Counted from the stretch's first letter, positions 1-64,000 are shown. The stretch is DNA of 64,000 nt from Candidatus Firestoneibacteriota bacterium (GCA_903861835.1 CAIOVX010000027.1:2547-66546), one strand, 5' to 3'. Translations and numbers: made by a program. The notes: generated by a model not told the origin, from the sequence alone.

Positions 1-225
1 AATATTCTTTCCCGTGAATTCTTTTACATGTTTTGAGTGATGCTTTGTGATATCAATGCCAATCTCCGCGAGGGCTTTTATTGCGAACGGATTTACCGTT
101 CCGGGCCTCGTGCCGGCGCTCACCGCTTCAAATTTCGCTCCGTGGAGCGCATTGAGCAAACCTTCCGAAAGCTGCGACCTCGCCGAATTATGAGTGCATA
201 GAAACAGTACTTTGATTTTTCCCAT
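1..225 (-). CDS. arsC: Arsenate reductase, LMW-PTPase family (5' part only, runs off the window edge)
   Basis: Manual translation [22 protein letters not shown]...SAGT...VNPFAI; P-loop motif CX5R (CTHNSAR); lies downstream of arsR. Confidence 0.9.
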
Positions 226-303
226 TTTTTTCTCCTGGTTTTCTTTTGTTAATTGCTTTCTTGCCCTTTTTATAATTTAGTGCTTAGCGCTTGCTTTTCA
301 ATC

Positions 304-405
304 TTCCGCCCGCTGTCCACCGACTCCGCCTTCTGTCTTCTGTCTTCCGTCCTCAGTCCTCAGTCTTTAAGCGTCCAACCCTCTAACCATCTAACCTTCC
401 AAGCC
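304..405 (-). repeat. Repeat family D (GGAAGAC/GAGGACT and GGAAGGTT/AGAGGGTT/GGACGCTT units), with a partial family E motif
   Basis: Degenerate 7-8-nt tandem units that begin within the last codons of arsR. Confidence 0.75.
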
Positions 406-729
406 TCAGCATCTAAGGCATTTCTCCCGGCTCACAATCTGCTGCTTAATCGCTGTCTCGCAACAATTCAGAAATGTATTCGCGCAGGATATGTTAAGCG
501 TGTAATAGACATTAAGCCCCTGCTTTCTGCAGGAAACTATCTCCGCGTTTAGCAATTGAGCGAGGTGGCGAGAAACATTGGATCTTTCGGCGTGAACCGC
601 CGGAAATATTTCGCAGACACATTTTTCCCCGCCGCTGAGCAAGTCTACTATCTTAAGGCGTATCGGGTGCGCCAGCGCGGAAAGTATGTCGGCTTGTTTT
701 TGGTAGAGCATATCTGATTTCTTCTTCAT
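406..729 (-). CDS. arsR: ArsR/SmtB family metalloregulator
   Basis: LSALAHPIRLKIV...CVCEI...SNVSRHL winged-HTH pattern; next to arsC. Confidence 0.9.
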   Translation of the reverse strand: MKKKSDMLYQKQADILSALAHPIRLKIVDLLSGGEKCVCEIFPAVHAERSNVSRHLAQLLNAEIVSCRKQGLNVYYTLNISCANTFLNCCETAIKQQIVSREKCLRC

Positions 730-744
730 TTATCAGCCCCTTTG

Positions 745-792
745 CTATGTGATTGAATACTCACATAGTAACATACTAACCAAGGAAGTCAA
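745..792 (-). promoter_or_regulatory. arsR promoter with overlapping inverted-repeat operator
   Basis: Minus strand TTGACT-N16-TACTAT with TG extension; inverted repeat CTATGTGA-N8-TCACATAG at 745-768 overlaps the -10. Confidence 0.65.
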
Positions 793-804
793 GCACAATT
801 TAGC

Positions 805-946
805 AAGCACCAAATTCCAAATCACAAGCACCAAATAAGCAGCAAAATACGAAAAACACAAAGAGCAAAAGGACCTATAACTTCTGTTTTTTTCTTTTTA
901 TCTCTTTTAATTTTATTTGGGATTTGGTGCTTGGAATTTGGTGCTT
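805..946. repeat. Repeat family A palindromic element (AAGCACCAAAT.../...ATTTGGTGCTT)
   Basis: Arms 805-838 and 913-946 are complementary; homologous to 32441-32610 and 59167-59321. Confidence 0.85.
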
Positions 947-1114
947 AGTTTTTGCTCTGTATTTGCTTCATTCCGGAGCGCAATAATCCTTCCCAGATTC
1001 ATATATATTGAAAGGAATGTTGGAATTTGGGTAGTTGGTGCTGAGAGAGGGGAGGAGCGCTCACAAGTGATCCTGGAGCGATTTAGGGCCTATTGGCATT
1101 GCATTTAGTCGCAG

Positions 1115-1130
1115 TGTTTCTCGTGAAACA
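1115..1130. promoter_or_regulatory. parS site
   Basis: TGTTTCTCGTGAAACA, one mismatch to the consensus TGTTTCACGTGAAACA; just downstream of parB. Confidence 0.85.
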
Positions 1131-1234
1131 CCAGTTAAGTACGATTCATAGTATCGTCATCCCATAAAAAATACATATAATGTCAATTACAACAGGCGTG
1201 TTCCCACATATATTACCAATTACATATAGTAGTA

Positions 1235-2137
1235 CTACTGTTGTGGGGGCTTGTTCACATCTTTTATCAATTCGTAAACTCTGTTTAGCTCGTCAAGTCC
1301 GGAATAATAGATTTCTATCTTGCCTTTGGCGCGTCCCTTGACCTTAACTTTGGCGCCAAGGGCATATTGCATCTTTTTTTCTGCCTCTGCAATATGCACA
1401 TCTATGTCAATAATAGCCTTTCGTGGGCCTTTTTCTATTTTCTTCAAACGGGAAACGAGACTTTCACTTTGCCTTACGGAAAGGGCCTTCTTAATGATAT
1501 TCTCACATATAGTATACTGCAAATTAGCATTTTCAATGCCCAAAAGCACCCTTGCGTGTCCCATTGAGATTGTTTCACGTGAAACATAGTCCTGTATTTT
1601 TGCCGGTAGATTGAGTAGTCTGAGGGCGTTGGTAATTGTGCTCCTGTCTTTCCCTACTTTTTTGGACATTTCATCGTGGGTAAGACCGAATTCATCTATG
1701 AGCTGTTTATAAGCAACCGCTTCTTCTATTGCATTTAGATCGTCTCTTTGGATATTCTCAATAAGGGCAAGTTCAAGCATGTCTTCGTCTTTCACATCTT
1801 TTAAAATGGCTGGAATCTTTGCCAATCCGGCTTCTTTGGTTGCTCTTAGGCGTCTTTCCCCGGCTATTAGCTCGTATTTATCAGCTCCAATCTTTCTTAC
1901 TGAAATAGGCTGAATTACACCCTTTTCTTTGATGGAAGCGACCAATTCTTTGAGTTTTTCCGGATTAAACTCTTTCCTGGGCTGGTATTTGTTTGGTATT
2001 ATATTGCCTATTTCAATATCAATGATGCCTTCCCGAATGACTGTATTATCGGTGTTCTGTTGCGAGTTTTGGGTGGGTGTCTGCGGGCCAGATCCTGTGA
2101 TGAGCGCTCCTAAACCTTTACCTAATCCCTTCTGCAT
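1235..2137 (-). CDS. parB: Chromosome partitioning protein ParB/Spo0J
   Basis: GLGKGLGALI N-terminus, GERRLRA box, ENIQRDDLNAIEEA, HTH. Confidence 0.97.
   Translation of the reverse strand: MQKGLGKGLGALITGSGPQTPTQNSQQNTDNTVIREGIIDIEIGNIIPNKYQPRKEFNPEKLKELVASIKEKGVIQPISVRKIGADKYELIAGERRLRATKEAGLAKIPAILKDVKDEDMLELALIENIQRDDLNAIEEAVAYKQLIDEFGLTHDEMSKKVGKDRSTITNALRLLNLPAKIQDYVSRETISMGHARVLLGIENANLQYTICENIIKKALSVRQSESLVSRLKKIEKGPRKAIIDIDVHIAEAEKKMQYALGAKVKVKGRAKGKIEIYYSGLDELNRVYELIKDVNKPPQQ
1571..1586. promoter_or_regulatory. parS site inside the parB coding sequence
   Basis: Perfect TGTTTCACGTGAAACA, encoding VSRET in ParB. Confidence 0.9.
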
Positions 2138-2891
2138 GATTGACCACCTCTTTGGCTAGATGAATGTAAGCTTCAGCTCCGGTACTCCTCACATCATAAA
2201 GGATGACCGGTTTGCCGTATGAAGGCGCTTCGCTTAATCTTACATTTCTTGGTATGTAAGTATTATACACCTTTTCTTTAAAATATTTCAATATTTCTTC
2301 TTTTACCTGCTGCGCCAGGGTGGTTCTGCTGTCATACATAGTCAATACAACGCCTTCTATTTCAAGCTTTGGATTCAGATTCTTCTTCACAAGGTCTATG
2401 GTGTTTAATAATTTGGTTACGCCCTCCAGGGCATAATATTCGCATTGAATTGGAATAAGTATGCTGTCTGCCGCAGCCAGGGTATTCAAGGTAAGTAAGC
2501 CTAATGATGGGGGACAGTCTACAAATATGTAGTCATATTCCTCTTTAATAGGGTATATGGCTTCTTTTAACTTATATTCACGAGCCATTTGTGGGACAAG
2601 CTCTATCTCGGCACCGGTTAAATCAATATTGGAGGGGGCAACTTTCAGATATGATATTTCTGTTTGAAGCAATACCTCTTTCAAGGGCTTAGCGTTTATT
2701 AAACAATCATATATGCTGCTTTCAACCTGATAGGGATTTATGCCAAAACCGCTGGTAGAGTTACCCTGAGGATCCATATCAATCAGTAGAGTGTTTTTTT
2801 CAAGAACGCCTATAGAGGCGGCAAGATTGACGGCAGTTGTGGTCTTTCCCACTCCGCCTTTTTGGTTGGCTATCGCTATGACTTTTCCCAT
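2118..2891 (-). CDS. parA: Chromosome partitioning ATPase ParA/Soj
   Basis: NQKGGVGKTT deviant Walker A, DMDPQGN, DCPPSLG; TTGACA-N17-TAAAAT promoter upstream. Confidence 0.97.
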   Translation of the reverse strand: MGKVIAIANQKGGVGKTTTAVNLAASIGVLEKNTLLIDMDPQGNSTSGFGINPYQVESSIYDCLINAKPLKEVLLQTEISYLKVAPSNIDLTGAEIELVPQMAREYKLKEAIYPIKEEYDYIFVDCPPSLGLLTLNTLAAADSILIPIQCEYYALEGVTKLLNTIDLVKKNLNPKLEIEGVVLTMYDSRTTLAQQVKEEILKYFKEKVYNTYIPRNVRLSEAPSYGKPVILYDVRSTGAEAYIHLAKEVVNHAEGIR

Positions 2892-2955
2892 TTTCTCCCC
2901 GAGCAGCGATAATTTTACATTGGCGGGGGCTCAATGTCAATGAAAGATGATATAT

Positions 2956-3036
2956 GATTAGAAGGATTAGATAGTGAGATTACGCAGATTAAATCATCTT
3001 TAATCCACAAAATCTCTTTTCCTAATCAGCGTAATC
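2956..3036. repeat. Repeat family B palindromic element (GATTACGCAGATT...AATCTGCGTAATC)
   Basis: Inverted arms; begins 1 nt after the rsmG stop on the minus strand. Confidence 0.8.
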
Positions 3037-3037
3037 C

Positions 3038-3748
3038 TTACTTTGCTTTGATGGGACGTTTTTCGGGGATGCCGGGCTTCCTGGGATACTCCTGGGTGAT
3101 ATTTCTTATTTTTCTTACAACCGCAATATTCCTGTCGGAATCATCGCCCGGCAATTTCACCTTGCGAATATCCTCAAGCTTGCCGCCGAGAATCTCTATG
3201 ACCTTCTCCGCGTTCTTTATTTCTTTCGCATCGCGCCCTTTCTGCGCTATAAAGAGGCCACCAACCTTGACGAAAGGGAGGCAAAACTCTGCAAGCACAG
3301 GCATCGTTGCCACTGCTCGCGCTGTCACAACATCGTATTGTTCCCTGAAAGCAGGATCTCTGCCGAATTCCTCGGCTCTTCCCCATTTCGCTTCGGCTCC
3401 GGTAAGTTTGAGCTTCTCGATAATATGGTCAAGAAAGACAACCTTTTTGGCCACACTATCCATAACCGTGACCTTAAGGTTCGGACAGACAATCCGCAAA
3501 ACTAGCCCAGGGAAGCCCCCTCCGGTTCCGACATCCAACAGGTTGCCCTCGGGGTTGATCAGCGGAAGAATACTAAGAGAGTCTAGAAAATGGTTTTTAT
3601 ATATTTCGTACTCGCCTGTTATGCCCGTGATGTTGGTCTTTTTATTCCAGGCAAGAAGCTCATCGGTATAGGTTTTAAAATCCGAGAGCATTTTTTCGTC
3701 GGCTTTTAAATAGGGTGAAAAGAGATAAATGAGTTGTTCAATGGTCAT
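3038..3748 (-). CDS. rsmG: 16S rRNA m7G527 methyltransferase (start revised to ATG 3748)
   Basis: HFLDSL, DVGTGGGFPG, VTARAVA, YPRKPG; position between mnmG and parA. Confidence 0.95.
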   Translation of the reverse strand: MTIEQLIYLFSPYLKADEKMLSDFKTYTDELLAWNKKTNITGITGEYEIYKNHFLDSLSILPLINPEGNLLDVGTGGGFPGLVLRIVCPNLKVTVMDSVAKKVVFLDHIIEKLKLTGAEAKWGRAEEFGRDPAFREQYDVVTARAVATMPVLAEFCLPFVKVGGLFIAQKGRDAKEIKNAEKVIEILGGKLEDIRKVKLPGDDSDRNIAVVRKIRNITQEYPRKPGIPEKRPIKAK

Positions 3749-3770
3749 ATCTGATTTTAACGCAGATGGC

Positions 3771-3941
3771 CACCAAATGCAATACAAATACCAAACACCA
3801 AACAACAAGCACTAAATTCTAAATTCTAAAAAACACCTAAACCCTCAGGGAGCGCTTCGACTGTCGTACCGTATGCCGCGCGAAAGACTTGCTTGCCAGT
3901 TTGCCCTTTGCTTATTGTTTAGAATTTCGCGCTTAGTGCTT
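3771..3941. repeat. Repeat family A, degenerate copy
   Basis: CACCAAA/AAGCACTAAATTCTAAA units with a complementary arm overlapping the mnmG stop. Confidence 0.7.
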
Positions 3942-5825
3942 ATTGTTTGTTTTTTTCATATATACCAGCACTGCCGTTATATCCGACGGCGCTATTCCGG
4001 AGATTCTTCTCGCCTGCCCGATAGATTCCGGCAGTATCTTTTTGAACTTTTCGACTGCCTCTCCGGAAAGCCCGTGGACTTTTTTATAATCAATGCCCGG
4101 TGTTATTTTGATATGCTCTTCTTCTTCAAACCTTTCAATCTGCTCCAGCTGTCTTTTGATGTAGCCCTCATATTTTACCTGAATCTCCGCCTGCTCGAGG
4201 ACTTCCGCCTTAAGTCGCGCATCAAGCCCGGCAACCGCCTTTATACTGCCTGCCAGGTCGGCAATACCGATTTCCGGCCGACGCAAAAGTTCTGTCAAGG
4301 AAATGCGCTCGGTAAAATCAGAAGAGTTTAAGTTCTTAACGAATATTTTATTCTCCGCAGTGGCCTTTAAGAATGTTTTGCCAAGTTCTAAGAGAACGGC
4401 CGTTATGCCCTCTTTTTTCTTTTTAAACCTCTCGTGCCTGGTCTTTGAAATCAGTCCGAACTTAAATCCGTACTCCGTAAGGCGAAGGTCGGCGTTATCC
4501 TGTCGCAGAACCAGCCGGTACTCGGCCCGGGAAGTGAACATGCGGTAGGGCTCTTCGGTGCCTTTCGTTACAAGATCATCAATCAAGACTCCAACATAGC
4601 CTTCTGAGCGGCCCACTACAAACTCTTCTTTTCCGCCGCGCGCCCTCAGAGCAGCGTTTATTCCGGCGATAAGCCCCTGCGCGGCCGCTTCCTCGTAGCC
4701 CGAGGTGCCGTTTATCTGCCCGGCGAGGTAGAGGTTTTTAACTGCCTTGGTCTCGAGAGTATGCTTTATTTGGTCCGGCGGAACAAAATCATACTCTATG
4801 GCGTAACCGGGCCTCATTATTTCAACATTAGCAAGGGCCGGGATGGACCTCAGAAAAGCGTACTGGACATCCAGGGGCAGGCTGGTAGAAAGCCCGTTGC
4901 AATATATTTCAAGCGTGGAGAGCGCCTCAGGTTCAAGAAAGATCTGGTGCCTGGTCTTTTCCGGAAAACGCATAACTTTGTCTTCAATTGACGGACAGTA
5001 GCGCGGCCCGACACCTTTGATTCTTCCCCCGTAGAGCGGAGACCTGTGGATGTTTTTCCTGATGATAGCGTTAGTAGCTTCATTGGTATAAACTATCTGG
5101 CAGGAGACGAGGGGGCGATCTATCTTTTCGGTCTCAAAAGAAAAAGGGAGAGGGATTTTGTCCCCGGGCTGATCCTCCGTTTTAGAAAAATCTATCGTAT
5201 TCCTGTTTATTCTCGGATTGGTGCCGGTTTTAAGCCTGCCAAGACGCAGCCCCGCGGCTTTCAGGGCAAGCGAGAGTTTTTCGGCTGCCAGTTCGCCGTT
5301 TCTCCCCCCGGGATAGGAAGCTTCACCGATATGAATGAGGCCGTTTAAAAATGTCCCCGGAGTGAGAACTACACAGGTTGCTTCATATATAGTGCCTATG
5401 TTGGTCTCTATCCCGCAAACCTTGCCCTTCTTAATTATCAGCTTCTCAACAATACCCTGCTTTATGTCAAGACCCGGCTGGTTCTCGAGCACCTGCTTCA
5501 TATACTGCTGGTATTCCTTTTTGTCTGATTGAACCCTTAGGGAATGAACAGCCGGCCCTTTCTTTGTATTTAACATCCTGAACTGGATTCCGGTGCGATC
5601 TGCGGCTTTTCCCATTTCGCCGCCCAGAGCGTCTATCTCTTTTACGAGGTGTCCTTTGGCAAGTCCTCCGATAGCAGGATTGCAGGACATCTGGGCGATA
5701 TTATCAAGGTTAATGGTAAATATACAGGTTTTTAAGCCCATTCTTGCCGCCGCAAGGGCAGATTCAGCGCCTGCGTGGCCTGCTCCAACCACTAATACAT
5801 CATATTTCGTACTATTTTTATACAT
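3933..5825 (-). CDS. mnmG: tRNA uridine-5-carboxymethylaminomethyl modification enzyme MnmG/GidA
   Basis: VVGAGHAG, MSCNPAIGG, GPRYCPSIEDK, GQINGTSGYEEAAAQG; ATG 5825 follows a GGGGGA RBS. Confidence 0.98.
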   Translation of the reverse strand: MYKNSTKYDVLVVGAGHAGAESALAAARMGLKTCIFTINLDNIAQMSCNPAIGGLAKGHLVKEIDALGGEMGKAADRTGIQFRMLNTKKGPAVHSLRVQSDKKEYQQYMKQVLENQPGLDIKQGIVEKLIIKKGKVCGIETNIGTIYEATCVVLTPGTFLNGLIHIGEASYPGGRNGELAAEKLSLALKAAGLRLGRLKTGTNPRINRNTIDFSKTEDQPGDKIPLPFSFETEKIDRPLVSCQIVYTNEATNAIIRKNIHRSPLYGGRIKGVGPRYCPSIEDKVMRFPEKTRHQIFLEPEALSTLEIYCNGLSTSLPLDVQYAFLRSIPALANVEIMRPGYAIEYDFVPPDQIKHTLETKAVKNLYLAGQINGTSGYEEAAAQGLIAGINAALRARGGKEEFVVGRSEGYVGVLIDDLVTKGTEEPYRMFTSRAEYRLVLRQDNADLRLTEYGFKFGLISKTRHERFKKKKEGITAVLLELGKTFLKATAENKIFVKNLNSSDFTERISLTELLRRPEIGIADLAGSIKAVAGLDARLKAEVLEQAEIQVKYEGYIKRQLEQIERFEEEEHIKITPGIDYKKVHGLSGEAVEKFKKILPESIGQARRISGIAPSDITAVLVYMKKTNNKH

Positions 5826-5885
5826 TTCCCCCACTTTTACAACTTTTTTCCTGTTTTTTGTGTATTGGTTGCCCCAAAAGTATTC

Positions 5886-6160
5886 TTACCAACAAGATAT
5901 CCACAATTGTGGATACATTCTTATCAACAATTAGCTCATAATGTGAATTAGTTTCTAATGTTTTTATTATGCTTTGGAACCAAATGCATTTTCTCAATAG
6001 CCTAAAGTGGATATCAGGTTTATCCACTAAGTTATGCACTGACAGGGACTTTCCTTATCCACAGCTAATCCACAGATATTTATAATAAGTCCCGAATACC
6101 CCAGCAACAGTATATCTTAATTATCAGGGACGTAATTTGAGCGCCATTTTTTGTGGATAA
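5886..6160. promoter_or_regulatory. DnaA-box cluster between mnmE and mnmG
   Basis: Perfect TTATCCACA 6055-6063 and TGTGGATAA 6152-6160; near-matches at 5886, 5897, 5908, 5921, 6006, 6020, 6032, 6067. Confidence 0.85.
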
Positions 6161-6222
6161 CAGTCTTACAAGTCTGAGAAAAGTCTCTGGATAGATCTTT
6201 CGCTTCGCTCAAGATGAATTGC

Positions 6223-7605
6223 TCACTTTCCTACACAAAACTCAGAGAAAATCCTGTTTATTATGTCTTCAGAGGAGACTCTTCCGGTTATCGCTCCCAG
6301 ATGATCAAGCGCTCCCCTAATATCCAGGGCAATGAACTCTTCTGACATCCCCTTCTTGATTGATTCAAGCGCATTGTCGAGAGAAAGAACGGCGTTTTCG
6401 AGCAAAAGCTTGTGCCTCAGGCTGGTTATGATTATTTCCTCGCTGCCCCTAACCCCTCGCTCATCAACCAGCCGGCGAAGCGCTTTTTTCAATTCTTTGA
6501 TGCCCTTGGCCTTCAGGGCCGAGATATTGATAATCTTTACACCGGGAAGAAGTTTTTCAACTTCTCTTTCCTCAAGTTTCTGTTTAAGGTCGGACTTATT
6601 TATCACAATAAGGGCCTTCTTTCCCCTTGCCCTCTTAGCCGCTTCCCTATCGTCTTTGTTGAGTTTTTCAGAACCGTCAAGCATAAGGATAACGGCGTCC
6701 GCGCTTTCAATGGAATTGAAGGTCCGCTGAATACCTTTTTTTTCAATAAGGTTGGAAGATTCTCTGATACCTGCGGTATCGGAAAGTACGAAGGGCATCC
6801 CCTCAAGGTTTATTCCTTCTTCAATTATGTCCCTTGTCGTCCCGGGCAGGTGGGTGACAATGGCCCGCTCCTCTTCAAGGAGTTCGTTTAGCAGACTTGA
6901 CTTGCCGGCGTTAGGACGCCCGACTATAGAGGTCTTGACTCCTTCCCTAAGAATTTTCCCCGCTCCCGCCGTAGCAAGCAGTTCTTTAAGCCTCTCACGG
7001 GCAGAGGAGAGAGCGCGCGCGGTTACTTTCAGTCCGGCCGCTTCTAAACCTTCTTCCGGAAATTCAATATTTGCTTCCACTTCAACCGCCGCGGATTTTA
7101 TACTTTCCGCGATTTCTTTTAATTCTCCTGAGAGGCGGCCCTTAAGCTGGTTTACCGCCGCGCTCAAACTATCCGACGTTTTCGCTTTTATTATATCCAC
7201 TACCGCTTCTGCCTGGGCCAGATCGATCCTTCCGTTTAAGTAAGCCCTTCTTGTGAACTCTCCCGGCTCCGCGAGGCGCGCGCCAAGAGTTATAGCCGCT
7301 TCCAGCGTCCTGCGCACCGAGACCATTCCCCCGTGGCAATTTATTTCGGCAACATCTTCCCTCGTGTAAGTTTTTGGAGCCTTCATAACGGAAAGAATAA
7401 CTTCGTCAATAATCTTCGAAGTCTTCGGGTCTACGGCGTGGCCGTAATGAATGGTGTAGGAAGGAAGCGCAGCCGCTTTCTTGCCTTGCTTAAGCTTTAT
7501 CAGTTTGCCGGCAATGCTTATTGCCTGCGGCCCGGAGAGCCGGACGATGCCGATGCCGCTTTCACCGGGCGCCGTGGCTATTGCAGCAATGGTATCCTGT
7601 TTCAT
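6223..7605 (-). CDS. mnmE: tRNA modification GTPase MnmE/TrmE
   Basis: DTIAAIAT, GRPNAGKSS, GTTRD, DTAG, NKSD, C-terminal FCVGK. Confidence 0.98.
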   Translation of the reverse strand: MKQDTIAAIATAPGESGIGIVRLSGPQAISIAGKLIKLKQGKKAAALPSYTIHYGHAVDPKTSKIIDEVILSVMKAPKTYTREDVAEINCHGGMVSVRRTLEAAITLGARLAEPGEFTRRAYLNGRIDLAQAEAVVDIIKAKTSDSLSAAVNQLKGRLSGELKEIAESIKSAAVEVEANIEFPEEGLEAAGLKVTARALSSARERLKELLATAGAGKILREGVKTSIVGRPNAGKSSLLNELLEEERAIVTHLPGTTRDIIEEGINLEGMPFVLSDTAGIRESSNLIEKKGIQRTFNSIESADAVILMLDGSEKLNKDDREAAKRARGKKALIVINKSDLKQKLEEREVEKLLPGVKIINISALKAKGIKELKKALRRLVDERGVRGSEEIIITSLRHKLLLENAVLSLDNALESIKKGMSEEFIALDIRGALDHLGAITGRVSSEDIINRIFSEFCVGK

Positions 7606-9629
7606 TTTTTTACTGCCACCTTCAGGGTCTCTGAAATGAGCTTGCCTGTCCAGCCCTTTTCAAAGCCTTTGAGCGGAGCGCCGCCATCGTAAGTGATTAT
7701 TAAGTCATACTCTTTCTCGACGGTGTTTTGAGCCGCAGGAAGCAGCACATACTCTTTTTCAAATGAAACGCCCGGAGCAAGCACCTCTACGCGCTGAGCC
7801 GCTTCCGCCGCCGATAGTTTTTCAGTTTCATCCGCGAACAGCCTTCCGGCAATCAAGCCTTCATAGAAGAGACCAGCGTCAAAACCCAGGGGCCCGCCGG
7901 CGGAGTTAAGGAGATAGGCCTGTTCCGGCGAGTCGTTCTTTATAGAAACCGTTATCTTTATATCTTCACCCGGTTTAAAAATAAGCGCAGTTGCCGGAGC
8001 AGCCAACAGAACCTGCCCCTGGGTTCCCGTATCCGGGGAGTCAAAAAGTGTGCCAAGTTTTTCAGCTTGCAGGCCGTTGAGTCTTGCGCTCTCCGCCTTG
8101 TAGATTTCCCTCTCTTCTTCTTTAATACCGGCAGACGCGGAAAGCGCCGAAAGCTGCTGCAGGGCGCACGGAAGAAGCCCAAGTTTCAGATAGATTTTAT
8201 AAAGCGCCTCTGCGGCAATCCTGAAGCCCGGCGACTCCGCAGGAACTGACTTCAATATATTAATCTCGGGAGCGTATTTTTTAAAGAGTATGCCGGGCGC
8301 ATAAGGATCTAACAGCGCGGCCTCTTCTGCTTTCCCCTCCGGCAGCAGGCAAAGCGCTTTGAGACTTCCGTAATCGCGGTTGTAGGGTTGTTCCATTCCC
8401 GAAACCGACGGGTCATAGGAAGCGAGCCAGCCCAGCGCCTTCTCCCGGTCAAAACCAAGTTCATAATAGTAACGCGCAGCGTCAACATAAGCGGAGAATT
8501 TCCTCTGCCTCATTATCCTTTTCGTTAATTGCCCGCGGAAGGCTTCATCCGAAAAATGTTCGGCGTTAAGCGCGCAGGACTCCCTCCCGGGAACACCGGA
8601 AAGCAGACCAAGCAGTTCAGCGGGCAAAAGATCTAAAGGACAGTAAAGCTTAAGCGCCTCGACCGGGTCAAGACTCATCAAGGCGCGAAAACCCGGCAGC
8701 ATATTATTTTTATCGGCGAGGAGAGCAAGAAGCTCTCCTTTGACGCGAACATCTTTCAGGACGGCAAGAGCAGTAAGCATATAGAAGGAGGCGTTTTCCG
8801 CGCCTGTTTGAACCAAAAGCGTCGCTGCTGAGCCGGCCGTCTGAGCGGCCGGAGACTTTAATTCAAGATAAGCTGCATAGAGCGCCTCCGCTCCGTCCGG
8901 CAGGGTTACAAGCTCCTTCCCGCAAAGCTCGCAGAAGTAAAACTGCTTCTTCCCGGCCTTCTCTTTCAGCGCTTCGCAATATTTTTGCGCCCTCACGCTT
9001 CCGGGCTGATCCTTCAGTTCTGTTTTAAGTTTTAGGAATTCTATGGCATCGCGGGCTGCCGCGCGGACAGGATAATAATCCCTTCTCTGCGCGTAGCGGT
9101 CGTAAAGGAGCGGGGTAAAATACTGGCTGGCTCCGCCGTCAGCCGTTTCCATAAGGGCCTTTAAGGCGGATAATCTGACACCTGAACTTCTGTCTTTTAA
9201 GGCCTGCCGAAAAGTGCCGGCCGCAGCTTCAGGCGCCGCCGCAGAGAGAGCTTCTATAATTCTTTGCCTGAAGAAACCGTTCTTAAGATCGGCGAGGAGA
9301 TATTCGAGGTCGTTTAAATTCTGCGAGCCGCGGTTCAGAAGTTTTTTTAGTTCGGGGTTAGGTTCGGTCACGGTAAAACCGGCTTCGGGAAGATCCAGCG
9401 TGTCGCGGTCGGCAGCCCGTATACTTTCTATGAGCCTGTCCGCTTCTTTCGCGGCGTCATCGTCGCGCCCTTTAAGCCAGGCGGTTTTCAGTACGGAACC
9501 CGCAGAGGCGGTGTCAGCCGCCATTATTCTGGGATCGAGAGACTGCTCTCCGGTCACATCCCCTTCCGGCGCCGCAAGCAGCAGCGCCGGAAGCAGGACC
9601 TGTATGAACAGGAGAGTGGTTTTTTTCAT
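7602..9629 (-). CDS. Secreted HEAT/alpha-solenoid hypothetical protein, 675 aa (start revised to ATG 9629)
   Basis: MKKTTLLFIQVLLPALLLA signal peptide; HEAT-like ALKDRSSGVRLSALKAL and YPVRAAARDAI; stop overlaps the mnmE start. Confidence 0.7.
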   Translation of the reverse strand: MKKTTLLFIQVLLPALLLAAPEGDVTGEQSLDPRIMAADTASAGSVLKTAWLKGRDDDAAKEADRLIESIRAADRDTLDLPEAGFTVTEPNPELKKLLNRGSQNLNDLEYLLADLKNGFFRQRIIEALSAAAPEAAAGTFRQALKDRSSGVRLSALKALMETADGGASQYFTPLLYDRYAQRRDYYPVRAAARDAIEFLKLKTELKDQPGSVRAQKYCEALKEKAGKKQFYFCELCGKELVTLPDGAEALYAAYLELKSPAAQTAGSAATLLVQTGAENASFYMLTALAVLKDVRVKGELLALLADKNNMLPGFRALMSLDPVEALKLYCPLDLLPAELLGLLSGVPGRESCALNAEHFSDEAFRGQLTKRIMRQRKFSAYVDAARYYYELGFDREKALGWLASYDPSVSGMEQPYNRDYGSLKALCLLPEGKAEEAALLDPYAPGILFKKYAPEINILKSVPAESPGFRIAAEALYKIYLKLGLLPCALQQLSALSASAGIKEEEREIYKAESARLNGLQAEKLGTLFDSPDTGTQGQVLLAAPATALIFKPGEDIKITVSIKNDSPEQAYLLNSAGGPLGFDAGLFYEGLIAGRLFADETEKLSAAEAAQRVEVLAPGVSFEKEYVLLPAAQNTVEKEYDLIITYDGGAPLKGFEKGWTGKLISETLKVAVKK

Positions 9630-9634
9630 TGGCC

Positions 9635-11275
9635 TTAGGCCGTTGTTGCTGACGGCGCTTTGTTCACAAGATACTGCTGGAGAAGCGAAAGCAGGTTCTG
9701 GGTAAACCAGAACAGGACCAGGCCGGACGGCCACCTGAAGTATATTGACATGCCGGTGAACATTATCGGCATCATCCAGAGCATCATTTTTGCCTGCTGG
9801 GGATCTGTGGACGGCGTAAGTTTCTGCTGGACCCACATTGTTGCCCCCATAAGTATCGGAATAATCCAATATTTATCCGGACCGGAAAGGTCCGTAATCC
9901 AGAACATAAAAGGAGAGTCCTTCATCTCTATCGCGTTGCCGAGAATGGCATAAAGCGCGAAGAGCACGGGCAGCTGTATGAGCATCCAGAAACAGCCGGA
10001 GAGAGGATTTATTTTTCTCTCCTTGTAGATTTTCAGCATTTCCGTATTCATCCTCTGCGGATCGCTCTTGTACTGCTCGCGCAAAGCGTTGACATGCGGC
10101 TGCACTTCCTGCAGCTTCTTCATTGATTTGTACGAGTTCTGATTAGGCCACCAAAGTATGCCCTTAATGAGCACTGAGAGTATTATGATCGCGATTCCCC
10201 AGTTACCCACCACCCCGTGCAGGAATTTCAGGGTCTTCAGAAAGATTATGCCGAGCCAGCCGAACATCCCGAAGTCAAGCGCGTCGTGGAGACTGCTGCC
10301 GTAAGTGACCAGGTTCTCGTATATAAGCGGACCGGAGTAGACTTTAAACTTAAAAGTCTTCCCCTCTTCCCCTTTATATTCCGGGAGCAAAAGAGAGACG
10401 ACGGGCATATCTGTCTGGACCTTAAGGCCGGTGCTGTCCGGTATCTCTGCCCTCACTTTCTTAATTGTTCCCCTATAGCCTTCTGTTTCAGGAACCACGC
10501 AAAGTGTAGCAAAATACTTGTCTTTTACGCCTGCCCACGAAAGCGTGGTTATCTCTTTTGCGAGAGAAGCCTCTTCATCATACTTGCCGGGCTTACTTTT
10601 TTCTGTCTTGCCGTTTACTCTGGAAATATTTAACGGCGGAATTTTTGTGGAAGGATCGTGACACCCTATGCCCGCTGCGGCCATTATTTTAACATCATTG
10701 AGCGCGCCCTTTGTTTTGGTCTTTAAACTAACCTCGCAGTCAAGATTGAAGCCTTTTTTCTGCAGGGAAAAAACCTTAACGGCTTCATTGCCCGCCTCAT
10801 CCCTCCCCAAAAATCTCAGAGAAGAATTCTGCTTCTCGACGGCGTAAATAATGGAGTCGGTGAAATTAGCCTTTCCGGAGGTGAGCGTGAAATTGTTTCC
10901 TTCCGCATACTCCTTCCAGACCAGCTCGGCCAGGTTTCCGCCGAGAGAATAATTTTTAATCTTCCAGCTCTTAAGGGAAGCTCCCTTGGTGTCAAAGACT
11001 GCGAGCACATCGTCATTCTCCAGCGTTACCTCTTTTCCCGAAAGCGCTTGCGGAGTTGAGGCTTTCTTGGCCGCCGCAGGAGCGGCAACTGCTGCCGCTG
11101 CCGTTTCAGTTTTTGCCGCTTCCTTCGCCGCCGGCTGCTCGGGCGCTTTGGGCTGCATCATCTGGAATACGGAAAAACCGACCAGCACGGTAAACAACAG
11201 CACCATTGCAATCAGGAAATTCTTTTCATTGCCGCCGCCTGACGCGCCGGTTCTCATATTATTATTGCCGCTCAT
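9635..11275 (-). CDS. yidC: Membrane protein insertase YidC (long form with periplasmic domain)
   Basis: [44 protein letters not shown]. Confidence 0.96.
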
Positions 11276-11498
11276 TTTTTTTCTCCTTCGTTGGGACGGG
11301 ATCGTACCCGCCCGGGTGGAACGGATGACATTTTAAAAGCCGCAGAAGAGCGAACCAGCTTCCTTTGAGACTGCCGTGGACTGTAATCGCTTCCGCCGCA
11401 TACTCCGAACAGGTTGGACTAAACCTGCAGGCCGGCGGAAGCAGAGGGGAAATATATTTTTTATAGGATTTTAATAAAAAGACCAAGGGGCTCTTCAT
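11262..11498 (-). CDS. yidD: Membrane protein insertion efficiency factor
   Basis: [18 protein letters not shown]...[13 protein letters not shown]. Confidence 0.95.
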
Positions 11499-11815
11499 AA
11501 GAGGCCGGCTAACCTTAGCGCCTTCTCCACCGTTTCTTTCAGCCCTGCAAAATCCGACTCTCCGGAATCCGGAGGAGCCGAGACGACCAGGCGAAGTCCC
11601 TGCCCGGCCGTCTTGAACACCGGAACTATAATGCTGCGAAGCCTTCTCTTTATTTTATTTCTTACACAGGGCGCGGTTTTTTTCCTGACCGCCACTCCCA
11701 GCTTAAACGAGCCTCCGTTATCCCTGGTATACATAAGCGTTATCCTGCCGCAACTTGCCCTTTTGCCTTTCTCAAAAACTTCGCTAAACTCTTCCCTGCT
11801 TAGGGAATAATACAT
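11495..11815 (-). CDS. rnpA: Ribonuclease P protein component
   Basis: LGVAVRKK...[10 protein letters not shown] (RNR-like motif); canonical position. Confidence 0.88.
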
Positions 11816-11937
11816 TTCCTTCCCTTGCTCCTTCTGCTGTTAATAACGCGCTTCCCGCCCGGGGATCTCATTCTCTTTAAAAACCCGTGCGTCCTGTTTC
11901 TTTTTCTGTTGTGCGGTTGAAAAGTTCTTTTTACCAT
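11800..11937 (-). CDS. rpmH: 50S ribosomal protein L34 (45 aa, absent from the ORF track)
   Basis: Manual translation [45 protein letters not shown]; GGAGG RBS. Confidence 0.96.
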
Positions 11938-12167
11938 TGTTCCTCCCGTTAACTTTTAAGCAGGGTCATTATAATACATATCTATTTCAAAAAAAACAAA
12001 TATATTTCTTGACTTGCTTTCAAATATTGAATATATATGATTGCGCCCGAAAAAATGGCAGAATGTTTTTCGAATGTCACGGGAGAGGGCGGCCGTAAAT
12101 CATAAAGTTCTAACAACCAGCGAAAGCTGGTTTTTGTGTTTTTAGGGATAAAACGACCACAACAGGT

Positions 12168-12308
12168 TGTGGATAACTTTATCCCAGCATACCATAGATT
12201 TGATACTGTTGATAACTCTGTTTAGCATTGTATTTAAAAGCATTATAATGAATTAGCAACTGTGGATAACCCTGTGGATAAATATTTCAACGGAGCCAAT
12301 GTGGATAG
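12168..12308. promoter_or_regulatory. DnaA boxes upstream of dnaA (autoregulation / left part of oriC)
   Basis: TGTGGATAA at 12168, 12261, 12273; TGTTGATAA 12207; TGTGGATAG 12300. Confidence 0.85.
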
Positions 12309-13644
12309 TGTTGCAATATGGAACGATACATTAAATCTTATCAAAGAACGTGTGAATCAGCACAGTTATGAAAGGTGGATAATGCCTATTAAGGCCATTT
12401 CCATGGATAATGATGTCCTTTCCATAGAGGTCCCTAATAATTTCACAAAAGAGTGGCTTGAGGCAAAACACAAAATTCAGCTGAATGAGGCCTTGAGCGC
12501 GGTGATGAACAAACAATGCTCCGTTAACATTCTTGTCTCGGCCTCCGCGGATATTCCCCTGGTGCAGACCGAACAGTCAATGATTCCTAAACAATCAGAC
12601 CAGTATGACAACAACGTCATAATCGGAAATCCCCTAAACCCGAAATACACTTTTGAAAATTTTATTGTAGGCCACTCAAACAGATACGCGCACGGCGCCT
12701 GTGTGGCAGTCGCGGAAGCCCCGGCAAAAGCCTACAACCCGGTTTTTATTTACGGGGGAGTGGGGCTGGGGAAGACCCACCTGCTACAGGCGATAGGAAA
12801 CCAGATCAGGAACGAGAACCCGACCTTAAAGATTGCCTACCTGTCTTCCGAACAGTTTCTCAATGAAATGATTAGCGCGCTCACGAGCAGGAACATAACC
12901 GAATTCCGCAACAAATACAGGCACATAGATGTTTTGCTTATCGATGATATTCAATTCCTCGCGGGTAAAGAAGCAATGCAGGAAGAATTTTTTCACACCT
13001 TTAATGTGCTCTATTCGGCCAACCGCCAGATAGTTACCACCGCGGACCGAAAACCCCAGGAACTTAAAATTGAGGACCGTCTGCGCTCACGCTTCGAGAT
13101 GGGACTTATCGCTGACATCGGAACTCCCGATCTTGAAACGCGGGTAGCTATCGTTAAGAACAAAGCGGAGAACGAAAAAATAGCCGTTCCGGATGATGTC
13201 GCAATCTTTATCGCAAACCTGGTGAAGGATGATGTGCGCGCCCTTGAAGGCTGCCTTACAAGAGTAATCGCTTACGCTTCCATAACAAAAGCAAAACTTT
13301 CCATAGAGACCGCGAAAGAATGCCTGAAAGAAAGTTCCATAGGGGAGAGGGAGAAGCGGGTTACCATAGAAGCCATCAAGGAAGCAGTTGTCAAGTTTTA
13401 CAAACTTAAGCCTTCGGACATGATAACTAAAAAACGCACCCAGCCCGTTGCCTTCGCGCGACAGGTTGCAATGTACATCACCAGGGAACTTACGGACATG
13501 AGTCTCCCGGAGATAGGCCAGAATTTCGGAGGCAGGGACCATTCCACGGTAATACACGCCTATGAAACCATCCAGAACAAGAAAGAGACCGACCTTATCT
13601 TCTTTGAAGAATTGTTCAAGATTATAGAAGATCTGAAAGCCTGA
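12301..13644 (+). CDS. dnaA: Chromosomal replication initiator DnaA (start revised to GTG 12301)
   Basis: YGGVGLGKTHL, LLIDDIQF, FGGRDHSTVIH; GGAG at 12292-12295; the track's GTG 12262 lies inside a DnaA box. Confidence 0.98.
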   Translation: MDSVAIWNDTLNLIKERVNQHSYERWIMPIKAISMDNDVLSIEVPNNFTKEWLEAKHKIQLNEALSAVMNKQCSVNILVSASADIPLVQTEQSMIPKQSDQYDNNVIIGNPLNPKYTFENFIVGHSNRYAHGACVAVAEAPAKAYNPVFIYGGVGLGKTHLLQAIGNQIRNENPTLKIAYLSSEQFLNEMISALTSRNITEFRNKYRHIDVLLIDDIQFLAGKEAMQEEFFHTFNVLYSANRQIVTTADRKPQELKIEDRLRSRFEMGLIADIGTPDLETRVAIVKNKAENEKIAVPDDVAIFIANLVKDDVRALEGCLTRVIAYASITKAKLSIETAKECLKESSIGEREKRVTIEAIKEAVVKFYKLKPSDMITKKRTQPVAFARQVAMYITRELTDMSLPEIGQNFGGRDHSTVIHAYETIQNKKETDLIFFEELFKIIEDLKA

Positions 13645-13696
13645 GAGGAATTTTCTTTTTGCGCAAAATTAACGGCAGCCTTTTCACGCGAAAAAG

Positions 13697-13910
13697 TTAT
13701 TATCCACAATCCACATTGTACTTATGCACAGAGGGGAGAGCGGTTTTTATCCACCGCATCAACAATTAACTAACAAAGAGTTCACACTCTTCTCCACAGC
13801 AGTTTCTCTTTGATAGGAACGCAGAAAAGAGTTCTCAACCGTATCAACAGCTATAATACTGATAATAATAATTTGTATTGATATATAGAAAATTAATGAT
13901 ATATAATTCA
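13697..13910. other. Probable oriC: DnaA boxes, DnaA-trio-like tract and AT-rich unwinding region
   Basis: TTATCCACA 13700, TTATGCACA 13722, TTATCCACC 13747, TTCTCCACA 13790; ATA ATA CTG ATA ATA ATA ATT at 13853-13873; gene orientation flips around dnaA. Confidence 0.8.
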
Positions 13911-14027
13911 TCTGAGTAAGTTAATAACCTGCTCAGGCCAAAAGCCCGGGCATTTTGTTTCAAATAGAGTAAAAACTGTTACTGTCGTATTCATACGGCA
14001 TAAAGAAAAACCCTGGAGGCACTACCG

Positions 14028-15131
14028 ATGAAGTTAACTTGCAAAAAAGAAGATTTGCAGGAAAATATAATTAAAGTAGAAGGCGCTGTAAGCGTAAAAA
14101 CAACCCTTCCGGTATTAAATAACATATTAATGGAAGCCTCGGGAAACGAACTTCAACTCACCTCAACCGATCTTGAACTTGTAATTAAATGTAAAATGAA
14201 GGAAGTTAACATAAGCGAGGAAGGCTCTATTACCATTCCGGCAAGGAAATTCATAGATATAGTAAAGGAATTGCCCTCTGAAAAAGACATTATTATTAAT
14301 GTAGACGAAAAGAACCAGATAACCATAAAGTGCAACAAAATTAATTTCAGGATTATGGGTCTTGGAAAGTCGGAATTCCCGCCCGTGCTTGAACCCAAGA
14401 AAGATTCCATCAATTTCAAAATAAAACAGTCGGTGCTCCGCAATATGATAAAGAAGGTTATTTTCTCGGTCTCAGCGGACGAAACAAGGAAGATACTGAC
14501 CGGCGTCTATATGATAATAGAAGAAAGCGAGTTGAAGATGGTCGCAACCGACGGGCACAGACTTGCTTTTATTAAAGGGGCAATCAGCAAAGTAGAAAAA
14601 CCCGCCAAAATAATTGTGCCGACCAAGGTTTTAAACGAGATCTCCAAGTCCTTAAACGATACGGATGAGATAGACGTGTCCGTGCTGGAAAATCAGATAA
14701 TCTTCAAGCGCAATGATCTGGTCGTCACCTCCAGGCTGATAGACGGACAGTATCCGAGTTATGAGCAGATCATCAACAAAATATTTGACAAGAAGGTGAG
14801 GGTGAAGACGGAAGAGATGTACCGGGCGGTGAAAAGGGTCTCGCTTGTCGCGATTGACAAGACGAGCGCGGTAAAACTTAAGGCATCGGACGCCAAGCTG
14901 GTGGTTTCCGCGCAGACCGTTGACGTCGGAGACGCCGAAGAAGAAATACAGGCCGATTACAAGGGCGAGGAAACTTCCATAGCCTTCAATTCGAGATACG
15001 TGCTGGATGTTCTTAAGGTTCTTGAGGAAGAAGAGACCGATATACAGCTTCGGGACTCCGCTTCCGCGGGACTCATCAAACCAGTAAAGGATGACAGCTA
15101 CATCTACATCATCATGCCGGTAAGGATATAG
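14028..15131 (+). CDS. dnaN: DNA polymerase III beta clamp
   Basis: STDLE, VATDGHRLA, SRLIDGQYP, IIMPVRI. Confidence 0.97.
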   Translation: MKLTCKKEDLQENIIKVEGAVSVKTTLPVLNNILMEASGNELQLTSTDLELVIKCKMKEVNISEEGSITIPARKFIDIVKELPSEKDIIINVDEKNQITIKCNKINFRIMGLGKSEFPPVLEPKKDSINFKIKQSVLRNMIKKVIFSVSADETRKILTGVYMIIEESELKMVATDGHRLAFIKGAISKVEKPAKIIVPTKVLNEISKSLNDTDEIDVSVLENQIIFKRNDLVVTSRLIDGQYPSYEQIINKIFDKKVRVKTEEMYRAVKRVSLVAIDKTSAVKLKASDAKLVVSAQTVDVGDAEEEIQADYKGEETSIAFNSRYVLDVLKVLEEEETDIQLRDSASAGLIKPVKDDSYIYIIMPVRI

Positions 15132-16237
15132 TGAGATTAAGCTCGCTATTTGTCCACAACTTCAAAAATATCGGCGAGCTTGACCTACCGCAACTTTCAG
15201 GAGTTAACATCATTACCGGAAGGAACGCCTCCGGCAAAACAAATACGCTGCAGAGCATCTATTTTCTCTCCACGCTTTCCACCCAGTTTAAGACTTATCA
15301 GCAGGCAGTGCGTTTCGGGGCTGATTTCTTTTCCGTAAAGGGCGGGCTTGAAAGTTCCGGCGCGCAAAAATCCCTGGAGGTCAGATACGGCCCGGGGCGG
15401 GATGTTAAGCTCAAGCTGAACGGGAATACGGTCGCGAAAAAAAGCGATTACATCGGGGAATGCCGTGTGGTGAATTTCGCTTTTGAAGATATTGATCTGG
15501 TCCGCGGGACTCCGGGGGAAAGAAGGCGGGCCTTAAACATTCTCATCTCGCAGGTGAACCGCGGCTACCTGAAGTCGCTGCAAAAATACACCGCGGTACT
15601 TGCCCACAAAAATAAACTGCTCTCGGAAGCTTTCAAGAAAAGGCCTGACGCGGCAGTGCTCGAGGCTTTTAACGAACAGCTCTGCGAGTCCGGCGCGGAA
15701 GTCATAAAGATAAGAAAGGAAGCCGCGGTGTTTTTAAGCCAGGCTTTCGACCTGGCCCACAAGAGAATCTCGCTCGGGCTGGAAAGCGCCTCGCTGGAAT
15801 ACAAATGTTCCTTTGAGTGCGTCGGGGACCTGAAGGCCGCCTTCGCGGCGAAACTGAAAGAGCTTCTGCCGGCAGAAATTGCGCGCGGGACAACACTTAT
15901 CGGGCCGCATAAAGATGACATGTTGTTTAAGATAAACGGCAGGGAGGCGAAATACTATGCTTCCGACGGGCAGCAAAGGACGCTGGTCTTTTCTTTCAAG
16001 CTTGCCGAGTACAGGTATATGCAGGACGCGGTAAAGGACGATCCGGTAATACTTCTTGACGATGTTTTTTACGAGCTGGACGCCGACAGAAAAGCGGCCG
16101 TGCTCGAATTTTTCCGGCCCATGCCCCAGCTATTTATAGTATCATTGGAAGCGGACTGGGTTAAGAAGGTTTTTCCGGACGCGGCAAGCTTTCGCATAAG
16201 CGGGGGAGCGCTTCAAGATGCCTTACAGAAAGAATAA
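15131..16237 (+). CDS. recF: DNA repair protein RecF
   Basis: GRNASGKT Walker A, GPHKDD, ASDGQQRT, LLDDVFYELD. Confidence 0.95.
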   Translation: MRLSSLFVHNFKNIGELDLPQLSGVNIITGRNASGKTNTLQSIYFLSTLSTQFKTYQQAVRFGADFFSVKGGLESSGAQKSLEVRYGPGRDVKLKLNGNTVAKKSDYIGECRVVNFAFEDIDLVRGTPGERRRALNILISQVNRGYLKSLQKYTAVLAHKNKLLSEAFKKRPDAAVLEAFNEQLCESGAEVIKIRKEAAVFLSQAFDLAHKRISLGLESASLEYKCSFECVGDLKAAFAAKLKELLPAEIARGTTLIGPHKDDMLFKINGREAKYYASDGQQRTLVFSFKLAEYRYMQDAVKDDPVILLDDVFYELDADRKAAVLEFFRPMPQLFIVSLEADWVKKVFPDAASFRISGGALQDALQKE

Positions 16238-16523
16238 AAAACTTGATCCCGTGGGCAGCGTTCTGCTCAAAACATTGCAAAAATACGGGCTATTTGATAA
16301 AATCAAAGAGCAGGAACTTTTTTCAGGCTGGGAAGGCGTTGTGGGCGAGAGGGTGGCGGCGCACGCGAAACCGACCTTCTTTAAGTTCGGCAGGCTCTTT
16401 GTTTCCGTGGACAATCCCACCTGGCTCTCGGAGCTGCGGTTCCTAAAAGATAAAATGAAAAAGCAGATCAATGAGAAGCTGGGCGGGGAAAGGGTTAAGG
16501 ATATAGTTTTCAAAGTGAAATAA
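16218..16523 (+). CDS. DUF721 / DciA family helicase-loading accessory protein
   Basis: WEGVVG...AAHAKP...LFVSVDNPTWLSEL pattern; position between recF and gyrB. Confidence 0.8.
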   Translation: MPYRKNKKLDPVGSVLLKTLQKYGLFDKIKEQELFSGWEGVVGERVAAHAKPTFFKFGRLFVSVDNPTWLSELRFLKDKMKKQINEKLGGERVKDIVFKVK

Positions 16524-16530
16524 AAATAAT

Positions 16531-16597
16531 GATTGCGCAGATTAGAAAGTCAGCTTACACGGATTAAAGCAGCGGTTTATCGGAAGCAGAGCGTAAT
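16531..16597. repeat. Repeat family B, mostly left arm
   Basis: GATTGCGCAGATT...TTACACGGATT. Confidence 0.65.
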
Positions 16598-16630
16598 AAT
16601 ATTTCATAAGAAGTAAAGGGGTCAGTTTAA

Positions 16631-19800
<3,170 letters not shown>

Positions 19801-19809
19801 AAATCAAGA

Positions 19810-19894
19810 GTTCTTAACGTTCTTAACGTTTGTAACGTAAACCGCCGTGGACTCTTTTAGCTTTACGTTATGAACCTTATAAACGTTATAAACG
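19810..19894. repeat. Repeat family C palindromic element (9-mer TAACGTTYR units)
   Basis: (AACGTTCTT)n AACGTAAA ... TTTACGTT (ATAAACGTT)n. Confidence 0.85.
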
Positions 19895-19938
19895 ATATTA
19901 TAGTTTATGTTTTTATAGTTGTGTTTTAGGAGGCCCTT

Positions 19939-20916
19939 ATGGTCATCTTACTTAGAATCCTGTTTATTGTGGCAAGCGCGGCGCTCGGCTCTTTCTTCGC
20001 GCAGAATTTTTCACAGACGGTGTTTACCGGGCTACTCTTCGGACTCGCGGGGAGTCTGGCCGTAATACTGGTAGAATTTCTTTTGAAGAGAGTTTCCGTG
20101 AAAGACCTCGTCGCTTTTCTCGCGGGGTTAATCCCCGGGCTTATTATGGCAGTTCTTCTTTCGAGGGGACTGTCCTATTTTGCGTTTTTCAAGGACGAAA
20201 GGTTTGCTTTTCTGCCTATCGCGATCAACATGCTTTGCCTCTATTTCGGCATAGCTCTGGCTCTTAATAAAAAAGAAGAGATACTCGGCTTTAAGCTGCC
20301 GCTCGGTCTCGGGAAAAGCGGCTTTGCGCCTAAAGTGCTGGATACCAGCGTAATCATAGACGGGCGGGTGGCAGAAGTGCTGGCTATCGGCTTTCTTGAC
20401 GGCGAGATCATTGTTCCCCGCTTCGTTCTGCACGAGCTTCAGCTAATCGCGGATTCTCCGGACGCCACAAAGAGGAACCGCGGCAGAAGAGGGCTGGACA
20501 TCTTGAACCAGATGCAGAAAGTTTCGCCCAATGTGAAAGTTTATGACGATGATTTTCCGGATGTAAACGGGGTTGACCAGAAGCTTATCAAGATGGGAAA
20601 AAAATACAACGCGAAAGTGGTGACGAACGATTTCAATCTCAACAAAGTCGCGGAGGTGGAAAAGGTAAAGGTCTTGAATCTCAACGACCTTTCCAACGCG
20701 GTAAAGCCGATAGTTCTTCCCGGCGAAATGATGAAAGTGAAAATACTCAAAGAAGGCAAGGAAGCCCAGCAGGGCGTCGCGTATCTGGATGACGGCACTA
20801 TGATTGTTGTCGATGGCGCGAAGAATCACATTAACCAAACGCTGGACATTGTTATCACCTCGGTGATACAAACCTCGGCGGGCAGGATGATTTTCTCAAA
20901 GAAAAAGGAGGACTAA
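19939..20916 (+). CDS. PIN/TRAM domain membrane protein (YacL-like)
   Basis: N-terminal TM helices; LDTSVIIDGR, TNDFNLNKVA, GVAYLDDGTMIVV, QTSAGRMIF; directly upstream of ispD. Confidence 0.92.
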   Translation: MVILLRILFIVASAALGSFFAQNFSQTVFTGLLFGLAGSLAVILVEFLLKRVSVKDLVAFLAGLIPGLIMAVLLSRGLSYFAFFKDERFAFLPIAINMLCLYFGIALALNKKEEILGFKLPLGLGKSGFAPKVLDTSVIIDGRVAEVLAIGFLDGEIIVPRFVLHELQLIADSPDATKRNRGRRGLDILNQMQKVSPNVKVYDDDFPDVNGVDQKLIKMGKKYNAKVVTNDFNLNKVAEVEKVKVLNLNDLSNAVKPIVLPGEMMKVKILKEGKEAQQGVAYLDDGTMIVVDGAKNHINQTLDIVITSVIQTSAGRMIFSKKKED

Positions 20917-21575
20917 TGATAATTGCCTCCGCCATAATCGTCGCGGCCGGCTCCTCAAAGAGGATGGGCGGCAAGACGAACAAACCATATATAGAAATAA
21001 ACGGCAAGCCGATGCTGGCCTACTCGCTGGAAGTTTTTGCGCAGGTGCCGGATATAAAGGAAGTGCTGGTGGCGGTGCGCGCAGATGATGAAGCCGCGTG
21101 CAAGGCGCTAATCCGCAAGGGAAAGTTCGGGAATGTACGGCTGGTGATAGGCGGAAAAGAGCGGCAGGATTCCGTCGCCAACGCCCTTAAAAAAGTAAGA
21201 AAAGACTGCAGGGCCGTGCTTATCCACGACGCCGCAAGGCCCTACATAACGCCGGATCTTGTAAGCAGGCTGTTGCTCTCGGCAGAAAAACACAGGGCCG
21301 TGCTCCCCGTCATCCCCATTAAAGACACCGTAAAGCGCTCGATGAACGGCAAGTATGTGGATGAAACTTTAGACAGGAAGCAATTGTTCCTTGCCCAGAC
21401 CCCGCAGGTTTTTGATTACCGCCTGCTTATCCGCGCCTACGAGCGCGCTCACGATGAAGGTTACTACGGAACTGATGATGCGAGCCTGGTGGAGCGCCTC
21501 GGAATCCCGGTGATGATATTTCCCGGAGAAGAGGGGAATATGAAGATTACGGTGAAAGAAGATATTGTAAAGTGA
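20916..21575 (+). CDS. ispD: 2-C-methyl-D-erythritol 4-phosphate cytidylyltransferase
   Basis: AAGSSKRMG, GGKERQDSV, IHDAARP, QTPQVF, TDDASLVE. Confidence 0.95.
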   Translation: MIIASAIIVAAGSSKRMGGKTNKPYIEINGKPMLAYSLEVFAQVPDIKEVLVAVRADDEAACKALIRKGKFGNVRLVIGGKERQDSVANALKKVRKDCRAVLIHDAARPYITPDLVSRLLLSAEKHRAVLPVIPIKDTVKRSMNGKYVDETLDRKQLFLAQTPQVFDYRLLIRAYERAHDEGYYGTDDASLVERLGIPVMIFPGEEGNMKITVKEDIVK

Positions 21576-21617
21576 TCAGAAGGATTTCCAAGAGAGATTA
21601 CGCAGATTAAAGCAATC
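21574..21617. repeat. Repeat family B, left arm overlapping the ispD TGA
   Basis: TGATCAGAAGGATTTCCAAGAGAGATTACGCAGATT. Confidence 0.7.
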
Positions 21618-21675
21618 ATGCGGCGTAGAGAGATTGCAATCCAAGGTTTCGCATCAGGGTCGCCGGGGGGTTGTT

Positions 21676-22197
21676 GTGGCAAAGAATGATCGGCCGGATA
21701 TAAAGATACCCTATTCCGGAAAACACCTTTACACGGACATCGCGATCCTCGCCATTGTGCTGTTTATGGCCGGCGCGGCTCTTGTTGCCGCGGGGGCGGT
21801 TCAACCGTCGGAGCAACTTCCTTCGCATTTTGACCTGTTCGGAAACCCGGACGGGTATATTTCCGGCCGCCAGCTCCTGCGCGTCCTGCTTGTTCCGGTA
21901 TTTATGGCGCTGCTCTTTCCCGCGCTATTTTCCGTGCTGAGGCTCTTCCCGCGCCGCTTCAACTATCCGGTAACCATAACCCCTCTAAACGCCGCGAAAC
22001 AATATCAAATATCCGTGGACAGGCTTTATGAAATAAAACTCGCCATGAGCGTTCTTTTCGCCTGCATGGAAGGGGCAATGATCTATTCTATTTTCACAAA
22101 ACACGGTTATTATATCTTTGCTTGCCTTTTTCCCGCGCTCTTTTGGGTGTTTTGGATAATCGCAAAGGGTTTCAGGGAATCGGTAAAATACAGGTAG
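21676..22197 (+). CDS. DUF1648 / SdpI-like membrane protein
   Basis: LPSHFDLFGNPDGY motif, FNYPVTIT, about four TM segments; start uncertain (GTG 21676 or TTG 21634). Confidence 0.7.
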   Translation: MAKNDRPDIKIPYSGKHLYTDIAILAIVLFMAGAALVAAGAVQPSEQLPSHFDLFGNPDGYISGRQLLRVLLVPVFMALLFPALFSVLRLFPRRFNYPVTITPLNAAKQYQISVDRLYEIKLAMSVLFACMEGAMIYSIFTKHGYYIFACLFPALFWVFWIIAKGFRESVKYR

Positions 22198-22213
22198 CCT
22201 GAGGGCTCAGAGA

Positions 22214-22894
22214 GTGAAGATGGAAAACAAATCCGTTTACTATTCCGTCATATTTGCTGTTTGCGCCGTTCTGGCGGGTTCGGCTTACAACGGATTTTTT
22301 CTTCTTTTAACCCGTGATTTTCATCCGTGGCTCTTTCTCCTGCATGCGGTTCTTGTGTCGTCGTCCGGCGCCGCGCTTTATTTTATCGCGAGGCATCCTA
22401 TTATCAAGATCTTTTTAAGTCTCTTGCTTTCGGCTTTTCTGGTTTTTGCAAACGTGAATATTATGCAGGTACCCGTTGAGCAGTATGAGAAGCAGAGCGC
22501 GGACCTTAAAGGCGCTTTCGCGCAGTGCGCGTGGTCTATTGACTTTTTTTTCAGGGAGAAAGGGGCGCTGCCTTCGGGGATGAGCGAGCTCGCCGAATTT
22601 GACAAGAAAGTCCAGAATTATCCAGATCCTTTTTCAGACGGCAAGGCCTTGCTCGGGTTTGTCAGGCTGGGAGAAAAGAAGTACCTGCTCTACAGCATCG
22701 GTCCGGACGGCATAGACGATAAAGGTGAATTAAGGACGGCGCCGGATTTTAATTTTAACGCTTACAGGTTTCCCTGGCTGGTGATGTTTCTTGGAGAGAG
22801 CCTGAGGAGCGCGGCAATCCCGAAAGACAGTGCTCGCGGGGATGTTGTCGAGGAGCGAGAAGTTACGCCGCTTCCGCCTAAAGCCCGCAAATGA
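22214..22894 (+). CDS. Membrane protein with a pseudopilin/GspG-like C-terminal motif
   Basis: Three N-terminal TM segments; YPDPF...LLYSIGPDGIDD motif. Confidence 0.55.
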   Translation: MKMENKSVYYSVIFAVCAVLAGSAYNGFFLLLTRDFHPWLFLLHAVLVSSSGAALYFIARHPIIKIFLSLLLSAFLVFANVNIMQVPVEQYEKQSADLKGAFAQCAWSIDFFFREKGALPSGMSELAEFDKKVQNYPDPFSDGKALLGFVRLGEKKYLLYSIGPDGIDDKGELRTAPDFNFNAYRFPWLVMFLGESLRSAAIPKDSARGDVVEEREVTPLPPKARK

Positions 22895-23703
22895 TAAAGA
22901 TAGGCACTTCAGGCTTTACTTTCCCCGACTGGGTAGGAACGGCCTATCCTGCCGGTTTGAAAAAAACAGAGATGTTCTCCTGGTATGTTAACGAGTTCAA
23001 GTTTGACACGGTGGAACTCAACTATACTTATTACGTAATGCCTTCCGAAAAAACCTGCCTGGGTTTGCTTTCCAAATCCGGAAAAGAGTTCAGTTTTTCT
23101 GTCAAAGCGAACCGCGGTATGACCCACGATCCTTTTGACCCGCGCCTGAAAAAAAAACCATCCCTTAGGGCCGCCGCGGAAACTACCGCTAAGTTTGCGC
23201 AGGGACTCCGGCCGCTTAAGGACGCAGGACAGCTTGGCAGCGTGCTTCTCCAATTTCCCGTATTTTTCACGCCTTCTCCGCAGAGCGCGGATTTCATATT
23301 GCAGTGCAAATACATAATGAAGGGGATTCCGCTGGTTGTTGAGTTCCGGCACAGGGCTTGGGCCCAAGCCGAGACTTTTGAGTTCCTGCGCAAAAACAAC
23401 CTGGGGTATTGCGCCGTGGACGAGCCGCAGCTTGACCGGCTGATGCCGTTCCTTCCGGAGGTGACTTCAGAGACGGCCTATTTGAGGTTTCACGGAAGGA
23501 ATACAAACTGGTTTTCCTCGCCGCTCGAAGTCAGGTATGATTATCTATACAAAGAGGAGGAACTGAGACGTTTTCTGCCGGAGATAAAAAGGATGGAAGC
23601 GAAATGCAAAACTATTTATGTCTATTTCAATAACTGCCATATGGGAGCGGCGGTAAGAAACGCAAGGGAAATTAAAGAATACATGAAAGAAAATGCCGAA
23701 TAA
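22891..23703 (+). CDS. DUF72 (YecE-like) TIM-barrel protein
   Basis: IGTSGF, TVELNYTYY, LLQFP, VEFRH, YLRFHGRN, YVYFNN. Confidence 0.92.
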   Translation: MIKIGTSGFTFPDWVGTAYPAGLKKTEMFSWYVNEFKFDTVELNYTYYVMPSEKTCLGLLSKSGKEFSFSVKANRGMTHDPFDPRLKKKPSLRAAAETTAKFAQGLRPLKDAGQLGSVLLQFPVFFTPSPQSADFILQCKYIMKGIPLVVEFRHRAWAQAETFEFLRKNNLGYCAVDEPQLDRLMPFLPEVTSETAYLRFHGRNTNWFSSPLEVRYDYLYKEEELRRFLPEIKRMEAKCKTIYVYFNNCHMGAAVRNAREIKEYMKENAE

Positions 23704-23813
23704 TGTTTTTAACGTTCTTAACGTTTGTAACGTTTATAACGTAAACCAGGTCCTTGTTTTGCAATTGACTTACGTTATAAACGTTATGAACCTTATAAAC
23801 GTTACAAACTTTT
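23701..23813. repeat. Repeat family C palindrome bridging two convergent stop codons
   Basis: Left arm starts at the DUF72 TAA; right arm contains the GNAT TAA. Confidence 0.85.
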
Positions 23814-24284
23814 ATACTTAGATACCGGCATCGCTAAGTGCAGCTGAGCCGATACTTCCTCAAAGCCGAACTCGCGGTAAAGCTTAAAAGCGCCTTTGTT
23901 ATGCGCCAGAACTTCTATTCGCATCAATTTCATCCCGGAAGCCTTAATATATTGAAGAGCGTAATGCAAAAGTTCTTTTCCTATTCCCTTCCCCTGGTAT
24001 TCCGGAAGAACAGCGAGATGGGGTATTCTGCCGGTGGAAAAGTCTCTGTCTATGGCTGTAGTGATAAAGCCGGCTATTTTTTCGTCTACGACTTTGACAA
24101 AAACCCCCTGCGGGTTCTGGGCAAGGTCCCGGCGGATATCTGCAGCTTTGCGGTCTATCCAGGGCATCCCGGTCAGCTGTCCGAAATGGTCTTCTATGGA
24201 TTTGTCTATAGAGACCTTTTCAAAGGTTATCCTGATGATTTCTATGAGGGCGTCTAGCTCTTCTGGTTTGGCTGTGCGTATCAT
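23802..24284 (-). CDS. GNAT family N-acetyltransferase
   Basis: LAVLPEYQGKGIGKELL motif A; N..A..LY...GF. Confidence 0.9.
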   Translation of the reverse strand: MIRTAKPEELDALIEIIRITFEKVSIDKSIEDHFGQLTGMPWIDRKAADIRRDLAQNPQGVFVKVVDEKIAGFITTAIDRDFSTGRIPHLAVLPEYQGKGIGKELLHYALQYIKASGMKLMRIEVLAHNKGAFKLYREFGFEEVSAQLHLAMPVSKYKSL

Positions 24285-24444
24285 AGGGAGATAATATCAG
24301 AAAGCGGACGCAGCTTCAACTCAAACAGCATAAAAGGCTTTGTTTAAAAGCTTTTCCTGTTTCTGGTTGAAAAACCCCGTATTCTCTGCTAAATTAGAGT
24401 TGAGTTGCAAGAAGCAGAAAAAGGAAGGCATTTCAGGAGGAGTA

Positions 24445-25641
24445 ATGGCTTACGGATACGCGAAAAGAATGAGCAGGCTCGGCACCGAAAACGCATTTGT
24501 TGTGCTCGCCCAGGTTAAAAAACTTATGGCCCAGGGCAGGGACATAATAAGTTTCGGACTCGGAGAGCCGGATTTTGACACTCCCGTAAATATAAAAGAA
24601 GCCGCGATAAAAGCTTTGAAGGCAGGCCAGACAAAATACGGCCCGTCCGCAGGAATACTTCCGCTTCGGGAAATAATAGCAAAAGAAGCCGGAAAGATCA
24701 GGGGGATTGAAATAGACCCTGATGAAATAGTCGTGACCCCCGGCGCTAAACCCATAATCTTTGACGCTGTGCTCGCGCTGGTTGACGAAGGCGACGAAGT
24801 AATATATCCCAATCCCGGCTACCCTATATATGAATCCGTGGCGAATTTCGTGGGCGCGAAGAGCGTCGCGCTGCCCCTGTGGGAGAGCAAAGGGTTCAGT
24901 TTTGACATAGCGGACCTCAAAAAGCTGGTGAACAAGAATACCAAAGTTATCTTCATCAACTCCCCGCAGAATCCGACCGGCGGAGTGATTTCCTATGACG
25001 ACCTGAAAGCCATAGCAGAGCTGGCCATCAAGTACGACTGCTGGGTGATCTCGGACGAGGTCTACGGCAAGATAATTTACGGCGAAAAGTTCCACTCCAT
25101 AGTTTCAATACCCGGCATGAAGGAAAGAACGATCGTGGTCGACGGCTTCTCCAAGACCTATGCGATGACCGGCTGGAGACTGGGCTACGGAATAATGCCG
25201 AAAGAACTGGCTGCCTACATCGCAAAAATTGAGACTAATGCGGATTCCTGCACCAACACCTTTGTGCAGTTCGGAGGCATCGAAGCGCTCGTCGGGCCGC
25301 AGGACGCTTCGGAAAAGATGGTAGCTGAATTCGAAAAACGCAGCAAATTGATAGTTGAGTTGCTCAACGACATAAAAGGCGTTTCGTGCATACAGCCGAA
25401 GGGCGCTTTCTATGTGTTCCCGAACGTGACGAAGGCCTGCGCGAATCTCGGCTTTAAGGACGCGAGAGAACTGCAGGAATACTTATTGGACAAAGCAGAT
25501 GTCGCAGTGCTCGCGAGGACTTTCTTCGGCCCCAAGAACGAAGGGGAGAAGGACGAATACATCAGGCTCTCCTATGTAACGTCGGAAGAGAAAATCAGGG
25601 AAGGGTTGAAGAGAATGAAGAAGGCGATAGAGAAGAAATAA
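24445..25641 (+). CDS. PLP-dependent class I/II aminotransferase (AspC-like; start revised to ATG 24445)
   Basis: GEPDF, NSPQNPTG, SDEVY, GFSKTYAMTGWRLG; GGAGG RBS. Confidence 0.93.
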   Translation: MAYGYAKRMSRLGTENAFVVLAQVKKLMAQGRDIISFGLGEPDFDTPVNIKEAAIKALKAGQTKYGPSAGILPLREIIAKEAGKIRGIEIDPDEIVVTPGAKPIIFDAVLALVDEGDEVIYPNPGYPIYESVANFVGAKSVALPLWESKGFSFDIADLKKLVNKNTKVIFINSPQNPTGGVISYDDLKAIAELAIKYDCWVISDEVYGKIIYGEKFHSIVSIPGMKERTIVVDGFSKTYAMTGWRLGYGIMPKELAAYIAKIETNADSCTNTFVQFGGIEALVGPQDASEKMVAEFEKRSKLIVELLNDIKGVSCIQPKGAFYVFPNVTKACANLGFKDARELQEYLLDKADVAVLARTFFGPKNEGEKDEYIRLSYVTSEEKIREGLKRMKKAIEKK

Positions 25642-25642
25642 A

Positions 25643-25917
25643 AGTTTATAACGTTCATAACGTTTGTAACGTAAACAGGAAAAGCAAAAGTTTATAAGCC
25701 ACAGCTTCGCTGTGTCTTGTTTTGATAGGTAGGATATATTTCATGCCAGACTACGTCTGGCATAGCAAAATAACGTTCATAACGTTTATAACGTTTGTAA
25801 CGTAAACAGGAAAAGCAAAAGTTTGTGGTTTGTAAAGTTTGTAAGGTTTATAAGCCGCACTTCGTGCGTCTTGTTCAATAAAAAGTTCATAAGGTTCATA
25901 AAGTTTGTAACGTAAAC
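25643..25917 (+). repeat. Repeat family C, tandem duplicated left arms with embedded small hairpins
   Basis: Two copies of TAACGTTTGTAACGTAAACAGGAAAAGCAAAAGTTT...; hairpins at 25700-25714, 25743-25763, 25856-25868. Confidence 0.85.
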
Positions 25918-26005
25918 ATTAAAGACTAGAAAACAAACGTTCTTAGTGTTAACAGAAAAGATCAGAAACAACAGAAAGTGTGAACAAAGTGGGGATGAAA
26001 TTTTA

Positions 26006-26929
26006 ATGCTGAAGCCGAAGAAAGATACACAGATACAGGCCATTATGAGCAGGACCGTGATTACCGCGCAGAAGGAAGCGTCAGTAACCGATATCTGCAG
26101 ATTGATGGAAGCGAGCCATATCGGCTCGGTAGTAATAGTAAAGGATCGCCACCCGCTTGGCATGCTGACGGAGCGAGATGTGGTAAATGCTATCGCAAAG
26201 TCAGGGCATGGAGCGCTAAATTCTCAGGCCCAGCACATAATGAAAACCCCGGTTTTTTCTATGCAGCCGCGGCAGAGCATCAAGAAAGCTATAGAATTCA
26301 TGATCTCAAAAAGGATACGCCGTTTGCCGGTAGTTGAGAATCATAGGCTTGCAGGCATCATCACTTACGGCGATATTTTGCGGGCGGTCCAAAAAGAAGT
26401 TGCAGATATGGAACTGCAGACGGAGCAGCTCAAGATAGAAGTCCAGAAGGACGGGCTTACAAAGTTTTACACACAGAAGTACTTCAAGATACTGCTGGAA
26501 AAAGAAGTGGAGCGCGCGAAAAGGTTCGGCGGCGTTCTCTCTTTGATTATGATAGATGTTGACCATTTCAAGAAGATTAACGACACTTTTGGTCACGATG
26601 CGGGCGATTATATTCTCCACAAAGTTTCCTTGCTGATAAGCCATAACACCCGCAAAATAAATATTATCGGGCGGTACGGCGGAGACGAGTTCGCGATAGT
26701 AGCCCCCATCAGCGACATACGGGGCGCCCAGCGCCTCGCAGAGAGATTGCGTCAGTTTGTCAGCCAGACTAAGTTCATGTATAACGGCAAGCAGATAAAG
26801 ACCTCGCTAAGCGTCGGGGTTGCGGCCTGGGACAAAGCCATAACTACCGGACGCGACCTTATTATAAAGACGGATAAGGCGCTCTACAAAGCCAAACACG
26901 GCGGACGCGACCGTGTCAGTGTAAGTTAG
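26006..26929 (+). CDS. CBS-pair + GGDEF diguanylate cyclase (start revised to ATG 26006)
   Basis: Two CBS motifs (GMLTERDV, IRRLPVV..GIITYGDI); DVDHFKKINDTFGHDAGD; RYGGDEF. Confidence 0.92.
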   Translation: MLKPKKDTQIQAIMSRTVITAQKEASVTDICRLMEASHIGSVVIVKDRHPLGMLTERDVVNAIAKSGHGALNSQAQHIMKTPVFSMQPRQSIKKAIEFMISKRIRRLPVVENHRLAGIITYGDILRAVQKEVADMELQTEQLKIEVQKDGLTKFYTQKYFKILLEKEVERAKRFGGVLSLIMIDVDHFKKINDTFGHDAGDYILHKVSLLISHNTRKINIIGRYGGDEFAIVAPISDIRGAQRLAERLRQFVSQTKFMYNGKQIKTSLSVGVAAWDKAITTGRDLIIKTDKALYKAKHGGRDRVSVS

Positions 26930-27008
26930 ATTGCGCAGATTATAAAAGAGATTGCACGGATCAGGATACGGATTAATACGTGTAAGCGCCCTCGAAATCC
27001 GCGTAATC
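26929..27008. repeat. Repeat family B palindrome overlapping the GGDEF TAG
   Basis: TAGATTGCGCAGATT...AATCCGCGTAATC. Confidence 0.8.
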
Positions 27009-27027
27009 AGGTTTCAAAGGGGACAAA

Positions 27028-27963
27028 ATGAAAAAAGCCTCTGTCGTATTTGCCCTCCTCCTTGCCTCTTTGTGTGTTACCGCCCAGAGTTCAAAGAATA
27101 TTTACCGCGTGAACATTTTCAATTTTTATGAAGAGTTCGTGGCTATCAAAGAAGTGACGATTGCAAATGACCGCATATTCTTTTTCAGTTCTCTTACCAA
27201 CCAGCTTTCCTGCTACGGAGCAACCGACAAGAAAAAACTCTGGGAAGTTGGGGTCAAGAGCCTCAAAATGTTTAGGAATTATTACGGGCTTACTTGCGAC
27301 AAGCTGGGGCGCTGCATTCTCGTGGCGAGGCAGGACAAGGGCGTAAAGGTTCTGGAGTTCTCAAACGTGGGCCATTTTGCCGGCGAGCATGTTTTTCCGG
27401 AGCTCGACGGAAAAAACGAAAAGTTTTCTTTGCTGAACGGCAAAATAATGTACGCCGGTAAAGAAGTGGGAAAGCTGAATACCAAACTTGTTTTTACCGT
27501 GGAAGAGCGGAATAAGATTGCGGACGCTGTTGTAAAGACAGGTAAGCCCGCTCGAAAAAACGCGAGAGAATGGCAGGTTCCGGTTACAGTGGAGATGGAA
27601 GGCGTAAAGGTGGGCGGCTTTATCCTGCCTTTAAAATATAAAGAGGCGACGGTTGTTATGTCTGCCGAGGGGATACGGGCTGATAATTCCGGAAGGATAT
27701 ATCTGCACACGGTCATAATAAAAGATCTGAAAAACGGGCAGGACGAGCCGATAAAGAATACCGCCGAATTCAGGAACGAACTGCACATAACTGATATCGC
27801 CGGCAAGCTCCTTCTTGAAACAGAACCGGTAGACGCAATTGTTTCGATTATCAAGGTAGATGACGACGGCAAAGTCTGCGAAGTGTATAAAAAAAGGGAC
27901 CCGGATAAAAAAACAAATGTATTTCGCATATATTACTGGTACATAAAAGAGGCGCTGCGATGA
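27028..27963 (+). CDS. Secreted hypothetical protein, beta-rich
   Basis: Signal peptide MKKASVVFALLLASLCVTA; RBS; overlaps the next gene. Confidence 0.7.
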   Translation: MKKASVVFALLLASLCVTAQSSKNIYRVNIFNFYEEFVAIKEVTIANDRIFFFSSLTNQLSCYGATDKKKLWEVGVKSLKMFRNYYGLTCDKLGRCILVARQDKGVKVLEFSNVGHFAGEHVFPELDGKNEKFSLLNGKIMYAGKEVGKLNTKLVFTVEERNKIADAVVKTGKPARKNAREWQVPVTVEMEGVKVGGFILPLKYKEATVVMSAEGIRADNSGRIYLHTVIIKDLKNGQDEPIKNTAEFRNELHITDIAGKLLLETEPVDAIVSIIKVDDDGKVCEVYKKRDPDKKTNVFRIYYWYIKEALR

Positions 27964-28661
27964 AGAAGGGCGTGAGGCCCTCAAGGGCCTGGAATTTTAA
28001 GAAGGAGCTGATCAGGAAATCGATTCATCTCGCGGCTGTAAGCTTCCTTATTCTTTATGTGCTGATCGCGAATACGGTCAACCATAAAATCGGCCTGCTT
28101 GCCCTTTCCTTCATGCTGATAATACTTTTTGAACTGGAATTTGTGAGGATTGAACTCGGAGCAAAAATAGGTTTTATGCGCAAGCTCTGGGCCTACAGAA
28201 GAGACAAAGAAAAGGAGCATCTGGGCGGGGAGATTTATTTCCTCATCGGTTCAATAATAGTGCTTGCCGTTTTTGATCTGCGCATCGCGGCCGCTGCAAT
28301 ACTTATGACAACTTTCGGGGATCTGGCTGCCGCTGTTATTGGAACGCGTTTTGGCCGGACCTGGATTATGAAGGACCGCGCACTTGAAGGAATACTCGCG
28401 GAATTCTTTGTGGACCTCTTTGTGGGGTTTTTGGTCTTGCGCACGCCGACGCTTGTGCACGGCAAGCTTGAAATGTGGTGGGTTCATCACCTGACTCCGC
28501 TCGGCGACCCGCTGTGGATTCCCATAATAGTCATGGCGGTAACCGCTACCGTTGTTGAAACGGTTATCCGCAAGCTCGACGATAATCTGCTCGTGCCGGT
28601 CTTCGCGGGTTTTAACGGGGAAATAGTACTTTTGCTTATGATGTATATGAATAAAATATAA
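27960..28661 (+). CDS. CTP-dependent polyprenol/dolichol/phytol kinase family membrane protein
   Basis: ELIRKSIH, FGDLAAAVIG..FG, DRALEG (variant of KS.EG), LDDNLLVP. Confidence 0.8.
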   Translation: MKKGVRPSRAWNFKKELIRKSIHLAAVSFLILYVLIANTVNHKIGLLALSFMLIILFELEFVRIELGAKIGFMRKLWAYRRDKEKEHLGGEIYFLIGSIIVLAVFDLRIAAAAILMTTFGDLAAAVIGTRFGRTWIMKDRALEGILAEFFVDLFVGFLVLRTPTLVHGKLEMWWVHHLTPLGDPLWIPIIVMAVTATVVETVIRKLDDNLLVPVFAGFNGEIVLLLMMYMNKI

Positions 28662-28675
28662 GAGTTTATGCGCTT

Positions 28676-28776
28676 GTGCCAAAGAACACCCCGCCATTCA
28701 TGGCGGGGATGAATTTGGCACGAATAATGTTTACAATACAGCAGAGACACCCCGGACTTTAGGCCGGGGAGGCTCA
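28676..28776 (+). mobile_element. Transposase-less IS200/IS605-like miniature element (left- and right-end hairpins only)
   Basis: CCCCGCCA-TTCA-TGGCGGGG inside an outer stem GTGCCAAA/TTTGGCAC, then CCCCGG-ACTTTAGG-CCGGGG-AGGCTCA. Confidence 0.6.
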
Positions 28777-28975
28777 TAACGTTCATAAGGTTTATAAGGT
28801 TTATAACGTTAATAACGTAAAGCAAAAGCAGACCAAATTCAAAAGTTCGTGACGTTTGTAACGTAAATCAAAGGCATCAGGGTTTGCCTTACGTTATGAA
28901 CGTTATAAACGATATTTGCTCAAACCAAATGTTTTCGTTACAAACGTTATTAACGTGAAGAACGTTATAAACCTT
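28777..28975. repeat. Repeat family C, nested double palindrome
   Basis: Two left arms followed by two right arms of 9-mer units. Confidence 0.85.
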
Positions 28976-29017
28976 GAAGCGCATTTTTTTCGCGAGTATT
29001 TCGGAGGAAAGAGTCCT

Positions 29018-29497
29018 ATGAAACAACAGCGTATCGGACTTGGCTACGACATTCATCCCTTTGAAAGGGGAAAGCAGCTTACGCTGGGCGGCGTAAAGAT
29101 CCCTTTCCATATGGGACTGGAGGGACATTCTGACGGGGACTGCCTCTCTCATTCCATAATTGACGCTCTGCTCGGAGCGGCCGCAGCGGGCGATATCGGA
29201 AATATGTTCGGCGTGGACCGGCCCGAGTATAAGAACGCCGTGAGCCTCGCGCTGCTCGAAAAAGCCTGGGACACGCTGAAGAAAACATATAGGATAGCAA
29301 ATATTGACACGGTGATAATCTGCCAGGAGCCGAAACTCGGGGGTTATGTTCAAATGATGAAGAAAAATATCGCTGCAGCCCTCGGCATAAAAGAAAGCAG
29401 TGTGAGTGTAAAGTCAACTACGGCGAAGAAACTCGGCGAGATAGGAAGAGTTAAGGCGATAGCTTCCCGCGCGATAGTTCTGCTCACTAAGAAGTAA
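29018..29497 (+). CDS. ispF: 2-C-methyl-D-erythritol 2,4-cyclodiphosphate synthase (start revised to ATG 29018)
   Basis: RIGLGYDIH, GHSDGD..SH, GDIG..F; GGAGG RBS. Confidence 0.93.
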   Translation: MKQQRIGLGYDIHPFERGKQLTLGGVKIPFHMGLEGHSDGDCLSHSIIDALLGAAAAGDIGNMFGVDRPEYKNAVSLALLEKAWDTLKKTYRIANIDTVIICQEPKLGGYVQMMKKNIAAALGIKESSVSVKSTTAKKLGEIGRVKAIASRAIVLLTKK

Positions 29498-29515
29498 CAG
29501 AAAAAAGGAGAAAAT

Positions 29516-30883
29516 ATGCCGGCTGTAAAGATCTGCATAGTTGGAGGGGGGTCGCCCTATATGACCTCCATGTTCGCTTCGCTGGCGCGGTTCGCGAAGA
29601 ACGGAGCGCTTAAGAACAGTGAAATAATAATATACGACATAAACGGGGAAAACGCCCTCCTGATGGCGGAATGGGGAAAACAGGCTGCTTCGAGGGAAAA
29701 AATACCTCTGAAATTTTTTGTCCGGGAGAAACTCGACCGGGCGCTTGACGGCTCTGATTTTGTCCTCTCAACCTTCAGAACAGGCGGTCTTGACGGGCGC
29801 TATCTTGACGAGACCATACCCGAAAAATTCAGGGAGCTGGGCATTGAGACGGTCGGGGTGGGCGGAATCTTTATGGCGCTCCGCTGCATACCGGAAGTCG
29901 CGCATCTTGCAAGGCAGATAAGGAAAAACTGCCCGAAAGCCTGGCTGATAAATTACACGAACCCTACAAGCATGGTGACGGCTGTCTCGCTTCGCGAGGG
30001 GCACGAGAGGTCTCTCGGGCTCTGCGACGGCGTGTACGGCGTGAAGTGGCTTATCTGCAAGCTGCTTAAAATCCCGACCAACAGGGCCGGAGAGGTGGAA
30101 GCGTTTGTATCAGGTGTAAACCACTGCACCTGGGCGCTTAAAATATTCCACCGGGGCAGGGATTTATACGAAGAGGGCCTTCTTGAAAAGCTGATTGAGA
30201 AAGCGGATCTTTCCGCGTCCGCCGGCTACCAGAGCGAAGCTGGCGAACAGCTTGACGAAGTCCAGGTTGACGCCATCCGTCTTTACAGGTATTACGGGAT
30301 ACTTCCGGGTTCCGTTTATTATACCCGCTACTACTATGCTTTGCGTAAAACTCTCGAGCACCACCTTGCCCCGGGTTTCCAGCACCGGTCTGAATGGCTC
30401 AAGGAACTGGGAGCGAAGAAAAGGCAGGAGATAAAGGGACAGCTGAAAAACAAGCGCGCGAGCATTTCGGCTCATGATGTTGAAGATTCCGCTCACGGCG
30501 ACCAGGCTATCGGCGTGTTAAACGATGTCGCGAATGACACCCGCCGGCTTGAAGTCGTAAATGTAAGAAACCAGGGCGCGGTGCCGAACCTGCCTGAAGA
30601 CGCGGTTGTCGAAGTGACTTGCGCTCTCGGCAGCAACGGCGCGCTGCCAATCGCGGCCGGGCCGCTTCCCTTCGCCCTGCAGGGAATTGTCCGCAGCGTC
30701 CATGAATCCGCAACCCTCGCAGTCGAAGCCGGGCTGACAGGCAACAGGAAGCTTGTGCTCCAGGCGGCAATGGCTCATCCCGCGCACCGTGATTTTGATA
30801 CAATCGAAAAAGTGATCGCGGAACTTTTTGAGGCTCACCGTCCGTGGCTCCCTCAGTTTTTTAAAAAAGGCGCAAAGAAGTAG
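29516..30883 (+). CDS. Family 4 (NAD-dependent) glycoside hydrolase
   Basis: VGGGSPY, ETVGVGG, NYTNP, GLCDG, GVNHCTW, NQGAVPNLP. Confidence 0.9.
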   Translation: MPAVKICIVGGGSPYMTSMFASLARFAKNGALKNSEIIIYDINGENALLMAEWGKQAASREKIPLKFFVREKLDRALDGSDFVLSTFRTGGLDGRYLDETIPEKFRELGIETVGVGGIFMALRCIPEVAHLARQIRKNCPKAWLINYTNPTSMVTAVSLREGHERSLGLCDGVYGVKWLICKLLKIPTNRAGEVEAFVSGVNHCTWALKIFHRGRDLYEEGLLEKLIEKADLSASAGYQSEAGEQLDEVQVDAIRLYRYYGILPGSVYYTRYYYALRKTLEHHLAPGFQHRSEWLKELGAKKRQEIKGQLKNKRASISAHDVEDSAHGDQAIGVLNDVANDTRRLEVVNVRNQGAVPNLPEDAVVEVTCALGSNGALPIAAGPLPFALQGIVRSVHESATLAVEAGLTGNRKLVLQAAMAHPAHRDFDTIEKVIAELFEAHRPWLPQFFKKGAKK

Positions 30884-30939
30884 GCCGCAAGAGGAAAGCC
30901 TTTCTTGTGTTTTAGGCCTTAAAGGTATAGGATAATTAA

Positions 30940-32403
30940 ATGGAAAATAAAATCAGAGTACGCTTTGCCCCGTCTCCCACGGGTCATATGCACATCGGGA
31001 ACGCGCGCACCGCTCTCTTCAATTACCTTTTCGCGAGGAATTGCGGCGGCACGCTGATACTCCGCATAGAGGATACCGACAGGGAAAGGTCAACTCCGGA
31101 AGCCGTACAGGTGATTGTAGAATCCCTGAAGTGGCTCGGTATTGATTGGGATGAGGGCTATTTCGGCAGGGATGAACACGGCAGCCCGATGGAAAAGGGC
31201 GCGTTAGGCCCTTATACGCAGATGCGCAGGATGACGCTCTACGACAAATACCTTGCGAGGCTCATAGCCGAAGAAAAGGCCTATCATTGTTTCTGCACAG
31301 AAGAGGAACTGGATTTGAAGCGCAAGGCGGCAACCGAGAAAGGGCTGGTGCCTAAGTACGACAGAAAGTGCAGCGCCCTCTCAAAAGAAGAGATTGAGGA
31401 AAAGAAAAAAACAGGCAGGTTTGCCGTCAGGTTCAAGGTGGAGCCGGGTCTGGTAGAGTTTGAGGATTTAGTGCGCGGGAAAGTGGTTTTCAACACCGAC
31501 CAGATAGGCGATTTTGTCATAGCCCGGTCCGACGGGGTTCCTGTTTACAATTACGCGGTTGTTATAGACGACGCCGAGATGAATATTTCGCATGTGATAC
31601 GAGGCGAGGACCATCTTTCCAACACGCCGCGCCAGGTTCTGCTTTATCGGGCCCTGGGTCTAAACCAGCCGCTTTTTGCCCACCTTCCGATGATACTCGG
31701 GGCGGACAGGAGCAAGCTCTCAAAGCGTCACGGAGAAACCTCGCTTCTGGCCTACAGAGACAAAGGCTTTTTGCCGGCGGCAATGTTCAATTACATGTCC
31801 CTGCTCGGCTGGTATCCGAGAGACGGGGTGGAGATAAAACCAAAGGAAGGACTCACAGCCGGATTCTCTCTCTCTGATGTAGGACACAGCGGCGCTATTT
31901 TTGACGAGAAGAAACTGATCTGGATGAATCATGAATATATTCAGAAGCTGAGCGCTAAAGAGCTCGCAGATTTCTGCCTTCCATATATAAAGACCGTGGA
32001 CGTCGCGGGAAAGAGCCCGGAATGGGTAGTCGGCATGTTTGAGACCATTAAGACAGGGATTAATTTTTGCGCGGAAGTTCCGGAGCTTTCAAAGTTGTTC
32101 TTTAAGCCTGACGAACTTACCGCTGAAGGGCTTGCCATATTGGCTGCCGAAGGCGCAGGCAAAGTGCTTCTGGCGCTTAAAGCGGAACTTTCTAAAACGC
32201 AATTGACAAAAGAAAACTGCAAAGAACTTATCGGCGCAGCAGGCAAGGCCGCGGAGGCAAAAGGCAAAGACCTCTTTATGCCTGTGAGATTAGCCCTTAC
32301 CGGCGCTATGCACGGCCCTGAGCTCGCGCATTTTTTGCCGGTGCTGGGGAACGAGGAGTGCGTAAGGCGGATTGAGGAAGCGTTAAAGAAAAATTCGAAG
32401 TAA
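30940..32403 (+). CDS. gltX: Glutamate--tRNA ligase
   Basis: RFAPSPTG, HIGN, RGEDH, KLSKR. Confidence 0.97.
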   Translation: MENKIRVRFAPSPTGHMHIGNARTALFNYLFARNCGGTLILRIEDTDRERSTPEAVQVIVESLKWLGIDWDEGYFGRDEHGSPMEKGALGPYTQMRRMTLYDKYLARLIAEEKAYHCFCTEEELDLKRKAATEKGLVPKYDRKCSALSKEEIEEKKKTGRFAVRFKVEPGLVEFEDLVRGKVVFNTDQIGDFVIARSDGVPVYNYAVVIDDAEMNISHVIRGEDHLSNTPRQVLLYRALGLNQPLFAHLPMILGADRSKLSKRHGETSLLAYRDKGFLPAAMFNYMSLLGWYPRDGVEIKPKEGLTAGFSLSDVGHSGAIFDEKKLIWMNHEYIQKLSAKELADFCLPYIKTVDVAGKSPEWVVGMFETIKTGINFCAEVPELSKLFFKPDELTAEGLAILAAEGAGKVLLALKAELSKTQLTKENCKELIGAAGKAAEAKGKDLFMPVRLALTGAMHGPELAHFLPVLGNEECVRRIEEALKKNSK

Positions 32404-32440
32404 GAAATCTGAAATTCAATATGCAATAGTGGATTGCAAG

Positions 32441-32610
32441 TATTAAGCACCAAATCTCAAGTACCAAGCACCAAATAAACACCAAAAAGGCAAAAGTTAA
32501 AAGTGTTTAAAAGTTATTTGTGTTTGGTTCTTTTTATTTTATTTGGGATTTGGTGCTTGGAATTTGTGATTTAGGTTTAGGTGATTTGGTGCTTGTGATT
32601 TGAGATTTGA
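32441..32610. repeat. Repeat family A palindromic element
   Basis: Near reverse-complement copy of 59167-59321. Confidence 0.9.
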
Positions 32611-32646
32611 ACCTGTCGGATTTTCTGTGTTTGCGGAGGTTGCGTT

Positions 32647-33411
32647 ATGGACTTATTGAATGCCCTTATTCTCGGCATAATCCAGGGGCTTACTGAATTC
32701 ATACCCGTTTCCAGCAAAGGGCATCTGGTTATTGCCCAAAAACTTATGCAGAACTTCACGGAACCGCCTCTTCTTTTTGATGCAGTTTTGCATCTTGGCA
32801 CCGCCGCCGTTATAATATTTTATTTTAGAAAAAGACTCAAAGAAATATTTACAAATGCGAGGCTGGTCCTTATGGTCGTGATAGCCACAATTCCTGTCGC
32901 GATCGCGGGCTATGTCTTTAAGCACAAAATAGAGGATCTATTCACCAACGCGCAGCTTACCGGAGTATGCTTTATTATTATGGGAACGGTGCTCTATTTT
33001 GCAGACCGGCAACAGAACGGAGTTAAATCAGCTTCTGAGACGACCTGGTTTGATGCGCTGCTTATAGGTCTGGCGCAGGTTTTTGCGCTGATTCCCGGTA
33101 TTTCAAGGTCAGGCAGCACGATCTCTTCCGGAATTTTCCGCGGGCTGGACAGGAAGTTCGCAATGGAGTTCTCCTTTTTGCTTTCAGTTCCGGCTATTCT
33201 CGGCGCGGCGGGATTAAAGATAAAGGACGCCTTGCACGACGGCGCGGCCCAGCTTAATCTCCTTCCTTTTGCTGCCGGTTTTCTTGCAGCCGCGGTCATC
33301 GGCTATCTTACTATAAAAGTCCTGATGAATTTTCTGCTAAAACAGCGGATGTACTTATTTTCTATTTATCTCTGGATAGCAGGAACGCTCGTTCTGGTGT
33401 TATTCAGGTAG
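32647..33411 (+). CDS. uppP: Undecaprenyl-diphosphate phosphatase
   Basis: QGLTEFIPVSS.GH, PGISRSGST, FSFLLSVP. Confidence 0.95.
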   Translation: MDLLNALILGIIQGLTEFIPVSSKGHLVIAQKLMQNFTEPPLLFDAVLHLGTAAVIIFYFRKRLKEIFTNARLVLMVVIATIPVAIAGYVFKHKIEDLFTNAQLTGVCFIIMGTVLYFADRQQNGVKSASETTWFDALLIGLAQVFALIPGISRSGSTISSGIFRGLDRKFAMEFSFLLSVPAILGAAGLKIKDALHDGAAQLNLLPFAAGFLAAAVIGYLTIKVLMNFLLKQRMYLFSIYLWIAGTLVLVLFR

Positions 33412-33416
33412 CGCCA

Positions 33417-34061
33417 ATGCCCGTCGAAAAACACTCCACATATTTCAATATGCTGGATGTCCTAAAAGAAAAGGGCTGTCCCTATTGCCGCCTTTCAGAC
33501 AAATCAGCGCACTCTTATTTTGACGCTTTTCTTTTTGAGAATGTGACCGACCGCGAGGTCAGCAAAAAACTGCGCTCTTCCGGCGGTTTCTGCCGGGAGC
33601 ATTCCGCGAAGTTCCTCGAATTCAACGATACCCTCGGCGCGGCAATTGTCTACGAATCTCTTATTTACGACCTCCTGAATGAAAAAAAAGAAAGTCTTTC
33701 GCTTAAAAGCGGAGCCTGTCCGGCTTGCGCCGTTTCTAAAGAAGCGGAAGAAAGGCACCTGAAAACTTTCGAACCCTATTTTGCCGAGCCGGAGTTCGCG
33801 GAGGCCTATCTGGTTTCAGAGGGTTTCTGCATTTCCCACTTGAAACTGTTACTGCCAAAGATTAAGAAGGAATCCGTCCTGAAGAAAGTCATTGAGAAGG
33901 AAAGGCAGACCCTGGAAAAACTTCACTCAGAATTACTGGAATTCCTCAGAAAGAACGATTACCGTTTCTCAAAGGAAGAGTGGGGCGCGGAGAAGGACAG
34001 TTGGAGAAGGGCGATTGGGAAGTTTGTGGGAGAAAGAAAAGTAAGACAAAAAAGTTTGTAA
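33417..34061 (+). CDS. Duplicated CxxC...CxxH hypothetical protein (DUF6062-like)
   Basis: GCPYC...GGFCREH and ACPAC...EGFCISH; DYRF...E.DSW.RAI. Confidence 0.7.
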   Translation: MPVEKHSTYFNMLDVLKEKGCPYCRLSDKSAHSYFDAFLFENVTDREVSKKLRSSGGFCREHSAKFLEFNDTLGAAIVYESLIYDLLNEKKESLSLKSGACPACAVSKEAEERHLKTFEPYFAEPEFAEAYLVSEGFCISHLKLLLPKIKKESVLKKVIEKERQTLEKLHSELLEFLRKNDYRFSKEEWGAEKDSWRRAIGKFVGERKVRQKSL

Positions 34062-34325
34062 CGTTCGTAACGTTTATAACGTAAAGCAAATGTACGAAAC
34101 AAAGAGGACGGTGGACGGAAGACAGAGGACAGTAGGCTGAGGGTCAGAAGGTCAGATGCTCAGTAAGGCGGAAGGTTAGAGGGTTGGATGCTTGGATGCT
34201 TGGATGCTTAAATGCCAGCAAAGATGAGATGATGCGCGGAAGGGCAGTAATGAAGAGGGCTGAGGACGGAAGACGGAAGACGGAAGACAGAAGACAGATG
34301 ACAGTAGTCAGTGGACAGAAGAAGG
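34050..34325 (+). repeat. Repeat family C left arm (34050-34085) followed by a family D tract
   Basis: TAACGTTCG/TAACGTTTA units, then GGACGGAAGACAGAGGACAG and GGAAGGTTAGAGGGTTGGATGCTT units. Confidence 0.8.
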
Positions 34326-34355
34326 CGAGCAGAACATTAAACAAAGGGATTAAAT

Positions 34356-35321
34356 ATGAGAAGAACAATGCAGGCGGTAATGATGAGTTTGGCGCTTATG
34401 CCGGGATTACTTTTCGGGTGGCAGATAGATAGTGAAGTAAAGATAACAACCGGGGGAAGCTGGAGCAGCCCCGCTTGGTCTCCAAGGGGAGAATATTTTT
34501 GCGCTATAGACGGAGCAGGCCGCCTGGTACTCTTTGACGCGGCAGGAAAAGTTGTGAAAGTGAAGGAGGCTTCCGGTTTTGAAAATCCAAAGTGGTCTCC
34601 CGACGGCTCCTATATCGCGGCCTCGTTTGCTTCAAAAAAAAGGCCGCTGGCAATCATTTCGATTCCGGAACTTGGCGCGGAATATAAATCCCTGGGCGTG
34701 TATGACACCGCCTGGCTTTCAGACAGCAAAACTATCTATTTTTATCACTGGCAGAAAAGACCTCACGACGTGCTCTCAAAAATAATGGACGTGTCTGTGG
34801 GGAGCAGCGGCGAGAACGATTATTTTGACCTCATAAAGGACAAAAACGCCCTTAAGAGTTTTACCTGCTCGCCCAAAGAGGAAAAAGTCGCGTTTATTCA
34901 GGTAAACGCAGGGGATAACAGGTGTCTGTATGTGGCAGATCTGGCTCTGACAGAAAAAAAATCCATTGCAAGCGGCCTTTTGGGCGAAAGTCTCTCCTGG
35001 TCGCCGGACGGCAAATATGTCTGGACCGGAGCGGAGATTGTAAATGTTGAGAAGAAAGAGGTTGTTTCAACCGGAATGCCCTTTACCCGTTTTGCCCAAT
35101 GGTCTTCCGACGGGAAAAAAATATTTTATTCGAAAGAAACCGTCAAGGATAGCATTATCATAGACGGGGATCCGGCTTGTTTTGATTTTGCTGCCGGGAA
35201 AGAAGAGATTATCAACTCGCCTGACTTTAGTGAAAGTTTTGCGTCATATTCTTCTGACTTAAAGAGCTGCGCAGCCGTGGATGCCAAGGACGGGAATTTA
35301 CTGCTCATCAAATTTAAATAG
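34356..35321 (+). CDS. Secreted TolB-like (PD40) beta-propeller protein
   Basis: Signal peptide; repeated WSPRG, WSPDG, WSSDG motifs. Confidence 0.8.
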   Translation: MRRTMQAVMMSLALMPGLLFGWQIDSEVKITTGGSWSSPAWSPRGEYFCAIDGAGRLVLFDAAGKVVKVKEASGFENPKWSPDGSYIAASFASKKRPLAIISIPELGAEYKSLGVYDTAWLSDSKTIYFYHWQKRPHDVLSKIMDVSVGSSGENDYFDLIKDKNALKSFTCSPKEEKVAFIQVNAGDNRCLYVADLALTEKKSIASGLLGESLSWSPDGKYVWTGAEIVNVEKKEVVSTGMPFTRFAQWSSDGKKIFYSKETVKDSIIIDGDPACFDFAAGKEEIINSPDFSESFASYSSDLKSCAAVDAKDGNLLLIKFK

Positions 35322-35340
35322 CGCGGATTAAGGGAATATT

Positions 35341-36303
35341 ATGGAAAAACCGAAGATTTATGTCCACCGGATGGGGCCCTGGTATTCATTCTATATGGAC
35401 ACAGCAAATGAAGAACTGCTTGCCTCGTTTTCAGAACCGGTAAATGAGCGCGACAGGGAAGCCCCGTTTACTGCCGCCGAACTGATCTCAAGGATGGCCG
35501 GCTGTTCCGCGATACTTTCCTTAAACGGAACCGGAGCCGAAGAAGAGATTGCCTACGAAACCTTGAAAGCCGTCAATACCATACAAATAATCAGCATCTC
35601 CCACTGGTGGGGGCAGTTCTCGGATGTGCCTTCCGGTTCAGGGATTACGGTGATAGAGGGCTCGAACGCGAATACTGTCGCTGTCGCCGAGTGGGTGCTG
35701 GCCTGCGCGCTTTCGGGAGTAAGGAAAATAGAAACTTTCAGCCGCAGGCTGAAGAACGGGTCAGAATGGGGCGAGCCGAGAAGAGACGCAGGAATGCTTG
35801 CGGGAAGCGTTGCCGGTATTATAGGGCTTGGAAGGATTGGAAGTCAGGTCTCAAAGTATTTCAAGGCAATGGGAGCGGAAGTCATAGTTTTTGACAAGTA
35901 CTGTGCTCCAAGCCGGGCCAGGGAGCTCGGAGTTAAGCTGGTCACGCTTGAGGAAGCGCTTAAGGTGGATGTGGTTTCTCTTCATCTTCCGGTAACCGAT
36001 GAAACGAAAGGGATGCTCGGCAGCCGTCACTTAGCGATGATAAAGGACGGAGCCGTGTTTATCAATTCGGCGCGCGCCGCGCTCTACGAGGAAGCGGTTC
36101 TTATCGAAGAACTCAAAAGGAAACGCTTCTGCGCGTATCTTGATGTTTTTGAAAATGAGCCGCTGCCTTTAGCACACCCATTTCGGACAATGGAAAATGT
36201 GACTATCACGCCGCATATAGCCGGAGATAACAAGCAAATGTTCCTCCGCTGCGGAAGGGAAGCTATCCTGACACTAAAGAAATATTATGAAGATATTACA
36301 TAA
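35341..36303 (+). CDS. D-isomer-specific 2-hydroxyacid dehydrogenase
   Basis: GIIGLGRIG, SLHLP, INSARA, LDVFENEP, TPHIAG. Confidence 0.9.
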   Translation: MEKPKIYVHRMGPWYSFYMDTANEELLASFSEPVNERDREAPFTAAELISRMAGCSAILSLNGTGAEEEIAYETLKAVNTIQIISISHWWGQFSDVPSGSGITVIEGSNANTVAVAEWVLACALSGVRKIETFSRRLKNGSEWGEPRRDAGMLAGSVAGIIGLGRIGSQVSKYFKAMGAEVIVFDKYCAPSRARELGVKLVTLEEALKVDVVSLHLPVTDETKGMLGSRHLAMIKDGAVFINSARAALYEEAVLIEELKRKRFCAYLDVFENEPLPLAHPFRTMENVTITPHIAGDNKQMFLRCGREAILTLKKYYEDIT

Positions 36304-36346
36304 GTTGTCGTAATAACCTTCTACTTTCAGCGTTAACAATAAAAAC

Positions 36347-36375
36347 TTGACAAAGAAAGAGGGCAGTAGTAATAT
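36347..36375 (+). promoter_or_regulatory. Sigma70-type promoter of the B12 operon
   Basis: TTGACA-N17-TAATAT directly upstream of the riboswitch. Confidence 0.7.
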
Positions 36376-36384
36376 CTATATGTA

Positions 36385-36551
36385 AGTTGTTTGATTCCGC
36401 AGTCAAGGGAAGCAGGTGTAAATCCTGCGCACTCCCGGTGCTGTAAGAGGGTACGAAATCCACAGGCGAGCGAAGTTTGCTTGCCGGCCACTGCCGAAAG
36501 GCGGGAAGGCGGAGAGTAGGTTTGATCCCTCAAGTCAGAAGACCTGACAGC
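36385..36551 (+). ncRNA. Cobalamin riboswitch
   Basis: AAGGGAA-GCAGGTGTAAATCCTGC...CTGTAA...GCCACTG...GGGAAGGC...AAGTCAGAAGACCTG (B12 box); upstream of btu/cob genes. Confidence 0.95.
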
Positions 36552-36561
36552 GGAAAAATAG

Positions 36562-36670
36562 AAACGGCATCCCCCGAGGAAGGGGAGGGCGGTTTTTTTA
36601 TTTAACGGAGCCAAGAAATCAGGGTGCAGCCCCGTAAGGCATTTTGCCTTGCGGGGTTTTTTGTTTTTTA
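36562..36670 (+). terminator. Two tandem intrinsic terminators (riboswitch expression platform)
   Basis: TCCCC/GGGGA hairpin followed by a T7 run; GCCCCGTAAGGCA/TGCCTTGCGGGGT hairpin followed by T runs. Confidence 0.75.
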
Positions 36671-37172
36671 ATTAGAATGATTAGAAAAAGAGATTACGCA
36701 GATTAGAGTGAGCATGGATTGAAACCGAGAAATCTATTTTTGTAATCTGAGTAATCAAACAATTCTTGTTGAGAAGTTGATTAAAGGGATCAGCGAAAGC
36801 AATTACGCAGATTAGAGTGAGCGGGGTTTAATCTGTGTAATCGGTTTAAGTAATCCGTGTAATCATTTTTGTTTTTTAAGCGGGACGCCTATCCCGCTTA
36901 TTGGGTGCGGCGGAGGGCTGTGATGGCCCTTCGCCACCCTCCCTTAAAGGCGGAAGGTTAGAGGGCTGGAAGGTTAGAGGGCTGGAAGGTTGGAAGGTTG
37001 GATGATTGGACGTTGGAGTGAAGGAGCCTGAGGACGGAAGACGGTAGACAGAAGGGCAGATGCTCGGATGCTTAAAGGCCAGCATGGCTGGAGGAAATGG
37101 GCGTGTGGACGGAGGACCGTTAGAACATTTGAGTCTTTAATTAGCAATCAGCAATCCGACGGAGTCGGCGGA
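36671..37172. repeat. Repeat mosaic in the B12 leader: two family B palindromes, two GC hairpins, family D, family E
   Basis: B 36671-36756 and 36779-36864; hairpins 36877-36900 and 36909-36935; D 36951-37120; E 37137-37172. Confidence 0.8.
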
Positions 37173-37183
37173 GCGGCAGACGG

Positions 37184-38026
37184 ATGAGGGAAATGCAAAA
37201 GAAAAAACTAAACATAGGGATAGCGCTGTGGAATCTCAACGCGAAGAACCTCGCCGAAAAGATTGACAAGATCGCGGGCTGGGGTTTCAACTGCGTGAGT
37301 TTCCTTGGCGGCTACTTTGAGGATGAATTCGCGGCGGATATCGCGGCAAGAATTAAGAAGCACGGGCTTAAAGTAACATTTCATCTCAGCTTCTTCGGGA
37401 AGAATAAGGAGAGGGCATTAAGGGAGCTTGACGGCAGGATCGAACGCATAACTACTCTTCTGAAGACCGGAAAGATAAAACGCAACGCCAAATGCATCTG
37501 TTTTGATCCGGCGTATTTTTACAAAAACAAGACAGTCTCTATAGACTATGAAACGACTATCGCGGCGCTTAAGAAGCTGGACGGAAAGGTTCCCGGAATA
37601 AAGATAGGCGTCGAGAACTGGATCCTTAATTCTCCGGCGCAAGAAATGAGGCGCATAAAAACGGGTATAGGCGGGGCTAAGAGCGGGATGCTTTTGGACC
37701 TGGGTCATTTGAATATCGCTTTCAGGCAGGGGTTGATAAAAGAGCTGGACTATCTTTCCTACTTCAAGGCGCTACCGTTCAAAATAATAGAACTGCACAT
37801 TCACGATAATGACGGGGAAACAGATCTGCATCTGCCGCCCGGGAGAGGAAACACTGAATTTAAAAAGATTTTCAAAGCGTTAAAAGAATCCGGAAGGCTG
37901 TCAAAAAACGTAATCCTGACTTTCGAGATAAAGCCGAGGCTGAAGGACATAAAAATAACGGACAGAAAAAAGATGGACGAGGTCCTGCGGTCAAAAAAAT
38001 TAATAGAGAGGCTGTACCAGAAATGA
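37184..38026 (+). CDS. AP endonuclease 2 / xylose isomerase-like TIM barrel; candidate CbiR-type cobamide remodelling phosphodiesterase
   Basis: FHLS, GVENW, LDLGHL, LHIHD...DLHLPPG, TFE metal-ligand pattern; first gene under the B12 riboswitch. Confidence 0.75.
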   Translation: MREMQKKKLNIGIALWNLNAKNLAEKIDKIAGWGFNCVSFLGGYFEDEFAADIAARIKKHGLKVTFHLSFFGKNKERALRELDGRIERITTLLKTGKIKRNAKCICFDPAYFYKNKTVSIDYETTIAALKKLDGKVPGIKIGVENWILNSPAQEMRRIKTGIGGAKSGMLLDLGHLNIAFRQGLIKELDYLSYFKALPFKIIELHIHDNDGETDLHLPPGRGNTEFKKIFKALKESGRLSKNVILTFEIKPRLKDIKITDRKKMDEVLRSKKLIERLYQK

Positions 38027-39045
38027 AAGCAAGAGTTATCAAATACATAAGCCTGGGGCTGGTCTTTATGCTGGGTTGCGCTGCTGCCGGTATATTTATA
38101 GGAAGCGTAGGGCTGCCCGCGAAAGACGTTTTCAACATATTCCTTTCTAAGGTTCCGCTTCTTGGCGGGCATATCCCGCACACCTGGCAATCAGGTGTTG
38201 AAGACATTCTACTGAAACTCCGCCTGCCGAGGGTAATTCTTGGGCTTTTTGTGGGCGCTTCTCTCGCGGTTGCGGGCGCGGTTTTTCAGGGGTTGCTTAG
38301 AAACCCGCTGGCAGAACCCTATTTGCTCGGGATATCTTCGGGAGCGGCTCTCGGTACCGCTCTGGTCGTACTGCTGAATATTCCCTTCTATCTGCTCTTC
38401 ATTCCCTCAATACCTCTCGCTGCTTTTTGCGGCGGACTGGTGTCAATGTTTCTCGTTTATGCGTTAGCCAGGACAAAGGGAAAGCTTCCGGTGCAAACAC
38501 TCCTTCTTTCAGGCGTTGTCATAAACTTTTCCTTTTCCGCAATAATAATGCTCTTCATTACCGTGAGCAATAAGGGGCTGGCAGAGATAACTTTCTGGAT
38601 GCTGGGTTCTCTCAATAACGCGAATTTCGCGCTCCTTCCATATATTATAGGCGGCTGCACTCTGATAATGGGAATCATCTATCTGTTTGCAAATGATCTT
38701 AATGTTATTTCAATGGGAGAAGAGACCGCGGTGTATCTCGGAGTAGCCGCGGAGAAAGTAAAGAAGCTTATGTTTGTGCTGACCTCGCTTTTAACGGGCC
38801 TTGCGGTCTCGGTAAGCGGGCTGATAGGTTTTGTCGGGCTGATCGTTCCGCATATTGCCCGCCTAATAGCCGGGCCCGATCACCGGGTGCTTCTGCCTTT
38901 CGCGGCGCTCCTTGGCGCGGGATTTTTGGTTCTTGCCGATGTGCTCTGCAGAACGCTATTTTCTCCGGTTGAGATTCCGATCGGCGTAGTTACGGCAATA
39001 CTCGGGGGTCCGTTCTTTCTGTATCTTCTAAAGAGGAAAAAATGA
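38023..39045 (+). CDS. btuC: Cobalamin ABC transporter permease (FecCD family)
   Basis: LRLPRV, LRNPLAEPYLLGISSGA, IGFVGLIVPH; B12 regulon context. Confidence 0.88.
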   Translation: MKARVIKYISLGLVFMLGCAAAGIFIGSVGLPAKDVFNIFLSKVPLLGGHIPHTWQSGVEDILLKLRLPRVILGLFVGASLAVAGAVFQGLLRNPLAEPYLLGISSGAALGTALVVLLNIPFYLLFIPSIPLAAFCGGLVSMFLVYALARTKGKLPVQTLLLSGVVINFSFSAIIMLFITVSNKGLAEITFWMLGSLNNANFALLPYIIGGCTLIMGIIYLFANDLNVISMGEETAVYLGVAAEKVKKLMFVLTSLLTGLAVSVSGLIGFVGLIVPHIARLIAGPDHRVLLPFAALLGAGFLVLADVLCRTLFSPVEIPIGVVTAILGGPFFLYLLKRKK

Positions 39046-39815
39046 CAGCTGCGCTTGAAGCTAAAAACATAATATTCGGCTACGGAGAAAAGAAGGTGCT
39101 GAAGAATGTTTCCTTTTCCGTAGCGGAGAAGGATTTTACGGGTATCATTGGTCCGAACGGCTCAGGCAAATCGACGCTGCTGAAAATACTGAGCAGGAGC
39201 TTGCAGCCGGGTTCCGGGTCCGTGCTTTTTAACGGGAAGGATATATTTAAACTGGACACAAAACTCGTGGCAAGCAAAATAGCAATTGTCCCGCAGGAAG
39301 AACTGAGTATTTTCCCGTTTACGGTATTTGAAACGGTGCTGATGGGAAGGGCCCCCTATATCAGCAGATTCTCGTGGGAAAGCCGCGAAGATATTTCAAT
39401 TGCCGAATCCGCGATGAAACTGGCTGATGTAAAACACCTGCGCGACAGAAACCTCGACGAGCTTTCTGGGGGAGAGAGGCAGAGGGTTTTGATAGCAAGG
39501 GCGCTGGCTCAGATGCCAAAGATTCTTCTGCTGGATGAGCCTACCTCTCACCTGGATATCAACCACCAGTTTGACATTCTGGAGCTTATCAGAAAGCTCA
39601 ATGAAAACGCGGGTATTACAGTGCTTATGGTCTCTCATGACATAAACATAGCGGCAAAATACTGCAAAGAGCTCGTGATGCTGAAGGACGGAAAAATCTT
39701 CAAACACGGGCCTTCTTGCGAAGTCATCACGAAAGAAATAATAAAGCAGGTTTATGGGGTAGATGTGCGGCTAGTGAAATTCCCGGGCGCGAAGACTCCC
39801 GCTGTACTTATTTAA
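39042..39815 (+). CDS. btuD: Cobalamin ABC transporter ATPase
   Basis: GPNGSGKST, LSGGERQR, LLDEPT, SHD. Confidence 0.88.
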   Translation: MTAALEAKNIIFGYGEKKVLKNVSFSVAEKDFTGIIGPNGSGKSTLLKILSRSLQPGSGSVLFNGKDIFKLDTKLVASKIAIVPQEELSIFPFTVFETVLMGRAPYISRFSWESREDISIAESAMKLADVKHLRDRNLDELSGGERQRVLIARALAQMPKILLLDEPTSHLDINHQFDILELIRKLNENAGITVLMVSHDINIAAKYCKELVMLKDGKIFKHGPSCEVITKEIIKQVYGVDVRLVKFPGAKTPAVLI

Positions 39816-39819
39816 AGGT

Positions 39820-39905
39820 GATTAGAGGGATTAGGAAAGGAGATTACGCAGATTAGAGGGGGCATGGTTTAATCTGTATAATCGGTTTTAGTAATCTGCG
39901 TAATC
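39820..39905. repeat. Repeat family B palindrome
   Basis: Close homologue of 36779-36864. Confidence 0.85.
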
Positions 39906-39922
39906 ATTTTAATGGAGGAGAG

Positions 39923-40453
39923 ATGTTGAAGAAAGGTCTTGTACAAGTCTACACCGGAGACGGAAAAGGGAAGACCACCTGCGCATTCGGACAGGCCTTA
40001 AGGGCTGTCGGGCGCGGATTAAAGGTCTGCATTTTCCAGTTCCTGAAAGATGAGAAACTCGGCAGCGGGGAAGTAATCGCTTTTGAAGCCTTTAAAGACA
40101 GCGTTCGGATTGTGCGCGGCTGCCAGACTCATCCTATGCTTGCTAAAAAAGAGCAGCCGTCCCTTAAGGAAGAAATACTTGAAATGGTCGCAGAGGTTAA
40201 GCAGGTCCTGGCTTCCGGGAAATATAATATGGTAGTGCTTGACGAGATAAATAACTGCGTTGATAGCGGGTTGTTGGAAGTCAAAAGATTAGTAGAAATC
40301 ATAAAGGTAAAGCCGGCGCGCACCGAACTGATACTTACGGGAAGGGGCGCAGCGAGGGAAGTCGTAGAACTTGCGGATCTGGTTACGAATATGTCGCTGG
40401 TGAAGCATCCGTTTAAGGCGGGAGTGAAGGCGAGGAAGGGGATAGAGTACTAA
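39923..40453 (+). CDS. cobO: Cob(I)alamin adenosyltransferase CobO/BtuR
   Basis: YTGDGKGKTT, QFLK, LDEI, LILTGR, KHPF...ARKGIEY. Confidence 0.93.
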   Translation: MLKKGLVQVYTGDGKGKTTCAFGQALRAVGRGLKVCIFQFLKDEKLGSGEVIAFEAFKDSVRIVRGCQTHPMLAKKEQPSLKEEILEMVAEVKQVLASGKYNMVVLDEINNCVDSGLLEVKRLVEIIKVKPARTELILTGRGAAREVVELADLVTNMSLVKHPFKAGVKARKGIEY

Positions 40454-40459
40454 AAAGTC

Positions 40460-40720
40460 AAAAGTTTGTAAAGTTTATAAGGTTTGTAAGGTTAATAAGG
40501 TATGAGTATTTAATTAGTAATCAGTAATCATCAATAAGCAATCCGACGGAGTCGGCGGACAGAGGACAGAGGACAGTGGGCAGAAGACGGCATGTCCTAG
40601 GGATCTTTAATTAGTAATTAGAAATCATCAATCAGTAATCCGACGGAGTCGGCGGACGCGCAGTAGAATAAAAATAGCAAACATAATCTGAGTAATCGAA
40701 CTTTCTAAATCCGTGTAATC
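40460..40720. repeat. Repeat mosaic C-E-D-E-B between cobO and cobT
   Basis: C left arm 40460-40500; E 40510-40560 and 40607-40657; D 40557-40590; B right arm 40684-40720. Confidence 0.8.
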
Positions 40721-40739
40721 ATTTATCAAAGGAGACGAA

Positions 40740-41786
40740 ATGAAGATAGGGAATACGGAAGTAAATATAGAGGAAATTGATACGGCCTCATATAGTAAGA
40801 CTCAGAAGCGGCTTGACAGCCTGACAAAACCGGTTGGAAGTTTGGGCAGGCTTGAAGATTTGGCGAAGGAAGTTGTTGCTATCACCGGGAAGGAACGTCC
40901 TTCTCTCAAGCATAAAGTCATTTTCACAATGGCTGGTGATCACGGAATATGCGATGAAGGCGTATCCGCTTTTCCGAAAGAGGTTACCCCCCAGATGGTA
41001 ATGAATTTCATTCAAGGCGGCGCTGCGATAAATGTGCTCGCGAAGCATGTCGGCGCGAAGGTCGTAGTTGTTGATATGGGCGTTGCTTCGGACATCAAGA
41101 ACGCTCCGGGCCTTGTGATAAGGAAAATAGCTTATGGAACAAAGAATTTTGCGAAAGGACCGGCGATGAGCAGGGAAGAGGCCGAGAAATCCGTTGAAGC
41201 CGGGATAAAGCTTGTGATGGAGCTCCCTGAGGTTGATATTCTGGGGACCGGCGATATGGGAATAGGCAATACCACGCCTTCCGCCGCGATAACCGCTGTA
41301 GTTACCGGAAAGAGCGTTGAAGAAGTTACGGGCAGGGGCACCGGTGTTGATGACGCGGGGCTTAAGAAAAAAGTTGCCGCCATAAAGAAGGGAATTGAAG
41401 TAAACAGGCCGGACGCAAAAAACGGGCTGGATTTGCTTTCGAAAATAGGCGGTTTTGAAATAGGCGGGCTCGCGGGCGTAATCCTCGGCGCGGGAATGAG
41501 AAAGGTTCCGGTGGTCGTTGACGGTTTTATCTCAACAGCCGCGGCGATAATTGCCGTGAACATCGAACCTAAAGTGAAAGGCTATATCATACCTTCGCAT
41601 ATGTCCGTTGAAGGCGGGCACAAATACGCCCTTGCGTATCTCGGCAAGAAAGCAATAATTGATTTTGATATGAGGCTGGGAGAGGGAACGGGCGCGGCGC
41701 TCACGATGAATATTATTGAAGCGGGGTGCAAGATTCTCAATGAGATGGCGACTTTTGAAAACGCGGGAGTAACTAATAAGGAATGA
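40740..41786 (+). CDS. cobT: Nicotinate-nucleotide--dimethylbenzimidazole phosphoribosyltransferase
   Basis: LTKPVGSLGRLE, GDHG, GDMGIGNTT, RLGEGTGA. Confidence 0.96.
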   Translation: MKIGNTEVNIEEIDTASYSKTQKRLDSLTKPVGSLGRLEDLAKEVVAITGKERPSLKHKVIFTMAGDHGICDEGVSAFPKEVTPQMVMNFIQGGAAINVLAKHVGAKVVVVDMGVASDIKNAPGLVIRKIAYGTKNFAKGPAMSREEAEKSVEAGIKLVMELPEVDILGTGDMGIGNTTPSAAITAVVTGKSVEEVTGRGTGVDDAGLKKKVAAIKKGIEVNRPDAKNGLDLLSKIGGFEIGGLAGVILGAGMRKVPVVVDGFISTAAAIIAVNIEPKVKGYIIPSHMSVEGGHKYALAYLGKKAIIDFDMRLGEGTGAALTMNIIEAGCKILNEMATFENAGVTNKE

Positions 41787-41791
41787 TGATA

Positions 41792-41863
41792 AGAAGGTTG
41801 GAGGGTTGGATGCTTAAAAAACGGCAATAACTAACCCTCTAAACATCCAACCGTCCAAGCATC
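41792..41863. repeat. Repeat family D palindrome
   Basis: GAAGGTTGGAGGGTTGGATGCTT ... AACCCTCTAAACATCCAACCGTCCAAGCATC. Confidence 0.75.
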
Positions 41864-41879
41864 AAAACGGAGTGATTTT

Positions 41880-42401
41880 ATGAAAAAGTTTATTTTTATC
41901 ACCGGGGGAGCGAGGAGCGGCAAGTCCGCTTTTTCGGAAGCTGCGGCAACAGCGCTCGGGAAAGACCTTGTCTATATAGCGACCATGGAGGCCCTTGACG
42001 GGGAAATGAAACTCCGGATAAAAAAGCACATCAGCCGCAGGGGACAAGACTGGAAAACCATAGAAGAGCCATTGAGGGTTGTTGAAACCCTGAAGAAAAA
42101 CGACAAAGTCGGCAGGGTTTTTCTGCTCGATTGCCTGACTCTTTTTATAAGCAACCACATGTTGAAGGGCGCGTCCGAGAGTGGCCTGGAGAAAAAGGCA
42201 AAAGAACTTGCGCGTTTCTGCAAGTCCTGCAAGGGCTCGGTCGTTATTGTATCAAACGAAGTAGGAATGGGGCTGGTGCCGGACAATCCGCTCGGAAGAA
42301 AATTCCGCGACGCCCAGGGAATTGCGAACAAGATAATGGCGGCAACAGCGGATGAAGTTTATTTTTTAGTGTCGGGGATAGCAATAAAAATAAAAAGTTA
42401 A
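41880..42401 (+). CDS. cobU: Adenosylcobinamide kinase / cobinamide-phosphate guanylyltransferase
   Basis: GGARSGKS, YIAT, RIKKHISRR, LDCLT, VSNEVGMG. Confidence 0.96.
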   Translation: MKKFIFITGGARSGKSAFSEAAATALGKDLVYIATMEALDGEMKLRIKKHISRRGQDWKTIEEPLRVVETLKKNDKVGRVFLLDCLTLFISNHMLKGASESGLEKKAKELARFCKSCKGSVVIVSNEVGMGLVPDNPLGRKFRDAQGIANKIMAATADEVYFLVSGIAIKIKS

Positions 42402-42490
42402 TAACGTTCTTAACGTTCGTAACGTAAAGCAGCACATCCGGCGGTTGCCTTACGTTATAAACCTTATAAACGATACAAACGTTATAAACG
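42393..42490. repeat. Repeat family C palindrome overlapping the cobU stop
   Basis: AAAAGT TAA TAA CGT TCT TAA CGT TCG TAA CGT AAA ... TTACGTTATAAACCTTATAAACG. Confidence 0.85.
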
Positions 42491-42511
42491 ACTGTTTTTT
42501 GAGGGGGTTAT

Positions 42512-43246
42512 TTGCTTAAACGAATGTTACTTTCAATCCAATTCCTCACCCGCCTTCCCGTTATCGTTCCGGGGGAAGCGAATGAGGCTGACATCGCGGG
42601 CTCGGCGGTCTTTTTTCCGCTTGCGGGCCTGCTTATAGCAGGTATCCTGGCGGGAGCTTACTTCCTGCTCTTCTCGGTCCTTCCGGCCTTTGTCGTTTCA
42701 GTGCTGGTGCTGTTCATATATATAATTCTCACAGGTTCTCTTCACCTGGACGGATTTGCGGATACCGTTGATGGTTTTTACGGAGGAAGGGACAAGGAAG
42801 GAATACTCAAAATAATGGATGACAGCCGCATCGGAGCTATAGGTGCCGTCTGGCTTTTTACGGTGATAACCCTCTTTATTGCGTTATTCACCTATCTCTC
42901 AAAAGAACTTGTCCCTGCACTGCTCTCGGCAATAGTATTAGGCCGGACCGGCGCGGTACTTCTCATGTATTTTTCCAAGCCGGCAAAAAAGACAGGCCTT
43001 GCCGGAATGTTTTGCGGCAAGATAACTTTTCTTCAAGCGCTTTTAGCTTACCTGATAGCGGTCTGTATCTGCGCGGCGCTCGGCTGGAAAGCTGTCGCCG
43101 GTCTTTTTATCGTTACCATTCTTTCCGTCATCGCGGCGAAATACTTTCATAAGAAACTCGGGGGAATAACAGGGGACACTATAGGGTTTTCAGTAGTTTT
43201 ATTTGAAGCGGTTGTGCTGATTTACTGGCTTATCAGGATATCTTAA
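42512..43246 (+). CDS. cobS: Adenosylcobinamide-GDP ribazoletransferase
   Basis: QFLTRLP, LHLDGFADTVDG, MDDSRIG, GGITGDTIG. Confidence 0.95.
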   Translation: MLKRMLLSIQFLTRLPVIVPGEANEADIAGSAVFFPLAGLLIAGILAGAYFLLFSVLPAFVVSVLVLFIYIILTGSLHLDGFADTVDGFYGGRDKEGILKIMDDSRIGAIGAVWLFTVITLFIALFTYLSKELVPALLSAIVLGRTGAVLLMYFSKPAKKTGLAGMFCGKITFLQALLAYLIAVCICAALGWKAVAGLFIVTILSVIAAKYFHKKLGGITGDTIGFSVVLFEAVVLIYWLIRIS

Positions 43247-43272
43247 GCAATTAGTATGTTTGGAGGAATAAA

Positions 43273-45114
43273 ATGAAAAAGTTGCTTTTGCTTGCTCTGG
43301 TTTCAGTTTTCACGGTTTTATCAGCTGGGGAGGCTCTTAAAGAAGCGGAAAAGGACGGTTCAGCCGACAAGGTCTTTTCCCTTGACGAAGTCGTGGTAAC
43401 CGGGACCAAGGCGGAAAAATACCTCCGTGATGAACCGGGAAGCGTTGAACTGGTCACTCATGATACGGTAAAAGCAAGCAGCAACGCGGGAGAAGCCGCG
43501 GCTTCCGTTTCCGGAGTGGATGTAGGACGTAACGGCGCCCTCGGGCAGACGCAAAACATGCTGATAAGGGGCGTCGCGTCGGAAGGGACGCTCATCTTGC
43601 TTGACGGCATCCCGCTTAACGGAAGTTATTCCGGGCTTGTTGATTTTTCTTCACTGGCCCTGGATAACATTGAAAGGATAGAGATAATGAAAGGCCCTGC
43701 CTCGTCGCTGTATGGAGCCAACGCCGTGGGCGGCGTGGTAAACCTAATTACAAAGTCAAAAGCCGGGAAGCCGGAATTCACGCTTGGGGAGAAATACGGG
43801 AGCTTCAATACTCATGACCTAAACCTCGGTCTTTCAGGCAAGCTGGAGCTTTTGAGCGTAAATATTGGCGGCAGCTACAAACACACCGACGGAGCGAGAC
43901 CCAACAGCGCGTTTGACGCCTATAATGTTAACGGGAAAATTTCATACGAATTCATCAAGGGCAGCACGCTTGCGTTGAACGGCGGCTACTATAGCGACAA
44001 AGTAGGAAGCCCGGGTCCGTCCGGCGCTGCTTCTCCGACTGACAGGCAGGAAGACCTCCGCTACTTCGGCAATATTGAAACAAGTCTCGCCTTGACGGAG
44101 GACATGAATTTTAAGATTAACCTGTACGCGGGGAGCACAAATCAGAATTTCTATTCTGCGTCAGCAACGACCAGCACGGAAATTAACTATGACCTTAACG
44201 CCCAGTACTCCTATGACCTTGCGGGAATAAACGTAATAACTTTAGGAGCAAGGTACAGGAACAACCGGCTGAATCAAAATCTTATAGGACAGAAAGAATC
44301 AACGACCAAATCTATTTTTGCCCAGGATGTCCTTGATATGCTGGGGAATATGATATTTACGCCTTCCATAAGGCTTGACAGCGACAGCGGTTATGGCGAC
44401 ACCTGGAATCCGCAGGCAGCATTGGTATATAACCTTGAAGACGGATTACAGCTTAAGGGTTCCATCGGCACCTCGTTTCGAGCCCCGAACTTTTCTGAAC
44501 TTTACTGGCCGCTTGATTCCTGGGGTGATGTGGGGAATCCGGCGCTTAAGCCGGAGAAAGCAACCTCCTATGATTTCGGCATAAGCTACGAGGCTGCCGG
44601 AACTCTTTTTGCGAGGGCTACTTACTTCCAAAATAATATTACCGATATGATTCAGTGGTCGCTTGATCCTTCGACATTCTTATTCACGCCCTTAAACGTC
44701 GGCAATGCGGTAACCTACGGGGTAGAAACCGAAATAAAGCTGCGCCCGGCGCCAATTGCGGAGCTCACTTTCAATTACACCTGGCTCTCGGCGAAAGACA
44801 CAGGAACCGGAAAGGAGCTTTACTACAGGCCAAAGAACAAAGTTAACGCCGGTCTGAAGTTTAAGGCCTCGATATTCACTTTAGACCTGAATGCGGAATA
44901 TTATGATATACGCACGGGAAATGACGCTCTGACTTATCTTGATGTGAACCTTCCGGCAGTCATCGTGTCCTCTGCGAGGATAGCGGCAAAGTTAGCCGAA
45001 GCGAGCGAACTCTTTGCGGGCGTGAGTAATCTGGAAGATGTGCGCTATGAATTGAGGAGCGGCTATCCGATGCCGGGAAGGACTTACTATTGCGGAGTGA
45101 ATTATAAATTCTAA
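43273..45114 (+). CDS. btuB: TonB-dependent cobalamin receptor
   Basis: Signal peptide, TonB box EVVVTG, IERIEIMKGPASSLYGANAVGGVVN, GNPALKPE, C-terminal YKF; B12 regulon. Confidence 0.88.
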   Translation: MKKLLLLALVSVFTVLSAGEALKEAEKDGSADKVFSLDEVVVTGTKAEKYLRDEPGSVELVTHDTVKASSNAGEAAASVSGVDVGRNGALGQTQNMLIRGVASEGTLILLDGIPLNGSYSGLVDFSSLALDNIERIEIMKGPASSLYGANAVGGVVNLITKSKAGKPEFTLGEKYGSFNTHDLNLGLSGKLELLSVNIGGSYKHTDGARPNSAFDAYNVNGKISYEFIKGSTLALNGGYYSDKVGSPGPSGAASPTDRQEDLRYFGNIETSLALTEDMNFKINLYAGSTNQNFYSASATTSTEINYDLNAQYSYDLAGINVITLGARYRNNRLNQNLIGQKESTTKSIFAQDVLDMLGNMIFTPSIRLDSDSGYGDTWNPQAALVYNLEDGLQLKGSIGTSFRAPNFSELYWPLDSWGDVGNPALKPEKATSYDFGISYEAAGTLFARATYFQNNITDMIQWSLDPSTFLFTPLNVGNAVTYGVETEIKLRPAPIAELTFNYTWLSAKDTGTGKELYYRPKNKVNAGLKFKASIFTLDLNAEYYDIRTGNDALTYLDVNLPAVIVSSARIAAKLAEASELFAGVSNLEDVRYELRSGYPMPGRTYYCGVNYKF

Positions 45115-45779
45115 TGGCAAAGAGCGCAGCCGGCGCGCGCCGGCAGGGACATATTGTATTAGCCGGAACCGAGCGGCCGGCGGGGCGCGCCTTTTTCGGA
45201 ATATTCCTGGCCGGCTCGCTGGTATTTCATATTGTTTTGTATGGTTTTCTTTTAGTTCTTGAACCGGCCGGGCATCACGGCGGCGTTCAGCTCATTGAAG
45301 TTGCGTTCTCCTATAGAGGAGCGCCGGCTATTCCCGCGGTAAAAAAGCAAACTCATTCTGCAGAGCCCGGCGGACTTGCGCATAATCCCGAAAAAATCGT
45401 CAAGGCTGAAAGCAAAGCAGTTCCGGCCAATGAAGGCAAGGCGGAGGGAAGCGAGGGAAGTGCGGCTCTTTCGTCCGGTTCCGGCACCTACTTGGATGAC
45501 GCGTTCGCGCTCTGGATAGCCGGAATACAGCGCAGGATTTCCTCCTTGTTGGCTTATCCGAGGCTGGCCAGGGAGAACGGCATTGAAGGGACGGCGATTG
45601 TGCGCTTCGCCGTGGATCCCGGAGGCAGGGTTCTTGACGCGCAAATAATGAACTCCTCCGGAAGTAATTTGCTGGATGCGGAGGCGCTAAGGATTGTCAG
45701 GCGCGCTTCTCCTTTTCCGCCGCCGTCAGGGACAGAAAGGAAGTATTTTTCAATGCCTGTAACATTTACGCTGAAGTAA
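45114..45779 (+). CDS. tonB: Energy transducer TonB
   Basis: Single TM with S..H motif; YPRLARENGIEG, SSG..LLD..AL. Confidence 0.85.
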   Translation: MAKSAAGARRQGHIVLAGTERPAGRAFFGIFLAGSLVFHIVLYGFLLVLEPAGHHGGVQLIEVAFSYRGAPAIPAVKKQTHSAEPGGLAHNPEKIVKAESKAVPANEGKAEGSEGSAALSSGSGTYLDDAFALWIAGIQRRISSLLAYPRLARENGIEGTAIVRFAVDPGGRVLDAQIMNSSGSNLLDAEALRIVRRASPFPPPSGTERKYFSMPVTFTLK

Positions 45780-45845
45780 AATGCCTAGGCTTAAGGCGGC
45801 TGTTCTTCGGCGCGGAGAACTGATATTTTTCATCAGGAGAAAAGA

Positions 45846-46667
45846 ATGCAGAGGGCAGAAAAACTATTTAAAGTCGCGGTCTTTGTATTAGCGGCGCTCC
45901 CGGCTTTTTCAGCGGAAACGGAAAACAAAGGACTATTTCTTTTTTCGCCGCTCGCGGGCCGGCTTGCCAGCCAGGTGACTTTTACTGTCCCCAACGCTTC
46001 TGCGCAGCAGCTGAATGACACGGGCGGCTTGTACGGGATGTCTCTTCTGTATGCGGAAAAGAATTTTACCCTAGGAAGTTCCGCGGATTATTCGAGACTG
46101 GATAAGAGCTATGAGAACAATTACCTGTTCTTCACGAGATTTTACACGGGAAAGGCAGGAGAACTCCAGCCGTCCGCCGGTCTTAGCGTCGAGAATATTC
46201 ATATATATACGCAGATGGCTGCCGCGGATGCGGCTCCGCTAAGCTCCCTTGATGTTGACAGTTCTATCTGGGCCTTCCACCTGACCGCGGGTCTTTCATA
46301 TAAGGAAGGCGCCTTCAGAATCTCTCCGTTCGCCGGCTACTTTAACGAACAGGTAGGAACCGTGGTTTCCTCTCCCGGCATGATTGTCTCGGGAGTAAAT
46401 AAGTACGGGTTCAAGGGCGTTTATTCCGACAGTCTGAACTACGCTACCGCGGGGACCAGGCTCGAAGCTTCCATTTCCCATTTCCTTCGCGTTGATTCCA
46501 CGGTATACTTCAGGTTTGGAGATATCGGCCCGGCCCTGATAACGTCGAGAAACAGGATAGATTTCCTGCTCTCCAGGGAGTTTGGCCTCAGCTGCAAGAT
46601 AGATTATTTCCAGGATAAGTATGAGACGAATTCCTTTGTTTCGTTTGGTCCGGTGTTTGTATTTTAA
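45846..46667 (+). CDS. Putative outer-membrane beta-barrel protein
   Basis: Signal peptide, aromatic amphipathic strands, C-terminal Phe (SFGPVFVF). Confidence 0.6.
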   Translation: MQRAEKLFKVAVFVLAALPAFSAETENKGLFLFSPLAGRLASQVTFTVPNASAQQLNDTGGLYGMSLLYAEKNFTLGSSADYSRLDKSYENNYLFFTRFYTGKAGELQPSAGLSVENIHIYTQMAAADAAPLSSLDVDSSIWAFHLTAGLSYKEGAFRISPFAGYFNEQVGTVVSSPGMIVSGVNKYGFKGVYSDSLNYATAGTRLEASISHFLRVDSTVYFRFGDIGPALITSRNRIDFLLSREFGLSCKIDYFQDKYETNSFVSFGPVFVF

Positions 46668-46786
46668 TTTATGGTGCTGAAGCCGTTTCTCATTGACTTT
46701 TTTTCATAAATTGCTATACTTTCTGTACCAAAAAGATTACACTGATTAAAAGTTAGGGTTCCAACGGCAAAACAGGGGGCAAGAGA

Positions 46787-47176
46787 TTGAAATCGCTCGG
46801 AAGACACGTTTTGGCAGAAATGTATGAATGCGACGCCGATATCCTAAACGACCACGAAAAGGTCGAAGATATTCTTATAGACGGCGCCAAAGAAGCCAAA
46901 GCGACCATTATTGAAAGCGTTTTTCACAAGTTCAACCCCTACGGCGTGTCGGGAGTTGTTGTTATACAAGAATCTCACTTCACCATTCACACCTGGCCGG
47001 AATACGGATACGCGGCGCTTGACTGTTTTACCTGCGGGGAAGAGATAAATCCCTGGGTGGCCTTTGAACATATAGCCAAAAAGCTTAAATCCAAGAACCA
47101 CACTACAATGGAGATAAACAGGGGTACGCTTAATCTCAAGAACAAGGAGCTTACTCACAAGCCTATGAAGGGCTGA
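46787..47176 (+). CDS. speD: S-adenosylmethionine decarboxylase proenzyme (short class 1B)
   Basis: GRHVLAE, QE-SH self-cleavage site, HTWPE, DCFTCG; TTG start; TTGACT...TATACT promoter upstream. Confidence 0.95.
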
Positions 47177-47200
47177 GAAGAAACCCTCCTGTAGCGAGCC

Positions 47201-47226
47201 GCCGGCTGAATGCCGGCTTTTTTTTT
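47201..47226 (+). terminator. Intrinsic terminator after speD
   Basis: GCCGGC-TGAAT-GCCGGC followed by T9. Confidence 0.8.
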
Positions 47227-47368
47227 GCGGGGAAATACATATTGCATTTAGCTACCTATTGTGTTATATTTTCCGAAACATTAAGGTTTTGCGCCTGTTT
47301 GAAAGGCGCGAGGCCGGGTTCAAGGGCCGGAAAGAACGCCGTGTTCTGCGGTTGGCCCGGGAGAAACC

Positions 47369-48904
47369 TTGGAATACTCAGAGCGACAGTTAAGGACCCC
47401 GCTCTTCACCGCGGTCGTTAACTATGCCATGCAGAAAAAAATATCCTTCCACACGCCGGGACACAAGCACGGCGACGGCATTCCAAAAATGTTTCGTGAC
47501 TTCGTGGGTTCAAGGATATTTGACATAGACCTGACCTTGCTTGAGGAAGTTGATTCCCTGCAAGATCCGAAGACGGTCATCAAGGAAGCGCAGAAACTCG
47601 CTGCGGAAGCTTACGGCGCGGACTACTCCTTCTTCCTGGTGAACGGCACGACTATCGGCAACCAGGCTATGATACTTTCCGTCATCAAGCCGGGGGAAAA
47701 ACTAATAGTTCCTAGGAACGCGCACAAATCGGTGCTCTCGGGTGTCATTCTTTCCGGAGCGGTGCCGGTCTATGTTTACCCCAAGTACGACCGTGACCTC
47801 GGTGTCATTTGCAATGTAACGCCGAAGCAGATAGAAGAAAAGATTATTGAGAGCCCGGATGTTAAAGCGATACTGGTGACGAGCCCGACCTACAACGGGA
47901 TAGCCACCGATATCAGGGAAATCGTCCGTGTCGCGCACCAGTACAAAAAGATTCTGCTGGTGGATGAAGCGCACGGTCCGCATCTAAAGTTTCACCCGGA
48001 TCTTCCGCTCTCGGCTATGGAAGGCGGGGCCGATATGTGCGTCCAGAGCACGCACAAGATAATTTCCGGCATGACCCAGGCGTCCATGATGCATGCGAGA
48101 AAGACCGTGGATATCCTGAAATTAAAGCGCATTCTGCAGCTGCTGCATACTACAAGTCCTTCATATATACTAATGGCCTCTCTGGATGTGGCCAGGATGC
48201 AGATGGCGACTCAAGGCAGGGAAATTCTTTCGAAAGTTATAACTCTCGCGAACCTGGCAAGGACAGAGATAGTCGAGGCGGGTCTTGGCTGTTTCGGCAA
48301 GGAAGCTATCGGGCGGGAGGGCATCTACGATGTGGATGTCACGAAACTGACCATAGACACGAGGGCCGCGGGGAATTCCGGCTATGAAGTAGCAAAAATA
48401 CTCAACAAAAAGTACGGAGTCCAGATAGAGTTCGCGGCGCCCACAAATGTGCTGGCGATTATGAGCCTGGGTAACACGAAAGAAGACATAAACCGGCTGG
48501 TAAAGGCCTTAAAGGATATAAAGAAAACCTTTACCCCGAATGAGGAACTTATAAAGAAGATAAATTCGGTGAAGGCTCCGGAGCAGGAATCCGAAGTGGT
48601 GCTTACGCCGCGCGAAGCCGCGTTCTCGGTTACAAAGAAGATACCGTTCAAGGAAGCAATAGGCATGGTGAGCGCTGAGCTTATCTGCCCGTACCCGCCG
48701 GGGATACCCGTGCTGGCACCGGGAGAAAGGATTACCAAAGAAGTATTTGAATACCTGATGTACCTGAAAAATCTTGGCAATATGATAAACGGCCAGGACG
48801 ACAAGACGCTCCAGACTGTAAAAGTGGTAGCTGAAACCAAAACAGAGAACAGCAACGGCTTGTTCGAAGCCGATAAAAAAGCGGCCGAAACAAAGAAAAA
48901 TTAA
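47369..48904 (+). CDS. Orn/Lys/Arg decarboxylase, fold type I PLP (Bacillus SpeA-like)
   Basis: FHTPGHK, RNAHKS, DEAHG, QSTHK PLP lysine, TTSPSY, PYPPGIP; TTG start. Confidence 0.9.
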   Translation: MEYSERQLRTPLFTAVVNYAMQKKISFHTPGHKHGDGIPKMFRDFVGSRIFDIDLTLLEEVDSLQDPKTVIKEAQKLAAEAYGADYSFFLVNGTTIGNQAMILSVIKPGEKLIVPRNAHKSVLSGVILSGAVPVYVYPKYDRDLGVICNVTPKQIEEKIIESPDVKAILVTSPTYNGIATDIREIVRVAHQYKKILLVDEAHGPHLKFHPDLPLSAMEGGADMCVQSTHKIISGMTQASMMHARKTVDILKLKRILQLLHTTSPSYILMASLDVARMQMATQGREILSKVITLANLARTEIVEAGLGCFGKEAIGREGIYDVDVTKLTIDTRAAGNSGYEVAKILNKKYGVQIEFAAPTNVLAIMSLGNTKEDINRLVKALKDIKKTFTPNEELIKKINSVKAPEQESEVVLTPREAAFSVTKKIPFKEAIGMVSAELICPYPPGIPVLAPGERITKEVFEYLMYLKNLGNMINGQDDKTLQTVKVVAETKTENSNGLFEADKKAAETKKN

Positions 48905-48948
48905 CAGGATGCAGTTTCTCGCGTCCGGACTTAAGGAGGAACCTAAAA

Positions 48949-49089
48949 GTGCTTTACTGTTGCGAAGAATGCCAGAGTTATGAACAGTGCAGCGAGTCAG
49001 GGTCTCTGCTTGAAGGCTGCTGCAAAGAGTGCTGTTATTTTGAAGAATGCCACGGAGGGGAGGGTGATAATGAACAAGAAGATGAATAA
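48949..49089 (+). CDS. Unannotated 46-aa acidic Cys-rich miniprotein
   Basis: AAGGAGG at 48933-48939, GTG 48949; MLYCCEECQSYEQCSESGSLLEGCCKECCYFEECHGGEGDNEQEDE; end overlaps the DksA start. Confidence 0.7.
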   Translation: MLYCCEECQSYEQCSESGSLLEGCCKECCYFEECHGGEGDNEQEDE

Positions 49090-49537
49090 AAAAGCCGGCC
49101 GAGGGAAAAAAGTGCCGTCTAAAACAAAAAAGATAAAAATCAAAAAGGTTAAAATTACCCCCAGAGCAAAACCGGCCCCCAAGGTCAGAAAACTGCTGAA
49201 ATCGGAAATCAAACATTACCTGTCAATGCTGTACGAAAAGAAAAAGAATGTTCTTGAGGAACTGAACAAGCATCTTGATGACGGGAAAAAGATAGAGTTT
49301 AACGAGGTTAAAGATTCGGTCGACCTGGCTACCGACACTTACGACACGGAATTTCTCCACAACCTCTCAGATACAGAAAAGAAACTGCTGGAAGATATAG
49401 ACTTCGCGATAGAAAAAGCCGAGAAAGGCGATTACGGCGGCTGCGACACTTGCGGCAAGCCGATCAGCAAGGAAAGGCTTGAAGCGCTGCCTTTCTCCAA
49501 GAACTGTATAACGTGTCAGACGAAAAAAGAGATATAG
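49070..49537 (+). CDS. DksA/TraR family transcription factor with basic N-terminal tail (start revised to ATG 49070)
   Basis: Coiled-coil tip DSVDLA (DxxDxA); Zn finger CDTC...RLEALP...CITC. Confidence 0.88.
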   Translation: MNKKMNKKAGRGKKVPSKTKKIKIKKVKITPRAKPAPKVRKLLKSEIKHYLSMLYEKKKNVLEELNKHLDDGKKIEFNEVKDSVDLATDTYDTEFLHNLSDTEKKLLEDIDFAIEKAEKGDYGGCDTCGKPISKERLEALPFSKNCITCQTKKEI

Positions 49538-52080
49538 TTCCGGAACTGTATATTGTAGACGGTAATTCCTACGCCTACAGGTCTTACTATGCCATAAAGA
49601 ACCTGACCACCTCAAAGGGCAAACCCGTGAATGCGGTATTCGGGTTTGCCCGTTTGCTTTTTAAGATACATAAGTCGGTAAAGCCTGCCTATGTAGCCGT
49701 GGCTTTTGATACGAAACATAAGACTTTCCGCCACGAGGCGCTCAAGGAATATAAGGCCGAGCGCCAGCCCACTCCCGAAGACCTGCTTGAGCAGATGAAA
49801 GACATTAAGGAAATGCTTTCCGTCTTCGGCATTAAGGCTCTGGAATTGCCGGGCTTTGAGGCGGATGACATACTTATGCTTCTCTCGGGAAAGGCAAAAA
49901 AAGCCGGCATTAAAACAACCATTCTGACCGGAGACAAGGATATGCTGCAGCTCGTGGACGACGGCAGGGTCAGGGTGGAAAGCGTAAATAAGGACGGCTA
50001 CTATTACGACGCCGCGAAAGTTAAAGAAAAATACGGTGTAACTCCCGGACAGATGATTGATTATCTCGCGCTCGCGGGAGACGCTTCGGACAACATCCCC
50101 GGGGTGCCGGGAATAGGTGAAAAGACCGCCTCCGCACTGCTTGAAAAATATCACAGCCTTGACGGAGTGCTTGAGAACGCGCCGAAAATAGAAAAAGAAG
50201 GCTTGCGGAACCGCCTGCTTGAAAATAGGGAAATAGCTCTCCTCTCCAGGAAACTTGCGACTCTGGTGGAACCGCCGCTTGAGCTTGAAATGAACGACCT
50301 GGTCCTGAAGCATCCTGATACTCCCAAGCTTGTTGAATTCCTGAAAGGGATGGAATTTATGAGCATGCTCCGCGAAGCAAAAGAGATATTCGGAGTAGGC
50401 AGCGCTTTCGAGGGCGGACTTTTTGAGCAGGCGCCGGAGTTTGAAACAAGGGAAAGAATAGAAGTAACCGGGACAAAAGAACTCGAAACTGCGGAAAAAG
50501 AACTGAAAGGAACGGTAAATATTATATTTGCCGGCGGAAAACTCTTATTATCCTCCTCGGAAGAAAAATTCTTTTCTTTTGAGCCGTCTTTTAAGGGTCT
50601 CACTAAACTGCTTGAGGGAAAGAAGGCGGTCAGCTTCGGCTATAAAGAGTGCTGGTTGGAACTTCACAGGCAGGGGATTATTCCTCCTACGCTTGACTAC
50701 GACTGCTATATAGCCGCCTATCTTCTCAATCCCGATAAGGCGAATTACGGCGCCCCGCAAATAATAAATGCCATGCTGAATATTGTGCCTGACGAGCCCT
50801 CTGTGGTATGTTTTCTAGGCAGGCTAAAGGCGGCTCTTGCCGGAGAGATAGAAAAGAGGGGTCTGGATAAACTTTTGCGCGAGGTGGAACTTCCGCTTAT
50901 TCCGGTGCTTGGCGGAATGGAAGCCGCGGGCATCAAACTTGACCTCCCGCTCCTGAAGAAGATTTCAAAGGAGCTGGATGTGAAACTCGAAGGGTTGGTA
51001 AAACATATTTACCTGCTCGCAGGAGAGGAATTCAATATCAACTCGCCTCAGCAACTCTCGAAGATACTTTTTGAGAAACTGAAACTTCCGGTAGTGAAAA
51101 AAATAAAGACGGGGGCTTCAACGGATGTCGAAGTGCTTGAAGAACTTTCCGCGAAGTCTGAACTCCCTGCGGTCCTGCTGGATTACAGGCAGATATCAAA
51201 ACTTAAGAACACATACATTGACGCCCTGCCTGAACTCGCCGATAAAACAACACACAAGGTTCACACCCATTACAACCAGGCGGGAACGGGCACCGGAAGA
51301 CTTTCAAGTTTTAATCCCAACCTGCAAAACATTCCCATCCGGTCGGAACTGGGCAGGGAAATACGCAAGGCCTTTATCCCGTCCGAGAAAGGCTGGAGAA
51401 TGGCGGCGGCGGATTATTCCCAGATAGAACTCCGAATACTCGCTCATTTTTCGGAAGACTCGAACCTGATAAGGGCTTTTAAGGAAGATGCTGATATTCA
51501 TACCAGGACCGCCATGGAAATATTTGATATGGCGGAAGAGATGGTCACCTCCGACGAGAGAAGAGTGGCGAAGACAGTTAACTTTGGGATAATTTACGGC
51601 ATAACGCCTTTTGGCCTTTCAAGGCAGTTAAAGATACCCGCCGCGCAGGCGAAAAAATACATAGACAGTTATTTTACAAAGTACCCGCAGGTAAAACAAT
51701 TTATGGCGGATGCCGCCGAGAAGGCGAGAAAACTGGGCTACGCCGATACGCTGCTCGGCCGCCGCAGGTATATCCCGGATATCAACAGCAAAAATAAGAC
51801 CGTCGCGGAAGGCGCGGCCAGGGTTGCTATAAACATGCCGGTCCAGGGTTCGGCTTCTGATATAATAAAACTGGCGATGCTTCGCGTCGCTGAGCGCCTG
51901 ATAAAGGATAAGTTTAAAGGGCGCATGCTTCTGCAAGTGCACGACGAACTGGTATTTGAATGCCCGGCAGAGGAAGAAAAGCAGCTGATCGCGGCGGTAA
52001 AGCACGAGATGGAAAATGTAGTTGTTCTTAAAGTGCCGCTCAAGGTTGATATTGAATCGGGAGATAACTGGGGTGAATAG
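49513..52080 (+). CDS. polA: DNA polymerase I
   Basis: 5'-3' exonuclease VDGNS..YRSYY, GDASDNIPGVPGIG; polymerase DYSQIELR, AKTVNFGIIYG, QVHDELV. Confidence 0.97.
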   Translation: MSDEKRDIVPELYIVDGNSYAYRSYYAIKNLTTSKGKPVNAVFGFARLLFKIHKSVKPAYVAVAFDTKHKTFRHEALKEYKAERQPTPEDLLEQMKDIKEMLSVFGIKALELPGFEADDILMLLSGKAKKAGIKTTILTGDKDMLQLVDDGRVRVESVNKDGYYYDAAKVKEKYGVTPGQMIDYLALAGDASDNIPGVPGIGEKTASALLEKYHSLDGVLENAPKIEKEGLRNRLLENREIALLSRKLATLVEPPLELEMNDLVLKHPDTPKLVEFLKGMEFMSMLREAKEIFGVGSAFEGGLFEQAPEFETRERIEVTGTKELETAEKELKGTVNIIFAGGKLLLSSSEEKFFSFEPSFKGLTKLLEGKKAVSFGYKECWLELHRQGIIPPTLDYDCYIAAYLLNPDKANYGAPQIINAMLNIVPDEPSVVCFLGRLKAALAGEIEKRGLDKLLREVELPLIPVLGGMEAAGIKLDLPLLKKISKELDVKLEGLVKHIYLLAGEEFNINSPQQLSKILFEKLKLPVVKKIKTGASTDVEVLEELSAKSELPAVLLDYRQISKLKNTYIDALPELADKTTHKVHTHYNQAGTGTGRLSSFNPNLQNIPIRSELGREIRKAFIPSEKGWRMAAADYSQIELRILAHFSEDSNLIRAFKEDADIHTRTAMEIFDMAEEMVTSDERRVAKTVNFGIIYGITPFGLSRQLKIPAAQAKKYIDSYFTKYPQVKQFMADAAEKARKLGYADTLLGRRRYIPDINSKNKTVAEGAARVAINMPVQGSASDIIKLAMLRVAERLIKDKFKGRMLLQVHDELVFECPAEEEKQLIAAVKHEMENVVVLKVPLKVDIESGDNWGE

Positions 52081-52672
52081 GAAAGTCATTGCCATAACAG
52101 GCGGGATTGCGACCGGGAAATCCACCGTCACCGGTATATTTGAAAAGCTCGGCGGCTTCGTCATAAGCGCGGATGAGATAGCCCATGAGGTCATACGGAA
52201 AGGAAAGCCCGCCTACCGCAAAATAATAAAAGCGTTCGGCCGGTCTATCCTTGACGGGCACGGCGAAATAATCAGACGGGAACTCGGAAAAGTCGTCTTC
52301 GGCCGCGCGTCAAGGGTGAAAAAACTCAACGGGATTACGCATCCGGAAATTATCAGACACATAAAGCAGGAGATAAAGAAGGGCGCGCGCGGGAAAAAGC
52401 TCATCATCCTTGAAGCGCCGCTTTTGTTTGAGGCAAAGTTAGAGAAGCTTGTCGGAGCCGTTGTCACGGTTTACGCCTACAGGAGCAGCCAGATAAAGCG
52501 GCTGGCAGCGAAAGGATACAGCCGCGAAGACGCTGTTGCCCGGATAGAAGCCCAGATGCCGCTTCCGGAAAAGATGCTAAGGTCGGATTATGTGGTTTTT
52601 AATACTGGAGCCAGGAAGAATCTCCTTCCGCAGGCGCGTACAATAATTAATAAGGAATTAAAAATAGTTTAA
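52073..52672 (+). CDS. coaE: Dephospho-CoA kinase (start revised to GTG 52073)
   Basis: ITGGIATGKS, ITHP, EAPLLFE, RIEAQMP. Confidence 0.94.
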   Translation: MNRKVIAITGGIATGKSTVTGIFEKLGGFVISADEIAHEVIRKGKPAYRKIIKAFGRSILDGHGEIIRRELGKVVFGRASRVKKLNGITHPEIIRHIKQEIKKGARGKKLIILEAPLLFEAKLEKLVGAVVTVYAYRSSQIKRLAAKGYSREDAVARIEAQMPLPEKMLRSDYVVFNTGARKNLLPQARTIINKELKIV

Positions 52673-52735
52673 TTACACCGATAAAAACGGATGGACTATC
52701 TCTGTAACCGGTTGAAAATAGGTGTCATCAATCTA

Positions 52736-53335
52736 TTATTTCAGCAGCCTATTCAACTCTTTCTTCAATTGGCCTGCATTCCTGAAATGTACCGCGGGAA
52801 AGCCAAGAAGGTGCGCGGCCTCGGCGAGTTCCGGGAAATCATCAACATATACGCATTCCTCTTTTTTCAAGCCTAATTTATTTACCGCTTCCATATATAT
52901 TCGGGGATGCGGTTTCATAACGCCTGTTTTGTAGGAAAGGACCGTGTTGTCGAAAAAAGCAAGGAAGGGAAAAGTTCTTTTACACCATTCATAGTGCAGG
53001 ACGTTGGTGTTAGAGAGCAGGCAAAACCTGAACCCTTTCTTTTTTAAAGAAGTGTAAAGCGCGGCCGTATCTTTCTTCAACGTAAAGATATCCGCGAAGA
53101 CCCGCTTAAATTCTGCGAAAGACATTCTTAAACCCGTGCCTTTCCGCACATGCTCATAAAGCTCTTTCGGGGAAAGCCTTCCTGTGTCAAAGCGGGTGTC
53201 CATTTTAGACATGTAGATGAAATTATGCATTTCTTTTTCGGTCAAGGCGCTCTTTTGGGAAAGCAGGCGCGTGCTTTTATGATGGTCGTAATCTACGACC
53301 ACTTTGCCGAGGTCAGAGATGATGGCTTTAATCAT
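52736..53335 (-). CDS. HAD-family phosphatase, YihX-like (start revised to ATG 53335)
   Basis: SDLGKVVVD, LLSNTN, KPHPRIY, YVDD. Confidence 0.88.
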   Translation of the reverse strand: MIKAIISDLGKVVVDYDHHKSTRLLSQKSALTEKEMHNFIYMSKMDTRFDTGRLSPKELYEHVRKGTGLRMSFAEFKRVFADIFTLKKDTAALYTSLKKKGFRFCLLSNTNVLHYEWCKRTFPFLAFFDNTVLSYKTGVMKPHPRIYMEAVNKLGLKKEECVYVDDFPELAEAAHLLGFPAVHFRNAGQLKKELNRLLK

Positions 53336-53358
53336 TTTGCTCCGGAAAAACTTTAAGT

Positions 53359-53512
53359 GATTACGCTGATTAGATAAACAGATTACGCAGATTATACCAT
53401 CTTTAGTTAATAACAGAAATATCAAAAATGATTACGCGGATTCAGCAAACAGATTACGCAGATAAAAGAATTCTTTAATCCGTGTAATCGTATTTCCATA
53501 ATCTGCGTAATC
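53359..53512. repeat. Repeat family B (two left arms, one right arm)
   Basis: GATTACGCTGATT / GATTACGCAGATT twice, then AATCCGTGTAATC / AATCTGCGTAATC. Confidence 0.85.
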
Positions 53513-53611
53513 ACCATGCTTTTCGAGCGCTTTTGCTTGAAAACAATCTGAGTTAGTGATAATATCTCACGAGTATCGCGCGCGCAGCGGTTTGCCGCAA
53601 AAGGAGCAATA

Positions 53612-54541
53612 ATGGCAAATGAAACTATTTTCAAAAGGTACGAAGGCAATCCTATAATAAAGCCGGAAGAAGTGAAAAACGCAAACAGCGTTTTCAATTC
53701 TGCAGTCGTAAAATTCGGAAAGGGCTATGCAGGAGTTTTCCGGGTTGATACAACAAAGCTCTTCAGCGAGCTGCATGCCGGCTGGAGCCAGGACGGCATA
53801 AACTGGAAGATAGACGACAAGCAGATAGATATGAAAGGCAACACCTCCAAGAACTACAAGACAGCATCCTGTTATGACCCCAGAGTTACCCTGATTGAAG
53901 GGACTTATTATGTAACCTGGTGTTATTATCCCGCGGGCATTTCCTGCCATATCGGCGTAGCGAAGACAAAGGATTTCAAAACCTTCTTCCAGATTACCGA
54001 GATAATGCTTCCCTATAACAGGAACGCGGTTTTATTTGAGGGCAAGATAAACGGCAAGTTTGCCTGCCTTAACCGCCCGAGCGATCCCTTTCATACATCC
54101 TTCGGAGAAGTTTTCTACGCGGAAAGCGATGACCTCATCCACTGGGGCAACCATAAATTCGTGTTCGGCGCCGCAGGCGGCTGGCAGAGGTCGAAGGTCG
54201 GTCCCGGACCGGCTCCGATAAAGATCAAAGAGGGTTGGTTAATGATATATCACGGCGTCCGCATTACCTGCAGCGGCTACATCTATTGCATGGGCGGCGC
54301 AATTCTTAACGGGAAAGAGCCGTGGAAGGTGAAATACAGAGCGCGCCCGTACCTTCTCGCTCCGTCAACTCAATATGAAATGGTAGGCGATGTGCCGAAT
54401 GTTATATTCCCCTGCGCCATGCTGCACGATAAAAAGACCGACAAAGTAAGCATCTATTACGGCGCGGCGGATACGGTAGTCGGTTTGGCAACTGCCGATA
54501 TGGGGGAGTTAGTTTCTTGGATAAAGAAGAATTCGGATTGA
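53612..54541 (+). CDS. GH130 glycoside phosphorylase/hydrolase (beta-mannoside)
   Basis: GNPII, VFNSAV, YDPRV, NRNAVLF, YHGV, GDVPNVIFP, YYGAADT. Confidence 0.9.
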   Translation: MANETIFKRYEGNPIIKPEEVKNANSVFNSAVVKFGKGYAGVFRVDTTKLFSELHAGWSQDGINWKIDDKQIDMKGNTSKNYKTASCYDPRVTLIEGTYYVTWCYYPAGISCHIGVAKTKDFKTFFQITEIMLPYNRNAVLFEGKINGKFACLNRPSDPFHTSFGEVFYAESDDLIHWGNHKFVFGAAGGWQRSKVGPGPAPIKIKEGWLMIYHGVRITCSGYIYCMGGAILNGKEPWKVKYRARPYLLAPSTQYEMVGDVPNVIFPCAMLHDKKTDKVSIYYGAADTVVGLATADMGELVSWIKKNSD

Positions 54542-54575
54542 ACAAAAAACGTTCATAACGTAAAGCGGGAAGATG

Positions 54576-54610
54576 AAAAACAGGGGTGGCGGGAGCTGCC
54601 CCTTTTTCTT
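54576..54610 (+). terminator. Intrinsic terminator after GH130
   Basis: AGGGGTGGC-GGGA-GCTGCCCCT followed by a T run. Confidence 0.65.
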
Positions 54611-54666
54611 GTTAAAGACTTGTCTTTGGCGTATATTGTAATTATGTCTTTCCACAAAGGAAAAAA

Positions 54667-56043
54667 ATGAAAATACGCTCCTTATGTTTGCTCATTTTGT
54701 TTTTGGTATCGGGCGCCATCGCCGCGGAAAAACTTGAACTGCAGAAAACAACCGAGCAGCCGGGCGGAAAGGGAAACAAGCTCTTCATCTTCACGCACAA
54801 AGCGGTTGAAGGGATGGATTCCCCGGGCTATGTAAAACAGGGGTACGAATACCACTTGACGATAAGCCTGCCTGCCGGGTACAGGGAAAATGCTGCAGCG
54901 CCTTTTCCGGTACTGCTCTGGCTGCACGGTTTTGGAGATAAGTGGGACCAACTACAAAAGGCGGCGGACTGGTTCCCGGGAATGATAGTGATTATTCCAA
55001 ACGATCCGTTTGGAACCTGGTTTTACGGCTATTCAGATCAATTGCCGGGAGGAGATGCTAACAGCGGAACGGTTGTAAATTACACCGAGCGCAGGCTCCT
55101 GGCCTATTTAGAATATGTTCTCAATAATTACAAAGCCGACAGGAACCGCGTTTTTGTGCTGGGCGGCTCCATGGGCGGAACCGGGGCAATTTCTTTGGCG
55201 CTCAGATATCCTGAAATCTTTGCAGGCTCCGACTCAAGAAAGGGCGCGGCAAACAGAAAGCATTGCAAGTGGAAGAGTCAGTGTGAAAGTATCTGGGGTT
55301 CCTCGTCGGGTGGCATCCTGAATAAGGAAGGCGTTAAGGTCTGGGACTGGCAGAATATGGCCTGGTATGCGTCAAAGTTTCACAAGAAGAGCACCTGGCT
55401 CAGAACTTTAAACGGAAAGGAAGATGTTTCTATCCCGTATCGCCAGTTAGCGGGCCCGCCCGGAGTCAAACCGATGAGCTTCTACAAGGCGATGGAGGAG
55501 TTCAAGATTGGGCACCAGTGTTTCTGGGACGGCTCTTCTCATACAAAAAGACCGGAGACTCCATTTATTCAGGAAGATTTCTGGGACCCGTTTACGGATG
55601 AAGAATGTTTTCTACGTCTTGATCTTTCCTTTCCTGCGTTCAACCATTTTTCGGCGGACGATGACCCGGGAACGGGAGCCGGTGATGCCGTCGGAAAAGA
55701 CGACCAGCTCGGCGACAATACTTACGACGGCGATAAGAACGGCGGGTTAAACAGATTCCTGAGATGGAACAGCAATACCATAAAGGATGCGCCTGAAGAG
55801 TATTCAATAGAGATAAAGCTGTCCGCGGGAAAGGACGGGTATAAAGGAAAAGGAATTGAAGCCGTGGATGTCACACCCCGCAGGCTTCAACAATTTAAAC
55901 CGCAGCCCGGCGCGGCGTATTCCTGGACTTCTTCAACCGGACAATCAGGCGAGGTTACGGCAGATGCTGACGGGTTAATCACCGTGGCGTCAGTAAAGGT
56001 CACATCGGAATGGACAAAGCTAAGCGTTAAGCCGCAGAAGTAA
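54667..56043 (+). CDS. Secreted alpha/beta hydrolase (esterase/peptidase-like)
   Basis: Signal peptide, LWLHG, nucleophile elbow GGSMGG. Confidence 0.75.
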   Translation: MKIRSLCLLILFLVSGAIAAEKLELQKTTEQPGGKGNKLFIFTHKAVEGMDSPGYVKQGYEYHLTISLPAGYRENAAAPFPVLLWLHGFGDKWDQLQKAADWFPGMIVIIPNDPFGTWFYGYSDQLPGGDANSGTVVNYTERRLLAYLEYVLNNYKADRNRVFVLGGSMGGTGAISLALRYPEIFAGSDSRKGAANRKHCKWKSQCESIWGSSSGGILNKEGVKVWDWQNMAWYASKFHKKSTWLRTLNGKEDVSIPYRQLAGPPGVKPMSFYKAMEEFKIGHQCFWDGSSHTKRPETPFIQEDFWDPFTDEECFLRLDLSFPAFNHFSADDDPGTGAGDAVGKDDQLGDNTYDGDKNGGLNRFLRWNSNTIKDAPEEYSIEIKLSAGKDGYKGKGIEAVDVTPRRLQQFKPQPGAAYSWTSSTGQSGEVTADADGLITVASVKVTSEWTKLSVKPQK

Positions 56044-56089
56044 AATATCTTCCTGATAGAAAGTAAATATAGGTTTGATATAATGAAAC

Positions 56090-57058
56090 ATGCGGATAAC
56101 GGTAATTGGCGGAACGGGACATATTGGAACCTATCTTGTGCCGAAGCTCGTTGAGCTGGGGCATGACGTAACTGTGGTTTCCAGGGGAAAAAGGGAGCCT
56201 TATCGCCCTGATCCGGCCTGGAATTCCGTAAAGACGCTGAATATTGACCGCTCCCGCGCGGAGAAAGAAGGAATATTCGGAAGGCAGATTGCAAATACAA
56301 AGGCAGATGCGGTCATTGACCTGCTCTGCTTTACGGAAAAAAGCTGCAGGGAGCTCACCGCAGCGCTCCGGGAAATGACCGGACACCTGTTGCATTGCGG
56401 AAGTTTGTGGGTCTTCGGGCACAGCGCGGTCGTTCCTGCGTCGGAAGAAGAACCGAAAACCCCAATTTGCGAGTACGGAAAAGAAAAGCTGGCCATTGAG
56501 AAATACCTGCTCGGCGAAGCTGGCGCAAAAGGCTTTCCAGCAACCGTACTGCACCCCGGGCACATATCCGGTCCCGGCTGGATTCCCATAAATCCGGCGG
56601 GGCATATTTCGCTGAACGTTTTTGAGCGGCTTGCCGGGGGCGAGGAGCTCCTGCTGCCTAACTTCGGAATGGAAACCCTGCATCACGTCCATGCCGCGGA
56701 TGTCGCGCAGGCCTTCATAAAAGCGCTGATCAACAGGCCCGCTGCGCTGGGTGAAAGTTTTAATGTTGCGTCGCCCGCCGCCCTCACTATGCGCGGTTAT
56801 GCAGAAGCTGTTGCGGCGCACTTTGGCAGAGAAGCAAATCTGAAATTCGCGCCTTTTGCTGAATGGGAAAAGAGTGAGACTCAAGAAGCAGCCGGAATAA
56901 CGCTGGACCATATGCTCCACAGCCCGAACGCGTCCATAGAAAAGGCGGTTAAGGAACTCGGCTATGAACCAAAATATTCCTCGCTCGAAACTATTTTTGA
57001 AGCACTTGGGTGGCTTATAGAGAACGGGAAAATCCGAATCAAAAGAGAGGCATTATGA
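56090..57058 (+). CDS. NAD-dependent epimerase/dehydratase
   Basis: GGTGHIG, YGKEK (YxxxK). Confidence 0.88.
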   Translation: MRITVIGGTGHIGTYLVPKLVELGHDVTVVSRGKREPYRPDPAWNSVKTLNIDRSRAEKEGIFGRQIANTKADAVIDLLCFTEKSCRELTAALREMTGHLLHCGSLWVFGHSAVVPASEEEPKTPICEYGKEKLAIEKYLLGEAGAKGFPATVLHPGHISGPGWIPINPAGHISLNVFERLAGGEELLLPNFGMETLHHVHAADVAQAFIKALINRPAALGESFNVASPAALTMRGYAEAVAAHFGREANLKFAPFAEWEKSETQEAAGITLDHMLHSPNASIEKAVKELGYEPKYSSLETIFEALGWLIENGKIRIKREAL

Positions 57059-57759
57059 AAAAGCTGGTTGTTATACTCGCCGTCGTGGCCGCGGTTTTTT
57101 CATTCCTGCAGGCAAAACAGGGAGGCAATTATATGGACCTTCTCAAGAACATACACTGGCTTGGGCACGACACCTTTAAAATAAAAGCCGGCGGGAAAGT
57201 TATTTATATTGACCCTTTTCAGATCAGGTCGTCTGAGAAAGCCGACCTGATTTTAATAACGCATCCCCATCACGACCATTTTTCCCCGGAAGATATTTCG
57301 CAGATAAGCACTCCTGATACGCTGGTGGTTTCTATTGCCGGAGTCCTTAAGGACATGAATTGCTTGACCCAGGAAGTCAAAGCAGGAGACAAGCTTCTAG
57401 CCGCCGGTTTCAAGGTTGAGGTTATCCCGGCCTACAATATTGACAAAAAGTTCCATCCTAAAGAGGCAGGCATGGTCGGCTATATCCTTACAGCCGGCGG
57501 AGTAAGAATCTATCACGCGGGGGACACGGATCTTATCCCGGAAATGAAGAAACTTAAAGTTGATGTGGCTTTACTTCCCGTATCGGGCACTTATGTGATG
57601 ACCTCCGAGGAGGCCGCGCAAGCGGCAAACCTTATAAAGCCTAAGGTTGCAGTTCCGATGCATTATGGATCAATAGCCGGAAGCGAGGCTGACGCGAAAA
57701 GATTCGCAGATAAACTTAAGGGAAAAGTAGATGTAGTGATAATGCATCGGGAAAAGTAA
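57055..57759 (+). CDS. Metallo-beta-lactamase fold hydrolase (starts at ATG 57055 and/or ATG 57133)
   Basis: WLGH, THPHHDH, YHAGDT, PMHYG. Confidence 0.88.
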   Translation: MKKLVVILAVVAAVFSFLQAKQGGNYMDLLKNIHWLGHDTFKIKAGGKVIYIDPFQIRSSEKADLILITHPHHDHFSPEDISQISTPDTLVVSIAGVLKDMNCLTQEVKAGDKLLAAGFKVEVIPAYNIDKKFHPKEAGMVGYILTAGGVRIYHAGDTDLIPEMKKLKVDVALLPVSGTYVMTSEEAAQAANLIKPKVAVPMHYGSIAGSEADAKRFADKLKGKVDVVIMHREK

Positions 57760-57789
57760 CGTTTTTGCTAAACGGAGAGGAGAGGCTCA

Positions 57790-58365
57790 ATGCTTGAAGA
57801 CCTGAAAGGTAAAGTGTGCGCGGCGAACAAGGAACTCGTGAAACAGGGCCTGGTAATTTCTACAATAGGCAATGTAAGCGGGCGAGACAGCCGTAAAGAA
57901 TATGTGGTCATTAAACCCGAAGGAGTGTCTTACGAAGAGATGACTCCTGCAGATATGGTGGTAACAGACTTAAACGGGGAAGTGGTGGAAGGCCTTCACC
58001 AACCGTCCGGGTACATTCACGCGCATTGTTTTGTTTACAAGCACAGGAAGGATGTCGGCGGGATTGCTCACACGCATTCCCCTTACGCCACCAGTTACGC
58101 CGTGCAGGGAAAGCCAATCCCGGCATTGCTTATTCCGCAGGTCGCGAATTTCGGCGGAGATATTCCTGTAACACAAAAATACGATATGAAGCAGAAGTAC
58201 GGCATAGGTTCCGCGCTGGTCAAGGCCATGAAGAATAATAACGAGAAGGCGGTTATTTTGAACAGGCACGGGGTCTTCACCTTTGGCAATGACTCCGCAG
58301 AAGCGGTAAAATACGCCGCGCTCGTGGAAGACCTAGCAAAAACCTACAGGGCGGCCGGCAAATAA
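57790..58365 (+). CDS. Class II aldolase/adducin family protein (AraD-like)
   Basis: GNVSGR, IKPEGV, HTHSPYAT, NRHGV. Confidence 0.85.
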   Translation: MLEDLKGKVCAANKELVKQGLVISTIGNVSGRDSRKEYVVIKPEGVSYEEMTPADMVVTDLNGEVVEGLHQPSGYIHAHCFVYKHRKDVGGIAHTHSPYATSYAVQGKPIPALLIPQVANFGGDIPVTQKYDMKQKYGIGSALVKAMKNNNEKAVILNRHGVFTFGNDSAEAVKYAALVEDLAKTYRAAGK

Positions 58366-59168
58366 TGGAACTAATTGATGTCCACGCGCATTTCTTTCCC
58401 GACAATATCGCTCCTGCAACTATAGATTTTCTGGAAAAAGAGGCGGACATAAAGGCATTTGGGGCGGGAACAGCTGCTTCGCTTCTTGAAGAAATGAAAC
58501 GCGACGGTGTAACGCTTTCTATCAATGCCCCGGTGGCTACAAAGAAAGAGCAGGTCATAAGCATCAATAGAAGGATGATAGAGTTTAATAAAACAAGCAA
58601 AGAAATAATCTGCTTCGGCTCGATGCATCCCGATTTTTATCAGATCGGCAACATAGAGGAGGAGATCTCCTATATAGCGAAGAACGGCATAAAAGGCATA
58701 AAACTTCACTCCGAGTACCAGAGTTTTTATCCCGACGAAGACCGGCTCAAACCTGTCTATGAAGCCTGCGTTAAGCACCAAATAATAATTCTTTTTCACG
58801 CCGGCGTTGATTTCGCGTATGAAACGGAAGTAAAAGCGACACCTCAACGCTTAAGCGGCGTGGTTAAGCTCTCCGGATTGAGAACGATTCTCGCGCACTT
58901 CGGCTCCTACAGGCAGTGGGACGAGGTTATGAAATATCTTTCAGGGACTCCCGCGTATTTTGACACCGCGTATTCCGCGGAGGTTGCGCCGGAAACCTGC
59001 AGAAACTTAGTCAAGTCGCACGGGGAAGATAAGATACTTTTTGGGACGGATTTTCCGTGGCAGACGGCCGCGATGGTAAAGGGGATGTTGGAAAGGTCGG
59101 GATTATCTAAGGACGCGTTGGAGAAGATATACTGCAAAAATGCAACAAAACTGCTTGGTTTGCAGTAA
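58365..59168 (+). CDS. Amidohydrolase_2 family metal-dependent hydrolase
   Basis: DVHAH, GIKLH, FHAG, LAHFG, LFGTDFP. Confidence 0.88.
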   Translation: MELIDVHAHFFPDNIAPATIDFLEKEADIKAFGAGTAASLLEEMKRDGVTLSINAPVATKKEQVISINRRMIEFNKTSKEIICFGSMHPDFYQIGNIEEEISYIAKNGIKGIKLHSEYQSFYPDEDRLKPVYEACVKHQIIILFHAGVDFAYETEVKATPQRLSGVVKLSGLRTILAHFGSYRQWDEVMKYLSGTPAYFDTAYSAEVAPETCRNLVKSHGEDKILFGTDFPWQTAAMVKGMLERSGLSKDALEKIYCKNATKLLGLQ

Positions 59169-59321
59169 GCACGAAATCACCTATGCCTAAATCACAAATT
59201 CCAAGCACCAAATCCCAAATAAAATAACAAAAATAAAACTGCAAAATAACTTTTAAATGCTTTGTTCTTTTGTATTTTGGTCTTTATTTGGTGCTTGGTG
59301 CTTGTGATTTGGTGCTTAATA
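59167..59321. repeat. Repeat family A palindromic element overlapping the amidohydrolase stop
   Basis: Near reverse complement of 32441-32594. Confidence 0.9.
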
Positions 59322-59380
59322 ATCGCCGTAAATCCCGCCTTTTCCGTTGAAAAACCCGGTCAGCGTTTATATAATCAGAT

Positions 59381-60406
59381 ATGGATATAAAAATGTGGGG
59401 CGAAGCGCTGACAGTAATTCCCAGGGTGGATAAAGAACGCTGGGAAAAGCTTGATATCATATCAAAATGGCTGATTTCTACAAGAGCGGCCGTGCTAATA
59501 ATGACCCTCCTTTCGGCCGCCATCGGCGGAATTCTTGCCTATATGGACAGGACGGCGCACGGCCATAAATTTGATTTTCACCTTCTGGTTATCTGCGTCC
59601 TCGGCCTGGTGATGGCCCACGCAGCAAATAACATTTTGAACGACATAGTTGATCATTTTAAGGGCGTGGACAAGGGAAATTACTACCGCGCTCAGTACGG
59701 GCCGCAGCCGCTTGAACACGGGCTGATGAGTTTCAGGGAACTCTTCATTTATTTCTTTATCACCGGCTTCATTGCTTTTACCGCGGGCGTTTACCTGGTT
59801 TATCTTACCGGCTGGACAACCCTGTGGCTTTTTGCGGCGGGTTCATTCTTCCTGCTCTTTTATACCTGGCCCCTGAAATATTTTGGTCTCGGAGAGATAG
59901 CGGTGGTAATTGTCTGGGGCCCGCTTATGATAGGGGGCACGTACTTTGTCTGCTCGGGCGCCTGGAGCTGGCAGGCCTGTCTAATCTCGCTGCCCTACGC
60001 GCTCGGAGTCACAACCGTGCTTTTCGGAAAACACATTGACAAGCTCGAACAGGATAAAGAAAAGAAGGTCAGGACGCTTCCGGTTATTGTTGGGGAAAAA
60101 GTTTCAAGGTATTCGGTGATAGCGATGATGGCCCTGCAGTACGGGATAGCTTTTTTTCTGGTCTTTCGCGGGTATCTTGCCCTCGCGCTGACCGCCTTCT
60201 CGCTGAATATGTTTGTCGCGGTTGCAGGGATTTATCTTAAGAAAAAACCGGAAAGAGAGCCGGAAAACTATCCCAAAAATACCTGGCCGCTCTATTTTGT
60301 CGCTTACGCCTTCCAGCACAACAAAAGATTCGGCCTGCTTTTTTTCGCGGCGCTTCTGCTCCAGGCCTTTCTAATCCCCATCCTCAGACAGCTTGCCGGC
60401 AGCTAG
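59381..60406 (+). CDS. UbiA/MenA family prenyltransferase
   Basis: NNILNDIVDH..GVD, HIDKLEQD...RTLPV, multiple TM segments. Confidence 0.85.
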   Translation: MDIKMWGEALTVIPRVDKERWEKLDIISKWLISTRAAVLIMTLLSAAIGGILAYMDRTAHGHKFDFHLLVICVLGLVMAHAANNILNDIVDHFKGVDKGNYYRAQYGPQPLEHGLMSFRELFIYFFITGFIAFTAGVYLVYLTGWTTLWLFAAGSFFLLFYTWPLKYFGLGEIAVVIVWGPLMIGGTYFVCSGAWSWQACLISLPYALGVTTVLFGKHIDKLEQDKEKKVRTLPVIVGEKVSRYSVIAMMALQYGIAFFLVFRGYLALALTAFSLNMFVAVAGIYLKKKPEREPENYPKNTWPLYFVAYAFQHNKRFGLLFFAALLLQAFLIPILRQLAGS

Positions 60407-60410
60407 ACGC

Positions 60411-62951
60411 TTATAGCCGGACCGTGATTTCGTGTTTGCCGCCGGACTTAAACATGCCGTCCGGCGCGATAAATAAAATCCTTCCCGAAACCTTATCTTT
60501 TTCTGTTGTCTTGACCTCTTTTCCGTCAACCTGCATGCTCTTGACCGAGCATTCGGACGCATCGGGATTTATAATGGCAAGGTGAACTGCCGCTCCGAGC
60601 CAGTTGAAATTCGCTTCAATTTTTTTAAAGTGTTTTGGGATGCAAGGGTCAATTGCCAGGCCGCAAAGGAGCGGCCGGATGCCATACATCCAGTCATATA
60701 CCATCCGAAGTCCATAGGCAATGCTGCCGGTGAGAAAGTTCATGCCTCCGCGGAAGGGATATCCGGGAAGTTCCTGCCAGCAGTTAACCACTCCGTAAGG
60801 AGGGGTCATTGCGAGTTTCAACGGATGCCTTTCCTGGTCGTAAGGCAGAAGGTACTGGATCACGTCAAAGAGCCTGTCGCCTTTTCCGGCGGAAGCCAAC
60901 CCTCTGCCAAGGAATCCGTGAGAGCCGTGGTTGTAGGCGGTAGCGTTCTCGGAGCGGAAAGCCGTGAGATCCCCGCTGCCGACTCTTCCGGTGTTCGCAA
61001 TCGGTTTCTTTCCCATCGGCGGCCAGCAGAGGCGGTAACCCGCGCTGCATTTCAGTTTGTCCATCTCGCTCATCAGGTTCTCAACAAGTTCAGGTATTGC
61101 GACACCGGAACTTAAGGCGAACCAGTTTGCCGGACCGTAAAGTCTGCGCTCGCCGTCCGGGTCCTTGTCTGAATAGAGCCAGGCGCCGTCATCATTGAAA
61201 ACGCTGTTAAAATAGCCTTCTTTGTTCAACGCGTGTTTCAGGAGAGCGTTTTTGAGCTCCTCCATTTTTCCGGAATAAAGAGAGAGCAGGGTTTTAATCT
61301 CGCCGGCAGGAAGCAGCCCATGGTATTTTTCCCTGCTTGCGAGCAATTCCAGAAGAGAGGAGAGCTGCCGCAGTGAAATAATGATCTGATTTGTTACCGT
61401 AACGCTTTCGCCCCGTCCCTTTACGCCGGCCCGGTTGAGCGCGTCAAGCCAGTCGCCCTCCCCTATCTTGCAGAGGCCGTGCTCCCCGATGTTTGCGGGG
61501 TTTAAGTAGTACTCCGCCGCTTTAAGCGCATGAGAGAGAACCGTATTTTCTTCGTCGCTTTCAAGCCAGGGAAGTTTTTCCGAAAGAAGAGCAAAGTCTC
61601 TGGTAAAGCAAAGATATTCATAGAACAGTTCAATGAGGAAGTTCCCTGCGTCTACATAGTTTCGCAGGTCGTGAATCCCTTTTCTTCCTTTAGCCGCTAT
61701 CCCTCTTGGTATCCAGCCGTCCTGCCGCTGGCACGAAAAGAGAGTTTTGATAGTCTCTTTCGCCCAGTCCGGATTTAGCGGTATCATAGCCGTGAAATCA
61801 TTCGCGGCGTCTCTGCAGCCGCGCATCCCCGTCGGCCAGCCGCGATCAAGCGAGCAGGTCCAGTCGAGCTGGAGCGGCAGCCATTCATTTACATAACGGT
61901 TCAAAGCCGCATCAGGAGTCTTAATGGTTCTCGCGCCGAAGAGTTTCTCGTACTCTTCTTCAATTCCGTCTGTTTCTCGCCTGCATTCACGGTCGTTTAG
62001 CCACCGCGCGGGTTTTTCAGCTTGAGAAAGTTCTGGAAGCAGCCCGTCTTTATCCGGCTCAAGCATTGAGAGAACCTGCGTGAAACCGCGTGCTTCCCCC
62101 GGAGTGAAAATATATTCGTACCTACAGGCGTTTGTGTGCGGATATCCTGTGTGCAGGTTCCCTTTATCATATATACCCCACGGGCGGGCGTCGGAAAGAG
62201 AGAGGCGGAGTTTGCCCGCGTAGATAGCTTCAGGATTTTCAAAACTGCCCTGCCCCGCAAAATCTTCATAGCGAAGTTCGGCTCCGGTAAGGTTCTCACG
62301 ATCGGACCAGAGCACTCCCGTCCTTCGCTGTGTTTTGTCTCCCTTAGGGTTCATCAGCTGAAGAGATATGCCGGCCTGTTTTTCAAGACAGAAAGCGGTC
62401 TTCAAATACCATTCCGGCTTGTCCCACGACGCAGTCAGGACCGAATTGAAGAAAGGGAGAAGCGCCGGAACGGCGCTTACTTTAAGGTTTTTCTTGGTAA
62501 GATTTGAAAGGCGTACTTTCATTACGATTGCCGGTTCATCGCGCGGCACGAAGAATTCGGTTACAACTTTGAGCCCCTCGTTTTCCACGGTGTAAACCGC
62601 CTTGTGCGGGAAAAAATCGGCCCTGTAAAAATCCGGTTTTGCGGCAGGGCTTCCGGAGCCCTGAAGCGGGCGGAAGTAGTTGGTAAAACTGCCGTGTTTG
62701 AAAGACGGGGAGGAAAACCAGACAAGCCAGCTCGCGTAGCGCTGGAACGGGTCGCGGCGAAAAAGCATTATATCGCTTGGCGGTTCCGCCTGAGCGTAAA
62801 CCGGGCCGTGCTGGTCGAGTTTCAGGAGCATGCGCCGGTTCTGATAGATGTATTCCCACGAAGCCGGCAGGTTCAGCGTGTCGAGCGTGAAAGAGGCTTT
62901 TGCCTTTCCAAAATGTCCGTAGCCTAGAAGCTCCAAATCTTCAAGTCTCAT
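60411..62951 (-). CDS. GH94-like glycoside phosphorylase (start revised to ATG 62951)
   Basis: GCRDAAND, GEGDWLDAL...GESV, ENATAYNH, TGSIAY, IDPCIP; GGAG RBS. Confidence 0.85.
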   Translation of the reverse strand: MRLEDLELLGYGHFGKAKASFTLDTLNLPASWEYIYQNRRMLLKLDQHGPVYAQAEPPSDIMLFRRDPFQRYASWLVWFSSPSFKHGSFTNYFRPLQGSGSPAAKPDFYRADFFPHKAVYTVENEGLKVVTEFFVPRDEPAIVMKVRLSNLTKKNLKVSAVPALLPFFNSVLTASWDKPEWYLKTAFCLEKQAGISLQLMNPKGDKTQRRTGVLWSDRENLTGAELRYEDFAGQGSFENPEAIYAGKLRLSLSDARPWGIYDKGNLHTGYPHTNACRYEYIFTPGEARGFTQVLSMLEPDKDGLLPELSQAEKPARWLNDRECRRETDGIEEEYEKLFGARTIKTPDAALNRYVNEWLPLQLDWTCSLDRGWPTGMRGCRDAANDFTAMIPLNPDWAKETIKTLFSCQRQDGWIPRGIAAKGRKGIHDLRNYVDAGNFLIELFYEYLCFTRDFALLSEKLPWLESDEENTVLSHALKAAEYYLNPANIGEHGLCKIGEGDWLDALNRAGVKGRGESVTVTNQIIISLRQLSSLLELLASREKYHGLLPAGEIKTLLSLYSGKMEELKNALLKHALNKEGYFNSVFNDDGAWLYSDKDPDGERRLYGPANWFALSSGVAIPELVENLMSEMDKLKCSAGYRLCWPPMGKKPIANTGRVGSGDLTAFRSENATAYNHGSHGFLGRGLASAGKGDRLFDVIQYLLPYDQERHPLKLAMTPPYGVVNCWQELPGYPFRGGMNFLTGSIAYGLRMVYDWMYGIRPLLCGLAIDPCIPKHFKKIEANFNWLGAAVHLAIINPDASECSVKSMQVDGKEVKTTEKDKVSGRILFIAPDGMFKSGGKHEITVRL

Positions 62952-63123
62952 TTGCGCTCCAGTATTGCAGAGATGCCATAAATTATAGCAATACCGGGCG
63001 CAATCAGCAAAACAATAAACAAAAAGAGAGAAATCCCTTGAATCCGCCGCCAAAGTGTATAATAATTCATTGGAGACATCGTGTTACCTGACGGAAAGCA
63101 AATCTATTTATATTAGAGGGCGT

Positions 63124-64000
63124 ATGACAAGCAAGACCGGGTACGTAAATGTTTTAGAGGACGGAGCGGCCGGAGACGGAATCGCCAATGACACGGGGGC
63201 TATCCAGAAAGCGATAGATACCTGCAGTCTTAAGGGCGGGACGGTCATTTTTTCTCCGGGAACTTACAGCTGCGGAACGCTTTTTCTTAAAAGCAATGTC
63301 ACGCTTCACCTTTCTAAGGGAGCGATGCTTCTGGGGCGTCCCGACACCTCTTTATATCCGCATATAGCGCATAAAGTTCCTTCGACTTTGGACAAGGCCC
63401 CCTGGCGCGCGTTCATCTACGCTTTTGAACAGGAGAATATAAGTATAACGGGGGAGGGTACGATCTCTCCGAACGGCGCGCATGAGGCTTTTCAGGATCA
63501 CATTGGCGACAGCCCGGACCGCCCATTCGGTATTCATTTTGTAAGATGCAAAAAAGTTACAGTGGAAGGAATCAGCCTTATCAACTCCGCTTTTTGGGTC
63601 CAGCGCTACTTTGAATGCGAAGACCTGAGAATACGCGGGATTAGTGTTTTCGCCCACGCAAATTACAACAATGACGGCCTGGATATAGACGGCTGCAAAA
63701 GAGTTGTCGTGGCTGATTGCAAAATAGATTCTTCCGATGACGCGCTCTGCTTTAAGTCCCACGGCAACAGGCCCTGCGAGGAAGTTGTTGTGACAAACTG
63801 CATTTTGAGCTCTCACGCTTCGGCCATAAAACTTGGAACCGGGTCTGTCGGCGGCTTCAGTAAAATAAATATATCAAACTGCATCATAAAACCCTCTATT
63901 GCCGAAAAAGTACACCACCCGCTGAAAGCTAAGAACGGTCTTATGGGTATAGACCTGGGCAGCGTGGATGGCGGGCGCATGGAAGATATTTGTTTCAGCA
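63124..64000 (+). CDS. GH28 family glycoside hydrolase (3' end runs off the window)
   Basis: Manual translation MTSKTGYVNVLEDGAAGDGIANDTGAIQKAID...LFLKSNVTLHL...NNDGLDID...SSDDALCFKS. Confidence 0.88.
   Translation, partial: MTSKTGYVNVLEDGAAGDGIANDTGAIQKAIDTCSLKGGTVIFSPGTYSCGTLFLKSNVTLHLSKGAMLLGRPDTSLYPHIAHKVPSTLDKAPWRAFIYAFEQENISITGEGTISPNGAHEAFQDHIGDSPDRPFGIHFVRCKKVTVEGISLINSAFWVQRYFECEDLRIRGISVFAHANYNNDGLDIDGCKRVVVADCKIDSSDDALCFKSHGNRPCEEVVVTNCILSSHASAIKLGTGSVGGFSKINISNCIIKPSIAEKVHHPLKAKNGLMGIDLGSVDGGRMEDICFS

Follow-up and report, generated by a model that had tools for sequence, protein, structure and literature searches.

Intergenic repeat elements of the window

The DNA studied here comes from an uncultivated lake bacterium in which the gaps between housekeeping genes are densely filled with short repeat arrays. 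What these arrays are, and whether they belong to a mobile system, is the question raised by the 64-kb stretch that was analysed (the window). The original prediction had distributed about 30 elements over five families (A to E) of 7-9-nt units and had interpreted them as non-autonomous or empty forms of a mobile or RNA-processing system. The motifs were present at all 30 listed coordinates (Table 1). TRF reported arrays of period 7, 8 or 9 at sites of families A, C, D and E; in family B, by contrast, the unit is a 13-16-nt word of the GATTACGCAGATTAG type, and none of the ten listed sites was reported as a tandem array. Copies of the same family have units in common; over their whole length they are not alike in sequence, in contrast to MITEs or REPINs.

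Twenty elements of the window were folded and each was compared with 200 dinucleotide shuffles. About 13 are hairpins (z <= -3.8, with 0 of 200 shuffles equally stable), among them those starting at 805, 32441, 59185, 2956, 36671, 36779, 39818, 53429, 19810, 23704, 28845 and 41790, whereas the elements at 26930, 16531, 21576, 52673, 34100, 36951 and also 40510 are not. The proposed pair of complementary arms was thus confirmed for most two-armed elements, which fold far better than shuffled sequence, but not for families D and E, which in the window are mostly one-armed direct arrays with a sole D hairpin at 41790-41868. Site 52671 is not supported as a member of family B, and at 16531 and 21574 family B words are present but degenerate or one-armed, with no hairpin. 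That the elements are neither CRISPR nor classical terminators fits the data: the sole match in an Rfam scan of the window was a cobalamin riboswitch, and a terminator scan of positions 30001-50000 flagged no family hairpin, although hairpins of this kind fall outside its loop limit of 3-8 nt in any case. Inspection of the loops of empty hairpins by eye revealed no recognisable cargo remnant.

Table 1. Repeat elements in the window, with strand and supporting evidence
Position	Strand	Element	Evidence
304..396	-	Family D direct arrays, 7-mers then 8-mers, one-armed; sense orientation, downstream of ArsR-type gene 406-729(-)	TRF 330-367 period 7, 377-396 period 8
805..946	.	Family A hairpin, AAGCACC/AAATYCC heptamers, long A/T-rich loop	z -6.23, 0/200 shuffles; inverted repeat 804-822/915-933
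2956..3037	.	Family B hairpin, parA/rsmG junction	z -4.11, 0/200 shuffles
3771..3932	.	Family A array, weak distal pairing, mnmG/rsmG junction	TRF 3785-3830; fold of 3809-3932
16531..16600	+	Degenerate family B words, no hairpin	z -0.84, 42/200 shuffles
19810..19900	.	Family C hairpin, TAACGTTYR nonamers	z -4.55, 0/200 shuffles; TRF
21576..21633	+	Family B left arm only, no hairpin	z -1.83; sequence
23704..23801	.	Family C hairpin, convergent junction, 40-nt arms with 34 matches	z -6.19; inverted repeat
25643..25945	+	Composite: family C arrays split by N1 (74-nt dispersed repeat, about 25690-25765) and a partial second copy	TRF 25644-25977; further N1 copies found
26930..27010	.	Family B-like weak hairpin, not counted as hairpin	z -1.59, 15/200 shuffles
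28662..28782	+	N3, non-coding dispersed repeat, ~120 nt, nested hairpins, adjoins C arms	blastn, copies on contigs C87, C84, C33 and others; no Rfam match
28774..28915	.	Family C array and hairpin 28845-28915	z -5.75; TRF
32441..32609	.	Family A hairpin, gltX/bacA junction	z -4.64, 0/200 shuffles
34054..34082	+	Family C left arm alone, sense strand, begins at stop codon	TRF; sequence
34103..34322	+	Family D purine-rich direct arrays, 7- and 8-mers, no hairpin	TRF; z -0.79
36671..36760	.	Family B hairpin	z -3.81, 0/200 shuffles
36779..36870	.	Family B hairpin	z -5.81, 0/200 shuffles
36952..37060	+	Family D direct arrays, GGAAGGTT 8-mers then 7-mers	TRF score 81; z -0.86
37137..37183	+	Family E array, then CCGACGGAGTCGG mini-hairpin	sequence
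39818..39908	.	Family B hairpin, ABC ATPase gene/cobO gap (J1)	z -5.90
40464..40501	+	Family C left arm alone (J2)	TRF
40510..40650	+	E array, D 7-mer array, second E array; all direct, no hairpin	TRF; z -1.85
40684..40730	+	Family B right arm alone, just before cobT ribosome-binding site	sequence
41790..41868	.	Family D 8-mer hairpin, cobT/cobU gap (J3)	z -5.32
42402..42490	.	Family C hairpin, first letters are cobU stop TAA (J4)	z -3.09, 1/200 shuffles
52673..52735	+	Listed as family B; neither membership nor hairpin supported	z -0.19, 79/200 shuffles
53359..53513	.	Family B words, then strongest B hairpin 53429-53513	z -8.74, 0/200 shuffles
54548..54566	+	Two-unit family C remnant	sequence
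59185..59320	.	Family A hairpin	z -7.41, 0/200 shuffles

Genome-wide occurrence and filled cassettes

A scan of the whole genome for the families identified 443 arms as compared to 18 in a shuffled control, and 388 of these are non-coding in a genome that is ~90% coding. Arms occur in 180 of 1546 co-directional junctions. One-armed arrays are commoner than hairpins and strongly sense-biased; among the 180 occupied junctions, 51 carry 'C>' alone, 10 carry D8 alone and 9 carry D7 alone.

The claim that neither a mobility gene nor a cargo gene is present is true of the window, where none of 56 proteins matches a transposase, a four-helix-bundle or a GxxExxY protein. It fails for the genome with respect to cargo, as profile searches gave four matches to PF05635 and one to PF13366. 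The products are TIGR02436 four-helix-bundle proteins of the S23p/Avd family (96-117 bits) and a TIGR04256 GxxExxY PD-(D/E)XK protein (124 bits). All five genes sit between inverted arms that belong in each case to a single family, as the original prediction had stated for such genes in other bacteria. The arms are of family C on contig C42, of family B on C9 and of D 8-mers around both genes on C38; on C91 they are of family E, with an additional inner array of 6-mers. A cassette consists of a left tandem array, a ribosome-binding site with one small gene, and a complementary right array. The cargo gene is co-oriented with its neighbours in all five cases, and the cassette sits sense-oriented in the gap between two operon genes. 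Cassette arms and gene-less hairpins are drawn from common unit families; the forward-type arm is on the left in 62 of 65 classified hairpins, as it is in the five cassettes. No filled copy of family A or of D 7-mers was found in this genome, and filled copies are about two orders of magnitude scarcer than gene-less and one-armed forms.

Inverted arms around these genes recur elsewhere. In a cross-phylum set, 39 of 72 usable four-helix-bundle loci had a flank inverted-repeat score of at least 12 (0 of 72 in shuffled and 2 of 72 in direct-repeat controls), and period 7 was found in most arms. Within a sample of the phylum, inverted flanking arms were present at 15 of 28 four-helix-bundle and 17 of 21 GxxExxY loci, and the cassette arms matched each genome's own families. 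A literature search did not reveal a published description of this cassette class.

Orthologous junctions and exchange of cassettes

Orthologous junctions of relatives were pristine, filled, or occupied by another family; presence/absence polymorphism, which the original prediction had proposed to look for, therefore exists. Between rfbF and rfbG, genomes G000, G001 and G004 carry filled cassettes with D-type arms, while G002 and G003 carry a diverged cargo allele within different (GGATGCGC) arms; the junction is degraded in G005 and G007, and pristine in G009, where stop and start codons overlap as TAGATG and no array is present. The PaaK/ACT junction is filled in G000, G002 and G004, holds an 80-nt D-type array without a cassette in G001 and G003, and contains 9-mer hairpins in four genomes of family f3. 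At the ABC ATPase gene/cobO gap, relatives have other families or nothing. At cobT/cobU, six other unit families were found in seven relatives, and essentially nothing in two; the lone B right arm before the cobT ribosome-binding site is shared by G001. Gene-less elements are replaced quickly, and close relatives carry different families at one junction.

Cassettes are overall 92-99% identical between genomes and their flanking genes 65-92%. All genomes are metagenome bins, so that a chimeric contig could mimic the exchange tract between G000 and G001 (nucleotide identity 99.4% in the cassette, 83.9% in rfbF and 92.3% in rfbG). The comparison of G000 with G004 is less exposed to this error (cassette 92.0%, flanks 73.4% and 65.5%), and here identity falls at the outer arm ends. 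Between G000 and G002 the cassette is 98.5% identical as opposed to 86.3% in the PaaK flank. Synonymous divergence (pS) is 0.02, 0.03 and 0.22 in cargo genes and 0.52-0.75 in host genes; the pN/pS ratio of four-helix-bundle cargo is 0.18. Judged by these contrasts in divergence, the cassette is a discrete DNA unit limited by its outer arm ends, and its exchange between lineages is far younger than the divergence of the host genes, which supports its mobility.

Origin of the gene-less elements

We read the elements of the window, with a probability of roughly 0.6, as cargo-less and often one-armed relatives of this hairpin gene cassette and as part of a genome-wide population. The cassette itself is best read as a mobile element with the architecture of the intervening sequences (IVS) that carry an ORF in 23S rRNA. 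The original interpretation is partly supported: filled copies, polymorphism between relatives and arms more complementary than shuffled sequence, the three observations on which it had been staked, were all made. Its mobile system is backed by the divergence contrasts; filled and empty alleles with same-family arms were not seen at any one junction, so we infer the cassette origin of the empty forms. Gene-less hairpins may have lost their cargo at the hairpin tip or may have spread as non-autonomous copies, and slippage would let unit numbers drift. Complementarity of the arms could be made at the DNA level by inverted duplication or templated repair, and selection acting on the sense RNA would not be what keeps it. 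Since the elements are transcribed together with operons, their stems of 20-60 bp are probably RNase III substrates as well, like the arms of 23S rRNA IVS. Recognition or cutting of the arms is a probable role of the cargo proteins. To our knowledge, no mobility function has been demonstrated for either cargo family, which counts against the cassette reading, as do the remnant-free loops of empty hairpins, the missing filled copies of family A and D 7-mers, and the lack of whole-length similarity within a family.

The strongest competitor, though an unlikely one, holds that the arrays came first, as slippage-prone long-unit microsatellites of the STRR/LSSR type (STRR being a name for long-unit simple repeats of bacteria) that expand in place downstream of stop codons, on either the sense or the leading strand. 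Hairpins would then arise by fold-back templated synthesis, and the cargo would be separate selfish genes preferring existing loops. Solo sense-strand arms are indeed the commonest architecture, the first arm of occupied junctions starts at a median of 15 nt past the stop codon, and sense and antisense arms in co-directional junctions are in ratios of 90:35 (C), 29:4 (D8) and 33:0 (D7), counts that random arm loss would not yield. Slippage is also suggested by a difference of exactly one 9-nt unit between G001 and G002 downstream of cobU (J4) and by an 8-nt insertion in one lake sample. The GxxExxY ORF lies exactly at a hairpin tip, where it starts directly behind the left arm and terminates within the right one, an arrangement that supports the cassette reading as well, and G008 has arrays at its junctions with no four-helix-bundle or GxxExxY gene found (94% complete; 8 kb outside the search). 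Against this origin, the unit conserved between G000 and G004 extends to the outer ends of its arms and does not stop at the loop, at one junction a different cargo allele goes along with a different arm family, and the pristine rfbF/rfbG junction of G009 has no array whatever. A whole-family swap at one junction, where the flanking protein is 97-98% identical, is beyond point mutation and slippage. Strict non-coding arrays, of which the window has 14 per 64 kb, were found in none of five sampled cargo-less genomes (366 kb) and in three of five cargo-bearing ones (389 kb); when the TRF threshold is loose, the density of arrays does not follow cargo presence, a point against the cassette reading.

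A benefit to the host at the RNA level appears improbable. Hairpins would serve as intercistronic RNase III sites or 3'-end stabilisers and purine-rich arrays as ribosome standby sites, selected for operon expression, with the cargo incidental. This would suit elements with stable stems that lie within operons, right after stop codons and ahead of the next ribosome-binding site. It would also suit the lower arm density in divergent (promoter) gaps (0.87/kb, versus 1.76 in co-directional and 2.41 in convergent gaps), the RNase III gene of this genome, and the GGAGG and GAAGG words among D 8-mers. Conservation is, however, lacking at orthologous junctions, some of which hold nothing in relatives: identity between G000 and G002 is 57% in element-bearing gaps, 71-73% in element-free gaps and 71-92% in genes. 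Moreover, stem mismatches are strand-symmetric (109 hairpins: 52 sense G.U, 52 antisense G.U, 141 others), with no excess of sense-strand G.U, and no Rfam family matched.

Mobilisation in trans of palindromic, intergenic, multi-copy REP/REPIN-type elements by a RAYT-like Y1 transposase is largely refuted, since the one PF01797 gene of the genome (C49:7738-8073) has its own 22-nt inverted repeat, with only three genome copies and unrelated to families A-E, and a single REP consensus could not accommodate five unrelated arm families whose unit numbers vary.

Comparison with known repeat systems

The closest known system is the 23S IVS. In Coxiella burnetii, cited alongside Leptospira, the terminal inverted repeats of the IVS form a 28-bp stem that RNase III cuts; the element also contains an S23p ORF and tandem GACAGAT heptamers, which differ in number from strain to strain (PMC4990558). 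The sporadic distribution of IVS is read as horizontal transfer, and ORF-less forms are described (PMC4990558, PMC11270868). Both systems have complementary terminal arms that form a long stem around a small PF05635/TIGR02436 ORF, and strain-variable tandem heptamers beside the ORF are a further point of likeness. The present elements differ in that (i) they lie between protein genes of operons, one by a tRNA gene and none inside rRNA; (ii) their arms are whole arrays of 7-9-nt units from at least five families; (iii) there is a second cargo type, GxxExxY; (iv) gene-less and one-armed forms far exceed filled ones. Cutting of the stem by RNase III is documented for the IVS and is a probable step in the elements described here.

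TAACTGA direct repeats of Beggiatoaceae, Cyanobacteria and Bacteroidetes (PMC4679880) and heptamer repeats of Nostoc (bioRxiv 10.1101/2022.06.06.494920) resemble the elements as intergenic arrays of 7-nt units with a gene-relative orientation bias that may overlap stop codons; both reports leave their function unexplained and suspect horizontal spread. Those repeats are direct, with 1 of 170 sets inverted in the Beggiatoa genome (PMC4679880), whereas half of the window elements have two arms that form a hairpin, and a cargo gene goes with the arms. S23 or 23S is mentioned 0 times in the text of PMC4679880. The multi-copy intergenic 'global regulator sites' of Geobacter metallireducens, 4-5 tandem heptanucleotides mostly in inverted pairs, share this arrangement with our elements; they are drawn as looping strands and interpreted as regulator-binding sites, and no cargo gene was seen in their description (PMC2700814).

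The Pfam family of the four-helix-bundle cargo resembles Avd (PMC10053308), and one allele matched the Avd model weakly (27 bits; cut-off 80). A reverse transcriptase able to partner an Avd-like protein was not found in the 98%-complete genome, nor were template/variable repeats, so the system is not a DGR. With REP, BIME, REPIN and MITE elements the arrays share abundance, palindromic structure, intergenic location, non-autonomy and a probable relation to an autonomous gene-bearing form. They differ from these in having no RAYT association, in their variable tandem arms, in lacking a conserved full-length consensus and in that no target-site duplication was seen. The 74-nt repeat N1, which occupies the same gaps yet is separate from the arrays, does behave like a MITE.

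Short-unit repeat arrays in the window

The words assigned to five families of intergenic elements, A (AAGCACC/AAATYCC), B, C (TAACGTTYR), D (GGAAGAC-type 7- and 8-mers) and E, were present at all 30 positions named in the original prediction, and the array observation is real. Units of 7 to 9 nt, as predicted for all families, were recovered for A, C, D and E (TRF periods 7, 8 and 9). Family B does not follow this description: TRF reported an array at none of the ten B sites, B words measure about 13-16 nt, and site 52671 is not supported as a family member.

Twenty window elements were folded, each against 200 dinucleotide shuffles. For 13 of them z was -3.8 or lower and no shuffle folded as well; element 42402 reached z = -3.09. 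No hairpin was detected by this test at 26930, 16531, 21576, 52673, 34100 and 36951, nor at 40510 (z = -1.85). Because of these folding results the statement that elements often consist of two complementary arms is right for families A, B and C, but not for D and E, which in the window are mostly one-armed direct arrays. In the window an identical small hairpin, CCGACGGAGTCGG, comes after each of the family E arrays, and the same pairing was found again on contig C73; array and mini-hairpin may form one composite unit.

The elements had also been set apart from CRISPR loci and classical intrinsic terminators. The former distinction holds, as array units are contiguous without spacers (TRF) and Rfam returned no CRISPR match. 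A terminator scan of positions 30001-50000 flagged none of the family hairpins, but with its loop limit of 3-8 nt it could not have done so; the right arms of some family B elements terminate in TTTT.

Pfam analysis of the 56 window proteins identified the neighbourhood of the replication origin, in the order parB, parA, rsmG, mnmG, mnmE, yidC, rnpA, dnaA, dnaN, recF, dciA and gyrB, followed by housekeeping genes and a cobalamin-salvage operon. GC skew changes sign at about 12 kb. For the 755-aa ORF located between mnmE and yidC, Pfam gave no match at E ≤ 1e-5; this ORF may overlap the yidC ORF call (9635-11275).

Location of features discussed in the text (C, contig of the window's own genome; G001-G011, related genomes; L, locus in a relative)
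Feature	Location	Remarks
755-aa ORF	window 7602-9869 (-)	between mnmE and yidC
Cobalamin riboswitch (Rfam)	window 36371-36565	upstream of cobalamin-salvage operon
Mini-hairpin after family E arrays	window 37150-37170, 40540-40556, 40637-40653	
Four-helix-bundle cassette	C42	family C arms
Four-helix-bundle cassette (L002)	C91:151158-151818	nested arms: family E outside, 6-mer array (AAAGCA/TTTGAC) inside
Four-helix-bundle cassette	C38:3442-3840	D 8-mer arms
Four-helix-bundle cassette	C38:16484-16789	D 8-mer arms
GxxExxY cassette	C9:21980-22360	family B arms
rfbG N-terminus MVRSVVLPNIQTSKRPTFW...	C38:3837-3910 (L031)	relatives: L032-L035 and L041
Y1 transposase gene	C49:7388-8244	between perfect 22-nt inverted repeats
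cobT/cobU junction (J3)	window 41787-41879	D 8-mer hairpin
J3	G001, G002	GATGCGCA 8-mer hairpin, length almost as in window; flanking protein 97-98% identical
J3	G004	9-mer hairpin
J3	G011	AAGTACR 7-mers
J3	G007	GTCCATAAA 9-mers
J3	G006	ATGACTA 7-mers
J3	G009	one arm only
J3	G008	almost nothing
J3	G005	gap of 11 nt
SGGKDS ORF (about 225 aa)	L009:9716-10853, L010:4745-5814, L012:9452-10501	between cobO and cobT
Repeat N1	window 25690-25765	further copies, e.g. C21:30-184, C62:3968-4118, C77:58-206
Repeat N3	window 28662-28782	also C87:16661-16774, C84:267-394, C33:1315-1475
Repeat N2	C11, C22:53969-54056, C38:16330-16480	related to N3

Genome-wide distribution and orientation

The window's own genome (G000; 2.18 Mb, 103 contigs, 98% complete) is about 90% coding. 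A motif-cluster census found 443 arms in it, 388 of them non-coding, against 18 in the shuffled control. Arms occur in 180 of 1546 co-directional junctions, with a median of 15 nt between stop codon and first arm; the density calculated from the census is 2.41 arms per kb in convergent, 1.76 in co-directional and 0.87 in divergent gaps. Strict searching without gaps yielded 114 non-coding hairpin loci, 65 of which were assigned to families A-E, and in 62 of these 65 the forward-type arm lies on the left. Solo arrays are biased towards the sense orientation (33:0 for D 7-mers, 29:4 for D 8-mers, 90:35 for C), a bias in which transcription and replication cannot be separated because lagging-strand contexts hold only five family C arms.

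Stem mismatches in 109 co-directional short-loop hairpins comprised 52 sense G.U, 52 antisense G.U and 141 others. These G.U counts give no sign that pairing is maintained in the sense RNA only, and their symmetry is compatible with arms that arose by inverted copying of DNA.

The window DNA was found in ten DNA sequencing runs from four studies and in no RNA run; four runs were examined at the level of Logan contigs. In these four runs contigs stop at the arrays, joints between arrays are repeat artefacts, read-depth peaks at arrays reflect multi-copy repeats, and the sole readable variant is an 8-nt insertion after 40649.

Copies enclosing a gene

Transposases, four-helix-bundle proteins and GxxExxY proteins are absent from the 56 window proteins, in agreement with the predicted lack of a mobility gene. 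Without such a gene, the elements of the window can at most be cargo-less forms. The accompanying statement that no cargo gene of the four-helix-bundle or GxxExxY type is present applies to the window but not to the genome, where such genes occur in five places (four matches to PF05635 and one to PF13366, confirmed by NCBIfam as TIGR02436 and TIGR04256, respectively). The original prediction also placed such arms around these genes in other bacteria; here, all five lie between inverted arms of window families, in units of left array, gene and complementary right array that we call cassettes, and all five have the orientation of the neighbouring genes. Filled copies of family A or of D 7-mers were not found in this genome.

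The GxxExxY ORF begins immediately 3' of the left arm and ends, stop codon included, within the right one, which places the gene exactly at the hairpin tip. Among 1727 genes tested, 12 have complementary flanks. The order forward arm, gene, reverse arm without extra arms was restricted to the cargo genes, apart from a Y1 transposase gene (IS200/IS605 or RAYT-like) with its own repeat. Cases with the reverse order (an ArfB-like gene on C89, an MvhD-like gene on C90, a DAHP synthase gene on C9 and others) are ordinary genes between two separate elements. The cassette on contig C91 is situated near the contig end, directly 5' of a tRNA gene, probably tRNA-Tyr (anticodon read by eye).

Cassettes as mobile units

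Orthologous loci in related genomes showed that the filled copies are discrete units with presence/absence alleles and a history of their own. The rfbF/rfbG junction is pristine in G009, where the rfbF stop and the rfbG start overlap (TAGATG). G000, G001 and G004 have a four-helix-bundle cassette with D arms at this site, G002 and G003 a diverged cargo allele with different arms (GGATGCGC), and G005 and G007 degraded cassette copies. rfbG (CDP-glucose dehydratase) of the filled alleles has a new N-terminus encoded by the right arm; the element has rewritten the start of this host gene. The N-terminus in pristine G009 reads MPSINSGFW.... At the PaaK/ACT junction, G000, G002 and G004 contain a GxxExxY cassette with B arms, G001 and G003 an 80-nt D-type array instead, and four genomes of family f3 9-mer hairpins; family f3 has a GxxExxY cassette behind a paralogous PaaK gene.

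Nucleotide identity between G000 and G001 is 99.4% in the cassette, compared to 83.9% in rfbF and 92.3% in rfbG. The corresponding values are 92.0%, 73.4% and 65.5% between G000 and G004, and 98.5% for the cassette and 86.3% for PaaK between G000 and G002. Synonymous divergence (pS) of the cargo genes (0.02, 0.03 and 0.22) is 3- to 30-fold below that of the host genes (0.52-0.75), and pN/pS of the four-helix-bundle gene is 0.18. As cassette identity is higher and cargo pS lower than in host genes, the cassettes share a much more recent ancestry than their hosts. Between G000 and G004 identity drops off where each arm ends on its outer side. Between G000 and G001 high identity continues past the cassette, over about 65 nt of rfbF and some 200 nt of rfbG, in the manner of a recombination tract, although a chimeric contig could mimic it in these genomes, which are metagenome bins.

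Gene-less elements at orthologous junctions

Synteny of the cobalamin operon extends throughout the order, and both presence/absence and family replacement, the polymorphism to be looked for in relatives, were seen at its junctions J1-J5. At J3 the element differs between nearly all genomes. J5, empty in the window, is occupied by hairpins in G004, G011 and G006, and at J4, where the window hairpin starts with the cobU stop, G001 and G002 differ by one 9-nt unit. Across G000-G002 identity is 57% in element-bearing gaps, 71-73% in element-free gaps and 71-92% in genes. An insert of about 1.05-1.14 kb at J2, upstream of cobT, in G007, G009 and G011 was considered as a cassette and rejected: judged by eye, it is an ordinary ORF (about 225 aa, SGGKDS motif). 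This extra ORF of family f3 relatives appears ATP-pyrophosphatase-like by eye, and G000 is without it.

Occurrence in other bacteria

Within the phylum, PF05635 was found in 19 of 31 genomes (0-11 copies each, several copies with stops) and PF13366 in 14 of 31. Cassette-type arms flank 15 of the 28 four-helix-bundle and 17 of the 21 GxxExxY loci, and the arm unit of these cassettes matches that of the gene-less elements in the same genome. GxxExxY arms tend to be family B-like or to contain CACCAAG words whose similarity to family A is a resemblance only.

A profile of five four-helix-bundle proteins detected 523 relatives in species-representative genomes. Among the 72 usable loci of the best 80, which come from many phyla, 39 have complementary flanks (score ≥ 12), compared to none with shuffled flanks and two in the direct-repeat control; arms in this set mostly have a period of 7.

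Strict non-coding arrays (TRF score ≥ 40, at least three copies) were present in none of five sampled genomes without either cargo (366 kb) versus three of five with cargo (389 kb), a small and non-independent sample; the window has 14 in 64 kb. Loose TRF density showed no pattern with cargo presence, rows of score 30 being mostly background. Arrays are present in G008, in which a cargo gene was not found.

Relation to known systems

Among described elements, the ORF-bearing intervening sequence (IVS) of 23S rRNA comes closest. According to the part of the Coxiella account available (PMC4990558), its 28-bp terminal inverted-repeat stem is cut by RNase III and surrounds an S23p ORF, which is preceded by GACAGAT heptamers in strain-dependent number. 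The window elements share complementary arms with this type, and arms of families A, C, D and E consist of tandem short units; they differ by the missing TIGR02436/TIGR04256 ORF between the arms. An RNase III gene is present in G000. Members of the S23p family are also found in rRNA insertions of CPR bacteria, as far as described in the accessible part of PMC11270868. True 23S rRNA intervening sequences are not at hand, since all elements lie between protein-coding genes or beside a tRNA gene. The preferred interpretation is that the elements of the window are related to a mobile hairpin cassette of the IVS type but lack its cargo and, in part, one of its arms.

Like the window elements, long-unit simple sequence repeats (STRR) are tandem arrays between genes, with units of 5-11 nt and a variable copy number, as in the one-unit difference between G001 and G002. 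Direct heptamer repeats are reported from Beggiatoaceae, cyanobacteria and Bacteroidetes, with no link to a cargo in the available portion of the text (PMC4679880), and, in the consulted section of a preprint, from Nostoc (bioRxiv 10.1101/2022.06.06.494920). Paired heptanucleotide sites of Geobacter metallireducens are interpreted as regulator sites in the accessible part of PMC2700814. The literature searched, as far as available in part, does not describe four-helix-bundle or GxxExxY genes enclosed by repeat arms at sites other than rRNA, and Rfam contains no family for the hairpins.

Arrays as MITEs were rejected: copies within one family have common units and differing loops (by eye), and no target-site duplication was seen. 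REP/REPIN-RAYT elements do not apply, as the single PF01797 gene has its own inverted repeat with three genome copies unrelated to families A-E. The S23p/four-helix-bundle family resembles Avd of diversity-generating retroelements in the part of PMC10053308 available, and such a retroelement is dismissed by the lack of an RVT_1 match or reverse transcriptase in G000.

A possible class of selfish DNA

Intergenic heptamer and other short-unit repeats of bacteria have been catalogued for decades, and we know of no accepted origin for them. Few proteins of unknown function are as common as those of the S23p/four-helix-bundle and GxxExxY families. G000 ties all three together, and pristine, filled and replaced alleles along with the pS contrast provide direct comparative evidence that gene and arms enter operon junctions as a block. 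A wider and tentative reading, to which we give roughly one chance in four as a whole, is that the cassettes form one widespread, so far undescribed class of selfish DNA and act as the 'intervening sequences' of operons. Their arms would double as recognition site of the cargo protein and as homology arms for spread. A GxxExxY nuclease or an array-binding four-helix-bundle protein would act on hairpins or cruciforms of the same family, into which the cassette might home via repair templated on the arms. Arm decay and slippage could then give rise to the heptamer and STRR-type repeats seen across phyla, and G000, with arm remnants at about 12% of its operon junctions, would represent the final stage. 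If the reading of the window elements as relatives of a mobile cassette holds, it would explain a large share of intergenic 'junk' in several phyla and assembly breaks at gene junctions in metagenomes of such organisms, and it would assign both protein families a testable role, the binding or cutting of their own arms.

Dispersed repeats associated with the arrays

Three dispersed repeats, N1, N2 and N3, accompany the arrays, and Rfam has no family for N1 or N3. N1 is 74 nt long with 56 full-length copies of 77-90% identity, and its two small hairpins vary by compensatory changes. The insertion site, sometimes occupied in tandem, is the TAA of the family C unit (GTTTATAA/.../CGTT). N1 looks like a miniature mobile element targeting nonamer arrays; unlike the arrays, it has the conserved full-length copies of a MITE. 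An N1-related element was observed in the family C-type arrays of the family f3 relatives L009 and L010. N2 and N3, which lie beside or within family C arms, are non-coding, measure about 110-130 nt and have a structure of nested hairpins. An N2 copy with a TTTCA direct repeat on both sides, which would be a target-site duplication, apparently interrupts the four-helix-bundle gene at C38:16484.
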